Shown here piece by piece: positions 1-64,000 of a stretch of 64,000 nt of DNA. The stretch comes from Malacoraja senta (taxonomy: Eukaryota): positions 22,570,001 to 22,634,000 of the forward strand of contig CM075989.1 in NCBI GenBank assembly GCA_038087875.1. The letters are read 5' to 3'. The position numbers and the translations under genes were made by a program. Under the pieces are notes generated by a model. It was not told the DNA's origin and did no database searches. It saw only the letters and a list, made by a program, of their open reading frames with translations. Within the stretch, counting starts at the first letter, position 1, and every line of letters starts with the position of its first letter.

Positions 1-170
1 AAACCAAAACTTGGAAATATATCCTACAATGCAATTTCCAAACATGTGGTTTAGCATCAAGCATACATAGACCGTCCAATCTTCATGACCTATCATTGGA
101 ATACTAATGTATCAATGCCAGTACATAGTCGGTAGTAAGGAAAGCCAATGAAATAGTCATACCGCATGGA

Positions 171-585
171 AATAGACAATAGACAATAGGTGCAGGAGTG
201 TAAGCCATTCGGCCCTTCGAGCCCTTCATGGCTGATCAAACCCAATCAGTACCCCATTCCTGCCTTCTCCCCATATTCCCTGACTCCGCTATCTTTAAGA
301 GCCATACCTAGCTCTCTCTTGAAAGTATCCAGAGAACCGGCCTCCGCCACCCTCTGAGGCAGAGAATTCCACAGACTCACCACTCTCTGTGTGAAAAAGT
401 GTTTCCTCGTCTCCGTTCTAAATGGCTTACCCCTTATTCTTAAGCTGTGGCCCCTGGTTCTGGACTCCCCCAACATCGGGAACATGTTTCCTGCCTCCAG
501 CGTGTCCAAACCCTTAATAACCTTATATGTTTCAATAAGATACCCTCTCATCCTTCTAAACTGCAGAGGATACAAGCCCAGCCTA
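171..585 (-). mobile_element. CR1 LINE 3' fragment (ORF2 C-terminus, 3'UTR, (ATTGTCT)n tail)
   Basis: Translation ends ...ESRTRGHSLRIRGKPFRTETRKHFFTQRVVSLWNSLPQ...GMGY, a typical CR1 ORF2 tail; short tandem tail at the left end. Confidence 0.9.
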
Positions 586-1223
586 AATAGGGACATTGGC
601 CCAACTTGCCCACACTGACCAATGTGTCCCATCGACACTAGTTCCACCTGCCTGCGTTTGGGCCATATCTCTCTATCTCCAGATCCCCGGCGCTGTGAGG
701 CAGCAATTCTACCGCCGCGCCACCGTGCCGCCGCAGTGCATTGTGCGTTAGCGAGAAGGGAAGGGAGCAGTGCGGGACATCTGTTGCTGTTGCTTTTGGA
801 TGGCTCGTTCCAACCTAAACTTTGGGACTCGGGGTTAATTAGCTGTGCTATATAAAGGCCTGCCCACCCAGTAGCCTGCCTCCTGAGGTTGCATGCACCT
901 GAGCAGTGCTTCAACTATTTAAAGGGCCACAGCGTCTGAATCAGTTGTCACATTGATGTATTAATGGAGCTTTGCAAAGCAAATCCTTTGTGTACAGCCG
1001 AGCTGCAGGATGCATGTTCAATTGCTGACACAGAGAATACGTTTCAGGTTCTGCATGGGCCTGTCATTGTAAGTGCACTTTGAATTAACAACTCTTCAAG
1101 TTGATTTTGCTGCTTGCAGGAACCATGGTGTGTGTAAGCTTGATTCTTCTGTCTGTACTTTGTATAAAGGAAAATGTTCAATGAAATAAAAACACAGATG
1201 CTTCCATTCTGTCTTGTCGTCAA

Positions 1224-1525
1224 GTTTAGTTTAGTTTAGAGATACAGCGCAGAAACTGGCCCTTCGGCCCACCGAGTCCGTGCCAACCAGCGACCCCTGT
1301 ACTCTAGCATTATCCTGCACACACTCAGTACAATTTACTATTTTACCAAGCTAATTATCCTATGTGCATGTATTTGGAGTGTGGGAGAAAACCGGAGCGC
1401 CCGGAGAAAACCCACGCAGGTCACAGGGAGAACATACAAACACCTCGCAGATTGCACCCATAGATAGGATCAAACCCGGGTCTCTGGCGCTGTGAGGCAG
1501 CAACTCTACCGCTGTGGCACCGTGC
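1224..1525 (-). mobile_element. V-SINE (HE1-like tRNA-derived SINE)
   Basis: tRNA-like head, V-domain-type core, CR1-like tail ending in (CTAAA)n. Confidence 0.85.
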
Positions 1526-1724
1526 AGATTCTGCAGAAGTTCAACTTCTCAACTTTGATCTTCGCAGAGGACGGGTGATAAAGTCAGCTTCATGCAGTAA
1601 TTTAGCAAAGCTGCAGAATTAGTGTGAAGATAACAGCATGTGTATCAACTGTACAGAGGTGTCACTCCCAAGAGAATCTGGAGGACAACACTCTGACCAC
1701 AAGATAGACATACTGTAAAAGGCT

Positions 1725-2002
1725 AGAGTAACTCAATGGGTCAGGCAGCATCTCTGGAGAAAAGGTTAGACAGCACAAGATATGAAACCTGGTATTTGTT
1801 GCTAAAAAAGAACCCAGAGAAGTATGTTGAATAAAAGAATAGGTGACATTTCAGGTTGAGACCACTATATCAGACCGAAGGGTCTCGACCCAAAACATCA
1901 CCTATTCATTTTTTCCAGAGATGCTGCCCGACTGGCTGAGTTGCTCCAACATTTTGTGTCTATCTTTGGAGTAAACCTGTGTCTGCAGCTCCTTCAAACA
2001 CA
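1725..2002. mobile_element. Inverted pair of Penelope terminal units with degenerate hammerhead motif
   Basis: Minus copy followed by plus copy of the GAAGGGTCTCGACCC...CCAGAGATGCTGCC...TTTTGTGTCT unit. Confidence 0.7.
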
Positions 2003-2109
2003 CAGAGAAATATGCAGCTGGTTCTTCACTCTGGTCTTCACCCCACGATCCCCGACTGAAGACCCTGCAGGTCTGTGGGGCGTGGTGGTGGGCATTCCAA
2101 TTGATTCTC

Positions 2110-2371
2110 CATTCTCAGGCAGTTCAGCCAGCCCCGTCAACGAAGGCTCGAGGCCCCCGACCGTGGGAGAGCAAAGAAAGGAAGAGATTTGAACTTTTTT
2201 TCACCTTCCATCACAGTGAGGAATGTGGAGGAGTCACTGTGGTGGATGTTTATGTTAAAATGTATTTTGTGTGTTCCGTTGCTTTTTATTTGTACGACTG
2301 ACTTGGCAAAAGAAATTCCTCGTATGTTGCAAAACATACTTGGCTAATAAAGTATTATTGTATTGTATTGG
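2110..2371 (+). mobile_element. 3' part of a non-coding retroposon with a conserved 13-bp hairpin and AATAAA/(ATTGT)n tail
   Basis: Homologous to 51230-51330; stem arms 2207-2219 and 2234-2246. Confidence 0.6.
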
Positions 2372-2599
2372 GGTTACCCTTCAACTTTTCTTCATTGCTT
2401 TTCCTCAATCTCTTGTAGTAGTAATACTGCACGGAAACATGTCCTCCGATCCAACTCATCCATGACAACCAAGATGTTTTCTAAGCTCGTCCCATTTCTC
2501 AGTGTTTGGCCCATATCTCTGTAAACCTTTCCTCTCCATGTACCTGCCCCAGTGTCTTTGAAAGGCTGTGATAGTACCTGCCTCAACTGCTTCCTGTGG

Positions 2600-3180
2600 C
2601 ATCTCCTTGACCTTTTTCCTGAGAAGACTGAGGAAGTTTGGCATGGACGCCAGCATCCTCACAAACATCTACAGTTGCACCATCGAGAGCCTGCTGACGG
2701 GCTGCATCACAGTCTGGTACGGGAACTGTTCTGCCCACAGCCACAAATCACTACACAGAGTGGTGAAGGCGGCACAGCACATCACTGGCAACTATCTCCC
2801 GGCCATTCAGGACATTTTCCACCGGCGGTGCCTGCGGAAGACACACAGCATCATCAAGGACCACGGCCACCCAGCACGTAGACTGTTCTCCTTGTTACCG
2901 TCAGGCAGACGATACAGGAGCAGGGCTGCACGTACCACCAGGCTTAAGAACAGTTTTTATCATCATGCCATCAGGCTTCTGAACTCATAAACACATTATA
3001 TATGTTGATTATTTTATGTATTATTGTCTTTTACCTACCAATGTCACTTTTATCTTATCTCATCTTAATTTTATCCTTGTAATATCATTGCTGAGGTGAC
3101 CCGTTGTCTTGTCAAACACATTTCATTGTACCGTTGACCCTGTGTTAACCTACATATGACAAATAAAATTGAACTGAACT
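2600..3180 (+). mobile_element. Rex1/Babar LINE 3' fragment nested in a CR1 fragment
   Basis: ORF FFLRRLRKFGM...IESLLTGCITVWYGNC...LLPSGRRYRS...RLKNSFYHHAIRLLN; tail TGACAAATAAA-(TGAAC)n. Confidence 0.88.
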
Positions 3181-3898
3181 ACCGTCTGAGTGAAAAAGTT
3201 ACCTCTCAAGTTCTGCTTAAATCTTCTCACCTTACACCTATGTCCTCTGGTTCTTGATTCCTGTAAAAGACTGCATTTGCCCAATCTATCCCTCTCATGA
3301 TTTTATACATCTCTATAATATCACCCCTTGGTCTCCTGCGTTCAAAGGAATAAAGTCCTGGCCTGTCCAACCCAGCAGCTCAGCCCCTTGAGCCCTTATT
3401 CTATGTTTTCAGATGTTAATCTGCTTTCGCATTGACTTGACACTTCATCCAGAGTTTCAGTCTGACCCTCCGAGAAAAAAAAACATTCTTAAAAACTGCC
3501 TTAAAAATGATCTGACTTTAATCAGATGATTTCTGTAAGATAGAGACATGAATAATAAATCAGCAACTCTAAAGAAAGAACTGTGTTTATCTAAACCTTC
3601 TCCTCAACACAACATCTGAGTCTGATTAGATTCGACAGATCACTGTATCCATGTTTGGTCTCCACCACTTCACAACCCAATTAACTAATCTTATTGATTC
3701 TTCCACAGATTATTGGTTTCACATGGAAGGAAGGAAGATGCTTAGATGTAAATTTGATACTTTATTGTATCTCTGAAGTGGCAAACAATATTGGAAATAT
3801 GTCAATTGATTCATTGAGTCCATTGTGAACTGTTAATAACTGCAAAATATGATAACAAATATAGGTTCCCCAAGGATTTTGTGAGACGGCTGGTGTTC

Positions 3899-4208
3899 TT
3901 TAGAGATACAGGTGGGAACAGGCCCTTCTGCCCACTGGCTCCACGCTGACCATCGATCACCCATTCGCACTAGTTCTATGTTATCCCATTTTCTCATCCA
4001 CTCCCTAAAACGTTAGGGACAATTTACAGAGTTCAATTAACCTAGAAACCACATGTCTTTGGGGTGTGGGAGGAAACCTAAGCACCCGGAGAAAACCCAC
4101 ATAGCCACGGGGAGAACTTGCACACAGACTGCACCCGAGGTCAGAATCGAAGCTGGGTTTTGGCACTATGAGGCAGCAGCAACTCTACCAGCTGCGCCAC
4201 TGTGCCAA
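3899..4208 (-). mobile_element. V-SINE (HE1-like)
   Basis: Same family as 1224-1525. Confidence 0.8.
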
Positions 4209-4582
4209 GCTAAGTCTTCATGGCCATCAACAGATGATGAAATAAGGAATGACCGACTCCGTGCAAAATTTTACCCTTTGTTGCGTGGAAAATCTAGGCA
4301 AAGACTTGACTCGAGAGGGAAACTTTGTATATGAGCAGAGCCCTTTGTGTACACCAATGGTCACGTATTGGCCACTATTTTTGTCTGTATTCAATTTAGT
4401 GCATGCATAAGAGAGGTCCAATTCACTGAAAAGCTTTTATTCTACTAACTCTGAGAACAAACCTTGAGAAGTGAATAACAGTCTTTGTTCATCATCTGCA
4501 ACTTAGCTTCAAGTGTCTATGCCACCTCCGCACAACTGTGCTTTTGTCCACAGGCAAAATAAAGGCCAATACAACCTGAAGT

Positions 4583-4782
4583 CAGACACAAAATGCTGGA
4601 GTAACACAGCGGGTCAGGCGCCACCCCTGGAGAAAAGGAATAGGTGACATTTTGTGTCGATACCCTTCATCTGAAGATGAGTCTGGACCCGAAACGTCAC
4701 CTATTCCTTTTGTCCAGAGATGCTGCCTGACCCGCTGAGTTACACTAGCCTTTTCTGTCTGTCTTCGGTTTCAACCAGCATC
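4583..4782. mobile_element. Inverted pair of Penelope terminal units
   Basis: About 90-bp arms meeting near 4670; CTGAAGA...GAAACGTC at 4671-4698. Confidence 0.8.
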
Positions 4783-4784
4783 TG

Positions 4785-5115
4785 GTGAAATGAAAGATTT
4801 GCAAAAAAGTAACGATGATAAAGGAAACAGGCCACTGTTAGCTGTTTGCCAGGTGAGAACGAGAAGCTGGTGCGACTTGGGTGGGGGAAGGATGGAGAGA
4901 GAGGGAATGCAGGTGTTACTTGAAATTAAAGAAATCAAAAGTCATACCACTGGGTTGTAAGCTGCCCAAGTGAAATATGAGATGCTTTGCGTTTTGCCTC
5001 ACTCTGACAATGGAGGAGACAGAGGACGGAAAGGTCAGTGTAGGAATGGGCAGGGGAATTAAATTGTCCAGCAACCAGGAGATCAGGTAGGTTCAAGCAG
5101 ACTGAGCAAAGGAGT
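4785..5115 (-). mobile_element. Penelope-like element 3' fragment (end of GIY-YIG ORF plus 3'UTR)
   Basis: Minus frame VAGQFNSPAHSYTDLSVLCLLHCQSEAKR resembles the C-terminus of the 51938-52510 ORF. Confidence 0.8.
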
Positions 5116-5131
5116 GTTGAACAGGAACAGA

Positions 5132-5350
5132 AGGTGGCACAGCGGTAGAGTTGCTGCCTTACAGCAAAATGCAGCGCCAGGGACCCGGGTTCGACCCCAA
5201 CTACGGGTGCTGTCTGTATGGAGTTTGTACGTTCTCCCCGTGATCTGCGTGGGTTTTCTCCGAGATATTCGATTTCCTCCCACACTCCAAAGACGTACAG
5301 GTTTGTAGGCTAATTGGCTTGTTTAATTGGCTTGATAAAAATGTAAACGG
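5132..5350 (+). mobile_element. V-SINE (HE1-like), 3'-truncated
   Basis: GGTGGCACAGCGGTAG A-box, GGTTCGACCC B-box, TTTCCTCCCACACTCCAAAGAC core. Confidence 0.85.
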
Positions 5351-5689
5351 AATTTAGGTTCAAACGACAACAAATAAATATCTAAATCTAAATCTAAAAA
5401 TCTAAAAATTGTCCAAGTTGGCGATATGCAGAGTACTGCCCTGCCGACTACAAAATACAGAAGGTTCAGAAGGAAGGTGTTTCCAAATCTTGAGAGTCGT
5501 CTGCATAAAGCATCACATGCTTCACATTGATAGATAAGGTGGTAAAGCATCACATTGGTAGATAATGTGGTAAAGAAGGCATATGGCTTGTGTGTCTTTG
5601 TAGGTCAGGCCTTAGAATATAGATGGATGCAAAGTGGCCCCCTTCGAACCAACTAAAAGATTAACCAACTTAGATTAGTTGATTTAAAG

Positions 5690-5962
5690 AAGCAGCATGG
5701 AAACCGGCCCATCGGCCCACTGATTCACCCATTCACACTAGTTCTATGCTATCCCACTTTCCCATCCGCTCCCTGCACACTAGGGACAATTTACAGAGGG
5801 CCAACTAACCTACAAGTGTGACGTAGGAGGACACCGGAGCATCCTAACTGAACCCACAAAGGAACAGGGAGAACATTCAAACTCCACACAGACAGCACCT
5901 GAGGTCAGGATGGAGCCCGGGTCTCTGGCGTTGTGAGGCAACAGCTCTACCCGCTGCACCAC
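5690..5962 (-). mobile_element. V-SINE (HE1-like)
   Basis: Family similarity. Confidence 0.75.
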
Positions 5963-6282
5963 ATAGGAAAAGATAATTTCCTGCACTTGATCATCAGCTT
6001 GGGGAAAAAACATTCATGTGGTCACCTTGGTTGATCATCAATTGCTATGAGGTACCGCAGTAATGAAAATTAAAGATATGCTTGTTATATAGTAAAACCT
6101 AATTAATGATAAAGACATGCACTTAAATTACAGATACGCCCATAATTACATTCTGTTGATTCATGTTAAGTATTCAATTACTTCACCGTAATCATCACAG
6201 CAATCAGGACGATTCTTGGTAATTGTGTTATCATAGTTGGTGTTAAACAGAGTTAGTTAAAGCAAGCTTGTGCCCGTCTCCA

Positions 6283-7640
6283 TTTTAGTTACGTTTACTT
6301 TAGAGATACAGTGCATAAACAGGCCCTTCAGACCACCGAGTCCACACCGACCAGCGATCCCTGCATACAAACACTATCCAATGCACATTAGGTAGGGATG
6401 TTACAATACTTACCTTCAGCCGCGCTTCAATTCTGCCACTGGCCGTGTGCGCGATTTTGGCGTCTTTAAGGGGGGGGGCGGGTTTAAAACGCGGGTTTCT
6501 CCTCCCTTGTCCTGTATTATATTTCGTTGGAGTACAAGCGTTTGCTGAAAAATCGTTCCTAGGGACGTTTTGTGAATTTTTTATTTTTATTAAATCGACA
6601 TTGTCAGCGCTGGAGTCATTTTAAAATCAGCTTCTGAAGCCGTCGACGCCGACAACGGGGACGGATTTCACGTACGGGGCAGGTAAACGAAAGTGGTTTA
6701 TTTTAATGTATAAAAGTGCTTCTTAAGAAGCCTTTAATTCACATATTTTCATGCGAAACGGTGATTTTTTCCACCGAACTAACAGCAGCATCTTTCATGC
6801 CGATACGGGGTTAAATTCACTGCAAATCAACGTTCCAAAAGATCGCGTTCCAGAAATCCTCACTCGCAAAATGATTTAAATGCCCATTAATTTACAGGTA
6901 TTAAACATTCAATTCCTTCCATTTGGCCTGTAAATCCATGACAATGAGATTTAAAAATTATGTTATATTGTGAATTCTTGTGTGAATGTTATTTGGACAC
7001 TTGGGCTATTTAAAAATGTTAATCTATTCTTAAGAAATTGATAGATGTTTAGATCTAGTAATTGAATTTTGTAATTAGCTACAATTAGGTAACTAACTAA
7101 TTATATGCTTTAATTTCATGTCTTCTAAGTAAGATTGTTTCATATTTGTTTCAGAATGCTTCAATCTATAATAACTGAACATTTCTTTCAGTTCTCTTAA
7201 TTTTTAAGAAAGTTATGGGCTTTTGACTGTCCTCGATCACAGCTTTTGTGTTAAGTCAATGGAAAAGCAATAGGGAACAAGATGCTAATTTCCGAGTATG
7301 AAAATGGCCATAACTTTTTTAATACTGAAGATATGAAAGTGAATTAGGTGTCAAATTAAACGTCTTTTTATGCTTTATCTGATGGGATAAATTGCAGACT
7401 TTATTTTTTAAATCTCAAAATTTTGTAACATTGCTACATTAGGGACAATTTACATTTAAGCCAAGCCCAAATTAATTTACAAGCCTGCACGCCTTTGGTG
7501 TGTGGGAGGAAACTGAAGATCTCGGAGAAAACCCACACAGGTCACGGGGAGAACGTACAAACTCCGTAAAGACAGCAACCGTAGTCGGGATCAAACCCGG
7601 GTCTCTGGCGCTGTGAGGCAGCAACTCTACCGCTGCGTTA
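6283..7640 (-). mobile_element. V-SINE split by a hAT insertion (parts 6283-6392 and 7437-7640)
   Basis: SINE sequence resumes in register after the insert. Confidence 0.85.
6393..7436. mobile_element. Non-autonomous hAT (Ac-like) DNA transposon, about 1.04 kb
   Basis: TIRs TAGGGATGTTACAA / TTGTAACATTGCTA (12/14); direct repeat (A)CATTAGG at 6385-6392 and 7436-7443; no ORF. Confidence 0.8.
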
Positions 7641-7754
7641 CCGGGCCTTTTTTGAAAGTGCACAGCTTGTAGTGTGAAAGGCAAATCTGCAAGGAGTGGA
7701 TTCACTGTTACTGCTAAATAATTATGCTTTTGCTCTTGACACTTGACCATTGAA

Positions 7755-8382
7755 CAGCACCAGAGACCCTGGTTCGAACCCGACTACGGGTGCTGTCTGT
7801 CGGAATGGTACCATTCGGCGCTGCCGTTTTGGCGCCTCCATTTCGGGGTGTTAGAGTTAGGGTTAGGGTATGGGTTAGGGTGCCACAGCGGTGGGCCAGT
7901 GGAAACCAATTTCCAAACATGTTAACATAAAGCTGATCTCACTTGCAATATCCTTGGCATAGGAACTTCTTGCAGAGGGTGATGAATCTGTGGAATTCAC
8001 TATCCCGGAGTATTGTGATGCATGGAACACTTTTATTTATCTGGAGGTATTTACAGAGGTTAGGGTTAGGGTTAGGGTTCTGATGAGTAGAGATATTAAA
8101 AACGGAGGCCCCCGAAACGGCAGCACCAAAAAGTACCCGACCCGCTGTCTGTATGGAGTTTGTACGTTCTCCCCATGACCTGCGTCGAATTTCTCCGAGA
8201 TCTCCGGTTTCCTCCCACAATCCAAAGACTTACAGCTTTGTAGGCTAATTGGCTTGGTAGAAATGTAAATTGTCCCTAGTGTGTGTGTAGGATGGTGTTA
8301 GTGTGCGGGGATGCGGTCGGCACGGACTCGGTGGGCCGAAGGGCCTGTTTCCACGCTGAAGCTCTAAACTAAACTAAACTAA
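7755..8382 (+). mobile_element. V-SINE split by a 9-bp-TSD insertion (parts 7755-7800 and 8144-8382)
   Basis: SINE resumes at GCTGTCTGTATGGAGTTTG and ends in (CTAAA)n. Confidence 0.85.
7801..8143. mobile_element. Non-autonomous TIR element with 9-bp TSD (MULE-like) containing TTAGGG repeats
   Basis: TSD GCTGTCTGT at 7792-7800 and 8144-8152; imperfect TIRs of about 40 bp; TTAGGG tracts near 7851-7880 and 8059-8079. Confidence 0.7.
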
Positions 8383-8701
8383 AAGAGTCAATGTTTCAGA
8401 TCATCAATCGAGTTGTCTTGACCTTGAAATGTTATCACTGTTTCTGTATCCGCACACGCTGCCTGGCCTTCTGAGTGATTCGAATCTTTTTTGGTTAGAT
8501 TTCAGATATCTACATCCTCAGATGTTTTTTTAAATTTTCATTGATGGTTTACACAAGGCAAAGGCTACTATCTTTTAAAATAAACTGGTTAGGTAGGGCG
8601 TCAAAGGTTGCGGGGAGAAAGCAGGAGGATGGGGTTGAGAGATCAGCCACGATCGAATGGCGGAATAGACTCGATGGTCTGAATGGCCTAATTCTGCTAC
8701 T

Positions 8702-8897
8702 CTTTCTTCTTCTTTTTGTGTCCATCTTGTTACAAATGTTGACCCCGCTGTCATCGTCCGTCCTGAAAACGACGCAAGCTTCCGGCGACAATCAGTGGGA
8801 GCCATCACTTGTCGCAATAGATGATGGTGGTAGCAGAATTAGCTCGGGATACTTCCAGTTTCCAGCCCCGCGACGTGGATGCTTCTGCTATGGGGCC
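8702..8897 (-). mobile_element. 196-bp non-autonomous retroposon with 5' HDV-like ribozyme and (AAG)n tail
   Basis: Perfect 11-bp TSD ATTCTGCTACT (8691-8701, 8898-8908) inside a CR1 3'UTR; tail AAAAAGAAGAAGAAAG. Confidence 0.88.
8831..8897 (-). ncRNA. HDV/CPEB3-like self-cleaving ribozyme motif
   Basis: GGCCCC-A-TAGCAGAA-GCA-TCCACGT-CGC-GGGGCT-GG-[P4]-CTAA-TTCTGCTA: P1 6 bp with G1.U, P2 8 bp, P3 with one mismatch, P1.1 CC/GG, putative catalytic C at 8842. Confidence 0.88.
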
Positions 8898-8961
8898 ATT
8901 CTGCTACTAGGACTTATGATCTAAAGCATCTTGCAAATTTCTTTGCAAGCTTTTGAAAATA

Positions 8962-9092
8962 ATGTGTAGGAAGAAACTGCAGATGCTGGTTTAAACCGAA
9001 GATAGACACAAAAAGCTGGAGTAACTCAGCGGGACAGGCAGCATCTCTGGAGAGAAGGAATGGGTGACGTTTCAGGGTGGGGACCCTTCTTG
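8962..9092 (-). mobile_element. Penelope terminal unit
   Basis: Reverse complement of the hammerhead-bearing unit. Confidence 0.75.
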
Positions 9093-9169
9093 GAAACAAT
9101 GCCCTTAGTTGCTGATGAATTGCATCTGAAATGCTACTGCTGGGTGTAGAAAGAGAACAGAGTCTCGGC

Positions 9170-9485
9170 AGGTAGACAAAAATGCTGGAGAAACTCAGCG
9201 GGTGAGGCAGCATCTATAGAGGTGACGTTTCAGGTCGAATCCCTTCTTCAAACTGATGTGGGGGTGGAGGGGGCGGGAAGAAGAAAGGAAGAGGCGGAGA
9301 TAGTGGGCTGTGGGAGAGCTGGGAAGGGGAGGGGAAGGAGGGAGAAAGCAAGGACTACCTGAAATTGGAGAAGTCAATGTTCATACCGCTGGGGTGTAAA
9401 CTACCCAAGCAAAATTTGAGGTGCTGCTCCTCCAATTTGCGGTGGGACGCACTCTGGCCATGGAGGAGGCTCAGGACAGAAAGAT
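9170..9485 (-). mobile_element. Penelope-like element 3' fragment
   Basis: End of GIY-YIG ORF followed by purine/pyrimidine-skewed UTR and terminal unit. Confidence 0.8.
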
Positions 9486-9821
9486 TCTCGGCAGGATCAG
9501 GACTAATCTACCCCCTAGCCATTCCCTGCAGTCAGAACACAGGGTGGTCATAGACCAGAGGTCAAGATCAGCTCTGAAAGAGTCCAGATGTGGACAAGAT
9601 GAGAGCGTGGAAGAGGAAATACTGCCCGGTAATTAGGAGAGATTCAGAACTGAGAAAGACTTGGCAATATTGAGTATTAGTTCAACTGAAAATTCCCCAC
9701 AATCAGCTATAAATAGCAAATGCTGATTGTACAAGGAAAATCTTCTGTCCTTCAAATCATTGTTGGTCATGCAATGATTACTGTAGTGCAGGGGCTGGGG
9801 CCAGGTGTGTTCACATTTGTG

Positions 9822-10030
9822 CAGGGAGGAACTGCAGATGCTGGTTTAAACCAAAGACGGACCTAAAATGCTGGAGTAACTCAGCGGGTCAGGCTGCATC
9901 TCTGGAGAAAAGGAAAAGTCTGAATAATCTTGCGTCTGAAGAAAGGTCTCGACCCGAAACGTCACCCATTCCTTTTCTCCAGAGTTGCTGCCTGACCCGC
10001 TGAGTTACTCCAGCTTTTTGTGTCAGTCTT
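9822..10030. mobile_element. Inverted pair of Penelope terminal units
   Basis: Hammerhead motif CTGAAGAAAGGTCTCGACCCGAAACGTC starting at 9936. Confidence 0.75.
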
Positions 10031-10069
10031 TGGAATGTATATTTGGCAGAGCACTTGAAACATATGCTT

Positions 10070-11190
10070 TTATAGTCATTGAGTGGTACTACATCGAAAC
10101 AGGCCCTTTGGCCCAACTCATCCATGCTGGCTGCATTTGGCCCATATCCCTCTGAAACTCTCCCATCCATGTACTTGTCCAAATGTGTTTAATAGTACCC
10201 GTCTCAACTGCCTCCTTTCTCCAGACATGCTGCCTGACCCTCTGAGTTACTCCAGGTGTTTGTGTCTGCCTCCTCTGATAGCTTGTTCCATATACCTGCC
10301 ACTCTCTGAGTGAAAAGTTACCCCTCACAGTTGCTCCTATTAAATCTTTCCCCTCTCACCTTAAACCTATGTCCTCTGGTTCTTGATTTCCTTACCCCGA
10401 GTAAAAACCGTTGCATGCACCCTTTCTATTCCCTTCCTGATTTGATACACCCGTCCGTATAAGATCACCCTCAGCCTCCTGCACTCCAAAGAATAATGCC
10501 CTAGCAGCCCAACCTTTTCCTACAGCTTAGGCCCTCGAGTCCTGGCAACATCTTTGTAAATCTATTCTATACTCTTTCCAGCTTAGTCACAACCTTCCGT
10601 TAGCAGAATAAGCAAGACTGAACACGAGCCAAATGCAGCCTTAAGGGCCTGTCCCACTTTCACGACCTAATTCACGACCTCTGCCGAGTTTGCCCTTGAC
10701 TCATACTCCCAGTATTGACGCCACAAGGTCGTAGGAGGTCATAGGTAGGTCGTAGGTAGGTCGTAGGTAGGTCGTGGTGCTAGTCGTAGGTACTCGTGGC
10801 ATCAAGTAGGTCGGGGAGTTTTTTCAACATGATGAAAAATGTCCACAAGTAAAAAAGGTTGTGAATTAGGTCGTGAAAATGGGACAGGCCCTTTACCAAC
10901 GTCTTATACAACTGAAACATTACATCCCAACTTCTATGCTCAATGCCCTGACAGATGAAGGCCAAAAGCCTTCTTTACCGCCCTATCTATACTTGCTGCC
11001 ACTTTCAGAGAACTATTTCTCAGGTTCGTACTCTGCTCTACAGTGTTCCTCAGTCCATTGAAGGTCCTGCCCTGGTTTGACTTGCCAAACTGCAACTCCT
11101 CACACTGATCAGCATTAAACTACATTAGTCATTCCTCAGCCCAGTTGCCCACCTGATCAAGGCCCTGCCGTAATGTTTGATAACCTCTTT
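10070..11190 (-). mobile_element. Degraded CR1 fragment with nested insertions
   Basis: CR1 3'UTR and ORF2 remnants (e.g. QGIEHRSWDVMFQLYKTLV). Confidence 0.7.
10644..10892. mobile_element. PIF/Harbinger-type MITE (family A)
   Basis: TIR AGGGCCTGTCCCACTTTCACGACCTAATTCAC and its inverse; TTA TSD at 10641-10643 and 10893-10895; internal GGTCGTA repeats. Confidence 0.88.
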
Positions 11191-11477
11191 AATGTGCCTA
11201 AAGACCATCAGGCTGAGGTGCAGTGTCCTGCAGGCTCACAACTACCCTGGCCAGGTAAATACGTCACACATTATATCCATTTCAGCTCTTAGAATATCAC
11301 AATGATTTCATTGACTAACTGTATTTAGACTGACTTGGAGATTAACTGGACTTTTAGTTTAGTTTAGTTTACTTTAGTTGAATCTGATGAAGGGTCTCGA
11401 TCTAAAACAGCACCTATTCCTTTTCTCCAGAGATGCTGTTTGACCCGCTGAATTACTCCACCATTTTGTGTCTATCT

Positions 11478-11970
11478 TTAGTTTAGTTTAGTTTGGTTTA
11501 GTGATACAACATGAAAATAGGCCCTTTGACCCATCGCGTCACGCTGACCATCAATCACACATACATTAGTTCTATGTTGTCCCGCTTTCGCATCCTACTC
11601 GCACGCGGCAATTTACAGAAGTCAATTAATCTACAAACCTGCACGTCTTTGGAATGTGGGAGATCAACAAAGCGCCCAGAGAAAACCCATGTGGTCACAG
11701 GGAGAACTTGCAAACTCCTTACACAAAAGCACCTGTAGTCAGGATTGAACCCGAGTCTCTGGCAAGGTGACCTTGCACTGAACGTTATTCCCTTATCATG
11801 TATCTGTACACTGTGGATGGCTCAATTGTAATCATGTATACTCTTTCCACTGGCTGATTAGCACGCAGCAAAAGCTTTTCACTGTACCTTGGTACACGTG
11901 GCAATAAACTAAAGTAAACTGGCCTGAACTGTGAGGCAGCAGGTCCACAACTGTGCCACTGTGCTGCCCA
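11478..11970 (-). mobile_element. V-SINE interrupted by a Rex/Babar 3'UTR insertion (about 11768-11920, plus strand)
   Basis: SINE head resumes near 11929; insert has GCAAAAGCTTTTCACTGTACC...CAATAAACTAAA. Confidence 0.75.
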
Positions 11971-12912
11971 ATGGATTGTTATCCTGCGATTTAATATCAA
12001 ATCAAGATTACATTTCCTGTATTCTGAAACGGGGGGCGAGAGATTTATTTTAAAAATGTAAAAAGTCCTGAGAAAGCAGGCAAATAGATAGGTCCCCCAG
12101 TCCATGAACTAACGTCAGAAACTTTAGTCCAAACGAGAGTGAGTCCTGCTGACTGCTTGAAATACGAGGAGCAGATCGAGGCCTGGCTAAATGCATCTCT
12201 ATTTATGTTGGAGAACATGGCAAACTCAGACAATACCTAAAAAGGAAGCAAACAGCTTTTGTGTGCATAGTGTTGGTAATTTGACAGTTCTTTCATGGGA
12301 CAACATAAAATCAAAAGCAAAGATTCTCTTTCGCTTAAGGGAAAATGAAAAAAAAAAAATCAAAGAAAACCTTGGACTAATTAACGGAGGCATGACTCCT
12401 TGATAACACAAAGGAAGGCAGAAAATCCAAAGATTGAAACTGTTAGAAATATTCCCAAGGCGGAAACTCAAAACCCACAGAATGCCGAGTTCTTCTAAAG
12501 GGTTAGTTGATACCAGAGGGAGTTGGAAAGGAAGACCGATTCACCTAATAGAAATTGAGAACATGGAGAAAATCTTGCAGGAATATACATAGAGAAAATA
12601 TGAAAAATATGTAAGAAAGGTCACGGGACAACCGAAGCTTGGAGTTTTATCATTTGAACAGAGATTAAGCTGAGATGTGGTGTTTAATTAAAAAAATAAG
12701 GATAAATGCTGGGAATGCTCAAGAAGTCAGGCAGAATATGTGGAGAGAGAACGAAACAATGTCATTGGAGTAAAAGGAAACACTGCCAAAGGTGGGAATC
12801 CAGAACAAAAGAAGAAAGTGATAAAATAAAAACAGAGATATAATTACACCAGCATCCCCACTTGCTTAGAAGTTTAAACCAATTTGGCACTTGGTCGAGG
12901 ACTCTAATATAT

Positions 12913-13290
12913 CGGGTAGAGTTGATGCCTCACAGCGCCAAAGACCTAGGTTTGATCCTGATTACGGGTGCTGTCTGCACAGGGTTTGGACGAAGATAGA
13001 CACAAAATGTTGGAGTAACTCTAGCGGGACAGGCAGCATCATTGGAGAGAGGGAATGTGTGACGATTCGGGTTGGGATCCTTTGTACGTTCTCCCTGTGA
13101 CCGCATGGGTTTTCTCCAATTGCTCTGGTTTCCTCCCACATTCCAAAGACGTGCATGTTTGTAGGTTAATTAGCTTCAGTAAATTGCCCCCTAGCGTACG
13201 GGATAGAACTAGTGTATGGGGTAATCGCTGGCTCGGTGGGCCGAAGGGCCTGTTTCCGCGCTGTATCTCTACAGTAAACTAAACTAAGGA
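12913..13290 (+). mobile_element. V-SINE with a nested Penelope terminal unit (about 12990-13080, minus strand)
   Basis: Family similarity of both parts. Confidence 0.75.
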
Positions 13291-13428
13291 AGCAGTCATA
13301 GGTGGGTAGACAATAATGCTGGAGAAACTCAGCGGGTGAGGCAGCATCTATGGAGCGAAGGATCAGGTGACGTTTCTGGTCGACACACCAAAGGTGACGT
13401 TTCAGATCGAGACACGGAAGCATCTATG

Positions 13429-13628
13429 NNNNNNNNNNNNNNNNNNNNNNNNNNNNNNNNNNNNNNNNNNNNNNNNNNNNNNNNNNNNNNNNNNNNNNNN
13501 NNNNNNNNNNNNNNNNNNNNNNNNNNNNNNNNNNNNNNNNNNNNNNNNNNNNNNNNNNNNNNNNNNNNNNNNNNNNNNNNNNNNNNNNNNNNNNNNNNNN
13601 NNNNNNNNNNNNNNNNNNNNNNNNNNNN
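13429..13628. other. Assembly gap (200 N)
   Basis: N run. Confidence 1.
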
Positions 13629-13834
13629 TCACCCATTCCTTCTCTCCAGAGATGCTGCCTGTCCCGCTGAGTTACTCCAGCATTTTGTGTCTATCTTAGT
13701 GTGAAATACTCTTTTGATATATAGATCAGTAAGTTATCACTGTACATAAGTACAATCCCCTGATTAGAGTGTACATAACTAGCCCACTGGGTGTATATGC
13801 AAGAGTCACCATGTTTTGGTGCCATTGGTGCATG

Positions 13835-14095
13835 CGGCACGGTGGCGCAGCGGTAGAGGTGCTGTCTGTACGGAGTTTGCACGTTCTCCCCGTGACCTGC
13901 GGGTGCTCTGGTTTCCACCCACGCTCCAAAGACGTACAGGGTTATATTGTAATTGGCTTGGTATCGACGTAAATTGTCCCTAGTGTGTGTGTGTGTAGGA
14001 AAGTGTAAGTGTGCGGGGATCGCTGGTCGGCGCGGACCCGGTGGGACGAAGGGCCTGTTTTCCACGCTGTATCTCTAAACTAAATTAAGCTAAAG
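13835..14095 (+). mobile_element. V-SINE, internally deleted
   Basis: Head joined to the core with the B-box region missing; normal tail. Confidence 0.8.
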
Positions 14096-14311
14096 CCGAC
14101 ATTCCCAGCTGCAGCTGTCCACAAAGTCCTATTGCAGCCGCCGCCTCCAGTCAGATCGTCCCGCCAACCGACGTCCCTCCCCTCGCTCTGAACACTCAGC
14201 GCCCAAAAGATATCAGGCTGCAGTTAAACTTTAACATTGGTTTATCTTTGACCATTGTTGTTGTCTACTAAAGCGGAGAATGCACATCAAGAAAAAAACC
14301 CTGGATTAGTA

Positions 14312-14640
14312 ACCAGTGCACTGCTGAAGGAGTTGTGACTGTCAGATATGTCATCTTTCAGTTGAGATGTTAAGCTGAGGCCCCACCGTTCTCTCTCATT
14401 GATGTGACTTTACTTCAAATAACAGCAGGCGATTTTTCCTGGGTGTCCTAGAAAATTATATTTCCTTAGCCAACAATCACTTGGAAACAGATAATCTGAT
14501 CATTACCACCAGAGATCTCGCTGTGCACAATTTGCTGCAGTGTTTCGTCCTTTACATCACTGGTTACATTTCACAAGGAAAGGCTGTGAAGTGCGCTGCG
14601 TTCTCGAGGAAGTGAAAGGGTCTGAATAATGCAGGCTTCC
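14312..14640 (+). mobile_element. Old Deu-domain SINE (SacSINE1/AmnSINE1-like)
   Basis: Ordered blocks TCTTTCAGTTGAGATGTTAAGCTGAGGCCCC, GGTGTCCT, AAACAGATAATCTGATCATTA, GCTGTGCACAATTTGCTGC, GTGAAAGG resemble the Deu-SINE consensus as recalled. Confidence 0.7.
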
Positions 14641-14842
14641 CTCCCGACTGCACAAACAGGCATTGTTGATTGCTCTCAGTCTGAAGAAGGGTCTCGACCC
14701 GAAACATCCCCCATTCCTTCTCTCCAGAGATGCTGCCTGTCCCGCTGAGTTACGCCAGCGTTTTGTGTCTGTCGTGGTTGATTGTCGATATCTCTTTCTC
14801 CTCGAGAGGAGTGGAGGTGTGGGACAAATGATAATATTTTGT

Positions 14843-15072
14843 GTTTAGTTTGGTTTAGTTTAGAGATACAGCGCGAGAAACAGGCCCTTCGGCCCACCGA
14901 GTCCGTGCCGATCGGTGATCCGTGGACACTTACACTATCCCACATACACTAAGGACAACTTACAACCTTTACCAAAGCCAATTAACTTACAAACCTGTAC
15001 GTCCTTTGAGTGTGGGAGGAAACAGGAGCTCCCAGAGAAAACACATGCGGTCACAGGGAGAATGTACAAACA
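14843..15072 (-). mobile_element. V-SINE, 5'-truncated
   Basis: Family similarity. Confidence 0.8.
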
Positions 15073-15150
15073 CTCAGTGTGAAGAAGGGTCCCGACCCGA
15101 AACGTCACCCATTCCTTCTCTCCAGAAATGTTGCCTGACCCGCTGAGTTA

Positions 15151-15240
15151 AGCCCCTGTCCCACTTACGTGCCCTTGGCACGAAGGTCGCGCGCGACTTC
15201 ATTCGCCCGCACAGCCGTCTGGAGCGCGTGGCGTCATTTG
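15151..15240. mobile_element. Partial Harbinger-type MITE (one TIR only)
   Basis: TTA followed by AGCCCCTGTCCCACTT; CpG-rich. Confidence 0.55.
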
Positions 15241-15470
15241 AAGATGGACACAAAATGCTGGAGTAATTCAGCGGGACCGGCAGCATCTCTGGAGAGAAGC
15301 AATGGATGATGTCTCGTGTCGAGACCCTTCTTCAGTCTGAAAGAATGGTCTTGACCCGAAACGTCACCCATTGCTTCTCTCCAGAGATGCTGCCTGACCC
15401 GCTGAGTTACTCCAGCATTTTGTGTCTATGTTTGGTTTAAGCCAGCATCTGCAGTTCCTTCATACACATA
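15241..15470. mobile_element. Inverted pair of Penelope terminal units
   Basis: Axis at CCCTTCTTCAG-T-CTGAAAGAATGG near 15336. Confidence 0.8.
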
Positions 15471-16820
15471 TAGCTGATCTGTTGGGAAAGAGTGCAAAAT
15501 AAAGCTTTTCACTGTATCTTGGTGCATGTGACAATAATAAACCTAAAACTGATCTCTTGGCTCAGATTAATTGAGCCTTGCATTGGCTAAACACTCCCTG
15601 TGTTAAACTTGTCTGAGGCTTTAATGGAAGCTGGCAGGCAAGTGCAACAAATTACTCTGGTCAGATATTGATAGGTCAGCACATTGGATGGACAAATGCT
15701 GAATTATCTACAAAGTATTGAAGAGAAACCCTATAATGTTATTGAACACTGAAGTACAATAAATGGAGGCACAACAGACTTCAGATCCTGGAATTTTGAG
15801 CGAAAAACACAAAGTTTTGAAACAACTTTTAACTTTTCGTACAAAGGGTGGTGGGTGTATGGAACGAGCTGCCAGAGGAGGTAGCTGAGGCAAGGACTAT
15901 CGCAACGTTTAAGAAACATATTAGACAGGTACATGGATAGGAGAGGTTTAGAAGGATATGGACCAAATGCAGGCAGGTGGGACTAGTGTAGCTAGGACAT
16001 GTTGTCCGCTGTGGGCAAGTTGGGCTGAGCTGCCTGCTTCCATGCCGTTTGACTCTATGACTCAGTGAGTCAGGCAGCAACTGGGGAGGGAGTGGATAGG
16101 TGACGTTTCAGGTCAGATTCCAAAGAAGGGGTTTCGTCCTGAAAATTGCATGTCCATTCCCTCCCCAAATGCTGCCTATTCCACAAAGTTCCTCAAGCAC
16201 TTTGTGTTCTGTTTAAGTAAAATCAATGATTAACCTGTTGAGTGCCCCCCCCCCCCCCCCCTGAGCATACTCGAGTGAATAGTGAAAAATAAATTGGCGG
16301 TGAACACGTTAAAGTGCCCTAAATTTTAACATCTTGTGTTGAAACTAACCCTTTGGAAGAATCCACGATTTTTCAGAGTGAAAAGTCACATTTAAACATG
16401 AATGATAAGAATATAAAAACAAAGTAAAAAGAACTAACCATTTGGCCCTTCAAACCAGCTTTGCTCTTCAATAAGGTGAAGATCTCTTCCATAAGGTGAA
16501 GAGTCTCAGTCTGAAGAAGGGTTTCGACCTATCATGTCACCTATTCCTTTTCTCCAGAGATGCTGCCTGACCCACTGAGTTACTCCAGCCGTTTGCATCT
16601 GTCCTTCATCTCAACTCTATCTCCAAGCAAATGTTTGAAAATTTCCTCCATATTCAAAATCCACCAATCTTTAGCTTGGATACATTAACTCACCAAAACC
16701 CCACGGAATTCAAGAATTTCAAAATTCATCTCCCTCTGAAAGAAGGTATTTCTCTCTGACCCAATAGAATCATGTAACTCCTCTTTCAAACACAGCAACA
16801 CTTAGCTCCAGACTATCTCC

Positions 16821-17258
16821 CATAGAAACATGGAAACATAGAAAAATAGTTGCAGGAGAAAGCCATTCGGCCCTTCGAGCCAGCACCGCCATTCAATATG
16901 ATCATGGCTGATCATCTAAAATCAGCACCCAGTTCCTGCTTTCTCCCCATATCCCTTAATTCCTTTAGCCCTAAGAGCTAAATCTAAATTTCTCTTGAAA
17001 ACATCGAGTGAATTGGCCTCCACTGCCTTCTGTGGCAGAGAATCCTACAGATTCACGACTCTCTGGGTGAAGAAATGTTTCCACATCTAGGTCCTGAATG
17101 GCCTACCCCTTATTCTTAAACTGTGTGACCCCTGGTTCTGGACTCCCCCAACATCGGGAACAGTTTTCCTGCATCTAGCCTGTCCAATCCTTTAAGAATG
17201 TTATATGTTTCTATAAGATGCCCTCTCATCCTTCTAAATTCCAGTGAATACAAGCCCA
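16821..17258 (-). mobile_element. CR1 3' fragment
   Basis: ORF2 tail, 3'UTR and (TTTCTATG)n-type tail. Confidence 0.85.
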
Positions 17259-17334
17259 AGAGTAGCAAATATTCTTCATGAGCACTGACCCTATCAAGTC
17301 TTCAGAATATGTTTCAGTGAGATATATTATTCTG

Positions 17335-17672
17335 GGGTGGCACGGTGGCGTAGCGGTAGAGTTGCTAATAATACTGGGCCAGTGATTTACAGCGCCAGAG
17401 ACCCGGGTTCGATCCTGACTACGGGCGCTGTCTGTACAGAGATTGTACGTTCTGACCCTGACCTGTGTGGGTTTTCTCCGGGTGCCCTGGTTTCCTCCCA
17501 CACTCCAAAGACGTACAGGTTTGCAGGTTAATTGGCTTCCGTAAAGATTGTACATTTTCCCCTGTGTGCGTAGGACAGCGTTGGTGTGCTGGTGATCGCT
17601 GGTTGGTGTGGACTCGGTGGGCCGAAGGGCCTGATTCCCCGCTGTATATCTAAACGAAACGAAACTAAACCA
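17335..17672 (+). mobile_element. V-SINE (HE1-like), near full length
   Basis: A-box GGTGGCGTAGCGG, B-box GGTTCGATCC, V-domain-type core, CR1-like tail. Confidence 0.88.
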
Positions 17673-18799
17673 AATATCTACTTTCCTTCTGCTGTACTCC
17701 AGGGAATGCAGAGCTACTGAACCCAATCTCCCCTCATAGGCATCTTAGAAATCATTCCAATGAACCTTCACTGCACTCCTTCTAATATAAGTATATCTTT
17801 TCTTTTGCACAGGAACCAGGTGGTTCCTGGTGGCTGCAGACCCTATCTAATTACACTAAGCAATGAACTGCTGCTAACCTACCATATGCTTTCTTAATTA
17901 TTTGGTGCAACTGTGTGTTAACTGCACATGATTTGTGTTTAAGGTAAACCAGGTCCCGGTGTGTTACATTTGGTGAGCTGGCAACTACACCTTCTTCCCC
18001 CAGGGTTTAATTTAAGTAATTTGCCTAGAAATTGATTTCACCCCATTTTTGTCTGCTTAATTGGCCCAAACAGCAAACTTTGTTTGGTCGTCACCAAAGT
18101 ACATTCGCAAATTGCCATTTTAAGAATAGCTCATTTGGTGTTCTCATTTAAATGTCTTCAAGGCAAATTTAGAATCATAAGGCATGGAAACAGACCCTTC
18201 GGCTCAAGTCTTCCATGCCGACCAAGACTCTCATCTAAACTAATCCCATTTGAGTGCAATTGGCCCATAGCCCGGTAAACCTTTTGTTTCCATGTACCTG
18301 TCCAAATGTCTATTAAATGTTGTCATAGCGTCTTCTGAATCCAACCACAAACATCAGTATGGACAGGACAGGTCTAGAGGGATACGAGCCAAATGCAGGC
18401 AGGTGGGACCAGTGTAGATGGGACATGTTGGCCGATGTGGGCAAGTTGAGCTGAAGGACCAGTTTTTACGCTGTCAGACTCTATGACTCCATCAACTGTC
18501 CATCCTCACCCCAGATGCTGCCTGACTTGCTGAGCTGTTTCAGAACTTTGTGTTTTTACGCTCAAGATTCCAGGATCTACAGTCCCTTGTGTCTCCATTT
18601 ATTTCATTTAGGTGTTTAAGAGCATCTTAAGTTTTTTCTTCAATATTCTTTAGTTTACCTCCTCTGGCAGCTCATTCCATATGATTTGTAGGTACATCAC
18701 AGAGTCATAGAATGATATAGCGTGGAAGCAGTCCCTTCGGCCCAACTAGCCCACACTGGCCAACATGTCCCAGCTACACTAGTCCCACCTGCCCGCGTT

Positions 18800-19092
18800 T
18801 AGACAATAGACAATAGGTGCAGGAGTAGGCCATTCGGCCCTTCGAGCCAGCATCGCCATTCAATGTGATCATGGCTGATCATCCCCAATCAGTACCCCGT
18901 TCCTGCCTTCTCCCCATATCCCCTGACTCCGCTATCTTTAAGAGCTCTAACTAACTCTCTCTTGAAAGCATCCAGAGAAATGACCTCCACCACCCTCTGA
19001 GGCAGAGAATTCCACACTCGCAACTCGGTGTGAAAAAGTTGTTCCTCATCTCCGTTCTAAATGGCTTACCCCTTGGTCTTAAACTGTGGCCG
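18800..19092 (-). mobile_element. CR1 3' fragment nested in another CR1 3'UTR
   Basis: (ATTGTCT)n tail; GKPFRTEMRNNFF remnant. Confidence 0.85.
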
Positions 19093-20639
19093 TATCCCCC
19101 CAAACCATGCCCATATCTTAAACTGTGCCCATATCTCTCCAAACCGGTCCTATCTAAGTACCTGTCTAAATGTTTCTTAAACGTTGGCATGGTAATCATT
19201 GAGAAAGCTTGATAGATATGAATTTAATCTTATGAGGTGTTCTTACACTGCCCAATCACATTGAGCCTGCTACACACTAGTTAGGTTACTGGAATAATAG
19301 TGGGCCAATGATTCACATAGATGCATGTTCAAATTTTCCATGGCACCTAAGGAACTAAAACACCATTAAGCTATTGCTTGTAGAATGCAAAGCCTATCAG
19401 CAATGTTGACTTTGGCAATGGAAATTCCTCGTGCTTCTCTAATGCCCTTTAGGGAAGGAAGGGCCATTTGTGAACCATGGAAATATTGATCGCTAACTGC
19501 ACTTTGAAACGGCTCAGTAAGTAACTCATTCAAAGTGAACAAATGGCAATAATACCCAAATCCTGTCAATGAATAATAGTCACAGAGTCATACAGAGTAG
19601 CAACAGGCCCTCCAGCCCAAACTGCCCACACTGACCAACATGCCCCATCTACACTAATCCCACCTGCCTGCATTTGGCCCATATCCCTCCAAACCTGTCC
19701 TATCCAAGTACCTGTCTAAATGTTTCTTAAACATTGCGAAAGTACCTGCATAGGATGGAGTAATGTAAAATATATTTTTTTAGCATCTAAACATCTAATT
19801 CATCTCAGTAATAGCCCAGTATTTTTCCTGCTACTGATGTCAGATTAACTGGCCATTCGTGGCCACTACCTCATAGTGGTCTGCTGCTACTGCTACTGCT
19901 ATGTACATTTTTATGCTGCTGTCTTTTAACCATGCTGCTTTTTACTTTTTTATTATTTATTTATAGGCTCATTATTATTAGATTTATTGAGGAAGGTTTT
20001 TAATATTAGAATTTATTGATGTCTTTACTGTCCTTTATTGATGTCTTACTGAACTATTACGCTGCTCGGACCCGAGTACAAATTTGGTTTATGATTCATG
20101 TGGAAGCATGTTTTTATCGAATGACAATAAATAAATGAACTTGAACTTGATGATTACTTATCCTACATTATTTTCTCTTTGCCTTTGCCTGAATTGTATG
20201 ATTATATTAGTTTAGTTTAGTTTATTGTCACGTGCAACGAGGTACAGTGGAAAGCTTTTGTTGCGTGCTACCCAGTCAGTGGAAAGACAATACATGATTA
20301 CGATCGAGCCGTTCACTGTGTATAAATAAGAAACGTTGCTGTAGGAATAGAGATGTAAGAGTGTGGAGCGATTGTAATATGTGATTGTAGATATGCTTCT
20401 GTGGCTCGCACACAAATAGTCGGCGGGCATCTTGGCAGCACCCGACATGAAGGCTATTTCCTACATTTCAATAAATGGCAACTATAGTAAAATCAAGGCA
20501 ATTTGTAAATATTAAATATAATACGATTGGATGAAAATTATGGAATTATTGGTGCTCTTTGAAGATATAAACTGAAAGTAACACCTAATACTTTATCAAT
20601 CTGAAATTCACACAAAGGTTCCAGCCCAACAGATCAACA

Positions 20640-21765
20640 ATGGCTCCAAAGCCATTTATAAATTCACCAGAGATAGACACCATTGTTGGATGAATAAGAG
20701 ATAATGATGTCCCAGAGTGCAGGAGGGAAGTCAATAATTTGCTTGAGAGGTGCCAGAACAACAATCTTGCTCTAAACTTGAGCAAAATCTTCAGCGAGCT
20801 GACTGTTGACTTCAGGAAGGAAAAGCTGAAGGACCATGCATCTGTCATTATTGGTGAGAGAGATTCAACAAGTCCCAGTTCCTGGTCATCATCTCTGATG
20901 CTCTGTCCTGGGCCCAAAACATCGATCTATGATCGGAGTTTACGGGACTATATCTTGCACTAAACATTATTCTCGTTATTCCCTTTATCATGTATCTATA
21001 AGCTGTGGATGGCGGATGGCTCAACTGTTATCATGTATTGTCTTTCCGCTGACTGGTTAGCACGCAACAAATGGTTTTCACTGTATCTTGGTGGCAATAA
21101 ACTAAACTAAACTCAACTAAACTAAGTGCAATCACAAACAAAGCTCACCAATGCTTCTACTTCCTCAGAAGCTTGAGCATATTTGATGTCATGGAATACT
21201 CTATCGAACTTACACAAGTGTACTCTGGAGAGCATACCTACTGGCTGCATCATGGCCTGGTTCAGATAGGTGAGCACTCAAGAATGAAGGAGACCACAGA
21301 TAGTGGTGGACGTTGCCCATCCCATCACACGTACTGACCTCCCCACCATTGAATGGATCTACATGAAGTGCTGCCTCAATAAGACAGCCGGTATCTTCAA
21401 AGAACCACACCACCCTGGCCATACTGTCTTCTCGCTGCTACCATTGGGAAGAAGGTGCTGGAGCCAGAGAACTGTTACCTCCAGTTCAAGAACTGCTTCT
21501 TCCCAACAACCATCAAGTTGTCGAGTGCACGGGTACTATGTACAACTCTGAGCACAACCCTACCTCAGCTCTGAATCGCTGTCTATGCACTACGATGGTT
21601 ACTCTATGTACAGTATGATGGTCTCATTTACTTTATTCCAGTTTACTCTTGAATAACTGACAATATATTGTACATTTATTGCGGTCATTGTTGCATCTAA
21701 TGTGGCTGCAAAGCTGCAGGGACAAGAATTCCATTCACACAACAAATAAACACTATTGACTCTTG
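20640..21765 (+). mobile_element. Degraded Rex1/Babar LINE with a nested younger 3'UTR
   Basis: CQNNNLALNLSK...LTVDFRK and HPGHTVFSLLPLGRR remnants. Confidence 0.75.
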
Positions 21766-21817
21766 AGGTCAATGCACACATTTGGAGATTCGGTCTTCAG
21801 AAACTCGCTGTTACATA

Positions 21818-21835
21818 GGCCAATAGAGGGCGCCC
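21818..21835 (+). promoter_or_regulatory. Candidate CTCF site
   Basis: GGCCAATAGAGGGCGCC; 13/14 match to CCASYAGRKGGCRS in non-repeat DNA. Confidence 0.4.
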
Positions 21836-21916
21836 CCAACAGTAACTCAGCAAGTCTGACGAGTGACGATATTAAAGCAAAAGCATCTTCAGTTCAGACA
21901 GAAAATTGTAGCAGAT

Positions 21917-22216
21917 TTGGTTCAGTTTAGTGTAGAGATACAGTGTGGAAACAGGCCCTTCGGCCCACCGAGTCCACACCGACCAGTGATCCCCGCACAC
22001 TAACACTATCCCACTCACACTAGGGACAATTAACCTACAAACCTGTACGTCTTTCGAGTGCGGGAGGACACCGATGATCTCGGAGAAAACCCACACAGGT
22101 CACGGGGAGAACGTACAAACACCGTACAGACAGCACCCGTAGTCGGGATCGAACCCGGGTCTCTGGCGCTGTAAGCGGTATAAGGCAGTTATTTTACCGC
22201 TGCGCCACCGTGCCGT
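21917..22216 (-). mobile_element. V-SINE
   Basis: Family similarity. Confidence 0.85.
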
Positions 22217-22519
22217 CCTGAGGTATTTAGGAGGGAATTAGTGAAGCAATATGAAGCAATAATTGCATCAAATATTATCACCAAACAACTAATGTCACCA
22301 GAAAGGACTTTTTGTTCTTCTTTTGTTCACCTGCTTAAGTTAAAACAGTGCGAAATGAAGCTAGACGCATAATGAAGAGACTCACGAGTCAAGAGTGTTT
22401 TATTGTCAAATGTCCCAGATAGAACAATGAAATTCTTGCTTCCAGCAGCACAACAGAATATGAACAAAACAGTACCCTGTAAAACAACATCATAAACAAG
22501 AGAGAAAACAACAAGTTCA

Positions 22520-22596
22520 GTGTGTGTATATATATATACACACACACACTCACAACTACACATATATGTAGATCATATATACACATATATGTAGAT

Positions 22597-22628
<32 letters not shown>

Positions 22629-22758
22629 TACTCACAACTACACATATATGTAGATCATATATACACATATATGTAGATTATATATATATATATATACACA
22701 CACACACATACTCACAACTACACATATATGTAGATCATATATACACATATATGTAGAT

Positions 22759-22828
<70 letters not shown>

Positions 22829-22875
22829 CATATATATTTATATACACACACACATACGTACACAAACACATACGT
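22520..22875. repeat. Compound (TA)/(CA) microsatellite amplified as an 80-82 bp unit, three copies
   Basis: CTCACAACTACACATATATGTAGATC recurs at 22549, 22631 and 22711. Confidence 0.9.
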
Positions 22876-23299
22876 ACAATGTTGGAATACCTCAGCGGGT
22901 CAGGCAGCATCTCAAGAGAAAAGGAATAGGGGTCGAGACCCTTCTTCAGGTTTCGGGTCGAGACCCTTCTTCAGACTGAGAGTCAGGGAAGAGGGAAACG
23001 AGAGAAATGAAAAGGTGCAGAGAACAAATGAAGGAAAGATATGCAAAGATCTAATCACAAAATGAAGCTTGCCCAGTGCGGAAAAGTGCTTTCCAGTTTG
23101 AAGAGTATAAATGGTAAAGAGTGTTTCATTCTCATATGTACTGACAACGGAGCAATGAAATAGCAACAGCATAACAGGCCTGTAAACACAATACATACAG
23201 TTAATATATAACAAGCAAAAAAAAAATCAATAAACCAGTAACCACAATACTGGTGCAACATACCCCAAAGTCTTTAATACAATTGATGACAGTCCCTTG

Positions 23300-23590
23300 A
23301 AACTCATAGTGAGGTCAGTGTTGTGTAGTGTTCAAGAACTTGTTGAAGAAGCGATTCTTGAACCTGATGTCAGGGCATTTACGCTCCTGTTCCTTCTTCA
23401 CGATGGTAAGAGTGAGATGAGTTTGGCTAGGGGAGGTGTGGGTTTTTGATGATACTTGCTGCCTTTTTGAAGCAGCGCTTCCTATAGATCTCTTCGATGG
23501 TGGAGAGGTCCAACCTGTGATGGACTGGGCAATGTCTACCGTCTCTGTCATTTCCTTTGTTCCTGGGGTTCAGATTGCCAAACCAGGCCT
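23300..23590 (-). mobile_element. Degraded Rex1/Babar fragment
   Basis: VDIAQSITG...IRFKNRFF remnants. Confidence 0.65.
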
Positions 23591-24272
23591 TGGCCCAAGG
23601 CAGTCAAATCGTTATCTGTTTAAATCTGTTGTTTATAATTCGTCTGAAGATGGATCCTAACCCGAAACGTCACCTATGGATTTTCTCCAGAGATGCTACT
23701 TGACCCGCTGAGTTACCCAGACAGTCAGCATGAGACAAATGGCCACTCTATATACATACTTCTTGTTGAAAAGAAACTTAACTAACACTTGAAAAGTGGT
23801 CACCAGATTGATGATCTCAACAGGCCAAGGTGAAAGGTGGAGATGTAGTCTGTCAAACCCAAACTATTAGAGTGCACTGCAAACCTTTGAGACTGAATCA
23901 ATAGCAATTCAATTTAGAAATTGATCCACATTTTTATTTGAAATATGTTTTTGAATTTGTGATTGACCCCATGTTCCACTTAATGCTGCAAAGATCTTTC
24001 CATCAAACAAAGGCCTAGCCACTATGAGAAGAACATATTGAATCAGTCTGCAACGGTACTGAAACATGACTTGTTGGGTAATCTGAACTTTTAAAAAGTG
24101 GAGAGAAGAAATGGGTGACGTTTCGGGTGGAGATTCTCCTCCAGACCTTCTCAACCCAAAACGTCACCCATTCCTTCTCTCCAGAGATGCTGCCTGTCCC
24201 ACTGAGTTACTCCAGCTTCTTGTGTCTATCTTCAATTTAGAAGATCTACAGTTCTTTCCTACACTGACATTT

Positions 24273-24577
24273 TTTAGTTTAGTTTGGTCTAGTTTCGAGA
24301 TACTGCGTGGAAACAGGCCTTTCCGCCATCCGAGTCCGCGCTGACGAGCGATTCCCGTACACTAGTTCGATCCTACAGAATAGGGACAACAATCTACAGA
24401 AGCCAATTAACCTCCAACCCTGCATGTTTTGAAATGTGCGAGGAAACTGGAGCATCCAGAAAAAACCCACGCAGGTCACGGGGAGAACGTACAAACTCTG
24501 TATTTACAAGCACTGTAGTCAGGATCGAACCCGGGTCTCTGGTGATATAAGGCAGCAATTCTACCGCTGCACCACCG
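24273..24577 (-). mobile_element. V-SINE
   Basis: Family similarity. Confidence 0.8.
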
Positions 24578-24688
24578 AGTTAAATTGCTAAATTGATTTT
24601 GAATTTCCAAATGACTGCTCCTGTATCCACAATGTTAGATTGTTCGACGTACCCTCCAAAGAGGCAGGCAGAATCTGAAGAAGGGTCT

Positions 24689-24892
24689 TCTCATGACGAT
24701 GAGTCACGATGATGATATGTAAATAAGATGACCTCTGTATCAGATGACCTGGAGATCAGATCGGGTGGGGCTGTGTAAGCGAAGATGGAAGCTGTGACTG
24801 TGTGAGTCAATATACACGGAAAACAATGTATGTAACTTCTTAATAATGTGTCGATATCATTATTACTTCACATCTGCAGCCAGGATGTGACA
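24689..24892. mobile_element. Probable solo LTR (204 bp) inserted in a Penelope hammerhead motif
   Basis: 5-bp TSD GGTCT (24684-24688, 24893-24897); termini TCTCA...TGACA (TGTCA expected, one change). Confidence 0.65.
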
Positions 24893-25426
24893 GGTCTCGA
24901 CCCGAAACGTCGCCTATTCCTTCTCTCCATAGATACTGCCTCACCCGCTGAGTTTCTCCAGCATTTTTGTCTAACTTTTATGTTACATGAAGACATCTTT
25001 TTTTATTTTTCCCTAGCTTGGCAGAAACAGCTAAAAAGGAGCTGGTAAATTCATCCGGAGTACTTAAAAGAAATCTCAAATCACGAGTGGTCAGACTTCC
25101 CCTGAACCTCCCATCTGATCAACTTATCTCTTTCCATCATCAGTTTCTTTGCATTCCCATGGTGAAGCGCCTTCAATATTGGGTTCTTGTTTGGGAAATT
25201 AAATTCAGACCAATGATACAGATTAAAAGAATACGTCATTGAAATTACAGTCAAGAGGCAATTTCCGGTAATGCGTTTATTGTCCTTTAGAGAACTTTGA
25301 ATGCAAAATGGATGCAAGGTTGAAAAGGAGTATAATAAAGATACAAGGTGGTGAGTGAGGCAGTGGATGGAACTCAACGGCACCTTCAATGAACCAGTAT
25401 GAACATAATAAGCCCAGTGGTGTTCT

Positions 25427-26130
25427 ACTTAGTTTCACTTCAGTTTAGAGATACAGCGCGGAAACAGGCGCTTTTCCCCAGCGACCAGCGATCCCCGCAC
25501 ACCAACACTATCCCAGACACACTAGAATCATAGAATCATAGAATGATACAGTATGGAAACAGGCCCTTCAGCCACAACTTGCCAACACCGACCATCATGT
25601 CCCAGCTACACTAGTCCCACCTGCCTGCGTTTGGTCCATATCTCTCCAACCCTGCCCTATCCATGTACCTGTCTAACTGTTTCTTAAACGTCTGGCAGCT
25701 TAGACAAAAATGCTGGAGAAACTCAGCGAGTGCAGCAGCATCTATGGAGTGAAGGAAATAGGCAACGTTTCGGGCCGAAACCCTTGTTCCATACACCCAC
25801 CACCCTTCTTGTGAAAAGGTTACCCGTCAGATTCCTCTTAAATCATTTCCCCATCACCTTAAACCTATGTCCTCTGGTCCTGGGCAAGAGAGTCTGTACA
25901 TCTACCTGATCTAGTCCTCTCCCTAGGGACAATTTACATTTATTACAAGCCAATTAACCTACTAACCTGTACGTCTTTGGAGTGTGGGAGGAAACCGGAG
26001 ATCCCAGAGAAAGCCCACGCAGGTCACGGGGAGAACGTACAAACTCGGTACAGACAGCACCCGCAGTCAGGCTCAAACCTGTGCCTCTGCGATGTAAGGC
26101 AATAACTCTACCGCTGCGCCACTGCGCCCC
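25427..26130 (-). mobile_element. V-SINE split by a CR1 3' fragment that itself carries a Penelope terminal unit
   Basis: SINE tail 25427-25525, CR1 25526-25920, Penelope unit about 25700-25785, SINE remainder 25921-26130. Confidence 0.75.
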
Positions 26131-26822
26131 CACTACTGTGATATATGATTCTGTAATTTTGCTTCTGAAACAAGTTTGGCATCAAAAATCATCTTTTGAA
26201 GATCAAAATGTCAGCTACTAGTTCAACAACAAAAGAGAAAATAGTTGAAGGCTTAAAATCTTGCACTCATTTAAAAAGATCTCACAGAGTTGAACTGTTC
26301 TCGAAAAAATGTCAACTGCTGCTGTAGTCATCTGCTGTATGTTCTAATGATGAGAGAAATGTTCTTGGAGGAAAATCTCTCAAGTCAAAACAAATGTTGC
26401 TGATGTGAAGCTTGTTGACACACTTATCTCCCATACCTCCTAATGATCCCATACAGCACTCGTATCCTCATAAGCAAACCTTCCCTTGCAGTCTTTCCAA
26501 CCTCTTCGCAGTTCACCTGCCAAAGTGTCAAAGCTAAATTGACGGGAAGAAATCCGTCAGACAATTTGAACTAGGGTTGCAATGCTGTCATCTTTCTATC
26601 AAAATAACTTTCACAAATTATATTCAGATGGAGCTCTTGGTTGTTATTAATTTTGCATATTACACAAAAGAAAATCTAATTATCCACTTTTTCCTATCAC
26701 TTTTTGTGCCAATAACACCCTCGTGTCCATACGGCAAGTTTCGAGGCAGGTAGAATACAAAGCAGTGAAGTAAGCCATTCAGCCCATCTGGTTTACCTCC
26801 CCTTTGACCCTGTCTATCAGTA

Positions 26823-27000
26823 GATAAAACACAAAATGCTGGAGTAACTCAGCAGGTCAGGCAGCATTTCTGAAGAAAAGGAATAGGTGACTGTTTTGAG
26901 TCGAGGCCCTTCTTCAGCTCCGAAGAAGGGTCTCGACTCAAAACGTCACCCATTCCTTTTGTCCAGAGATGCTACCTGACCCGTTGAGTTACTCCAGCAT
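26823..27000. mobile_element. Inverted pair of Penelope terminal units
   Basis: Axis CCCTTCTTCAGCTCCGAAGAAGGG near 26918. Confidence 0.8.
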
Positions 27001-27273
27001 TTGACAATAGACAATAGGTGCAGGAGTAGGCCATTTGGCCCTTTGAGCCAGCACCGCCATTCAATGTGAACATGGCTGATCATCCCCAATCAGTACCCCG
27101 TTCCTGCCTTCTCCCTATATCCCCTGACTCTGCTATTTTTAAGAGCCCTATCTAGCTCTCTCTTGAAAGCATCCAGAGAACCCGCCTCCACCGCCCTCTG
27201 AGGCAGAGAATTCCACAGACTCACCACTCTCTGTGAAAAAAAGTGCTTCCTGGTCTCAATTCTAAATGGCTTA
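27001..27273 (-). mobile_element. CR1 3' fragment
   Basis: KPFRIETRKHFFSQRVVSLWNSLPQ...GTGY. Confidence 0.88.
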
Positions 27274-28445
27274 AATAGACAATTGTGTCTATCTTTGGTG
27301 TAAACCAGCATTTGCAGTTCTTTCCTGCATATCATCCCTATCAATATATTCTTCAATTGATTTCCTCAGTATTTGTTGATGGAGTTCATCTGAAGTATGT
27401 CTGAACTATTCAGCTCAGAAGACATCTTCAGCAACATGTGCCAAATTTGAACCATTCTTCAGGTAAAGGTGTTTTGACCCAATTTCCCTGTTAGATTTAT
27501 TAATGACAACCTTATTAAATTTTGGGTTTCCCCCACAATGCCATGATGAAAAGAATGAACCTTTAACTTAATGATAACATTGTACATGTTCACCTACTCC
27601 ACCCATCTGTCCACCCAACTTACTCTACCCATCTGCTAATCCACCACCTTTCCCTTCACCTCTACCAACCTATCTCTTGCCCAGTTTTGAACCACCCAAT
27701 CTCTCTTTTCCAGCTTTCTCTCGCTTACTACAATCAGTCTGAAGGTGGATCCTGACCCGAAATGTTGCTTATCCGTTCCCTCGACAGATGCTGCCTAACC
27801 CACTGAGTTCCTTCAACATTTAGTGTGTTACTTGATAAAATCAGAAGACATGGGTTTGTGCCTGGGTTGAAGCATCTCCATCAAGCAGTTGGAAGTCAGT
27901 TATATCCTATGTAGAAAGTGGTGCTAAGCTAAAAATGGAAAAGCAGGCAATCAAATGTCACTGGTATTCAGCAGTTTTACAATCTCATCTCATGTTATGA
28001 TCTTCCTGAGAATAAAACTCAATAAAATGTATTACACAACATGATAGATAGTTTGAATCTCGCACGAAACGTTATTCCCTTTACCATGTATTTGTACACT
28101 GGACAGCTCAATTGTGATCATGTTTAGTCTTTCCGCTGACTGGTTAGCACGCAACAAAAGCTTTTTCCACTGTACCTCAGTACACATGACAATAAACTGA
28201 ACGCGACCAGGAAACAGTTAACTCATTGCTTTTACGAGTGTTGCTATTGTGTTTACACCACAAGTGCCCGTTCGATCTATTTTTTATTCAAAAAACAAAC
28301 ATAGGGATCTATGTGGCAGGAAGTGATGTCGTTCTTGCCTGCCACAGAATCGACATTTACAGTATCCACATTAACTTGTGAACTTCTGTGAAGTGTCGCT
28401 GCACTAATTTGAACATGGAACGAAAGTCGCAAACAGAATCCTTTG

Positions 28446-28668
28446 TAGACAAAAATGCTGTAGAAACTCAGCGGGTGAGGCAGCATCTATGGAGCGAAGG
28501 AATAGGTGACGTTTCTGGTCGAGACCCTTCTTCAAACTGATCTCGAGGGTCAAGACCCGAAACGTCGCCTATTCCTTCGCTCGATAGATGCTGCCTCACC
28601 CGTTGAGTTTCTACAGCATTTTAGTCTCCCTTCGATATTTCCAGCATCTGCAGTTCTTTCTCAAACAG
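28446..28668. mobile_element. Inverted pair of Penelope terminal units
   Basis: Arms share the GCTGTAGAAAC/GTTTCTACAGC variant not seen in most other copies. Confidence 0.8.
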
Positions 28669-29216
28669 AATCCTTTGGACTGTACCGTTGATTAGATTTT
28701 AATGGGAAAGTGCGAAAGCACAAAACAATACAGAAGAACTTTTTTAACCTTTCGGAAAATAATCACTCTCTCTCGAATAGCCGATTGCTAAGACACCAAA
28801 GGACTATTTAGTGCTTTAACCTCCAGCAGTATCTACATGCACAACTTTCGCTGAGATGTTTAAGTCACGGAATGAGGTCAAAATGAGGAGATAGTTTCAT
28901 GAATTGTGAGAATTATTGTTCCATGTGACTATTGCAGCCAGAAATCCAACATGCCAGGTTTTAATTATGAATCGTTTATCATATACAAATGGCTAAAAGT
29001 TAGCCTTGCATTCATTTGAAATCACAATATTCTTTGCTTACTGTCACCCTCTGAGCCCAGATACATTGTTTCTTTCAAATGCACATTAGCCGATGGACAA
29101 TCACATTTTCTCATACAGACTTTGAATGGAGCCCCATCAATGATATCTTTCCTTCTAACAACTTTCAATTTAGAAATAGTTTAAAGCATTTCACCCAACA
29201 GTACTTTATTTCTCCG

Positions 29217-29730
29217 GTTTAGTTTAGTGTAGAGTAACGGTGCGAAAAAAAGGCCCTTCGGCCCACCGTGTCCGTGCCGACCAGCACATTAACACTATCC
29301 TACACACACTAGAGACACAATTATACCATGCCAATTAACCTACAAACCTGTACGGCTTTGGAGTATGGGAGGAAATGGGAGGATTCGGAGTAGACCCACG
29401 CGGTCATGGGGAGAACGTACAAACTCCGTACAGACAAGCATCCGTAGTCAGGATCGAACCCAGATCACTGGCATTGTGAGGTAGCAACTCTATCGCTGCG
29501 CCACTGCACCACTGTGCCACCCCTTTCTTTGATTGATTGAAAGATTTGAAATAGGCCCTTCGGTCCATCGAGTCTACGCTGACCAGCGATCACAGGTTCA
29601 CACGAGTTCTATTGTCCCACCAGTTGCATTCACTCCCTGCACGCTAGGGGCAATTTACAGAGGCCAATTAATCTACAAATCCCTACGTCTTCGGGATTTG
29701 GGAGGAAACTGGAGCACCCGGAGGAAACCA
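29217..29730 (-). mobile_element. Two adjacent V-SINE copies
   Basis: Family similarity (29217-29522 and 29548-29730). Confidence 0.75.
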
Positions 29731-30249
29731 CCCACCTCCCCCCTGAAGTTCGGTCTGAAAAAGGGTCTCAACTCGAAACGTCACCTATTCCTTTTCTCCA
29801 GAGATGCTGCCTGACCCGCTGCTGCACTCCAGCATTTTGTGTCTATCTTTGCTCGTGTTCATTTTCTGCCTCTCGCAGCCTCAGGATGTCGTAAGGTTGT
29901 TCTCACGGTGTGAGTGTGGTCAACGGATGGGTTTTCCATTGATGGAGAACGGCAGCTTCATGTCTCACCACAACAGCTGGGGAATTGAACCATTCAAGTA
30001 GTTAACTAAATGTGGAATATCAAGCCAGCATCTGTAACACTACCAGGGAACTACTGAATTACTGTAAAATCCCATCTGGCTTACAAATGTCTTCTGAGAA
30101 AGGAAATGTGGTATTCCTTCCTGCCCGGTCCACCACGTAAGTCTTGGTTCACCAAAGTGGTTGCTCCAAAGTGATGAAGGATGTGCAGTGTGTGTGACAG
30201 GAATGGTGAACAAATGCTGGTGACATCTACATCCTGTGGAAGATAAAGG

Positions 30250-30415
30250 AACAAGTACTTCTGGCATGTTGTCATTATGGGGAATAACAACAAAGGCAAT
30301 TTACAATTGGCAAAGTCCCACAAATAGAAACACAATATGGCAATGATCAGAATTGTTTTACTACAGTGAGAAAAGTCAAGGGACAAAGATTTGCCAGGAT
30401 ACCACAGCTCTTTGA
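30250..30415 (-). mobile_element. Highly degraded Deu-domain SINE fragment
   Basis: AAGTACTT...CCCACAAATAG...AATGATCAGA...GGGACAAAGATTTGCCAGGATACC resembles the reverse complement of 14430-14580. Confidence 0.45.
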
Positions 30416-30722
30416 TATTAGGATCAGGACCAGCTGAATTTGGTCACGATTACTGTATCACTGAGATCCCTGGTACATCCTCCCCTTCCCATGTTCAGCC
30501 ATGTTTCCTATGACAGAAGACTCTCAATGCCAAGTTTTTGGTCCTCACCAGGGTTACCATCTCCTCCTTAAGCCCCGGTGGCCTTTTACCTGTCAAAGAC
30601 TTCCTGCTGCACAGAGGTGGTGGCAAAGCTGGAGAAATGCTATCAGCATTAAAAAATATCCAATGACCTGGCCTCCACTGCCGTCTGTGGCAATTAATTC
30701 TACAGTTTCACCACCTCTGACT

Positions 30723-30776
30723 GGGGTGGGAGATTGCAACATTCACGTGGTCCGCCCTGTTTCGACTAATGCAATC
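30723..30776 (+). ncRNA. Minimal (P4-less) HDV-like ribozyme motif, 54 nt
   Basis: GGGGTGG-GA-GATTGCA-ACA-TTCACGT-GGT-CCGCCCT-G-TTTCGA-CTAA-TGCAATC: P1 7 bp with G1.U, P2 7 bp, P3 with one mismatch, putative catalytic C at 30766. Confidence 0.85.
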
Positions 30777-30865
30777 AACCTGGCGTGCACAATCAAATAA
30801 GATCAAATAGAACAAGTTGTCCGACAACCTTAGGCTGTGCACGCCACACGCAAGAAGAAGAAGAA
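30723..30865 (+). mobile_element. 143-bp non-autonomous retroposon (Vingi/Ingi-like) with 5' minimal HDV-like ribozyme
   Basis: TSD CACCTCTGACT / CACTTCTGACT (30712-30722, 30866-30876) inside a CR1; 3' end GGCTGTGCACGCCACACGC(AAG)4AA. Confidence 0.85.
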
Positions 30866-31065
30866 CACTTCTGACTAAAGAAATTCCTCATTACTTCCAT
30901 TCTAAAAGTACATCCTTTTATTTTGAGGCTGTTCCCTCCTGTATTAGACTCTCCTATTCCTGAAAACATTATTTCCACTTCCACTGCATCTACGAGACCT
31001 TTCATGATGCAACCATTGCCATCCCATCAAACTATGGACCACAAATCAACATTCTGCCTGCTATA

Positions 31066-31270
31066 TACACACACAGACACATACACATGCACATGCACAC
31101 GCACGCACGAACTCACACACACACGCACGAACTCACACACGCACGCACAAACTCACACACGCACGCACGAACTCACACACGCACGCACGAACTCACACAC
31201 ACACGCACGAACTCACACACGCACGCACAAACTCACACACACACGCACGAACTCACACACACACACACAC
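31066..31270. repeat. 20-bp minisatellite (RCACGCACRAACTCACACAC)n built on (CA)n
   Basis: About 8 tandem units visible. Confidence 0.9.
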
Positions 31271-31514
31271 AGATATCTACAAACACAGACACATTGCACT
31301 CTCTGATAAGGTTTTAGAATTGCTAACCAACATTAAAATGAATTTGTAATTACATCTTAGCTGTACAAAATAAAATTTTCTACTGTTTTTATGAAGATGC
31401 AAATGAAATCAATCAAAGGAAGATCGTGCAAACTCCACGCGGACAGCGCCTGAGGTCAGGATCATACCACATCTCTGGCATTGTGAGGCAGCAGCTCCAC
31501 CAGCTATGCACCAT

Positions 31515-32000
31515 GTTCACAGGTTCACAAGTTATAGGAGTAGAATTAGGCCATTCGGCCCATTAAATCTACTCCGCCATTCAATCTTGGCTGATCTCTG
31601 CCTCCTAATCCCATAACCTTTGACACCCGTTCTAGTCAAGAATTTGTCTATCTCTGTCTTAAATGTATCCACTGACAGCCTCCGCAGCCCTCTGTGGCAA
31701 TGAGTTCCATAGGTTAACTACCCTCTGACTAAAGAAGTTCCTCCTCACCTCCTTTCTAAAAGAGCGCACTTTAATTCTGAGGCTATGGCCACTGGTCCTA
31801 GACTCTCCCACCATCCACTCTCTCCACATCCACTCTATCTAAGCTCCTCAATCTTCTAAACTCCATGAGTAGTGGCCCAGTGCTGTCAAGCGCTCATCAT
31901 ATGCTAACCCACTCATTCCTGGAATCATTCTTGTAAACCTCGCCTGGACCCTCTCCGGACCCAACACATCCTTCCTCAGATATGGGGTCTATGCTGTCCA
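31515..32000 (-). mobile_element. CR1 3' fragment
   Basis: CR1 3'UTR and ORF2 tail. Confidence 0.75.
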
Positions 32001-32029
32001 TGATTATGATCTACTGATTTTTCATTCCA

Positions 32030-32341
32030 TTTAGTCTCCCCTTTTAGATACACCATGGAAACAGGCCCTTCGGCCCACTGAGTCCGCAACGACCAGCGAT
32101 CCCCGCACTCTAGCACTATCTTAAGCACGATATGAACAATATTACATTTACACCAAGCCAATTAACCTACAAACCTGTACGTCTTTGGAGTGTGGGAGGA
32201 AACCGGAGATCCTGGAGAAAACCCACGCAGGTCACGGGGAGAAAGTACAAACTCCGTACAGGCAGCACCCGTAGTCGGGATCGAACCCGGGTCTCTGGCG
32301 CTGTGAGGCAGCAACTCTACCGTTGCGCCACCGTGCCGCCA
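32030..32341 (-). mobile_element. V-SINE, full length
   Basis: Family similarity. Confidence 0.88.
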
Positions 32342-32957
32342 TCTTCTATGAGCTGAAGATTGTTAGGAGGGATCAGAAAGCATTCTTGTCCCCATCATAA
32401 GAGTCTGACTCCGGCAATTTGAGGTTTGTAAGAAGCTGTTGGGTCGCCCAGCTGTGTTTGTGCCCAAAATACACTTTTGTTAACATCACTTCAAAGGGCT
32501 GAGAGACACCTCTGCTTGCTGCGCGCTATCTAACAAGTTTTACTTACCAAGTGCACAATCATGACAGATTCACTTAATATTAATGAGCTGGCTGTCAGGA
32601 GACCAAGTTAACCGTATGGGACCGCCATCCTCATATGAAGGGAAGTCTACCGCCGTTTTACAACGAGAGTTGCAGTGTCTCACAGATGGAAGTGTCGCAC
32701 CTGGACGTCCTGTCAAGTTGACAGGTTTCTCTATTGGGAAGTAATGCCTTTTGATCTACTCTTGCTCCAACTTGGCTTTTTAAGCAATTGGATTGGAAAC
32801 CGGGACCTTATCTCACAAGGTGTTTTTTTGTTGTTTTTTTTGCTTAGTCGATACCTAATTGCCAGGCAGCTAATGTGCTGTGGTGCACGAAGCCACTTCA
32901 TGAATAATCTGATTTTACTCTCTCTGGTCTGTGTTTGAAACGACAGCATTTTCAAGA

Positions 32958-33175
32958 TGTGTCGGAAGGAACTGCAGATGCTGGTTTAAGATCGACACAA
33001 AAAGCTGGAGTCACTCAGCGGGTCAGGCAGCATCTCTGGAGGAAAGGAATAGATAACGTTTCGGTTCGAGTCCCTTCATCAGGATCTGAAGAAGGGTCTC
33101 GACCTGAAACATCACCTATTCCTTTTCGCCAGAGATGCTGCCTGACCCGCGGAGTGACTCCAGCTTTGTGTCTAT
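32958..33175. mobile_element. Inverted pair of Penelope terminal units
   Basis: Hammerhead core on both strands around 33055-33115; both arms share the GAGTCACTC variant. Confidence 0.8.
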
Positions 33176-33813
33176 TGGCTTTTTCAAGAGTTCATTTTTG
33201 TCCAGAAACAGGTTTTGTACATAATCCACTGTAATTAACCTTCTCTATCATTTGCCTTAAACCTTTGTTGATTTTGCTATTGCAAGTTAATTTAATTCAT
33301 CACATATAGCAGAGACATGTGATGCCTGAACGTGTTACTTTCCCTCAAAGAATAGGAAAATAAGTAGAAATCACGACATCTGTTATTGTTTAGAAGCCAG
33401 AACTATAACGTTATTATTCAACTCTGGCAGCCCTAAACTTAGTTTGGTTGAATCATTAAGTAACAGAGTCATACATCATGGAAACAAGCCCTTTGACCAA
33501 CTTTCCCATGACAACCAAGATGTCCCATCTACATCAGTTACACCTGCCTTATTCCTTCAAACTTTCCTATCCATGTAACTGCCCAAATATCTTTTAAATG
33601 TAGATATACTACCTGCTTCTGCTACCTCCTCTGGCAGCTCATGCTTCTCCAGCATCTATTTCCCTCGTGATCTTATACACTGCTCTAAGTTCCATCCTCA
33701 CCCTCCTGCATCCCAAGGAATAAAGCCCAGGCCTGCCCAACCTCTCCCGCTAGCCCAGGTCCTCAAGTGCTGGACACATCTTCATAAATCTTCTCTGCAC
33801 TCTCACCAGCGTA

Positions 33814-35037
33814 ACATAGAAACATAGAAACATAGAAAATAGGTGCAGGAGTAGGCCATTCGGCCCTTCGAGCCTGCACCGCCATTTGATATGATCATGT
33901 CTGATCATCCAACTCAGTATCCCATCCCTGCCTTCTCTCCATACCCCCTGATCCCTTTAGCCACAAGGGCCACATCTAACTCCCTCTTAAATATAGCCAA
34001 TGAACTGGCCTCAACTACCTTCTGTGGCAGAGAATTCCAGAGATTCACCACTCTCTGTGTAAAAAATGATTTCCTCATCTCGGTCCTAAAAGTCTTCCCT
34101 CTTATCCTTAAACTGTGACCCCTAGTTCTGGACTTCCCCAACATCGGAAATAATCTTCCTGCATCTAGCCTGTCCAACCCCTTAAGAATTTTGTAAGTTT
34201 CTATAAGATCCCCCCTCAGTCTTCTGAATTCCAACGTGTACAAGCCGAGTCTATCCAGTCTTTCCTCATATGAAAGTCCTGCCATCCCAGGAATCAGTCT
34301 GGTGAACCTTCTCTGTACTCCTTCTATGGCAAGAATGTCTTTCCTCAGATTAGGAGACCAAAACTGTATGCAATATTCCAGGTGTGGTCTCACCAAGACC
34401 CTGTACAACTGCAGTAGAACCTCCCTGCTCTTATACTCAAATCCTTTTGCTATGAATGCTAACATACCATTTGGTTTCTTCACTGCCTGCTGCACCTGCA
34501 TTTCTACTTTCAATGACTGGTGTACCATGACACCCAGGTCTCGTTGCATCTCCCCTTTTCCTAATCGGCCACCATTCAGATAATAGTCTACTTTCCTGTT
34601 TTTGCCACCAAAGTGGATAACCTCACATTTATCCACATTATACTGCATCTGCCATGCCTTTGCCCACTCACCCAACCTATCCAAGTCACCTTGCAGCCTC
34701 CTAGCATCCTCCTCACAGCTAACACTGCCCCCCAGCTTCGTGTCATCCGCAAACTTGGAGATGTTGCATTCAATTCCCTCATCCAGATCATTAATATATA
34801 TTGTAAATAGCTGCGGTCCCAGCACTGAGCATTACGGTACCCCACTAGTCACACTGCCTGCCATTCTGAAAAGGACCCGTTTACTCCTACACTTTGCTTC
34901 CTGTCTGCCAGCCAGTTCTCTATCCACATCAATACTGAACCCCCAATACCATGTGCTTTAAGTTTGTATACTAATCTCTTATGTGGGACCTTGTCGAAAG
35001 CCTTCTGAAAGTCCAGATACAACACATCCACTGGTTC
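33814..35037 (-). mobile_element. 5'-truncated CR1 LINE, reverse transcriptase region of ORF2, frameshifted near 34850
   Basis: [37 protein letters not shown] motifs; 303-aa open stretch 33914-34825; (TTTCTATG)n tail. Confidence 0.95.
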
Positions 35038-35714
35038 TATAGATATATAGTTCTATAGAAAGTCCAGATATAACAACATCCTTCCTCTAGCTGGGTGACC
35101 AAAACTGAACACAACACTGTAAACAAAAGGGAATAAAATGTTGATATCTTCCAGGGTACTGACCCTTTGAGTTACTCCAGCACTTTGTGTCTATCTCCTT
35201 TCATGTTGAGTTCATCTTGTAATTTTGTAAAACAAAGTAATACAGATTTATAGACATATTTCTTTGAATGATTCCAATAAGGCCATAAGATATAGGAGCA
35301 GAATTAGGCCATTCAGCCCATCGAGTCTACCAGTCGATCATGGCTGATCTCTCATCCCCATTCTCCTGCCTTCTCCCCGTGACTTTTGATGCCCTTCCAA
35401 AACAAGAACTTTAAATAGACAATAGGTACAGGAGTAGGCCATTCGGCCCTTCAACCATTCAATGTGATCATGGCTTTAAAAATACCCATTGTCATGGCCT
35501 CCACAACCGCCTGTGGCAATGAATTCCACAGATTCACCACTTGCTGGCTAAAGAAATTCCTCCTCATCTTCATTCTGAATTAAGGCAAAATATGCGTGCA
35601 GACATAAGGACTTTCATATGCTTATTTAAAAAAAAAAATGTGCAGGGATCACTCAGCAGGTCAGGCAACATCTATATATCATTTGGGAGATTTAGACCTT
35701 AGACATTAGATTCC

Positions 35715-36003
35715 CGAGATACAGCACGGAAAAAGGCCCTTCCGCCCACCCAGTCCATGCCAACCAGCAATCCCCGGACACTACTCTCCTTACTACTAGG
35801 GACAAATTACAATTCTACAGAAGCCAATTAACCTACAACCATGTATGTCCTTGAAATGTGGGACAAAACTGGAGCATCTGGAGAACCCCCACACAGTTAC
35901 AGGGAGAAGGTACAAACTCTGTCCAGACAGCACCCGTAGTCAGGATCGAACCCGGGTCTCTGGCGCTGCAAGGCAGCAACTCTACCGCTGTGCCACCGTG
36001 CTG
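35715..36003 (-). mobile_element. V-SINE
   Basis: Family similarity. Confidence 0.8.
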
Positions 36004-37964
36004 CAGTGTTTTAATTCCTGTTAAGAACATTTTATCCAGAAAAGAATTTTTAAATGGCTTGTTACTTCCCACATACAAAGTCTTTTTCTTAAACTTAATT
36101 GTGCACTTTTGAATACGTTTTTTTTTTCAGGAATACAGTTTTATAAAATGCTGCCCGATCGTACAATCTGAAGGGCAAAGTTAGTGATTGAGCCAAATTA
36201 TCAAAATGTTATGTCATGATAGCACAGCTGTAATAGCAGAAATTAATATATTAAAAGTTAAGAGGAGCAATCTCGCCAATTTTTGTTGAACAACAATAGA
36301 TGGAGAGAATGTACGTGCAGTATGGAGTGAACAAGTAAGTATGAAGTAGGGTTTTTAATTTTTTATTATTTATTTATTTATTTTTGAAATTATTTTTTAT
36401 TGGAGGTAGATACATATCATATTAAAATCGATACCAGTCTTACATTTTTAAATTACTAATATCGTCCATTATTATTACAATGTCTCCAATACTTTTTTTC
36501 TTTTTTTTAAACTAAATAGAACTAAAAAGATATAGATGAAATAAAGAAAGAAAGAGAAAAAAGAGATGAAACAAAACCAAAAAAATAAATTAAAAAAAAA
36601 TAATAAAAAAAAAGATAATAAAGAAGATGGAATAATTTACTACGATAAAAAACTTCATTCGAGATATATTCGTACATTTCAGAGTATAACATTTCATCTA
36701 TTCCTTGGCACGGGTGATGAAGTAGTTTTTAAGAAGGAACTGCAGATACTGGAAAATCGAAGGTAGACAAATATGCTGGAGAAACTCAGCAGGTGAGGCA
36801 GCATCTATGGAGCGAAGGAATAGGTGACGTTTACCCAATCACCCAAGGGGTAGTAAGATATGCAGCCAAGATTGGGATAAAGTAACAAAAACAAAACAAA
36901 CACTTTATTTTCTTCGCTCCAGACATAATGAGTGTCCCCATGTCCCTTGATTCTGTTAGCCCCAAGAGCAATATCTAACCCTCTCCTGAATACATCTTGC
37001 ATACATCTCTTGAAATGATCATTTGTTAGCTGAGGTAGACAAAAACACTGGAGAAACTCAGCATGTGAGGCAGCATCTATGGAGCGATGCCTCACCCGCT
37101 GAGTTTCTCCAGCATTTTTGTCTACCTAAGTTTGAAGTAGATTGTTTTCATATCAGGTGACCCTATGGCATTAAAGATCCAGATAAATATACATGTTCCA
37201 GTTAGTCATTACCTCTAGTATGTATATGCTTTTATTTTATAATTGCTGTCTCTGATTCTTCTGACTGCACAGTAGTAGTCCTCGTAAAAAAAAAAAAAAA
37301 AGCAAAACCGGGGAAGGAGGTTGAAGACTTAATCAGCTCTGTTAATTGGAGTTTTAAAATGGTGTTCAGTCAATTAAGCCTTTCTTTGTTCTTACCCCAT
37401 AAAGTAAATAACTAATTAATAGCCATCACTCAGTTGTATATCACCGCACACTTAGAATGCATAAAATGGTGCACACAAAAAAGCATCCTAGTTGCTGGTC
37501 TGCACTCTGTGGAATTGATGTTCAAAATCACGAAACAACCTTACTGTGGTTGTGTCTTTCCATTCCAGCAGGACAGAGGTGTGAAGCTGGTTATTTTGTT
37601 ATGCATATATGTTAAGCATTTATCAACAAATACTGGCGATAGCAATTATCAGAGTGTTCCACGTTAATATACTTTGCACGTGAAACTAATATGCCTATTA
37701 TACATGTATAAAAACATGAGTCACAACACAAACCGCTCCACCCTGCCCACCCTCCCACTGCCTGGGAACCTACAATGAAGGTGAAGACTTTAGCTCTGGA
37801 TATCTAACAGACCAGTAAAAATCCCCCCTTCCTTCCCTCGGCATCACTCCACCGCATCGCTCTCACAACCAGACATCTTCAAGATTTGGAATCGCTGTAG
37901 GTTCCTTAAAATGAGGAGATGACCTTTTTGGAGATGTGATCATCTGGCCCATAACTGCTGCCAA

Positions 37965-38193
37965 GGGTGGCACAGGGGCACAGCTGGTCGAGCTGCCGCC
38001 TAACAGCTCCAGAGATCCAGGTTCGATCCTGACCGCGGGTGCTGTCTGTGTGGAGTTTGCAGGTCCTCCGTGTGACCCCAATTTGGTTCCTCCGGTTTAA
38101 GCCCTCATCTCAAAGACGGGAAGGTTTGTAGGTTAATTTGCCATTTGTAAATTGCCTCTACTCTGTAGAGAGTGGATAGGAAATTTGGATATC
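37965..38193 (+). mobile_element. Diverged V-SINE
   Basis: A/B boxes and core. Confidence 0.75.
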
Positions 38194-39331
38194 AATAGAC
38201 AATAGACAATAAGTGCAGGAGTAGGCCATTCGGCCCATTCAATGTGATCATGGCCAATCATCCCCAATCAGTACCCCGTTCCTGCCTTCTCCCCATATCT
38301 CCTGACTCCGCTATTTTTAAGAGCTCTATCTAGCTCTCTCTTGAAAGCATCCAGAGAACCTGCCTCCACCGCCCTCTGAGGCAGAGAATTCCACAGACTC
38401 ACCACTCTCTGTGAGAAAAAGTGTTTCCTCGTCTCCGTTCTAAATGGCTTACTCCTTATTCTTAAACTGTGGCCCCTGGTTCTGGACTCCCCCAACATTG
38501 GGAACATGTTTCCTGCCTCTAGAGTGTCCAAGCCCTTAACAATCTTATATGATTCAATGAGATACCCTCTCATCCTTCTAAACTCCAGAGTGTACAAGCC
38601 CAGCTGCTCCATTCTCTCAGCATATGACAGTCCCGCCAACCCGGGAATTAACCTTGTAAACCTACGCTGCACTCCCTCATTAGCAAGAATGTCCTTCCTC
38701 AAATTAGGGGACCAAAACTGTACACAATACTCCAGGTGTGGTCTCACTGGGGCTCTGTTCAACTGCAGAAGGACCTCTTTGCTCCTAAATTCGATTCCTC
38801 TTGTTATAAATGCCAACATGCCATTCGCTTTCTTCACTGTCTGCTGTACCTGCATACTTACTTTCATAGACTGATGTACAAGGACCCCCAGATCCCCTTT
38901 TCCCAACTTGACGCCATTTAGATAGTAATCTGCCTTCCTGTTTTTGCTACCAAAGTGGAAAACCTCACATTTATCCGCATTAAACTTCATCTGCCATGCA
39001 TCTGCCCACTCCCCCAACCTGTTCAAGTCACCCTGCATTCTCATAGCATCCTCCTCACAGTTCACACTGCCACCCAGCTTTGTGTCATCTGTAAATTAAC
39101 TAATGTTACTTTGAATCCCTTCATCCAAATCATTGATGTATATTGTAAATAACTGCGGTCCCAGCACCGAGCCTTGCGGTACCCCACTAGTCACTGCCTG
39201 CCATTCTGAAAGGGACCCGTTAATCCCTACTCTTTGTTTCCTTTCTGCCAACCACTTCTCTATCCATGTCAGCACTCTACCCACAATACCATGTGCCCTA
39301 ATTTTGCCCACTAATCTCCTATGTGGGACCT
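38194..39331 (-). mobile_element. 5'-truncated CR1 LINE with RT remnants and a premature stop
   Basis: [24 protein letters not shown] and 265-aa C-terminal stretch. Confidence 0.93.
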
Positions 39332-39737
39332 TCGAACTAATGTGAACGGGTGATTATTTGAACAATGAATAATGGATATTTATTGTCACATATGCAATTA
39401 AACATTCCAAAGTGAAATTCATAACGCATATAATGCCAGAGCCACCATGTTCGGTGCCATTTCATCAAGTTCAAAGTCCAGGCCTGGCCAAGGATAGCCG
39501 TGATGTCCTAGGCCGCTGGTCCACCGCTGTAGGCCGCGTCCGGCCCAAACACTCGGCCTCTTTGATCGGTTATTACAAAATCTGCTTTCCTCAAGTGCGT
39601 CCGTCCGAATCCTTTAGACTTGTATCATTAGTTTATGCTTCTTCTTATCGAGTCTACACACACACACACAATATTAGAAGTTGTTCAGCCAGAGCTGAAC
39701 ACCCTTGTCAGCATCTGCATACAATGGTGTCTGTCTT

Positions 39738-40195
39738 TATGCGGTCGGTCCGCATTAACCAACTTGACCTCCCGGTGGCTCAGCACTTCAACTCCCCCTC
39801 CCATTCCGTATCTGACCTCTCTGTCCTGGGTCTCCTCCATGGCCACAGCGAGCAACACCGTAAATTGGAGGAAATGCACCTCATATTCCGCTTGGGCAGT
39901 CTACATCCTGGGGGCTTGAACATTGAATTCTCCCAATTCTGCTAGCCCTTGCTGTCCCCTCCCCTTCATCAGCCATCCGGTTGTCTCCTCCACTCCCCCA
40001 GCCCTCGGGCTCCTCCTCTGCCTTTTTCCTTTTTTCCTTTCTTCTCCCCACCCCCTATCAGTCTGAAGAAGGGTTTCGGCCCGAAACGTTGCCTATTTCC
40101 TTCGCTCCATAGATGCTGCTGCACCCGCTGAGTTTCTCCAGCATTTTTGAGTACCTTCGATTTTCCAGCATCTGCAGTTCCTTCTTTAACACCTA
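39738..40195 (+). mobile_element. Penelope-like element 3' fragment with terminal hammerhead unit
   Basis: VAQHFNSPSHSVSDLSVLGL...GLNIEFSQFC*; TSD GTGTCTGTCTT (39727-39737, 40196-40206); hammerhead motif at 40063. Confidence 0.9.
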
Positions 40196-40237
40196 GTGTC
40201 TGTCTTGTCACTTCTTGTGCTTCTTGTGAGTGATGGT

Positions 40238-40289
40238 GGAAAGATTGGTGAAAACCGGGCCGCGACGTGAACGCTCTTTCCTTGACCAC
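40238..40289 (-). ncRNA. Minimal (P4-less) HDV/CPEB3-like ribozyme motif with decayed P1
   Basis: GTGGTC-AA-GGAAAGA-GCG-TTCACGT-CGC-GGCCCG-G-TTTTCA-CCAA-TCTTTCC: P2 7 bp and P3 3 bp perfect, P1 4 of 6 pairs. Confidence 0.78.
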
Positions 40290-40634
40290 AGTTCATGCTG
40301 AAATGAAGCAGCGTTTGTAAGATGTGTGTCCCAACGTTAATTTGCTGCTCGGAATTATTAGGCTGGCACCAGTACTCCGTTTGAATTCCCTATTTGCTGG
40401 GAGACAATTTATTTTCTTCTAAAAGAAGAAAAACTAATTGATTCTTTTTTCCCCTCCACATAATAGGTAATCTGTCACTGCTGAAGTGAAGAAGATTCAA
40501 AATAGAAAGCAAGATAATTAATTCCCAAATGGCAACATGGAGAGTGCTTTTTGACAAAACCCAGAAAATGGCTTTTCTTGTTGGTATAAGTTATGATTTT
40601 CCTGCTCAAGATATTGGCAACGCAGCAAATAATG

Positions 40635-40950
40635 GGTCGTGGCGTGGTGGGGCAGAGGCAGAGCTACTGCCTCACAGCGCCAGAGACCCGAGTTTGATCC
40701 TGACTACGGGTACTGTCTGTACGGAGTTTGCTCGCTCTCCCCGTGACCGCGTGCGTTTTCTCCGGGATCTCCGTTTTCCTCCCACACTCCAAAGACGTGC
40801 AGGTTTGTAGGTTAATTGGCTTGGTATAAATGTAAATTGTCCCTAGTGTGGGCAGGGTATTGGTAGTGTGCAGAGATCGCTGGTTGGCGCGGACTCGGTG
40901 GGTCAAATGGCCTGTTTCTGTGCTGTATCGCTAGACTAGACCAAACTAAG
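40635..40950 (+). mobile_element. V-SINE
   Basis: Family similarity. Confidence 0.85.
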
Positions 40951-41901
40951 AAAGTTCGCTTTGTCCCAGAACACAGAAGGTCCTCAGGGCTTTAGTACAT
41001 AGACATAGAACATAGAAAATAGGTGCAGGAATAGGCCATTCGGCCCTTCGAGCCAGCACCGCCATTCAATATGATCATGGCTGATCATCCAAAATCAGTA
41101 CTCCGTTCCTGCTTTCTCCCCATAACCCTTGATTCCGTTAGCCCAAAGAGTTATAGCTATCTCTTGAATATATCCCGTGAATTGGCCTTGTGGCACTTAT
41201 TTAAAAATTGTGTTGAAAAGTCTGTGATACTGAAAACGTGACATGTCTTTTGAAGAAGTGAATAGGACAATTAATATTTGGGAACATTTTTTTTTATGCC
41301 ATGAAATGTGGAAATACCATGGTGACATCTTTTCAAAATAATAGCAATATTCTGGTTTAGATTTTTGGCATATTCAAACTTTTCTAAATACAATTTTCTT
41401 CTTAAGGTTCCCCGTGCTATTAATAATGAGATTAGATGCTGTTTACCAAGTATTGGAAGTTGTCATGTTTGGAGGGTCTTATAAAGTAAACCATCTGAGT
41501 GCAGGTCTCAATGTCATCTTCCAGAGTTGACATTGGCCATTTGGTCCACGCCAAATTAGGCATATTGGCAGGCTACGAGGCAGTGGTTAGTGACTTGTAT
41601 ACACTGATCTTAATCTAGTCAGAGCATTCAATAGTAAATGCCCAAGAGAGCAACAAGGATTGAGACGACTCCACAAGGCAGAAAGTGCTGGAGTAACTCA
41701 GTGGGTCGTGAACAAAGATCAGAGTTATGAGTTTGAATCCTTTTAAATTACATTGGAAAAAACTGGGATTATAATAAAACTATAATTCAGAGCAGTGACC
41801 AGGAAGCCACTTGTTCAAAAATCAAATTAAACTTTACTCAGGATAACAAATATGTACAAAAGAAGAACTGTTCAAAAGATAGACACAGAATGCTGGAGTA
41901 A

Positions 41902-42140
41902 AGGGCCAGTCCCACTTTCACAACCTAATTCATGACCTTTTTTACTCGTGGACATTTTTCATCATGTTTGAAAAAACGCCCCGACCTACTTGATGCCACG
42001 AGTACCTACGACTAGCATCACGACCTGCCTATGAACTACCTACGACCTCCTACGACCTCGTGATGACCATGCCGCGAGGATGAGTCAAGGGCAAACTCAG
42101 CAGAGGTCGTGAATTAGGTCGTGAAAGTGGGACAGGCCCT
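41902..42140. mobile_element. PIF/Harbinger-type MITE (family A, opposite orientation to 10644-10892)
   Basis: TIRs AGGGCCAGTCCCACTTTCAC / GTGAAAGTGGGACAGGCCCT; TAA TSD at 41899-41901 and 42141-42143. Confidence 0.88.
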
Positions 42141-42229
42141 TAACAGGACAGGCAGCATCTCGGGAGAGAAGGAATGGGTGACGTTTTGGGTTGAGACCCT
42201 TCTTGAGACTCAGTCTTCATATAGACAGT

Positions 42230-42260
42230 CTGAAGAAGGGTCTCGACCCGAAACGTCACC
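42230..42260 (+). ncRNA. Minimal hammerhead ribozyme motif of a Penelope terminal repeat (consensus-like copy)
   Basis: CTGAAGA-A-GGGT-CTCG-ACCC-GAAAC-GTC-ACC: CUGANGA box, stem II, GAAA box, palindromic loopless helix III. Confidence 0.7.
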
Positions 42261-42521
42261 CATTCCTTCTCTCCAGAGATGCTGCCTGACCCGTTGAGTT
42301 ACTCCAGCTCTTTACGTCTATCTTCGGTATAAACCAGCATCTGCAGTTCCTTTCTGCACGTGCATTCTGATATAATTGTAAAATATCGTAAGACTCATAG
42401 CTGAATCCTAAACTCCCAAGAAATAAGAATTAGTTTCAAATCTTCTTCATCACATTTTTTTCTCCGACATGGTGCTCATTATAAAATACTTTTAAACATT
42501 TAGCTTTTGGATGGCTTAAAG

Positions 42522-42747
42522 CAGGGGTTCCCAACCTGGGGTATATTTCCATCCAGGGGGTAAACTTCGCCTACCCAGGGGATACATTTGTTGATTGTGG
42601 ATTTGTACATATTTGTTCTCATTGCCTGACTGTGTTTGGTTCTGGTATCTGGGCATCATTACTTGTTCATAAATAGGTGAAATAACATTGTTATGTGCTA
42701 TTAAAGTTGCCAGGGGTAAACGGGATGAAAAAGGTTGGGAACCCCTG
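42522..42747. mobile_element. hAT-Charlie-type MITE
   Basis: Perfect 16-bp TIR CAGGGGTTCCCAACCT; 8-bp TSD GCTTAAAG / GCATAAAG. Confidence 0.88.
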
Positions 42748-43254
42748 GCATAAAGGAAGCACGTCGATATTTGAAAGTAAGAAGTAAAATAGTTAATTAT
42801 TTCTTTCCTGATTTGGAAATTCCAAAGATTTAGCAAACTTTTGTAGCACTGTGAAATTCCCAAAGCCCCAACCAATGCTCTGGTTTATTTGAGCATTCTG
42901 TTTGATCTGACACTAGCATCTGTTTCCATTTCCTCCCCGCTTTGATAGCTCAAACCCAGTTCCTCTTGCATTTGTGTCTCGGGACGAAAGTCGCATGCTC
43001 CTGGCTTTTCTGCAGGTAATTTGAAACACTCCCAATGAACAAGACACTGACTCGTAGCAAAACCAGAACCGCAAACTGCTCTGTCCGTCCCCCTCGCCCC
43101 CTCGCCCCCTCGCCCCCTCCCCCCGTGTTAAAGCTTCTCCATCCTTCTGAAGAGAGCACTTTCTAAACACTTCCAGTAAACACTTTCTTTGTGAAGAAAA
43201 GAACAAAAATCAAAAACAGATGACGAGTAATATATAGAAAGTGGTCCTGGGCAG

Positions 43255-43450
43255 CCATCTACCTCATCGAAGACCCTCCGACTATCTTTAATTGGACGTT
43301 ACCTTGCACTAAACGTTATTCCCTTTATAATGTATCTGTACACTGTGAAGGGCTCGATTGTAATCATGTATTGTCTTTCCGCTGACTGGTTAGCACGCAA
43401 CAAAAGCTTTTCACTGTACCTTGGGTACACATGGCAATAAACTGAACTAA
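43255..43450 (+). mobile_element. Rex/Babar 3'UTR fragment
   Basis: Same sequence as the 3' end of 55361-55845. Confidence 0.8.
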
Positions 43451-43758
43451 ATATTAACACCTATTAATGTGTTTTTTTTAAATGAAGGGTTTCAGGGCTT
43501 TTTTTAAATAAAATTTGATTTGGACCAATGATTATTGAAATAATAACCAGTCCCATCTATTATTCTCCTTCATTTTGCATTTTCCTTTCCAATGATAATT
43601 ATTTTACCACAATGACTGCACTAACCAACAGACATATATATTTTGTTTCCAATTTCTAATTTCGTTGTACATGTTACATGTTATAATGACAATAAAGTAT
43701 TCATTCATTCATCATTCATTCATACATCAGACAATATATCCTACATCCTAACACTCAA

Positions 43759-44052
43759 TGGTGGCACAGCGGTAGAGTTGCTGCCTTACATCGCCTGCAG
43801 CACCGGAGACCCGGGTTCGATCCCGACTGTGGGTGCTGGCTGTAAGGAGTTTGCACGTTCTCCCCATGGCCTGTGTGGGTTTTCTCAGAGATCTTCAGTT
43901 TCCTCCCACATTCCAAAGACTTACAGGTTTGTAGGTTAATTGGCTCGGTATAAATGTAAAATTGTCCCTAGTGTGTGTAGGGTAGTGTCACTGGTCGGTG
44001 CGGACTCGGTGGGCCGAAGGTGGTGTTTCCGCGCTGTGTCTCCAAACTGAAC
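43759..44052 (+). mobile_element. V-SINE
   Basis: Family similarity. Confidence 0.82.
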
Positions 44053-44411
44053 TCACCGCATATTTGAGGTCGCCCTATCTTGCTCCGGGATCATTGGCAA
44101 GTCATCTTAAATCAGTCTCAACTGAGGAGATCTTCCCGACTGTGGAAGTTAAGTGCTCCCATAATCATGTGTGAAAGCCGTTCCCAATTATCAACACCTC
44201 CAGTAAATCTCGAAGGAGAACAAACTGTGCTTTTCCGGTCACTCCAGAGAATAATTCCGCGGTATTTGTGGAATCTGCGCTGCATCCTCGACGAGGCTTT
44301 GATGTGACTTCTTAGGTGATGTTGCCAGAACGGGACTTTTGTGAGTTCTAATCCATCGATGTGTAAATATTTAGGCATGCTTCTTTCCTCTTGTATATTT
44401 TGTTCATACAA

Positions 44412-44690
44412 CAGACAATAGGTGCAGGAGTAGAGGCCATTCGGCCCTTCGAGCCAGCACCGCCATTCGATGTGATCATGGCTGATCATCCCCAATCAGT
44501 ACCCCGTTCCTGCCTTCTCCCCATATCCCCTGACTCCGCTATTTTTAAGAGCCCTATCTAGCTCTCTCTTGAAAGCATCCAGAGAACCTGCCTCCACCGC
44601 CCTCTGAGGCAGAGAATACCACAGACTCACCACTCTCTGTGAGGAAAAAGTGTTTCCTCATCTCCGTTCTAAATGGCTTACTGTGGCCCA
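44412..44690 (-). mobile_element. CR1 3' fragment
   Basis: Near-identical to 27001-27273. Confidence 0.88.
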
Positions 44691-45326
44691 AGCATCCAAT
44701 ACTGTGGCCCAAGCACCCATACATCCAAGCATCCAATACACTTTCTTAACGATCCGTGTCCTGTCACCTCTAAAGATTTGTATATGTGGAACTCTACCCC
44801 TCACTTTATGCTGCCTCTATTTGTTTGTATTTTTGAGATATATTTCTTGAAACCTCGTGTAGGAAGGAACTGCAGATGCTGGTTTACATTGAAGATAGAC
44901 GCAAAATGTTGGAGTAACTCAGCGGGACAGGCAGCATCTCTGGAGAGAAGGAACGGGTGACGTTTCGGGTCGAGACCCTTCTTCAAACTTCTTCAGAAGG
45001 GTCTCGGTTGAGTCCCACCTGCCAGCATTTGGTCCATATCCCACCAAACATGTCCTATCCATGTACCAAGTACCTTTGTGCACATTTTCTGGCTAAGTTT
45101 CTCTAACTTTTATATTTACTTTACTTGGCAAAATACATTGGGCTCTATTTAATATCAATGCTCTAGCCAGCCAAGCCAGATGCAATTAGATAGAGACAAT
45201 TGCCTCACCTATCTCCTATTCCTCTTTATGTTGGCTATCCTACCCCTATGCTCGTAACCCTGATGTAGGCTCACAACCCAAAACACTAACTATTCCTTTC
45301 CCTCTCCAGATCCTGCCTAACCTGCT

Positions 45327-45560
45327 AAGTTTAGTTTAGTTTAGAGATACAGAGCAGAAACAGGCCCTTCGGCCCACCAACTCCGTGCTGACCAGCCACC
45401 CCTGTACACTAGCACTTATCCTACACACTAGGGACAACTTACCAAAGCCAATTAACCTACAAACCTGCACGTCTTTGGAATGTGGGAGGAAACCGGAGCA
45501 CCCGGAGAAAACCCACACGGTCATGATTGAACCCGGGTCTCTGGCGCTGGAAAGCAGCAC
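45327..45560 (-). mobile_element. V-SINE, internally deleted
   Basis: Family similarity. Confidence 0.8.
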
Positions 45561-45879
45561 CACTACCTCCGTGTTCCTCCAGCAGTTTGTTTTTACCCTA
45601 AAGATGATTAACTAACTCCCTTGCCAACAGTGCATGATGATCTCACTGCTATAAGTGACTTGGACTGATTTAATACGTGTAGCATATTTATTCATATTTT
45701 ATGGAGAAATGATTTTGCCGGATGAAGTTTCTGCTTCTGCCTCAGTTCAAATAGAATCTGTTTTCCCATCAGAGTGCATTTGCTTGTTATACAATAGACC
45801 ACTCATTCTGAGTCACACACCTCATCCCGCCCCAGTTCATCAGCACCACCACACGATGACACATTGATTATAGTTCAAT

Positions 45880-46270
45880 AGGGGACCGTGCCTTTGCTGT
45901 GTCAGCACCCAAATTATGGAACGATCTGCCTCTCCACATTAAACAGGCCTCTTCTCTGTCTGTTTTTAAATCACTTCTTAAAACCCATCTCTCCTCGTGG
46001 CCTTTGATACCCAGTAAGATGTTGACTTTATTTACTTGATTTAATTTCTTTTTTGATTGTTTTATTGCGTGGCTATTATTTTTACTCAAGTTTTATGTCT
46101 TTTAATTTATTGTTGTATTTCATATGTAATTTTTGCGTCTCATGTGAGCTGTTATGTTATGTTGTGTTATGTGGCTGTTTATGATGTCTTATTTATTCTT
46201 CTGTACAGCACTTTGGTCAACATTGGTTGTTTTAAATTGCTTAACAAATAAAGTTGGATTGGATTGGATA
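45880..46270 (+). mobile_element. L2 LINE 3' end
   Basis: GDRAFAVSAPKLWNDLPLHIKQASSLSVFKSLLKTHL; TGTACAGCACTTTGGTCAAC...AATAAA(GGATT)n tail. Confidence 0.82.
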
Positions 46271-47674
46271 TTGTTAATAAATACTCTAATCATTGGCCAT
46301 GGAATTCAATAATGCTCGTACATAATGCTCTGCTGCCATGTAAATCATGTATTCAAATTTTCAGACAGTCCCAGGGGTGAGGGATGACTTGCTTTCATTT
46401 CGATTTGGGGACAGTTTCTTCCCAGCTGTTATCAGGCAACTGAATCATCCTGCCACAGCCAGAGAGCGGTGCTGAACTACTATCTACCTCTTTGGTGACC
46501 CTTGGACTATCCTCCAATTTCAGGTAGTCCTTGCTTTTCTCCCTCTTTCCCCTCCCCTTCCCAGCTCTCCTACAGCCCACTGTCTCCACCTCTTCCTTTC
46601 TTTTCCCACCAGTCTGATGAAGGGTCTCGACACTGATTCCTTCGCTCCATAGATGCTGCCTCACCCGCTGAGTCTCTCCAGCTTTTTGGACTATCCTTGA
46701 TCAGACTTTGCTGACGTTACCTTGCACTAAACGTTATTCCATTATCATGTGTCTGTACACTGTAAATGGATTGATTGTAATCATGTATTGTGTTTCCCGC
46801 TGGCAGGATAGCGCGCCAACAGAAGCTTTTCACTGTACCTCGGTACACGTGACAATAAACTGAACTAAACTGAAACTGAACTGAACTTTGATTCCCTGGG
46901 CCCTGAGATTCCTGAATAAAACTATCAGGATCATGAAGACTCTGCTACAAATGGGTCAAGTGGGTGACAGGTGATGTTAAAGGGGCAGGCGGATAGGTTT
47001 CTTGTTACATCCGTCTATTGGCATTTGACCTTTGCATACTCTCATGGGAGTGCCTCACATTTTTCAGTGTCAGCCCACAACCTCCTTCTGCATTTTGAGG
47101 GTCAGAGACCAAGTATTCTCATGACACGGGCGGCCCAGTGGCGCAGCGGTAGAAGCACCCGGAGAAAACCCACGCGGTCACTGGGAGAACGTGCAAACTG
47201 CGTACTGACAGTACCCGTACTCAGGATCGAACCCGGGTCTCTGGCGCTGTGAGGAAGCAACTCTACCGCTGCGCCACCGTGCCATCTTAAATAAACAATT
47301 AATTGGCAAAATAATTTGCAGAACTGCTTCATCAATTGACTTTTAATTGACTTGGGCCAATTTTAGCAGGTCAAATAAAAATCTGTCTGCTACCATGAAG
47401 CATTAACAATAATCAATTATCAAATGCTGATGCTGGCAGTTTTACAAGATGTTTAGAATGCAGTGTCCAAACTAGGCAAATATTAGGATAGAAACCTCTT
47501 CCAAGACATCAGACGTTTAGTTTAGTTTAGTTTAGTTTATTGTGACGGGTACTGAGATACAGTGAAAAGCTTTTAGTTTTTTAATTTTTAGTTTTTTGAA
47601 ACAGCTCGGAAACAGGCACTGACCAACGATTCCCACACATTAGCGCTATCCTACACACATTAGGGACAGTTTCC

Positions 47675-47957
47675 AGGCATTCGCTCTCTCTCTATCCGTC
47701 CCCTACCCAAGTCGCACCAGCTTCTCGTTTTCACCCAACAAACAGCTAACAATGGCCTGTTTCCTTAATCATCATTGCTTTTTTGCACATCTTTCATTCA
47801 TTGTTCTTTATCTCTCTACATCACCATCTATATCTCTCGTTTCTCTTAACCCTAACCAGTCTGAAGAAGCGTCTCGATCCGAAACGTCACCCATTCATTC
47901 CTTCTCTCCAGAGATGCTGCCTGTCCCGCTGAGTTACTCCAGCTTTTTGTGTCTATC
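47675..47957 (+). mobile_element. Penelope 3'UTR plus terminal unit nested in a V-SINE
   Basis: Homologous to 4785-4915; hammerhead motif at 47861; host SINE continues 47958-48177 (minus). Confidence 0.8.
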
Positions 47958-48371
47958 TTAGGGACAATTTACATTTATACCAAGCCAATTAACCTGCAAA
48001 CCTGTACGTCTTTGGAGTGTGGGAGGAAACCGAAGATCTCGGAGAAAACCCACGCAGGTCACGGGTAGAAGGTACAAACTCCGTACAGACAGCACCCGTA
48101 GTGGGGATCGAACTCGGGTCTCCAGCGCTGCAAGCGCTGTAAGGCAGCAACTCGACCGCTGCGCCACCGTGCTGCCCTTTTATTTGCGTGCTATCCCGTC
48201 AAAGAAAATACTATCCATGAATACTATCAAGTGCATTAATAAAGGACAAAGAGAACATTGAATGCAAGATTCTTGCTATTTATTACCCTGGTCCAGTTCC
48301 ATAGCTTGTACTAATACGTTATGACGATAACTTCACAACATTGTAATAATATCTACCTTGCAGAAGATTAA

Positions 48372-48976
48372 AGGCTCTGTCTTACCTGTTTGCGGTCATC
48401 GGCGGTGAAGCGTGGCGTCGCTGGTAGCGAGGACCGCGCGGCAACGGCGATAGCGTCGAGCCTATCCACCGGAGCGCCGCACGGATGCTGCGCGGGGGCC
48501 GAGTTAATTCAAACACGGCGGGTCCCACGTGCTTGCGGTAAGTAAATAAAAGGGCGGGCCGACTGCGATGACGTCGGCCCGCCGCACGTGACTCACCAGC
48601 GGCGGCTGTGGCGGCGGCCGTCCTGATCGCGGCGCTGTAGCGGTGGCTGTGCCTGCGGCCGTGCAGCACACGTGCCTCACTGGCGGCGGCACGTGCGTCA
48701 CTGGCGGAGGCTGTGGCAGTGGAGGTTTGACGCACGGCGCTCAAGCCATACTGGCGGCAGCCCGTGCGAGCGGCCGTGCCGCACTCGTGCATCACTGGTG
48801 GAGGTTGTGCGGTGAGTATTAAGTTTTGGACATTGTCGATTTTATTTTAGCACCGTGCGGTGTTGGGAACACCGCCGCACGGCCCGGGAATTGTACTTTC
48901 TCACGAGTGCGCGGTCTATGGTGGCAGATTCCTCCCGTTTTGCCGCCATAGACCGCAGACTCGTGAGACAGGCCTT
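48372..48976. mobile_element. CpG-rich non-autonomous Harbinger-type element
   Basis: Ends AGGCTCTGTCTTAC...TGCGGTC and GACCGCAGACTCGTGAGACAGGCCTT; TAA at 48369-48371 and 48977-48979. Confidence 0.72.
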
Positions 48977-48979
48977 TAA

Positions 48980-49646
48980 AGGGCCTGTCCCACGGGCAGG
49001 CGATTCCTTGCGGCAAGCGCGACCTAACAGGAAGCGGGGGCCGCGCGGAGGTCGCGGTGTCGGTCCCACGTAGATCGTCGGAGCCGTATGGAGTTGGTCC
49101 CGACACCGCGCGGGGCTCCGATAAACCGACACTGTTCAAAAATTCCGCGCGGCAACGGCCTGCCGCCCCGCTGCCGCATCGACGCTGCGCGCACCGCCTT
49201 GACGCCGCGTGCACCGTCTCCGTCAACTCTGGAATTGTTGTGAAGGAAGGAACTGCAGATGCCCATTTACACTGAAGATGGACACACCAAAAATGCTGGA
49301 GTAACTAACTCAGTAGATCAGGCAGCTTCTGTGGACAGGTGGTTTTTCGGGTCGAGACACCTTCTTCGGACTGAAGTCTTCTGCAGTCTTCTATGGTCTG
49401 AGGAAGGGTCTCGACCCGAAACATCACCTACCCGTGTTCACCTACATAAAAAACGCTCGAGCTTCCAACGGACTTTGCTCGAACTGGACGTCCGCTCACC
49501 CCCCGCTTCCAGTAAGGTCGCGCTCGCCGCATGGAAGCGCATGCCCGTGGGACAGGCCGTACGGTGATCACTCGGCCTCCGCGCGGCACCCGCTTCCGGC
49601 AAGGTCGCGCTCGCTGCATGGAAGCGCATGCCCGTGGGAAGGCCCT
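48980..49646. mobile_element. Second Harbinger-type element abutting the first, containing a Penelope inverted unit
   Basis: TIR AGGGCCTGTCCCACGGGCA / TGCCCGTGGGAAGGCCCT; TAA flanks; right end duplicated (49501-49558 vs 49589-49646). Confidence 0.75.
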
Positions 49647-49917
49647 TAACTCCATTATATGATCCAAAAAATTAAAACAAGGTTTTAGAACATAGAACAG
49701 TATCGCACAAGATCCACAGTATGACGGCTGAACATGATGCCAAAATAAACCAATCTCATCCACCTGCATATGATCCATATCCTTCCAATCCCTACATATC
49801 CACGTGCCTATCTAAACGCCTCTTAAACACTACTATCGTATTTTATGAGATGCAAATAAAAAATCTGTTGTTTAGATTATATGGTTTCTACAAAAATCAT
49901 ACAACTTATGAATGTTA

Positions 49918-50492
49918 CGGGGCTGTGCCACTGCGGCGACCTAATCTGCGAGTTTAGCGACAAGNNNNNNNNNNNNNNNNNNNNNNNNNNNNNNNNNNNN
50001 NNNNNNNNNNNNNNNNNNNNNNNNNNNNNNNNNNNNNNNNNNNNNNNNNNNNNNNNNNNNNNNNNNNNNNNNNNNNNNNNNNNNNNNNNNNNNNNNNNNN
50101 NNNNNNNNNNNNNNNNNNNNNNNNNNNNNNNNNNNNNNNNNNNNNNNNNNNNNNNNNNNNNNNNTGTGTGTACGTGTGTGTGTGTACGTGTGTGTGCGTA
50201 CGTGTATGTGCGTGTGTGCGTGTGTGTGTGTGCGTGTGTGTGTGTACGTGTGTGTGTGCACGTGTGTGTGTGTACGTGTGTGTGTGTGTGTGTACGTGTG
50301 TGTGCGTGTGTGTGTACGTGTGTGTGTGTACGTGTGTGTACGTGTGTGTTTGTACGTGTGTGTGTGTACGTGTGTGTGTGTGTGTGGTCGGTCGATCCAG
50401 CTCGAGGTTTTCCAGGCGAGTGTCCTCGAGCTTGAAGGTTGAAGGCCCTCTTGTTAACTCGCGGATTAGGTCGCCGCAGTGGGACAGCCCCT
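49918..50492. mobile_element. Harbinger-type MITE spanning a gap, with an internal (TG)n-ACGT microsatellite
   Basis: About 36-bp TIR GGGGCTGTSCCACTGCGGCGACCTAATCYGCGAGTT. Confidence 0.7.
49965..50164. other. Assembly gap (200 N)
   Basis: N run. Confidence 1.
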
Positions 50493-50634
50493 TAAGTAAA
50501 ATAATCTGCGGGAATAATTAAGCAATGTAACTCACTGTTCATCACAAATGAACTAAAGAAGGGTCTAGACCTGAAACGTCACCCATTCCTTCTCTCCAGA
50601 GATGCTGCCTGTCCCGCTGAGTTACTCCAGCATC

Positions 50635-51455
50635 CCGGTAGTGGTGTCGCTGCCGAAGCAGCTGCGTCTCGCCTGCAGTCCGTTTGTCTTTTTTCTTTTT
50701 GTCTTTTTTTTTTGTCTTGTTAGGGGTATGTTTTGCGTTTATTTTTAGTTGTGTATATGTGGGGGGATGGGGGGGGTGGGGGAAACTTTTTAAATCTCTT
50801 CCTTGAACGGGTACGCAACCTTTTCCTTGTCATGTCTCCGTTTCGCTGGGGCCTAACATCGTGGAGCTGGCGGCCTCCAACTGGAATCGATCTGATGGCT
50901 CCGGTCGCAGAGCCTGTGGACTTACCATCACGGAGCTGGCTGACTTCGGAGGCTGTGGCGGCGCCGTGGCTGCGACCCGACTTCGGAGCTTCGGAGGCTT
51001 CGGCCGCAGGCCCTGTGGACAGTAACATCGGGAGCTCGCAGGTCCCTGGTAGGAGACCGATTTTCGGGAGCTCCCGCAACGGCAACTTCACCCGCCCCGA
51101 ATCGCGGTGTTTGAATCGGCCCATCGCAGGGCTTTATATCGTCCCGCGTGGCTTAATCGGCCGCGGGACTTACCATCCCCCACCGAGGGCTTTAACATCA
51201 AGAGCCTCGATCACCTCGACGCAGCAGTTTGACAGCCTGACCGCGGGAGAAGAACAGGGAAGAGATAAGACGTTTGCCTTCCATCACAGTGAGGAGGTGT
51301 TTGGAGATTCACTGTGATGGATGTTTGTGTGAATCCCTGTTAATTGTGTGTTGATTTTTTTTGGGGGGGGGGGGTTTGCTGTTATCACTGCAGTGAACGA
51401 AATTTCGTTCAAACTTTTGTTTGTTTGAATGACAATAAAGGCATTCTATTAAATC
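50635..51455 (+). mobile_element. CpG-rich non-coding retroposon with Rex/Babar-type 3' tail
   Basis: Internal repeated GACTT(A/C)CCATC/GGAGCT blocks, 13-bp hairpin, tail GAAATTTCGTTC...GAATGACAATAAA. Confidence 0.6.
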
Positions 51456-51982
51456 TATCTGCTGTTCCTTCCTACACATGTAATTAAAGCAAACCATTTC
51501 TACCCATTTAACAATGCTCTCCATTTCTAATTTTTTACTGGAGTTTCTATTACTTATATTAATAAAGGCGATGACTCTTCCATAGACTGCGTGACAATGC
51601 AGTGTGAAGATTCACTCTAGTGAATAGGGATTCTTATCCTGTGTCACAACTCATGCAGGATTCTGAGCACATTGACTGTGGCTGTTTCGCTCATTGCTTT
51701 GACTTGCTGTTCAATCTGATGAATACAGAGCAGTCTTTCAATTTCACCTTCCTCTCTGTATCCATGTTTAAGGCGCACTTCAGACCGGAACAAATATATA
51801 TTCCCCGTGAAAGAAAGATTTCCCATTGATAAACCTAAACCTTTTAGTTCCCCGCGTTTAATTTTGCAAGATCTGAGAATAGTTCCAGCGTTCTCTCTTC
51901 GTGGAAAAGAAAGACAGGAAAGCAGCGATTTTCACTCTTGCCTCTTTGCAATCAATTCGTTGACGAGTGTAGCTGGGACATG

Positions 51983-52721
51983 GGGGGAGATGGGATCTTC
52001 CCATCTCCCCCCATGTCTGCCTTCCGCAAAGACCGCTCCCTCCGTAACTCCCTTGTCAATTCTTCCCTTCCCTCCCATACCACCCCCTCCCCTGGTACTT
52101 TCCCTTGCAACCGCAAGAGATGCAACACTTGTCCCTTCACCTCCCCCCTCTCCTCCATTCAAGGACCCAAGCAGTCGTTCCAGGTGCGACAGATGTTCAC
52201 CTGCATCTCCTCCAACCTCATCTATTGCATCCGCTGCTCTAGATGCCAGCTGATCTACATCGGTGAGACCAAGCGGAGGCTTGGCAATCGTTTCGCCGAA
52301 CACCTCCGGTCGGTCCGCAATAACCAACCTGAACTCCTGGTGGCTCAGCACTTCAACTCCCCCTCCCATTCCGTATCTGACCTCTCTGTCCTGGGTCTCC
52401 TCCATGGCCACAGCGAGCAACACCGTAAATTGGAGGAAATGCACCTCATATTCCGCTTGGGCAGTCCACATCCTGGGGGTTTGAACATTGAATTCTCCCA
52501 ATTCTGCTAGCGCTTGCTGTCCCCTCCCCTTCATCAGCCACCTGGTTGTCTCCTCCCCTCCCCCAGCCCTCGGGCTCCTCCTCCGCCTTTTTCCTTTTTT
52601 CCTTTCTTCTCCCCACCCCCTATCAGTCTGAAGAAGGGTTTCGGCCCGAAACGTTACCTGTTTCCTTCGCTCCATAGATGCTGCTGCACCCGCTGAGTTT
52701 CCCCAGCATTTTTGTGTACCT
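51983..52721 (+). mobile_element. 5'-truncated Penelope-like element with an open GIY-YIG endonuclease segment (stop at 52510) and terminal hammerhead unit
   Basis: CNRKRCNTC linker, NLIYCIRCSRCQLIYIGETKRRLGNRFAEH, GLN motif; 15-bp TSD TGTAGCTGGGACATG (51968-51982, 52722-52736); hammerhead motif at 52628. Confidence 0.93.
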
Positions 52722-52951
52722 TGTAGCTGGGACATGTTGGCCAGTGTGGACAAGTTGGGCCGAAGGGCCTGTTTCCACACTGTATCACTATGACTCCATT
52801 CACATCCAACTCCAGTTATTCAAACCACAGTTATTCCATTATATTTTGACCTAGGTATAAAACTCATTTTGAAAACTTCAGTGTTGAAGAGTAAAGAGAA
52901 TAATGTCTGGTTATCTCTTCAACCATAAAATTATACTTAAATTAACTTGGT

Positions 52952-53552
52952 TGGTGGCACAGTGACGCAGCGGTACAGCTGCTACCTCACAGCGCCAGAG
53001 TTGAGTTTAGTTGAATTTAGTTACAGCGTGGAAACAGGCCCTTCAATCCATTGGGTCCACTCCGACCGATGTTCACCCGTACACTAGTTCTATCCTACAC
53101 ACTAGGGGCACTTTACCGAAGCCAATTAACCTACAAATCCGCACATTTTTGGAATGTGGGAGGAAACCGGAGAAATTGGAGAAAGCCCACGCGGTCACAG
53201 GGAGAACGTACAAACTCCACACAGACAGCACCCGAGGTCAGAATCGAACCCGGGTCTCTGGCCCTGTGAGGCAGCAACTCTACCGCTGCTCCACTGTGTC
53301 CTCTGCTAAAGGGGCCCGGTTTTCAATCCTGCCGACAGGTGCTGTCTGTGTGGAGTTTGTACGTTCTCCCTGTGACTGCATGGGTTTTCTCCGGGTGCTC
53401 CACTTTCCTCCCACATCCCAAAGATGTGTTGGTTTTTAGGTTAATTGACTTCTGTAAACTGTCCCTAGCGCGTATGAGAAGATAGTGTGTACCAGTGATC
53501 GATGCTCGGTGTGGACTCAATGGGCCGAAGGCTTGTTTCACTCCAAACTAAA
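52952..53552. mobile_element. V-SINE (minus, 53003-53300) nested within another V-SINE (plus)
   Basis: Plus-strand head 52952-53000 resumes near 53310. Confidence 0.8.
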
Positions 53553-54204
53553 TTGTAATCGGCAATAGTTTTATTTGCTCGGCAATAGGTGTTAGGCTAT
53601 TTCTACATCAGTAAATGAAAATCTAATAAAAGCTTCTGATGCTGGTAATCTAAAATAAACAGATTCAGCAGGTCAGACGGCAGCTGTGGGAAAATAACTC
53701 AGAATCTGAAACATTAATTGCTTCTCTTTCTGCAGATGCTGCCTTGCCCTCTGAGGGCTTCCAATAGTTTTTGTTGCCTTCATTCCTTTTCAGAACGTCA
53801 GTATTGAAACTATGGCTGTCGTTGTGTCTTTAAAAAACACCTCTACTGACTCCTCTTGATACATCTTTGTAGAAGAACCACTGGGGCAGCTTATGAAGAC
53901 CATAAGAGAAGAAGAAATAGCTGCAGAACTGAGCCCCAGATAGACACAAAATGCTGGAGTAACTCAGCGGAACAGGCCATCGAGTCTGCCATTCGATCAT
54001 GGCTGATCTATCCTTCCCTCTCAACCCCATTCTCCTGCCTTCTCCCCATAACCCGTGACACCCTTACTAATCAAGAATCTATCAATCTCCGATTAAAAAT
54101 TCACAATGACTTGGCCTCCAGAGCCGTCTGTGGCAATGCATTCCACAGACTCACCACCCAAGAGAAACGAACTATGAATCAAAAGATGGTTGTTTAGATT
54201 ATTA

Positions 54205-54652
54205 GGTTAGAGCTACTGGGCGGAAACAGGCCCTTCGGCCCACCGACTCCGTACTGACCAGCGATCCCCGCACACTAGGGACAATTTACATTTATACCAT
54301 TTATATTTATACATTTACTTTCTTGCTCCCGTTCCTCCCATCCTGCCCCCCCCCCCCCACCCCAACCCTCACATCAGTCTGAAGAAGGGTCTCGACCCGA
54401 AACATTGCCTATTTCCTTCGCTCCATAGATGCGGCCTCACCCGCTGAGTTTCTCCAGCATTTTTGTCTACCTTACATTTATACCGAGCCAATTAACCTAC
54501 AGACCTGTATGTCTTTGGAGTGTGGGAGGAAACCAAGGATCTCGGAGAAAACCCATACAGGTCACGGGGAAATGTACAAACTCCATACAGACAGCACCCG
54601 TAGTCGGGATCGAACCCGGGACCCAAGGCAGCAACTCTACCGCTGCACCACC
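54205..54652 (-). mobile_element. V-SINE split by a Penelope 3' end (about 54320-54471, plus)
   Basis: Hammerhead motif at 54379; SINE resumes at TTACATTTATACC. Confidence 0.8.
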
Positions 54653-55360
54653 ACCCAGTTGTATTGCAATACAACCTTCCATTATGGTGGAAAAAGTTTC
54701 ATTGTGATGACATCCAGCACTGAGAGCTGTTTCTTTCCCATCTAAATCCTTCTGGGATCACAATTAGTCACTGATTAAATAACTACCCCATTAGGTTTGC
54801 GGAGGTCAGTAGTTATTAAAACAACTGTATTAGCATAACAATAGTGTGATTTTAATTGGGCAGGCTAATTTGACAATGTCAAAATAAAATTGCGAGGATT
54901 AAACTAATTCTAAGCTCATTGTTTTATTTTATAATGTTAATAACTACATCCCAGCATTAATCTAAAAACATCTCCATATATGAACTTCGCCTTGACATTC
55001 TCTTTTGAAGGTAAACTCAAACATTGGCACTTCCATTTCAACTGTTTCCAATCTAATAGGCCCATTTAACATGACAAATAAACATTCTACTTTGTTACGT
55101 CCACTTTGGGCAGAAAGAACCAGGCCCCTTATTTTTCAACACATTTATCTTCTATTGGTTGCACAATTAACTTTGATTTGCTCACACTGAATTGAAACAC
55201 TTAGTCATTAACCAACAGGATACAGTGTGGATTCTCCCTTGAGGCGTATGGCATTTCACTGAAGTGTTTCCAAATGCTGCTCCGGAGGTAGCCCTTGGTG
55301 GGAAAAAAAAACCTTGGTCGTCAGACAGGTGGAAACATTTAATTGTGACATTCCTCCACA

Positions 55361-55845
55361 GTGACGTTGCAGAGAATTGTGGACGCAGCCCAGACCATCG
55401 CACAATCCGACCTCCCTTCCATTGACTCCATCTATACCTCACGCTGCCTCGGCAAGGCCAGCAGCATAATCAAGGACATGTCCCACCCTGGCCACTCCCT
55501 CTTCTCCCCTCTCCCATCGGGCAAGAGATGCAGAAGTGTGAAAACGCACACCTCCAGATTCAGGGAGAGTTTCATCCCAGCTGTTATCAGGTAACTGAAC
55601 CATCCTTGCACAACCAGAGAGCAGTCCTGAACTACTATCTACCTCATTGGAGACCCTCTGACTATCTTTGATCAGAATTTACGGGCTTTATCTTGCACTA
55701 AACGTTATTGCCTTATCGTGTATCTGTACACTGTGAATGGCTCGATTGTAATCCGTGTATTGTCTTTCTGCTGACTGGTCAGCCCGCAACAAAAGCTTTT
55801 CACTGTACCTCGGAACACGTGACAATAAACTAAACTCAACTAAAG
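55361..55845 (+). mobile_element. Rex1/Babar 3' fragment with complete 3'UTR
   Basis: LQRIVDAAQTI...HPGHSLFSPLPSGKR...SFIPAVIR; tail GTGACAATAAACTAAACT. Confidence 0.88.
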
Positions 55846-55971
55846 TTGGGGAAGGGATTGTCCCAACGATGGCAAATTTGGCATCCAAGGAAAGCTGGAA
55901 AATGTCTCAACATTTTGTGTGCTGAAACCTTCAACAATAGGTTGTGAACCATTTTAGTCATGATGCTAATT

Positions 55972-56555
55972 ATAGAAAAATAGAAAATAAATGCAGGAGT
56001 AGGCCATTCAGCCCTTCGAGCCTGCACCGCCATTCAATATGATCATGGCTGATCATCCAACTCAGTATCCTGTACCTGCCTTCTCTCCATACCCCCTGAT
56101 CCCTTTAGCCACAAGGGCCACATCTAACTCCCTCTTAAATATAGCCAATGAACTGGCCTCAACTACCTTCTGTGGCAGAGAATTCCAAAGATTCACCACT
56201 CTCTGTGTGAAAAATGTTTTTCTCATCTCGGTCCTAAAAGATTTCCTCCTTATCCTTAAACTGTGACCCCTTGTTCTGGACTTCCCCAACATCGGGAACA
56301 ATCTTCCTGCATCTAGCCTGTCCAACCGCTTAAGAATGTTGTAAGTTTCTATAAGATCCCCCCTCAATCTTCTAAATTCTAGCGAGTACAAGCCAAGTCT
56401 ATCCAGTCATTCTCCATATGAAAGTCCTGCCATCCCAGGAATCAGTCTGGTGAACCTTCTCTGCACTCCCTCTATGGCTATAATGTCTTTCCTCAGATTT
56501 GGAGACCAAAACTGAACGCAATACTCCAGGTGTGGTCTCACCAAGACCCTGTACA
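55972..56555 (-). mobile_element. CR1 3' fragment
   Basis: Same subfamily as 33814-35037. Confidence 0.9.
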
Positions 56556-57364
56556 AATCCTTGTGACGTATAAGGATTTGAAATGCAAAGTTATAAATAG
56601 TAAGTCAACTCCAAGCATAAAATAGAAATATATTTTCAGTATGTTAATTGGACGTAGACTAGAAATCTATAGAAAACAGAAGATGGACACACAAAAAACC
56701 GGAGTAACTCAGCGGGTCAGACGTTTCAACCCGAAACATCATCTATTCCTTTTCTCCAGAGATCCTGCCTGACCCGCTGAGTTACTCCAGCTTTTTATAT
56801 CTATCTTCTGTTTAAACCGGCATCTGCAGTTCCTTCCTACATAGAATAGAATGTATGACTACACGTAGAAAATGTATCACGACAAGATACTTGGGCTTTC
56901 AAGTCTCAAAATGCTTTCATTTATCCAGGTCATTTCACACAGAGAAAGATTTGCCACAAGTTTATTAAACAAAGTGAGGACGAGTGGTCATGAGAGGAAT
57001 AGATGGGGGAATAGATCGGGTAAACGCACAGAGACTTTTGCCCGGAGTAGGGGAATCGAGAACCAGTGGACATATGAGTGGGGAAAGATTTAATAGGAAC
57101 CTCAGGGGTAACCTTTTTTACACAATGGGTGGTGGTTGTATGGAACAAGCTGCCAGAGGAGGTAGTTGGAGACAGTACATATTAGTTCATTCCAGTAAGA
57201 CCGTCCAGTCATTCTGGAATGATTAGAAGCCATTGCTCTCAATTCTCTCCCGATACATTACCTGACCTGCACCTTCTGATTTTATTCCATTTTTCTACCA
57301 TCTGCAGCAGTTTGTTTTTTTGCAAAATGCCAAATTGGGTGCAAATTATAAATTATAAAGCATT

Positions 57365-57925
57365 TCGGTAAAAACACTGGTCAGACCTTATTTGGAGTAT
57401 CGTGAGCAATTATGGGCCCCGTATCTGAGGAAGGATGTGTTGGGGTTGGAGAGGGTCCAGAGGAGGTTTAAGAGAATGATCCCAGGAATGAGTGGGTCAA
57501 CATATGATGAGCGTTTGGTGGCACTGGGCCTGAACTCGCTGGAGTTTAGAAGGAGGGGGGGGGGACCTCATTGAAACATACAGAATAATGAAAGGCCTGG
57601 ATGTGGAGAGGATATTTCCACTGGTGGGAGAGTCGAGGACCAAAGGGCACAGCCCCAGAATAAAAGGACGTACATTTAGAAAGCAGATAAGGAGGAATTT
57701 CTTTAGCCAGAGGGTGGTGAATCTGTGGAATTCATTGCCACAAGTGGCGGTGGAAACAAAGTCATTGGGTATTTTTAGAGCAGGTTCTTAATCAGTAAGG
57801 GTGTGAAAGACTGCAGGGAGAAGGTAGGAGAATGGGGTCAAGAGGAAAAGGTAGATCAGCCGTGATTGAATGGCCTGATGGACCAAATGTCCTAATTCTG
57901 CTCCTGTGACTTATGAACTTATGAA
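57365..57925 (+). mobile_element. Degraded CR1 3' fragment
   Basis: WAPYLRKDVLGLERVQRRF and FFSQRVVNLWNSLPQ remnants. Confidence 0.85.
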
Positions 57926-58102
57926 AGAGAATTGCATCGTGAATTACAAAAGCATTATGTACAGAATCTATATTCATTTTGCCTTTCTCCGTACAACAAT
58001 TTGCATCAGTGTGCATTTTCAACCACCCAGGAGCACATTAAATGCATCAGAAAACAGTGCCAGGTGACCAAGAAACACCCACTTTGAACTATAATATGCT
58101 CT

Positions 58103-58116
58103 GTTGCTATGGTAAC
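58103..58116. promoter_or_regulatory. Candidate RFX X-box
   Basis: GTTGCTATGGTAAC near-palindrome in non-repeat DNA. Confidence 0.4.
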
Positions 58117-58449
58117 ATTCATACCTCAGTATTCAAAGATGGGTTCCAATATTGCAAGACATGTTTGCATAGAAACAGGATGGATATTGCATTGCTTAAT
58201 TCCTGGATGGGGTAATGTGTTTATATATATTCATTAAATTCTGCGCATTCATTGATTATGTATGTGAAGAGACGTGTCTAAAGATTGACGGGATTCTTTC
58301 TCTGAAACTATTTCAAAGAAGGAAAGTGCTTATTGACATGTTTGGGAGGTTCATTGTTTGCTCCCTTCCGCTTTTCGTGATCATTCATCGCGTCGGGCTG
58401 TGTTACGGAAACTTAATAGACAACTTTTAACAACAGCTGGATGTACGGT

Positions 58450-58910
58450 CATAACGCCATAAATGATAGAAGCAGAATTAGGCCATTCGGCCCATCTAGT
58501 CAACTCTGCCATTCAATCATGGCTGTTCTATGACTTCCCCCTAACCCCATTCTCCTGCCTTCCCCCCATAAATCTTGACACCTGTACTAATCAAGAATCT
58601 ATCTATCCCCACCTTAAAAATGTCCATTGACTTGGCCTCCACAGCCCTCTGTGGCAATGAATTCCACAGATTCACCACCATTTCTTTCATCAGGAGGTGG
58701 TGAATGTGTGGAATTCATTGCCACAGACGTCTGTGGAGGCCAAGTCATTGGGTATTTTTTAAAGCATAGATTGACAGGTTCTTGATTAAAGAAGTAAAGA
58801 TATTGAAGGTTGTGGGGAGAATGGGTTTGAGAGGGAAAGATAGATCAGCCATGATATAATGGCGGAGTAGACTGGATGAGGTGAATGGCCAAATTCTGCT
58901 CCAATGACAT
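58450..58910. mobile_element. Two CR1 3' ends joined head-to-head near 58681
   Basis: Minus copy 58450-58680, plus copy 58681-58910. Confidence 0.75.
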
Positions 58911-59512
58911 TAACAATGATGACCTAGAGTTATAGAGTCATACATCATGGAAACAGGCCTTTCGGCCCAACATGCCTAGGCCAGCCAACACATCCCAACT
59001 ATATTAGTCCCACCTGCCTGCGTTTAGCCCATATTCCTCTGAACATGTCCAATCCATGTACCTGTCTAACTGTTTCTTGAACGTTGAGACAGTCCCAGCC
59101 TCAACTACCTCCTCCGGCAGCTCATTCCTTACACCCACCACCCTTTGTGTGAAAGAGTTACCCCTCAGATTCCTATGAAATCTTTTCCACTTCACCTTTA
59201 ACCTATGTCCTCTGGTGATCACAAGTCTGGAGAACGGTCAGTAGTTATGTGGGTCCATTTTGTCATCGCCCTTGCAAAATGTGGGCTGCTGCACTGAATC
59301 GTGTACAGAACAATTTTCCCTGGGTTGCTTTAGCAATTCCACACACTTTTATGAATTGAACAGCAAGATAAGTTTAACCAGCTGTCAACACACTTCTGCA
59401 AATGGTTTAAAATGCGAACTAGGATGCCTGAAAGATTGTCAATTGGCAATTAAATTACCAGCTTAAGTTTATTAAGCAGCCTGTATATCATTTAACTGAC
59501 TAGCACTTCAAT

Positions 59513-59748
59513 TACAGTGGTTGTGAATCTATGGCATTCTCTGCCACAGAAGGCAGTGGAGACCAATTCACTGGATGTTTTCAAGAGAGAGTTAGATTTA
59601 GCTCTTAGGGCTAATGGAATCAAGGGATATGGGGAAAAAGCAGGAATGGGGAACTGATTTTGGATGATCAGCCATGATCATATTGAATGGCGGTGCTGGC
59701 TCAATGGGCCAAATGGCCTGCTCCTGCACCTATTTTCTATGTTTCTAT
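59513..59748 (+). mobile_element. CR1 3' end
   Basis: 3'UTR with TTTCTATG tail. Confidence 0.85.
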
Positions 59749-59944
59749 TACCAACATTTCTGAACAGCAACAGGAGGAAGCAAAGTTATTGCTGAGAATT
59801 GAGAAAGGTTCTTAACCTTGCCTTCAGTTTTTACTGTGATAATTTGAAGAGGACTTCTGAGACACTTTGGGAAACCACCCAAGGCATTTTATCAATACCA
59901 TAAGCATTCTACCAATGTTTATCCAGGAACCAACACTAACATGA

Positions 59945-60283
59945 ACCACACAAACCAACCTCCCTTCCATTGACTCCATCTACACCTCACGCTGCCTCGG
60001 CAAGGCCGGCAACATAATCAAGGACGAGTCTCACCCCCGGTCACTCCCTCTTCTCCCCTCTCCCATCGGGCAAGAGGTACAGAAGTGTGAAAATGCACAC
60101 CTCCAGATTCAGGGACAGTGTCTTCCCAGCTGTTATCAGGCATCTGAACCATCCTATCAACAACTAGAGAGCAGTCCTGAGCTACTATTTACCTAATTGG
60201 AGCCCCTCAGACTACCTTCAATCGGACTTTACCTTGAACTAAACTTTATCCTGTATCCGTACACTGTGGACGGCTCGATTGTA
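59945..60283 (+). mobile_element. Rex1/Babar 3' fragment interrupted at 60283; tail resumes near 60920-61012
   Basis: Near-identical to 55380-55750. Confidence 0.82.
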
Positions 60284-60825
60284 TTTTTTTTTTTTTAATT
60301 TAAATTTTATTTATTAGAAGTACATTAAATTACAAAAAATTACATTAGTGCTCATCACGTATACCTTATTACAATTAATGTACTCCGTCATTTTTTTTAA
60401 ACTAATAAAAAGAAAAGGTTGAAATTAAGAAAAAAGAGAAAGTGAAGGAAAATAGTGAAAGTGTAAAAACGTGTCAACAGGAAAGAACAGAGACCCTGTA
60501 GAAAAGAAATTAAAGATAAAAGATGAAGAGATAGACCCTAAAGAAGAAAAAAAGAGAAAGAAAAGAAAAGAGTAAAACAAGTACTCTATTATGAGCATCA
60601 CGCAAATGGGATCTACCAACTCGCCACCTTTCATCCCCCTTTACCTGACATAGGTGCTTTTTAAAAAAAAATATATATTTTTATTTATTAGAAGTACATT
60701 ACATTACAACCACATACATTAGTACTCGTCACTTATGTCTTCTTACAATTAATGTACTCCATTTATTTTTTACACTAGAAAAAGAAAAGATTGAAAGAAA
60801 GAAGAAAGTGAAGGAAAAAGTGACA
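60284..60825 (-). mobile_element. Two related poly(A)-tailed LINE 3'UTR fragments (L1/Tx1-like)
   Basis: TTTTATTTATTAGAAGTACATTA... block at about 60305 and 60678; AATAAA followed by A-tract on the minus strand. Confidence 0.5.
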
Positions 60826-61189
60826 TCGGTACTTTTTTAAAGTACTTTTGCACCTTATGCTTGTAATAGTTCTATAAATGCAGACCACGTCAGATGGAAG
60901 TGATCTGATTTGCCTGCCAGATTGTATGCATGTATTGTCCTTCCGCTGACTGGATAGCACGCAGCAAACCTTTTCACTGTACCTCGGTAACGTGACAATA
61001 ATCTAACGAAACTAATGATTTAATTGTTCAATGGTGCATTTATTGCCACGGGTGCGAACACAAAGTGAAATTATTGTGCTCACATACAGTCCAGCCCAGT
61101 ATTCCCAGACACAAGCACATCCTTGATTAACAAATGTACAGAAATAGTCCAGTTTAATTTAGTTTAGTTTAGAGATACAGCGCGGAACA

Positions 61190-61319
61190 TGTCGCCTGTT
61201 TGGTCATGAGTAGTCGCCCAAAGAGTCGCACCTTTTTCTGGTCGCTGCTGGATTTGAAAATTTTGACCTGCTGCGACTATGACGGTTGCCGAAAAAATCG
61301 CGTAAGTGGGGCAGGCCCT
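61190..61319. mobile_element. Partial Harbinger-type MITE (right TIR only)
   Basis: AAGTGGGGCAGGCCCT followed by TTA. Confidence 0.55.
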
Positions 61320-62326
61320 TTACAGTGACCCACCTGGAGGTGCTGAGCAGCGATCTGCCTCAGTGAATACACTTCATTAAAACTTTCAGCATCTGAGAGA
61401 AACTTTTTTTTTCTTTTTTTTTAATTATTTTTACTAGATGCAATTGTACAATAATAAAACATTCGCATGTAAAATTATACAATTATTGTACAGCTTCAAT
61501 TTTGACCTTTTAACCTGAAAATGAGAGAAAACAAGAGAAAGAACAAGAGGAGAAGGTGAAAAGTGAAAAGATAGGACCCGTAGACTACCAAAGTAGTATG
61601 GCCAAACAGTGAGTAAAGGTATAAGAGAGGAAAAGGAAAAAAGAAAAAAAACAAAAAAAAGTTTCTGAGAGAAACTTTGTGCAGTTTTAAGCGTTACAAC
61701 AAGATGTTTGACTGTCAAATTATGCTTATGGCCTCATAAAATATTCTGCTTCTGTTGTCTATTTGATTATGTTAAATGACCAAGCATTCCACTGATCTCC
61801 CCACGATCACAAGTACTCTGACAGTTTGCAAGGAAACATCCCGCTGGGACTTAGTAGCTACAACGATACAGCTCAGGCATCTTCTAAAGGTGTACACAAG
61901 GATAATTCATATTTGCTTTTGATTTTTGGTGAATGGCTCTTAGCTAACTGCCTCTTTTCTGCTTATTAAATTCATAGACCTGCAGTATTTTGAATTGAAT
62001 ACAATGGCAAAATTAATATGCAATAATCTTCATTGCATTTTAAATTCATATAATCTCAAAATTGTACATTGTAGGACAAGGTTATTCAGCCTGAGTTATT
62101 GAGTCTGAAGAAGGGTCTCAACTCGAAACGTCATCTATTCCTTCTCTCCAGAGATGCTGCCCGTCCTGCTGAGTTACTCCAGCTTTTGGTGTCCATCTGC
62201 GGTTTAAACCAACATCTGCAGTTCCTTCCTACACATTTTGTCTGTTCCACTGCGAAATCTCCTCAAGGTATACATTTAAGATGTTCTCCTCCTCTCCCCA
62301 ACAGTCTGAAGAAGGGTCTCGACCTG

Positions 62327-63882
62327 GGCCTGATGGCCTGCATCCCAAGGTACCTAAGGAGGTGGCTCTAAAAATCGTGGACGCATTGGTGATCATTTTC
62401 CAATTTTCTATAGATTCAGGATCAGTTTCTGTGGATTGGAGGGTAGTTAATGTTATTCCACTTTTTAAGAAAGGCGGGAGAGAGAAAACAGGGAATTATA
62501 GACCAGTTAGCCTGACATCGGTGGTGGGGAAGATGCTGGAGTCAATTATAAAAGATGAAACAGCAGCAAATATGGATAGCAGTAACAGGATCGGTCCGAG
62601 TCAGCATGGATTTATGAAGGGGAAATCATGCTTGACTAATCTTCTGGAATTTTTTAAGAAGCTAACTAGAAAGATGGACAAGGGAGAGCCAGTGGATGTA
62701 GTGTACCTGGACTTTCAGAAAGCATTTGATAAGGTCCCACATTGGAGATTAGTGGGCAAAATTAGAGCACATGGTATTGGGGGTAGAGTGCTGACATGGA
62801 TAGAAAATTGGTTGGCAGACAGGAAACAAAGAGTAGGGATTAACGGGTCCCTTTCAGAATGGCAGGCAGTGACTAGTAGTGTACCGCAAGGCTCGGTGCT
62901 GGGACCGCAGCTATTTACAATATACGTTAATGATTTAGATGAAGGAATTAAAATTAGCAAATTTGCAGATGACACAATGCTGGGTGGAAGTGTGAACTGT
63001 GAGGAGGATGCTATGGGGATGCAGGGTGACTTGGACAGGTTGGGGGAGTGGGCAGATGCATGGCAGATGCAGTTTAATGTGGATAAATGTGAGGTTATCC
63101 ACTTTGGTGGCAAGAACAGGAAGGCAGATTATTGTCTGAATGGTGTCAAGTAAGGAAAAGGGGAAGTACAACGAGATCTGAGGGTCCTTGTTCATCAGTC
63201 ACTGAAAGTAAGCATGCAGGTACAGGAGGCAGTGAAGAAAGCGAATGGCATGTTGGCCTTCATAACAAGAGGAGTTGAGTATAGGAGCAAATAGGTCCTT
63301 CTGCAGTTGTACAGGGTCCTGGTGAGACCACACCTGGAGTATTGTATGCAGTTTTGGTCTCCAAATTTGAGGAAGGACATTCTTGCTATTGAAGGAGTGC
63401 AGCGTAGGTTTACAAGGTTAATTCCCCAGATGGCAGGACGGTCATATGTTGAAAGAATGGAGTGACTGGGCTTGTATACACTGGAATTTAGAAGGATGAG
63501 AGGGAATCTTATTGAAACATAAGATTATTAAGGGCTTGGACACGCTAGAGGCAGGAAACATGTTCCCGATGTTGGGGGAATCCAGAACCAGGTGCCACAG
63601 TTTAAGAATAAGGGGGAGGCCATTTAGAACAGAGATGAGAAAAAATGTTTTCACCCAGAGAATTGTGAATCTGTGGAATTCTCTGCCTCAAAAGGCAGTG
63701 GAGGTCAATTCTCTGGATGCTTTCAAGAGAGAGTTAGATAGAGCTCTTAAAGATAGCGGAGTCAAGGGATATGGTAAGAAGGCAGGAACGGGTTACTGAT
63801 TGTAGATGATCAGCCATGATCACAATGAATGGTGGTGCTGGCTCAAAGGGCCGAATGGCCTCCTCCTTTACCTATTGTCTAT
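62327..63882 (+). mobile_element. 5'-truncated CR1 LINE, ORF2 RT domain with several stops
   Basis: PGPDGLHPKV, GNYRPVSLTSVVGK, QHGFMKGKSCLTNLLEFF, YLDFQKAFDKVPH, KFADDT; in-frame TAA at 63151. Confidence 0.95.
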
Positions 63883-64000
63883 TGACCCGAAACGTCATCT
63901 ATTCCTTTTCTTCAGAGATGCTGCCTGACCCGCTGAGTTACTCCAGCATTTTGTGTCCATCTTCGTTATTCAGCCCGAAAGTCGCAAAGCCTTCTGAAGA

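Follow-up and report, generated by a model that had tools for sequence, protein, structure and literature searches.

The window, a stretch of 64,000 nucleotides from contig CM075989.1 of Malacoraja senta, contains three short elements (F1, F2 and F3), each bounded by target site duplications (TSDs) and lying exactly where the original prediction had placed them. All three open with an HDV-like fold, the first base of its helix P1 being that of the element, and close with an (AAG)n tail. F1 (196 bp, minus strand, 8897 to 8702) is comprised of a ribozyme head, a body and the (AAG)n tail, and lies between two copies of the TSD AGTAGCAGAAT, the upstream one at 8898..8908 and the downstream one at 8691..8701 (both minus strand). 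F2 (143 bp, plus strand, 30723..30865) is flanked by the 11-bp TSDs CACCTCTGACT (upstream, 30712..30722) and CACTTCTGACT (downstream, 30866..30876), which differ by one mismatch; contigs of four runs diverge at its borders, at 30722/30723 and at 30860-30865. F3 (minus strand, 40289 to 39638, TSD pair GCATGAACT and GCATAAACT) measures ~183 bp once a nested insertion is removed, the interruption having been recognised by comparison of the window copy with uninterrupted copies elsewhere in the genome. Its 5' part (40196..40289) carries a 52-nt ribozyme without P4 (40289-40238) and body sequence, and its 3' part (39638..39726) terminates in GACTCGAT(AAG)3. The insertion itself (469 bp, 39727..40195, minus strand) is a copy of another abundant repeat with its own 11-bp TSD, AAGACAGACAC. 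The sequence AAGAAGAAG has four matches in the window, at three sites, all inside the tails of F1-F3, with 0.9 matches expected by chance.

The elements had been predicted to be multicopy, and a first look at the whole genome yielded 2070 candidates for F1, 952 for F2 and 1019 for F3; 40 candidates were scored per family search, with identities of 92-100%. As expected, the 5' ends pile up at +1: the start base was identical in 30/30 fetched loci of every family (in F1, the base equivalent to window position 8897), the +1 base itself being substituted in three F1 loci and one F2 locus of the 30 per family. Among the non-redundant copies with both ends present, 62 of 74 for the three families together carry a TSD of 9-16 bp, and TSDs of at least 8 bp adjoin +1 in 19/24 F1, 24/28 F2 and 19/22 F3 copies. 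The base preceding +1 is T in 19/24, 16/28 and 19/22 copies, respectively.

None of the three elements contains an ORF. Pol III promoters are likewise not apparent, as the best matches of F1-F3 to the general A-box and B-box consensus carry three or four mismatches, and none carries fewer than three; both absences had been noted in the original prediction. The bodies of F1, F2 and F3 are not related to each other by blastn at word size 7. Their 3' terminal boxes are GACACGA in F1, GACTCGA in F3 and CACACGC in F2. A pattern of the ACACGA type, defined post hoc on inspection of the data, is matched by F1 and F3 and failed by F2, which is one base off. The description of the families as unrelated therefore holds for the bodies, but not for the heads, which belong to one putative ribozyme lineage, nor for the 3' terminal boxes, which are alike.

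The F1 head (8832..8897, minus strand, 66 nt) has an HDV-like, CPEB3-like fold. In the window copy, P1 is GGCCCC/GGGGCT, P2 AGCAGAA/TTCTGCT and P3 GCA/CGC, with TCCACGT in L3 and CTAA in J4/2. The F2 head (30723..30775, plus strand, 53 nt) is a minimal HDV-like fold with P1 GGGGTGG/CCGCCCT, P2 ATTGCA/TGCAAT, P3 ACA/GGT, L3 TTCACGT and J4/2 CTAA, while P1 of the window copy of F3 is decayed (GTGGTC/GGCCCG). The consensus sequences were expected to restore the pairings, and they do so: P3 changes from GCA to GCG in F1 and from ACA to ACC in F2, and P1 of F3 becomes GGGGTC/GGCCCT. In the commonest variant of each family, P1, P2 and P3 are all fully paired. A P4 region is present in F1, as well as in the two LINEs described below, F4 and an RTE-like LINE. 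F2 and F3 have no P4, and 7 nt alone separate P1' from J4/2. The P4 helix is dispensable in known minimal HDV-like variants.

A strict L3-anchored fold descriptor passes two of the ten L3-motif sites in the window, namely F1 and F2, compared with a mean of 0.08 passes in 50 mononucleotide shuffles of the window; the F3 copy in the window, which is decayed, does not pass. Across 21 F1-F3 heads, pairing holds in 93.9% of cells versus 72.8% in shuffles, none of 500 shuffles reaching the observed value, and in slid controls 35-56% of cells are paired. Both sides have changed in 8 of 16 pairs in these heads, which represent three to four lineages rather than 21 independent sequences. At P1.1, where L3 nucleotide 3 pairs with nucleotide 1 of J1/4, F1-F3 have C-G and the RTE-like LINE has G-C. 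These observations, the excess of pairing and the compensatory change in P1.1, support the earlier claim that pairing is retained although the helices differ. The second P1.1 position (L3 nucleotide 2 and J1/4 nucleotide 2) is C-G in F1 and U-U elsewhere, and one LINE relative (L133) repeats the combination of TCCACGT and GG seen in F1. J4/2 conforms to C-N-A-A in all 85 SINE heads parsed (23/23 in F1, 33/33 in F2 and 29/29 in F3) and in 6/8 LINE heads; the heads for the J4/2 and P1.1 parse were pre-selected by sequence pattern, and therefore badly decayed copies are absent from these counts.

An Rfam check had been proposed for the heads, and a consensus-like F1 copy (L005) scores 41.8 bits with the CPEB3_ribozyme model RF00622, above the gathering cut-off of 35 bits. 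The window copy of F1 (34.4 bits, E 1.3e-7) and a consensus-like copy of F3 (L066, 27.9 bits) are below this cut-off, and the F2 head has no Rfam match. Across this genome, 39 of the 59 scored places exceed the cut-off, whereas none of 14 control genomes gives a match to RF00622.

The genome contains two ribozyme-headed LINEs, the RTE-like one, which has an (AAG)n tail, and F4, a young compact LINE with a single ORF and ~20 copies, compared to thousands of SINE copies. The F4 head scores 63.8-64.2 bits with RF00622, 10 of 14 long matches start at its G1, and the APE ORF begins 101 nt from the element start. F4 copies have stop-free reading frames (1008 and 1014 aa) that align to residues 5-994 and 14-994, respectively, of a 995-aa homologue. 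The homologues carry PF03372/PF14529 (APE), PF00078 (RVT_1) and a C-terminal Cys/His motif, with no RNase H and no DUF6451 on record; the domain scan of F4 itself reaches residue 166, and the domains beyond that are taken from homologues. According to PMC13708176, elements of the Vingi clade have one compact ORF that encodes APE and RT but no RNase H. Judging from its predicted protein, F4 has this organization.

The tail of F4 was inferred from its relatives, loci in metagenome contigs with 36-61% protein identity. In 12 of 17 such loci a trinucleotide tail is found soon after the ORF (six AAG-phase, five ATG and one CAA), and in 8 of these 12 tailed loci a box of the same post hoc ACACGA type directly precedes it. 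F1-F3 have (AAG)n in common with the RTE-like LINE, and the box and tail in common with the F4 relatives. In addition, HDV-family Rfam matches lie just upstream of the ORF in 4/12 loci of the relatives. In the printed alignments of the PMC5786205 supplement (2018), the Repbase elements Vingi-2_Gav, Vingi-4_Crp and Vingi-1_BF have nearly the F1 head at their 5' ends; Vingi-2_SPur has the same head, but at positions 395-451. Outside the ribozyme core, the SINE bodies have no significant similarity to the 5' region of F4 (603 nt).

We interpret F1-F3 as non-autonomous retroposons with a predicted 5' HDV-like ribozyme and a 3' box followed by (AAG)n, most likely driven by F4, and assign to this reading a probability of roughly 0.6. 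The original prediction of promoter-less SINE-like elements copied by a LINE agrees with the 5' ends at +1, the TSDs and the lack of ORFs and A/B boxes. Its guess of an Ingi/Vingi-type driver is the better-supported one, given the CPEB3-like head of F4, the box and tail in F4 relatives, and the 5' ends of Vingi elements; the driver is probably of the Vingi type. In such a cycle, a host polymerase would read through a copy within a transcribed region. The head would then fold as a double pseudoknot and, as its fold suggests, cut immediately 5' of +1, so that the RNA would begin exactly at G1; the 5' ends of the copies support this cut site. A compact APE and RT LINE protein, most likely that of the Vingi-like F4, would recognise the 3' box and (AAG)n, nick a T-rich target and reverse-transcribe the whole short RNA, generating a TSD of 9-16 bp; the TSDs of this step have been observed, whereas its driver was deduced. 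As the ribozyme would cut upstream of itself, each daughter copy would keep an intact head and could release itself from whichever host transcript it next became part of. The proposed cycle leaves the definition of the 3' end of the read-through transcript unexplained, and the low copy number of F4 relative to the SINEs and the lack of similarity between its 5' region and the SINE bodies also weigh against this reading.

The same mechanism could be driven by the RTE-like LINE instead of F4, which we regard as rather unlikely, though as a serious rival. The proteins of this LINE carry RVT_1 and DUF6451, and their homologues are ~1000 aa long, on contigs of ~3.3 kb; the predicted single ORF of ~1000 aa with APE and RT and no C-terminal zinc knuckle is typical of the RTE clade, and so are the very short 3' UTR and the microsatellite tail. 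It is the sole LINE here whose tail was read directly, as (AAG)n abutting the stop codon, but the end preceding it (…AAAGGGCTT) lacks the ACACGA-type box of F1 and F3. Full-length copies begin exactly at the first P1 base of their own HDV-like fold, and the three readable copies all have TSDs (9, 13 and 12 bp). This head is, however, the most divergent one, with C at +1, TTGACGT in L3, a 97-nt J1/4 plus P4, and no Rfam match. The LINE is abundant, with 433 candidates by 3' DNA, 2812 by C-terminal protein and 2011 by 5' DNA, and its 3' copies are 94-96% alike, comparable to the SINE copies; still, the open frames around its 150 scored C-terminal matches never exceed 550 aa, and its similarity to the SINE bodies is confined to a best match of 17 nt (E 0.004). 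HDV-like ribozymes on RTE elements have already been published (PMC6765202 and PMC5786205).

Alternatively, the head might not be mainly a cleaving ribozyme, but an internal promoter or a protein-binding, protective 5' structure, with the uniform 5' ends marking the transcription start. There are parallels in Pr77 of L1Tc and the 5' pseudoknot of R2; a single stretch of 77 nt serves as promoter as well as ribozyme in L1Tc/NARTc (PMC3383444). The frequent T before +1, for its part, is a preference at the target or junction that has nothing to do with catalysis. We consider this explanation improbable, as the features of the catalytic fold are kept (the P1.1 covariation, C-N-A-A in J4/2 and the L3 motif), heads of the F1/F4 type match models of proven ribozymes, and a promoter role does not explain the compensatory changes in P1 and P2. 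Finally, F1-F3 are short, ORF-less, abundant and TSD-flanked like any SINE, and might be conventional Pol III SINEs whose head has gone unrecognised; alternatively, their fold might be a chance resemblance. Both versions are highly improbable: in addition to the mismatches in the A and B boxes, Rfam scans of the whole window and of the element regions revealed no head resembling tRNA, 5S or 7SL, the fold descriptor passes far more often than in shuffled windows, and LINEs here and elsewhere bear the same head ahead of their ORF.

The preferred reading, that of F4-driven ribozyme-headed retroposons, describes a kind of element that is already known. HDV-like ribozymes have reportedly been described at the 5' ends of RTE, R2, LOA/Baggins and L1Tc LINEs, in work ascribed to Ruminski et al. 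2011, Eickbush and Eickbush 2010, and Sanchez-Luque et al. 2011. In these promoter-less non-LTR elements the ribozymes process the 5' end co-transcriptionally, a pattern that the RTE-like LINE found here follows directly. The closest known systems are bipartite derivatives of Vingi, Ingi, RTE and R2 LINEs (Vingi-1_EE derivatives, RIME/NARTc, RTESINE2/WALLSI3 and R2 SIDEs), which keep the extreme 5' and 3' ends of the LINE. Similar to them, F1-F3 lack an ORF, are TSD-flanked and would depend on a LINE protein. Unlike them, F1-F3 showed no LINE-derived body beyond a ~52-66-nt ribozyme, a ~8-nt box and the tail when compared with the RTE-like LINE and the 5' region of F4; their three bodies are mutually unrelated, and two of the heads (F2 and F3) have no P4. 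The host also sets them apart, probably being a cartilaginous fish; the best named relatives of a nested CR1-like fragment are Chiloscyllium and Callorhinchus. As published, NARTc has its ribozyme in common with L1Tc (PMC3383444), R2 SIDEs retain the R2 ribozyme (PMC3414825), and a 5' ribozyme is suggested as the reason why bipartite elements keep the true 5' end (PMC5786205). The six clades listed as ribozyme-bearing in a passage of the latter do not include Vingi. Its supplement annotates the alligator element SINE2-1_AMi as 'tRNA - Vingi5' - unknown3''. This element is similar to F1-F3 in its Vingi-type head sequence and GGACACGAAAAAGGAAAGGA-like 3' end, but since a tRNA-derived Pol III head precedes the ribozyme, the latter is internal, whereas F1-F3 begin with it.

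As a natural case, F1-F3 represent a promoter-less retroposon of ~145-195 bp that reaches thousands of copies, its minimal needs being a 5'-trimming ribozyme and a few terminal bases recognised by a LINE. They also provide several independent double-pseudoknot variants, two of them very small and P4-less, useful for ribozyme engineering and for better search descriptors.

The interesting part is the link to CPEB3, as F1-F3 and a compact LINE of like build hint at the source of the CPEB3 ribozyme. The mammalian CPEB3 ribozyme and the heads described here have the same fold, with near-identical P3, L3 and J4/2 context; P2 is also near-identical in F1 and at the Vingi 5' ends. By contrast, P1 differs, and F2 and F3 lack P4. 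We tentatively suggest, at somewhat less than even odds, that the mammalian ribozyme is an exapted 5' head of the Vingi clade, that Vingi LINEs are generally CPEB3-type-headed, and that the head was shed onto ORF-less mini-elements. If so, these mini-elements, including those with 52-53-nt P4-less heads, would supply the missing outgroups of the CPEB3 ribozyme. In the papers searched, we found no statement of a ribozyme on Vingi elements or of a Vingi origin of the CPEB3 ribozyme, although one may be in print (Ruminski 2011, Webb 2009, Kojima 2011). The CPEB3 ribozyme was stated in 2021 not to have been found outside mammals (PMC8233481), and traces of Vingi in the human genome are recorded as X12_LINE (PMC5753468). 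With the ribozyme tied to the 5' end of a widespread LINE clade, its origin becomes directly testable, and the question matters for studies that approach CPEB3 expression and memory by way of this ribozyme. The CPEB3 ribozyme is one conserved copy in a CPEB3 intron, while the heads found here are the 5' termini of dispersed TSD-flanked repeats, and those that match RF00622 belong to mobile elements in tens to thousands of copies. Heads of this type occur in this genome, in the metagenome-borne relatives and, in the printed Repbase alignments, in crocodilian, amphioxus and sea-urchin Vingi sequences.

Three short elements in the window share one architecture, an HDV-like ribozyme head followed by a body and an (AAG)n tail, and belong to three repeat families (F1, F2, and F3). 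F1 occupies 196 bp on the reverse strand (8897 to 8702) and is flanked by two copies of AGTAGCAGAAT. F2 is a 143-bp element on the forward strand (30723-30865) with the flanks CACCTCTGACT and CACTTCTGACT, while F3 lies on the reverse strand (40289 to 39638) between GCATGAACT and GCATAAACT. The F3 length is ∼183 bp without a nested insertion (40195 to 39727, reverse strand) which, as judged from uninterrupted F3 copies, is a separate repeat with its own 11-bp duplication. The window contains four matches to AAGAAGAAG at three sites, every one inside F1-F3 tails, with 0.9 expected by chance. The original prediction, made from the sequence alone, had placed all three elements exactly, and its observation of ribozyme-headed families with a common architecture is confirmed overall. 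For F2, contigs from four public runs (four organisms) part from the window at 30722/30723 and at 30860-30865, marking the element boundaries rather than RNA 5' ends. The stretch directly upstream of F2 (30642-30722) is highly repeated in the public-run contigs, with boundaries near 30652-30658, and therefore F2 lies beside or inside another repeat.

The source assembly is 1.94 Gb long, the window being G000:C13:22570001-22634000. A first look at this genome yielded 2070 candidates for F1, 952 for F2, and 1019 for F3, bearing out the suggested high genome-wide abundance. Among the 40 scored matches per search, identity was 95-100% for F1, 96-100% for F2, and 92-100% for F3. We compared 30 loci per family for the position of the 5' end, expected to pile up at the first base of the element (+1, or G1), which is also the first base of P1 and directly follows the expected cleavage point; a common start was indeed found in 30/30 loci of each family. 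The start position is identical in all F1 loci (G in 27, C in one, and A in two) and in all F2 loci (A in one), and all F3 heads open with GGGGTC or a one-base variant. Target-site duplications (TSDs) abutting +1, mostly of 11-14 bp, were present in 19/24 copies of F1, 24/28 of F2, and 19/22 of F3, counting duplications of at least 8 bp with at most one mismatch and leaving out duplicated loci and copies with no recognizable 3' end. Over the four positions that precede the TSD, 42-56% of bases are T. Applied to TSD starts, the RTE insertion signature (PMC6007223) gave too blurred a test, as some bases belong to both the tail and the TSD, and the one feature noted was the T-rich sequence immediately before the TSD. 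T is the last TSD base, immediately preceding +1, in 54/74 copies (19/24, 16/28, and 19/22 in F1, F2, and F3, respectively), which could be a preference of the target site or of the 5' junction. A divergent F1 subfamily copy (L075:~1250-1320), with the 3' end …GAAACATGGAAGATGGACATGA(AAG)3, shows that older sub-lineages exist within F1.

The commonest F1 head is 66 nt long and is comprised of P1 GGCCCC/GGGGCT, P2 AGCAGAA/TTCTGCT, P3 GCG/CGC, L3 TCCACGT, 21 nt of J1/4+P4, and J4/2 CTAA. The corresponding F2 head (53 nt) has P1 GGGGTGG/CCGCCCT, P2 ATTGCA/TGCAAT, P3 ACC/GGT, L3 TTCACGT, and J4/2 C-N-AA, and that of F3 (52 nt) has P1 GGGGTC/GGCCCT, P2 GGAAAGA/TCTTTCC, P3 GCG/CGC, L3 TTCACGT, and J4/2 CCAA. 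In both, J1/4+P4 is 7 nt long, and therefore the P4 helix is absent. The pairings predicted to be repaired in the consensus are repaired in all three families: P3 is GCG/CGC in F1 and ACC/GGT in F2, versus GCA and ACA in the respective window copies, and P1 of F3 is GGGGTC/GGCCCT versus GTGGTC/GGCCCG in the window.

In a MAFFT alignment of 21 distinct F1-F3 heads (LINE heads were misaligned by MAFFT and were parsed manually instead), standard pairs occupy 93.9% of cells, compared with 72.8% for shuffled partners (0/500 shuffles as high) and 35-56% for slid partners. Eight of the 16 pairs are altered on both sides, although these changes represent a few events rather than 21, as they fall between three lineages. 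A strict fold descriptor was passed by two of ten L3-motif sites in the window (shuffled-window mean 0.08) and, among the other loci compared, only by F1-F3 members and three heads of an RTE-like LINE. The most telling detail of the predicted fold is P1.1, formed by the third L3 base and the first base after P1; F1-F3 have C-G here, and the RTE-like LINE has G-C. Among these families, a second P1.1 pair is found in F1 alone (TCC in L3 and GG after P1); the combination of TCCACGT and GG also occurs in L133, an unrelated LINE relative.

An Rfam scan of the whole window at gathering thresholds gave no matches. In targeted scans with the RF00622 model ('Mammalian CPEB3 ribozyme', 35-bit cut-off), a check proposed earlier, a consensus-like F1 copy (L005) passed with 41.8 bits, whereas the window F1 head (34.4 bits, E 1.3e-7) and a consensus-like F3 copy (27.9 bits) fell below the cut-off; the F2 head and the RTE-like LINE head gave no match. 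Genome-wide, 39 of 59 scored places exceeded the cut-off, with a top score of 64.2 bits, and none of 14 control genomes gave an RF00622 match.

The top RF00622 matches in the genome belong to a fourth family, F4, a compact single-ORF Vingi-like LINE whose head scores 63.8-64.2 bits (one copy, L112+L113, lies at G000:C1:217550465-217551100). Its G1 is the start of 10 of 14 long genomic matches, and the copies are 94-99% similar to the queried one, most of them 96-99%. An ORF with an APE domain opens 101 nt from G1. Compared with a 995-aa homologue probe, F4 copies cover residues 4-994 at ∼60% identity, and in two copies the frame stays open, without stops, for 1008 and 1014 aa. In the homologues, APE and RVT_1 domains are accompanied by a C-terminal Cys/His motif, and neither RNase H nor DUF6451 is on record. 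Judging RNase H from these homologues, F4 fits Vingi as described in PMC13708176, namely a compact single-ORF relative of Ingi that lacks RNase H. F4 is young and present in low copy number; related LINE families found with the same probe at ∼50% protein identity likewise have open frames. One full F4 copy is closely preceded by three partial repeats, in tandem, of the initial ∼30 nt of the ribozyme (G000:C8:937732-937814).

A scan of loci for other (AAG)n tails located the second ribozyme-headed LINE, whose ORF ends with …RWRTFVNGLCSLEEQR, the stop codon directly abutting (AAG)n (3' ends in L087:2400-2712, L091, and L093). It encodes RVT_1 and DUF6451 domains, and we classify it as RTE-like since its homologues are ∼1000-aa APE+RT proteins on ∼3.3-kb contigs. 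Eight 5' ends (loci L098-L105 and L108/L110) read CCTCTCC…GGACTGC…ACC TTGACGT GGA GGAGAGG…(97 nt)…CGAA GCAGTCC; this HDV-like fold combines an L3 of TTGACGT with a large P4 (J1/4+P4 of 97 nt). All three copies readable at both junctions begin at the first C of P1, with TSDs of 9, 13, and 12 bp; hence +1 in full-length copies is C, not G. Copies truncated at the 5' end were met twice before a longer one (G000:C1:254999100-255002200).

Either LINE type could in principle drive F1-F3. The RTE-like LINE is a serious candidate, being far more abundant and the sole LINE here in which an (AAG)n tail has been directly seen; no F4-type 3' end was found by tblastn in ∼350 kb of sequence. The tails of the Vingi-type LINEs were judged on relatives of F4, encoded by 80 metagenome contigs, rather than on F4 itself. 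Among 17 examined relatives reaching the ORF end, a trinucleotide tail follows shortly in 12 (AAG-phase in six, ATG in five, CAA in one), and in eight of these 12 an ACACGA-type box directly precedes the tail. The same box is present in F1 (…GGACACGA-AAAG…) and F3 (…GGACTCGAT-AAG…), with a near variant, CACACGC, in F2, but is missing from the 3' end of the RTE-like LINE; it is descriptive only, as its definition came after seeing the data.

Moreover, 4 of 12 scanned F4 relatives have HDV-family matches just upstream of the ORF, all below gathering scores: RF02682 in L133 (40.8 bits) and L122 (30.9 bits), and RF00622 in L117 (31.0 bits) and L128 (26.5 bits). Repbase alignments in the Kojima 2018 supplement (PMC5786205) show a GGGGCCATAGCAGAAGCGTTCACGTCGCG…CTGCGAATTCTGC-type sequence in four Vingi elements (Vingi-2_Gav 2-74, Vingi-4_Crp 1-64, Vingi-1_BF 8-69, and Vingi-2_SPur 395-451) that by eye is nearly identical to the F1 head and the Rfam CPEB3 consensus. 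In the same source, the alligator SINE2-1_AMi, annotated as 'tRNA - Vingi5' - unknown3'', has a 3' end of the GGACACGAAAAAGG type. Taken together, the boxes and tails of the relatives, the upstream Rfam matches, and the printed Vingi heads make a Vingi-type LINE the favoured driver of F1-F3, as the original prediction had proposed in naming an Ingi/Vingi-type LINE.

The F1-F3 bodies were also considered as LINE derivatives, but blastn and Smith-Waterman comparisons with the RTE-like LINE and the F4 5' region recovered the ribozyme core only. A 17-nt match (16/17, E 0.004) between F1 positions 164-180 and the start of the APE-coding region of the RTE-like LINE was treated as chance, and an 11-nt GACAAATGATG match was noted by eye between F1 ~85-95 and the F4 start-codon context; either could have arisen by chance or be a remnant of a body derived from a LINE.

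The copy number, exact +1 ends, TSDs, tails, and conserved fold, as well as LINEs of the same architecture, are direct observations in this genome. In the proposed cycle, F1-F3 copies would be transcribed within longer host transcripts, and the head would cleave 5' of +1. The LINE protein would then bind the terminal box and tail, nick a T-rich site, and copy the entire RNA, so that each daughter copy would retain an intact head. The sequence comparisons support the initial interpretation of F1-F3 as SINE-like elements that would cut themselves out of read-through transcripts.

The kind of element that F1-F3 represent is already known. Ribozyme processing of the 5' ends of non-LTR elements is established (PMC6765202, PMC8256844, PMC3185411, PMC3414825, PMC3383444), also for NARTc and R2 SIDEs, derivatives that lack an ORF but retain the ribozyme. 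Kojima 2018 (PMC5786205) described 'bipartite non-autonomous LINEs' from RTE, Ingi, Vingi, and R2 and suggested that a 5' ribozyme explains why their true 5' end is kept; Vingi is absent from the list of ribozyme-bearing clades in the sections available to us. The interest of the F1-F4 find lies in the CPEB3/Vingi connection. A literature search, whose incomplete coverage does not allow priority to be judged, returned no report of Vingi 5' ends as CPEB3-type ribozymes, of abundant non-mammalian sequences passing the Rfam CPEB3 cut-off, or of 52-53-nt P4-less versions heading vertebrate retroposons.

Among other repeats in the window, a very abundant one with …GCTGGAGTAACTCAGCGGG…CAGCATCT… occurs at 39727-40195 (nested in F3), 8960-9100, and 9170-9260, and at many other loci, and is scattered through the window; in L096 it belongs to a CR1-like LINE. 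Among named organisms, this nested CR1-like fragment has its best relatives in the cartilaginous fishes Chiloscyllium (68% identity) and Callorhinchus (69%), the sole basis here for taking the host to be a non-mammal. The window also contains short interstitial telomere-like arrays, (GTTAGG)5 at 7850-7881 and (GGTTAG)3.7 at 8058-8079, and scattered arrays of the pentanucleotide TTTAG/CTAAA, e.g., at 8364, 11353, 11477, 21098, and 47515.

Follow-up and report, generated by a model that had tools for sequence, protein, structure and literature searches.

What kind of element begins with a sequence that looks like a self-cleaving ribozyme, how might such an element be copied, and where does its ribozyme come from? 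These questions are raised by the segment at 39640..40289 (minus strand) of a 64,000-nucleotide stretch of Malacoraja senta DNA (contig CM075989.1), hereafter the window. A preliminary description had read the segment as a ribozyme-headed retroelement, and this reading is supported by its membership in a repeat family, by its predicted fold and by its precise 5' end. The partner of the element had not been named. Sequence comparisons suggest that a Vingi-type LINE likely supplied both ends of the element, which we therefore call a mini-Vingi of family A. The window copy comprises 181 nt plus a 469-nt insertion, compared with about 175 nt in intact copies. It lies within a 10-bp target-site duplication with one mismatch, one copy of which adjoins G1 (40290..40299), while the other follows the (GAA)n tail (39630..39639).

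All sequence pieces quoted for the head were found at the duplication boundary at 40289 on the minus strand. The order of the parts is P1 5' strand GTGGTC (40289-40284), J1/2 AA, P2 5' strand GGAAAGA (40281-40275), P3 GCG (40274-40272), L3 TTCACGT (40271-40265), then CGC, P1 3' strand GGCCCG (40261-40256), a linker of G plus 6 nt (40255-40249), CCAA (40248-40245) and P2 3' strand TCTTTCC (40244-40238). Together they are predicted to form a 52-nt HDV-like fold without P4 (40238..40289), with the cut 5' of G1 (40289) and the catalytic C at 40248. P1 forms only 4 of 6 pairs, positions 1 and 2 are broken, and the G1-U pair is gone. The two P1 mismatches reported earlier are thus real, and the copy is predicted to be inactive, as had been proposed. 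Behind the head, a post-ribozyme segment (40222..40236, minus strand), partly decayed in this copy, is predicted to be the 5' arm of a pairing with the 3' UTR. The Vingi-derived 3' end (39640..39720, minus strand) contains the last ORF codons with the stop codon at 39676-39674, a stem-loop (39700-39683), the 3' UTR and the (GAA)n tail. In the window copy, the 3' UTR has an expanded (TG)n, a GACTCG motif and a tail ending at 39640.

After in silico removal of 39738-40206, the rejoined copy of 181 nt differs from the family majority by 5.8%. In the 1.94 Gb genome, there were 633 candidates for the 5' half of the element, 40 of which were scored. A 33-nt head pattern with intact P1 had 513 exact matches and a pattern for the P4-less junction 930, and the reversed controls had none, confirming that the rejoined element represents a repeat family. 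Scaling of exact matches by a sample of loci leads to a rough estimate of 3,300-3,600 copies, which rests on 4 and 8 of 28 loci. The sample was picked by the 3' part of the element with a pattern that mostly selects one subfamily, and comprised 30 loci with 28 distinct flanks. The head was kept in 26 of the 28 distinct copies. Among headed copies, the P1 5' strand read GGGGTC in 24 of 26 and the P1 3' strand GGCCCT in 17 of 26; this is the consensus P1 that had been predicted, and it pairs fully in the family majority. Every core feature was retained in only 6 of 26 headed copies, by a fixed-offset parse that counts indels as failures.

Target-site duplications, mostly of 9-15 bp, were present in 62 of 72 full-length copies. 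In 53 of these 62, the duplication adjoined G1, indicating a precise 5' start. The copies diverged from the majority by 3.3% on average. Divergence was 4.1% in the head and 2.9% in the body, so that the head is not better conserved, as expected for copies that decay after insertion. With target-site duplications, a simple-repeat tail and no ORF, family A has the traits of a bipartite LINE. We also note that in the flanks of family A, 49 of 78 copies have T and 7 of 78 have G at the base before G1, a bias that may reflect a target preference or a constraint on cleavage.

In order to assess the fold beyond a single family, we compared 12 families (3 short, 8 LINE and 1 metagenome) represented by 1-22 copies each. 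Family K was excluded because its P1 is truncated. Within families, pairing was 96% for P1, 99% for P2 and 97% for P3. Across the 12 families, it was 63%, 56% and 74%, respectively, and most helix positions showed 2-4 pair types, which amounts to covariation. The family A majority pairs at 6/6 positions in P1, 7/7 in P2 and 3/3 in P3 and thus has the nested double pseudoknot. It also keeps the G1-U pair, an L3 of the form U-Y-C-x-C-G-Y, the P1.1 C-G pair and the catalytic C that heads J4/2. Two of the 6 pairs in its P1 are G-U, and a P1 of 6 bp is normal for the HDV-like class (PMC4908430). Pseudoknot-blind folding of the intact head returned a different structure with a z score of 0.6; the heads scored 0.3-0.6 by this measure, which is uninformative.

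The preliminary description had drawn attention to the linker, which was said to be the same as in the element at 30723. This holds at the level of families: the 7-nt linker without P4, which makes the fold a minimal HDV-like one, is fixed in both families A and C, whose partner LINEs sit far apart in the tree. All nine LINE-family heads that we found have linkers of 20-45 nt with a predicted P4 stem (weak in F9). Natural ribozymes without P4 self-cleave in vitro (PMC10879173), and from the modeled fold, intact family A heads are predicted to cut RNA at G1. In 6% of a poly(A) RNA run of a relative, the family was covered at about 70-120 reads, and 57 reads ran uncut through G1 into the upstream flank. 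Most copies behind these read-through reads were decayed. A pile-up of 5' ends at G1 was absent from the same 6% of the run, the library being one without 5'-end marking.

In order to identify the partner LINE, we searched with a degenerate pattern for what we take to be the reverse transcriptase (RT) motif and obtained 187 matches from about ten families. One of these, F8, matched the 3' part of the element at 20 of 25 loci. Over 74 nt, the two are 94.6% identical, majority to majority. The common stretch contains the last ORF codons, the stem-loop, the 3' UTR and the tail, and F8 reads as a LINE ORF C-terminus there. This identity with a Vingi-type LINE makes the element a bipartite non-autonomous LINE. 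Family A likely arose from a longer Vingi-type LINE by internal deletion, with the two ends kept. CR1 and L1 were considered as partner LINEs and rejected.

The assignment to Vingi draws on relatives of F8, which itself is known here solely from 5'-truncated copies. The related full-length LINEs are about 3.1 kb long and have a single ORF with endonuclease (APE) and RT domains and no RNase H match. The F1 ORF of 986 aa matched PF14529/PF03372 and PF00078 only, and family G has one frame of 1014 aa. This agrees with the description of Vingi as having a single APE plus RT ORF, no RNase H and a length of about 3.1 kb (PMC13708176). The tree places F8 together with families G and K (97/93); it contains no named reference, and its sole outgroup is a long-branch CR1 row. 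A search of the PDB returned distant L1, R2 and group II RTs only. The heads of G and K have family A's P3/L3 core. By eye, the same head as in G, K and F9 is seen at the 5' ends of Vingi-2_Gav, Vingi-4_Crp, Vingi-2_SPur and Vingi-1_BF, elements of gharial, crocodile, sea urchin and lancelet whose sequences are given in the supplement of PMC5786205.

Two sister families of mini-Vingi elements are present in the window. Family B (8702..8897, minus strand) has a P4-containing head with a 6-bp P1 and has its whole 5' part and a 3' UTR motif in common with its partner LINE F9. Family C (30723..30865, plus strand) has a P4-less head with a 7-bp P1 and has its 3' end in common with F7. A 5' end common to a mini-element and its own LINE is thus directly visible for the pair of B and F9. 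For the partners of A and C, genome patterns and walking upstream yielded no full-length F8 or F7. Patterns that excluded the linker start had one match, a point variant, and exclusion of the junction left three. An exclusion pattern on the 3' part of A had at least 78 matches, and the 30 examined were all short or truncated short copies. The upstream walk along F8 ended at residue ~166 of a 996-aa homologue, short of an F8 5' end, and the search for full-length F7 returned 11 short or interrupted family C copies. Ribozyme heads were also absent among the first 40 RT-motif loci, nearly all of which are 5'-truncated. Since full-length F8 and F7 were not recovered, we infer the origin of family A's head from F8, as well as the timing of P4 loss.

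Several observations on these LINEs and their surroundings deserve mention in their own right. The F1 ORF is 89% identical to proteins of the teleosts Synaphobranchus and Siphateles, with the next matches at about 50%, and F9 groups closely with a sea-urchin protein in the tree, which suggests horizontal transfer of Vingi-type LINEs. Two full-length family G LINEs with open frames of 1008-1014 aa carry 4-6 tandem 26-nt units at the 5' end (L309:~390-545 and L310:~388-490). The unit extends from the end of the P1 5' strand through P3 and likely originated by template jumping at a short repeat common to both P1 strands. Damaged-ribozyme 5' halves of family C (L341, L347, L349-L351) lie inside a larger composite repeat with a common upstream flank and a pyrimidine-rich tract. 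An endogenous retroviral pol-like stretch (L317:1-1250) lies beside a truncated F8 copy. The window also contains a long near-perfect inverted repeat of CR1-type 3' sequence (58622-58753) with miRNA-like Rfam matches under the cut-off.

The sequence behind the ribozyme had been described as an ACCATCA motif in common with the element at 8897. Family A reads ACCACCAC at this position, so the ACCATCA match is partly due to a C-to-T change in the window copy; the form common to both is ACCACCA. The motif is the start of the predicted 5' pairing arm. For the 30 nt after the ribozyme, the predicted energy of pairing with the element's own last 40 nt was -16.7 kcal/mol, compared with -10.0 kcal/mol for cross-family combinations (means of 11 families). 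The own-family pairing ranked first in 6 of 11 families and among the top three in 10 of 11, and was weak in F2, F3 and I. The longest helix averaged 7.5 bp for own ends and 4.7 bp across families, and its sequence differs from family to family. The set includes LINEs in which the arms are 3 kb apart.

The body of the window copy is split by a 5'-truncated Penelope-like element (39738..40195, plus strand). As previously noted, the insert has its own exact 11-bp target-site duplication (39727..39737 and 40196..40206), which supports the conclusion that it arrived later than the mini-Vingi at this locus. The insert contains the C-terminal end of a GIY-YIG ORF (39739..39945, plus strand), which is 91% identical to window positions 51848-52510. 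This longer Penelope copy matches PF01541; the insert's own ORF fragment has no Pfam match. A putative minimal hammerhead core follows (40063..40090, plus strand; CUGAAGA, helix II, GAAA, palindromic CG, UH), according to the definition given for Penelope-like elements in PMC4209133. Its helix I is only about 2 bp by eye. The window contains nine minimal hammerhead cores, compared with 0.01 expected. The GIY-YIG ORF end and the minimal hammerhead in the terminal repeat identify the insert as Penelope-like. It is an ordinary truncated copy with nothing new relative to the elements described in PMC4209133. The same Penelope family also splits the 3' UTR of an F8 LINE (L307) and a family C element (L343), consistent with later Penelope activity beyond the window locus as well. 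Contigs of two other sequencing runs (X1, X10) span the Penelope site and have a U at the last P1 position. An empty orthologous site in these contigs was rejected as an explanation; the joints across Penelope belong to other copies of the family. Of the four runs compared, the remaining two (X3, X4) lack coverage of the head, which we do not read as its absence.

The relation of the head to the CPEB3 ribozyme had been proposed on the basis of a 19-nt block thought to equal the rodent-type core. The block is indeed present in the RF00622 (CPEB3) consensus, which is a general mammalian consensus and not rodent-specific. In the Rfam scan, the window copy scored 24.2 bits against RF00622 (E 0.047), under the gathering score of 35, and an intact family A copy reached 29.0 bits, also below 35. 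One intact family B copy exceeded the cut-off with 37.5 bits. The clearest matches came from the heads of family G, with 47-64 bits in 6 of 6 tested and a best E of 2.5e-15. The differences between these heads and RF00622 include compensatory changes in P1 and P2, and those of the best-scoring head are compensatory in P1. Matches to RF00622 were absent from the heads of F1, F3, H, I, J and C, so that G stands out as the best among about a dozen families. Compared by eye, the gharial Vingi-2_Gav and the RF00622 consensus agree at 46 of the 48 non-P4 positions that are visible, as well as in P4 pairs one to three; the same 7-bp P4 stem is found in the alligator SINE2-1_AMi, within the part that derives from Vingi. 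Family A itself is a dispersed multicopy retroelement and not a CPEB3 intron sequence.

The 19-nt block alone turned out to be weak evidence. A phage-like contig contains a complete HDV-like fold, a predicted ribozyme with the same 13-nt P3/L3 core and 24.6 bits on RF00622, and no LINE ORF in 6.3 kb. It was the only complete HDV-like fold among 50 viral-contig matches to a 15-nt core pattern. Its fold (L391 / L417:4982-5046) contains P4, with a P1 identical to that of family B and the core of CPEB3. Since it scores like the window copy, we rejected the block by itself as a sign of CPEB3 descent; the link is made instead through the sister Vingi heads. A longer 23-nt pattern matched four metagenome contigs and had no viral matches. 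On two of these contigs (L352 and L355), intact Vingi-like frames of 995-1006 aa are headed by a CPEB3-type core whose J1/2 is long and structured. The other two contigs represent a single locus (L353/L354:3489-3567), where a putative, near-identical CPEB3-type ribozyme scored 66.5 bits. The 3.5 kb downstream of it contain no Vingi ORF, and an RT-like fragment lies 2.3 kb upstream; the sequence looks eukaryotic. In prokaryote genomes, the 18-nt core had 11 matches and no full folds under a strict filter that passes 3 of 7 positive controls. A control viral contig contained a RAGATH-18 RNA (L363:246-307, 70.3 bits).

The scores of 47-64 bits in a sister LINE family and the match of the gharial element suggest that the CPEB3 ribozyme is probably a domesticated Vingi 5' end. 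We regard common descent of the Vingi heads and the CPEB3 ribozyme as probable. Traces of Vingi have been described in the human genome (PMC5753468), and the CPEB3 ribozyme is reported as absent outside mammals (PMC8233481), so that no outgroup had been available for its origin. A link between Vingi and the CPEB3 ribozyme was not found stated in the literature searched, a scope outside which most subscription papers lie.

These data can be combined in a model that we consider likely, in which the mini-Vingi derives from a Vingi-type LINE, cleavage by its P4-less head is predicted just ahead of G1, and the RNA would be copied in trans by the LINE protein. Transcription would either begin at an internal promoter or read into the element from a host promoter. 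Its predicted double pseudoknot (6-bp P1, 2-nt J1/2, 7-bp P2, 3-bp P3 and a C-N-A-A J4/2) would cleave co-transcriptionally and trim off host sequence, so that new copies would start exactly at G1. Base pairing between the post-ribozyme segment and the 3' UTR is predicted to bring the RNA ends together. By analogy with LINE biology, the Vingi APE-RT protein would bind the RNA at its 3' end, through the stem-loop and the (GAA)n tail, and integration would proceed by target-primed reverse transcription, leaving the 9-15-bp duplications that are observed. In the window copy, two P1 pairs were lost before Penelope split the element. Its head would be a member of a Vingi 5' ribozyme lineage that is likely also the source of the mammalian CPEB3 ribozyme. 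We lean, if not strongly, towards the fuller proposal that the CPEB3 ribozyme was domesticated from Vingi and that active P4-less heads of 52-53 nt, which shrank on at least two occasions in this genome, drive thousands of duplex-ringed mini-elements.

The element could have the same origin and yet a head that does not cleave; the precise 5' end would then result from transcription starting at G1, as proposed for Pr77 of L1Tc, and the P4-less head would persist as an internal promoter, as a passenger, or as a 5' structure that binds protein or blocks exonucleases. The retention of P4 in all nine LINE-family heads and the uncut read-through reads at G1 would fit this reading, and the first 77 nt of L1Tc (Pr77) are both promoter and ribozyme (PMC3383444). 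However, none of the four pairings is lost from the family majority, which also retains G1-U, L3 and the J4/2 cytosine, two families have the same fixed linker length of 7 nt, and natural P4-less ribozymes are active (PMC10879173), so that we consider a non-cleaving head unlikely, though deserving of some weight. Still less probable, in our judgment, is that the element is as described and its likeness to CPEB3 results from convergence on an HDV-like catalytic core. Convergence would account for the phage-like fold that scores 24.6 bits without a LINE, and for a best family chosen from about a dozen, six of which have heads without a match to RF00622; R2 ribozymes, too, have 21 of 27 core nucleotides in common with HDV (PMC8256844). 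It does not readily explain why the match reaches past the core into freely varying helices, with 47-64 bits and compensatory P1 and P2 differences in G, why Vingi-2_Gav agrees at 46 of 48 non-P4 positions, or why SINE2-1_AMi has the same 7-bp P4 stem (both by eye), and human DNA does contain Vingi traces (PMC5753468).

Were the element an ordinary Pol III SINE whose tail comes from Vingi and whose unrelated head resembles a ribozyme by chance, it would also be short, high in copy number and equipped with a tail common to a LINE, and the Rfam score of the window copy is under the cut-off. Yet the head has the architecture of full-length LINE 5' ends and covaries across families, and matches to tRNA, 5S or 7SL are absent in the window scan; a tRNA-headed SINE was rejected. 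This explanation is largely refuted, and we assign it a very small probability. The reading that we retain as likely is that of a mini-Vingi whose intact heads are predicted to cleave.

As a kind of element, such a mini-Vingi is known. NARTc/L1Tc, RIME/ingi, the Vingi-1_EE deletion derivatives and the R2 SIDEs combine LINE 5' and 3' ends without an ORF (PMC5786205, PMC4035085), as family A likely does, and, like it, are likely mobilized in trans. NARTc even has an HDV-like ribozyme at its exact 5' end, as predicted for family A. What distinguishes family A from these bipartite LINEs is the vertebrate Vingi partner, the P4-less head and the predicted end duplex that covaries across families; what is new is that a head without P4 occurs in a vertebrate. 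Vingi does not figure in the list of six ribozyme-bearing clades given in PMC5786205.

The drz-Mtgn-1 and theta ribozymes also have a nested double pseudoknot without P4 and a catalytic C in first place in J4/2. According to PMC10879173, nearly 99% of these P4-less ribozymes are from tailed phages, and the genomes examined in that study, those of human, mouse and protists, yielded none. In family A, by contrast, the modeled fold would head thousands of vertebrate retrotransposon copies. With the CPEB3 ribozyme (PMC8233481), family A has in common the 2-nt J1/2, the 7-bp P2, an identical P3/L3 core, the exact 19-nt block, a single Watson-Crick P1.1 pair and a G-U after P1. The CPEB3 ribozyme differs in being single-copy and intronic, with a 7-bp P1 and a P4 helix; the family A head has a 6-bp P1, no P4, a different P2 and scores of 24-29 bits, and the cut-off is passed by family G.

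The 175-nt element shows what a template for the Vingi protein likely needs, namely a 5' ribozyme, an end duplex, a 3' hairpin and a tail. These needs bear on gene-insertion tools based on Vingi (PMC13708176). Known almost entirely from phages, P4-less HDV-like ribozymes would gain a vertebrate family that offers thousands of natural variants. The Vingi heads provide outgroups for the CPEB3 ribozyme and make its origin testable by phylogeny and cleavage assay. Family A is chiefly of value as a starting point for tracing where the CPEB3 ribozyme came from and for studying minimal HDV-like ribozymes in eukaryotes.
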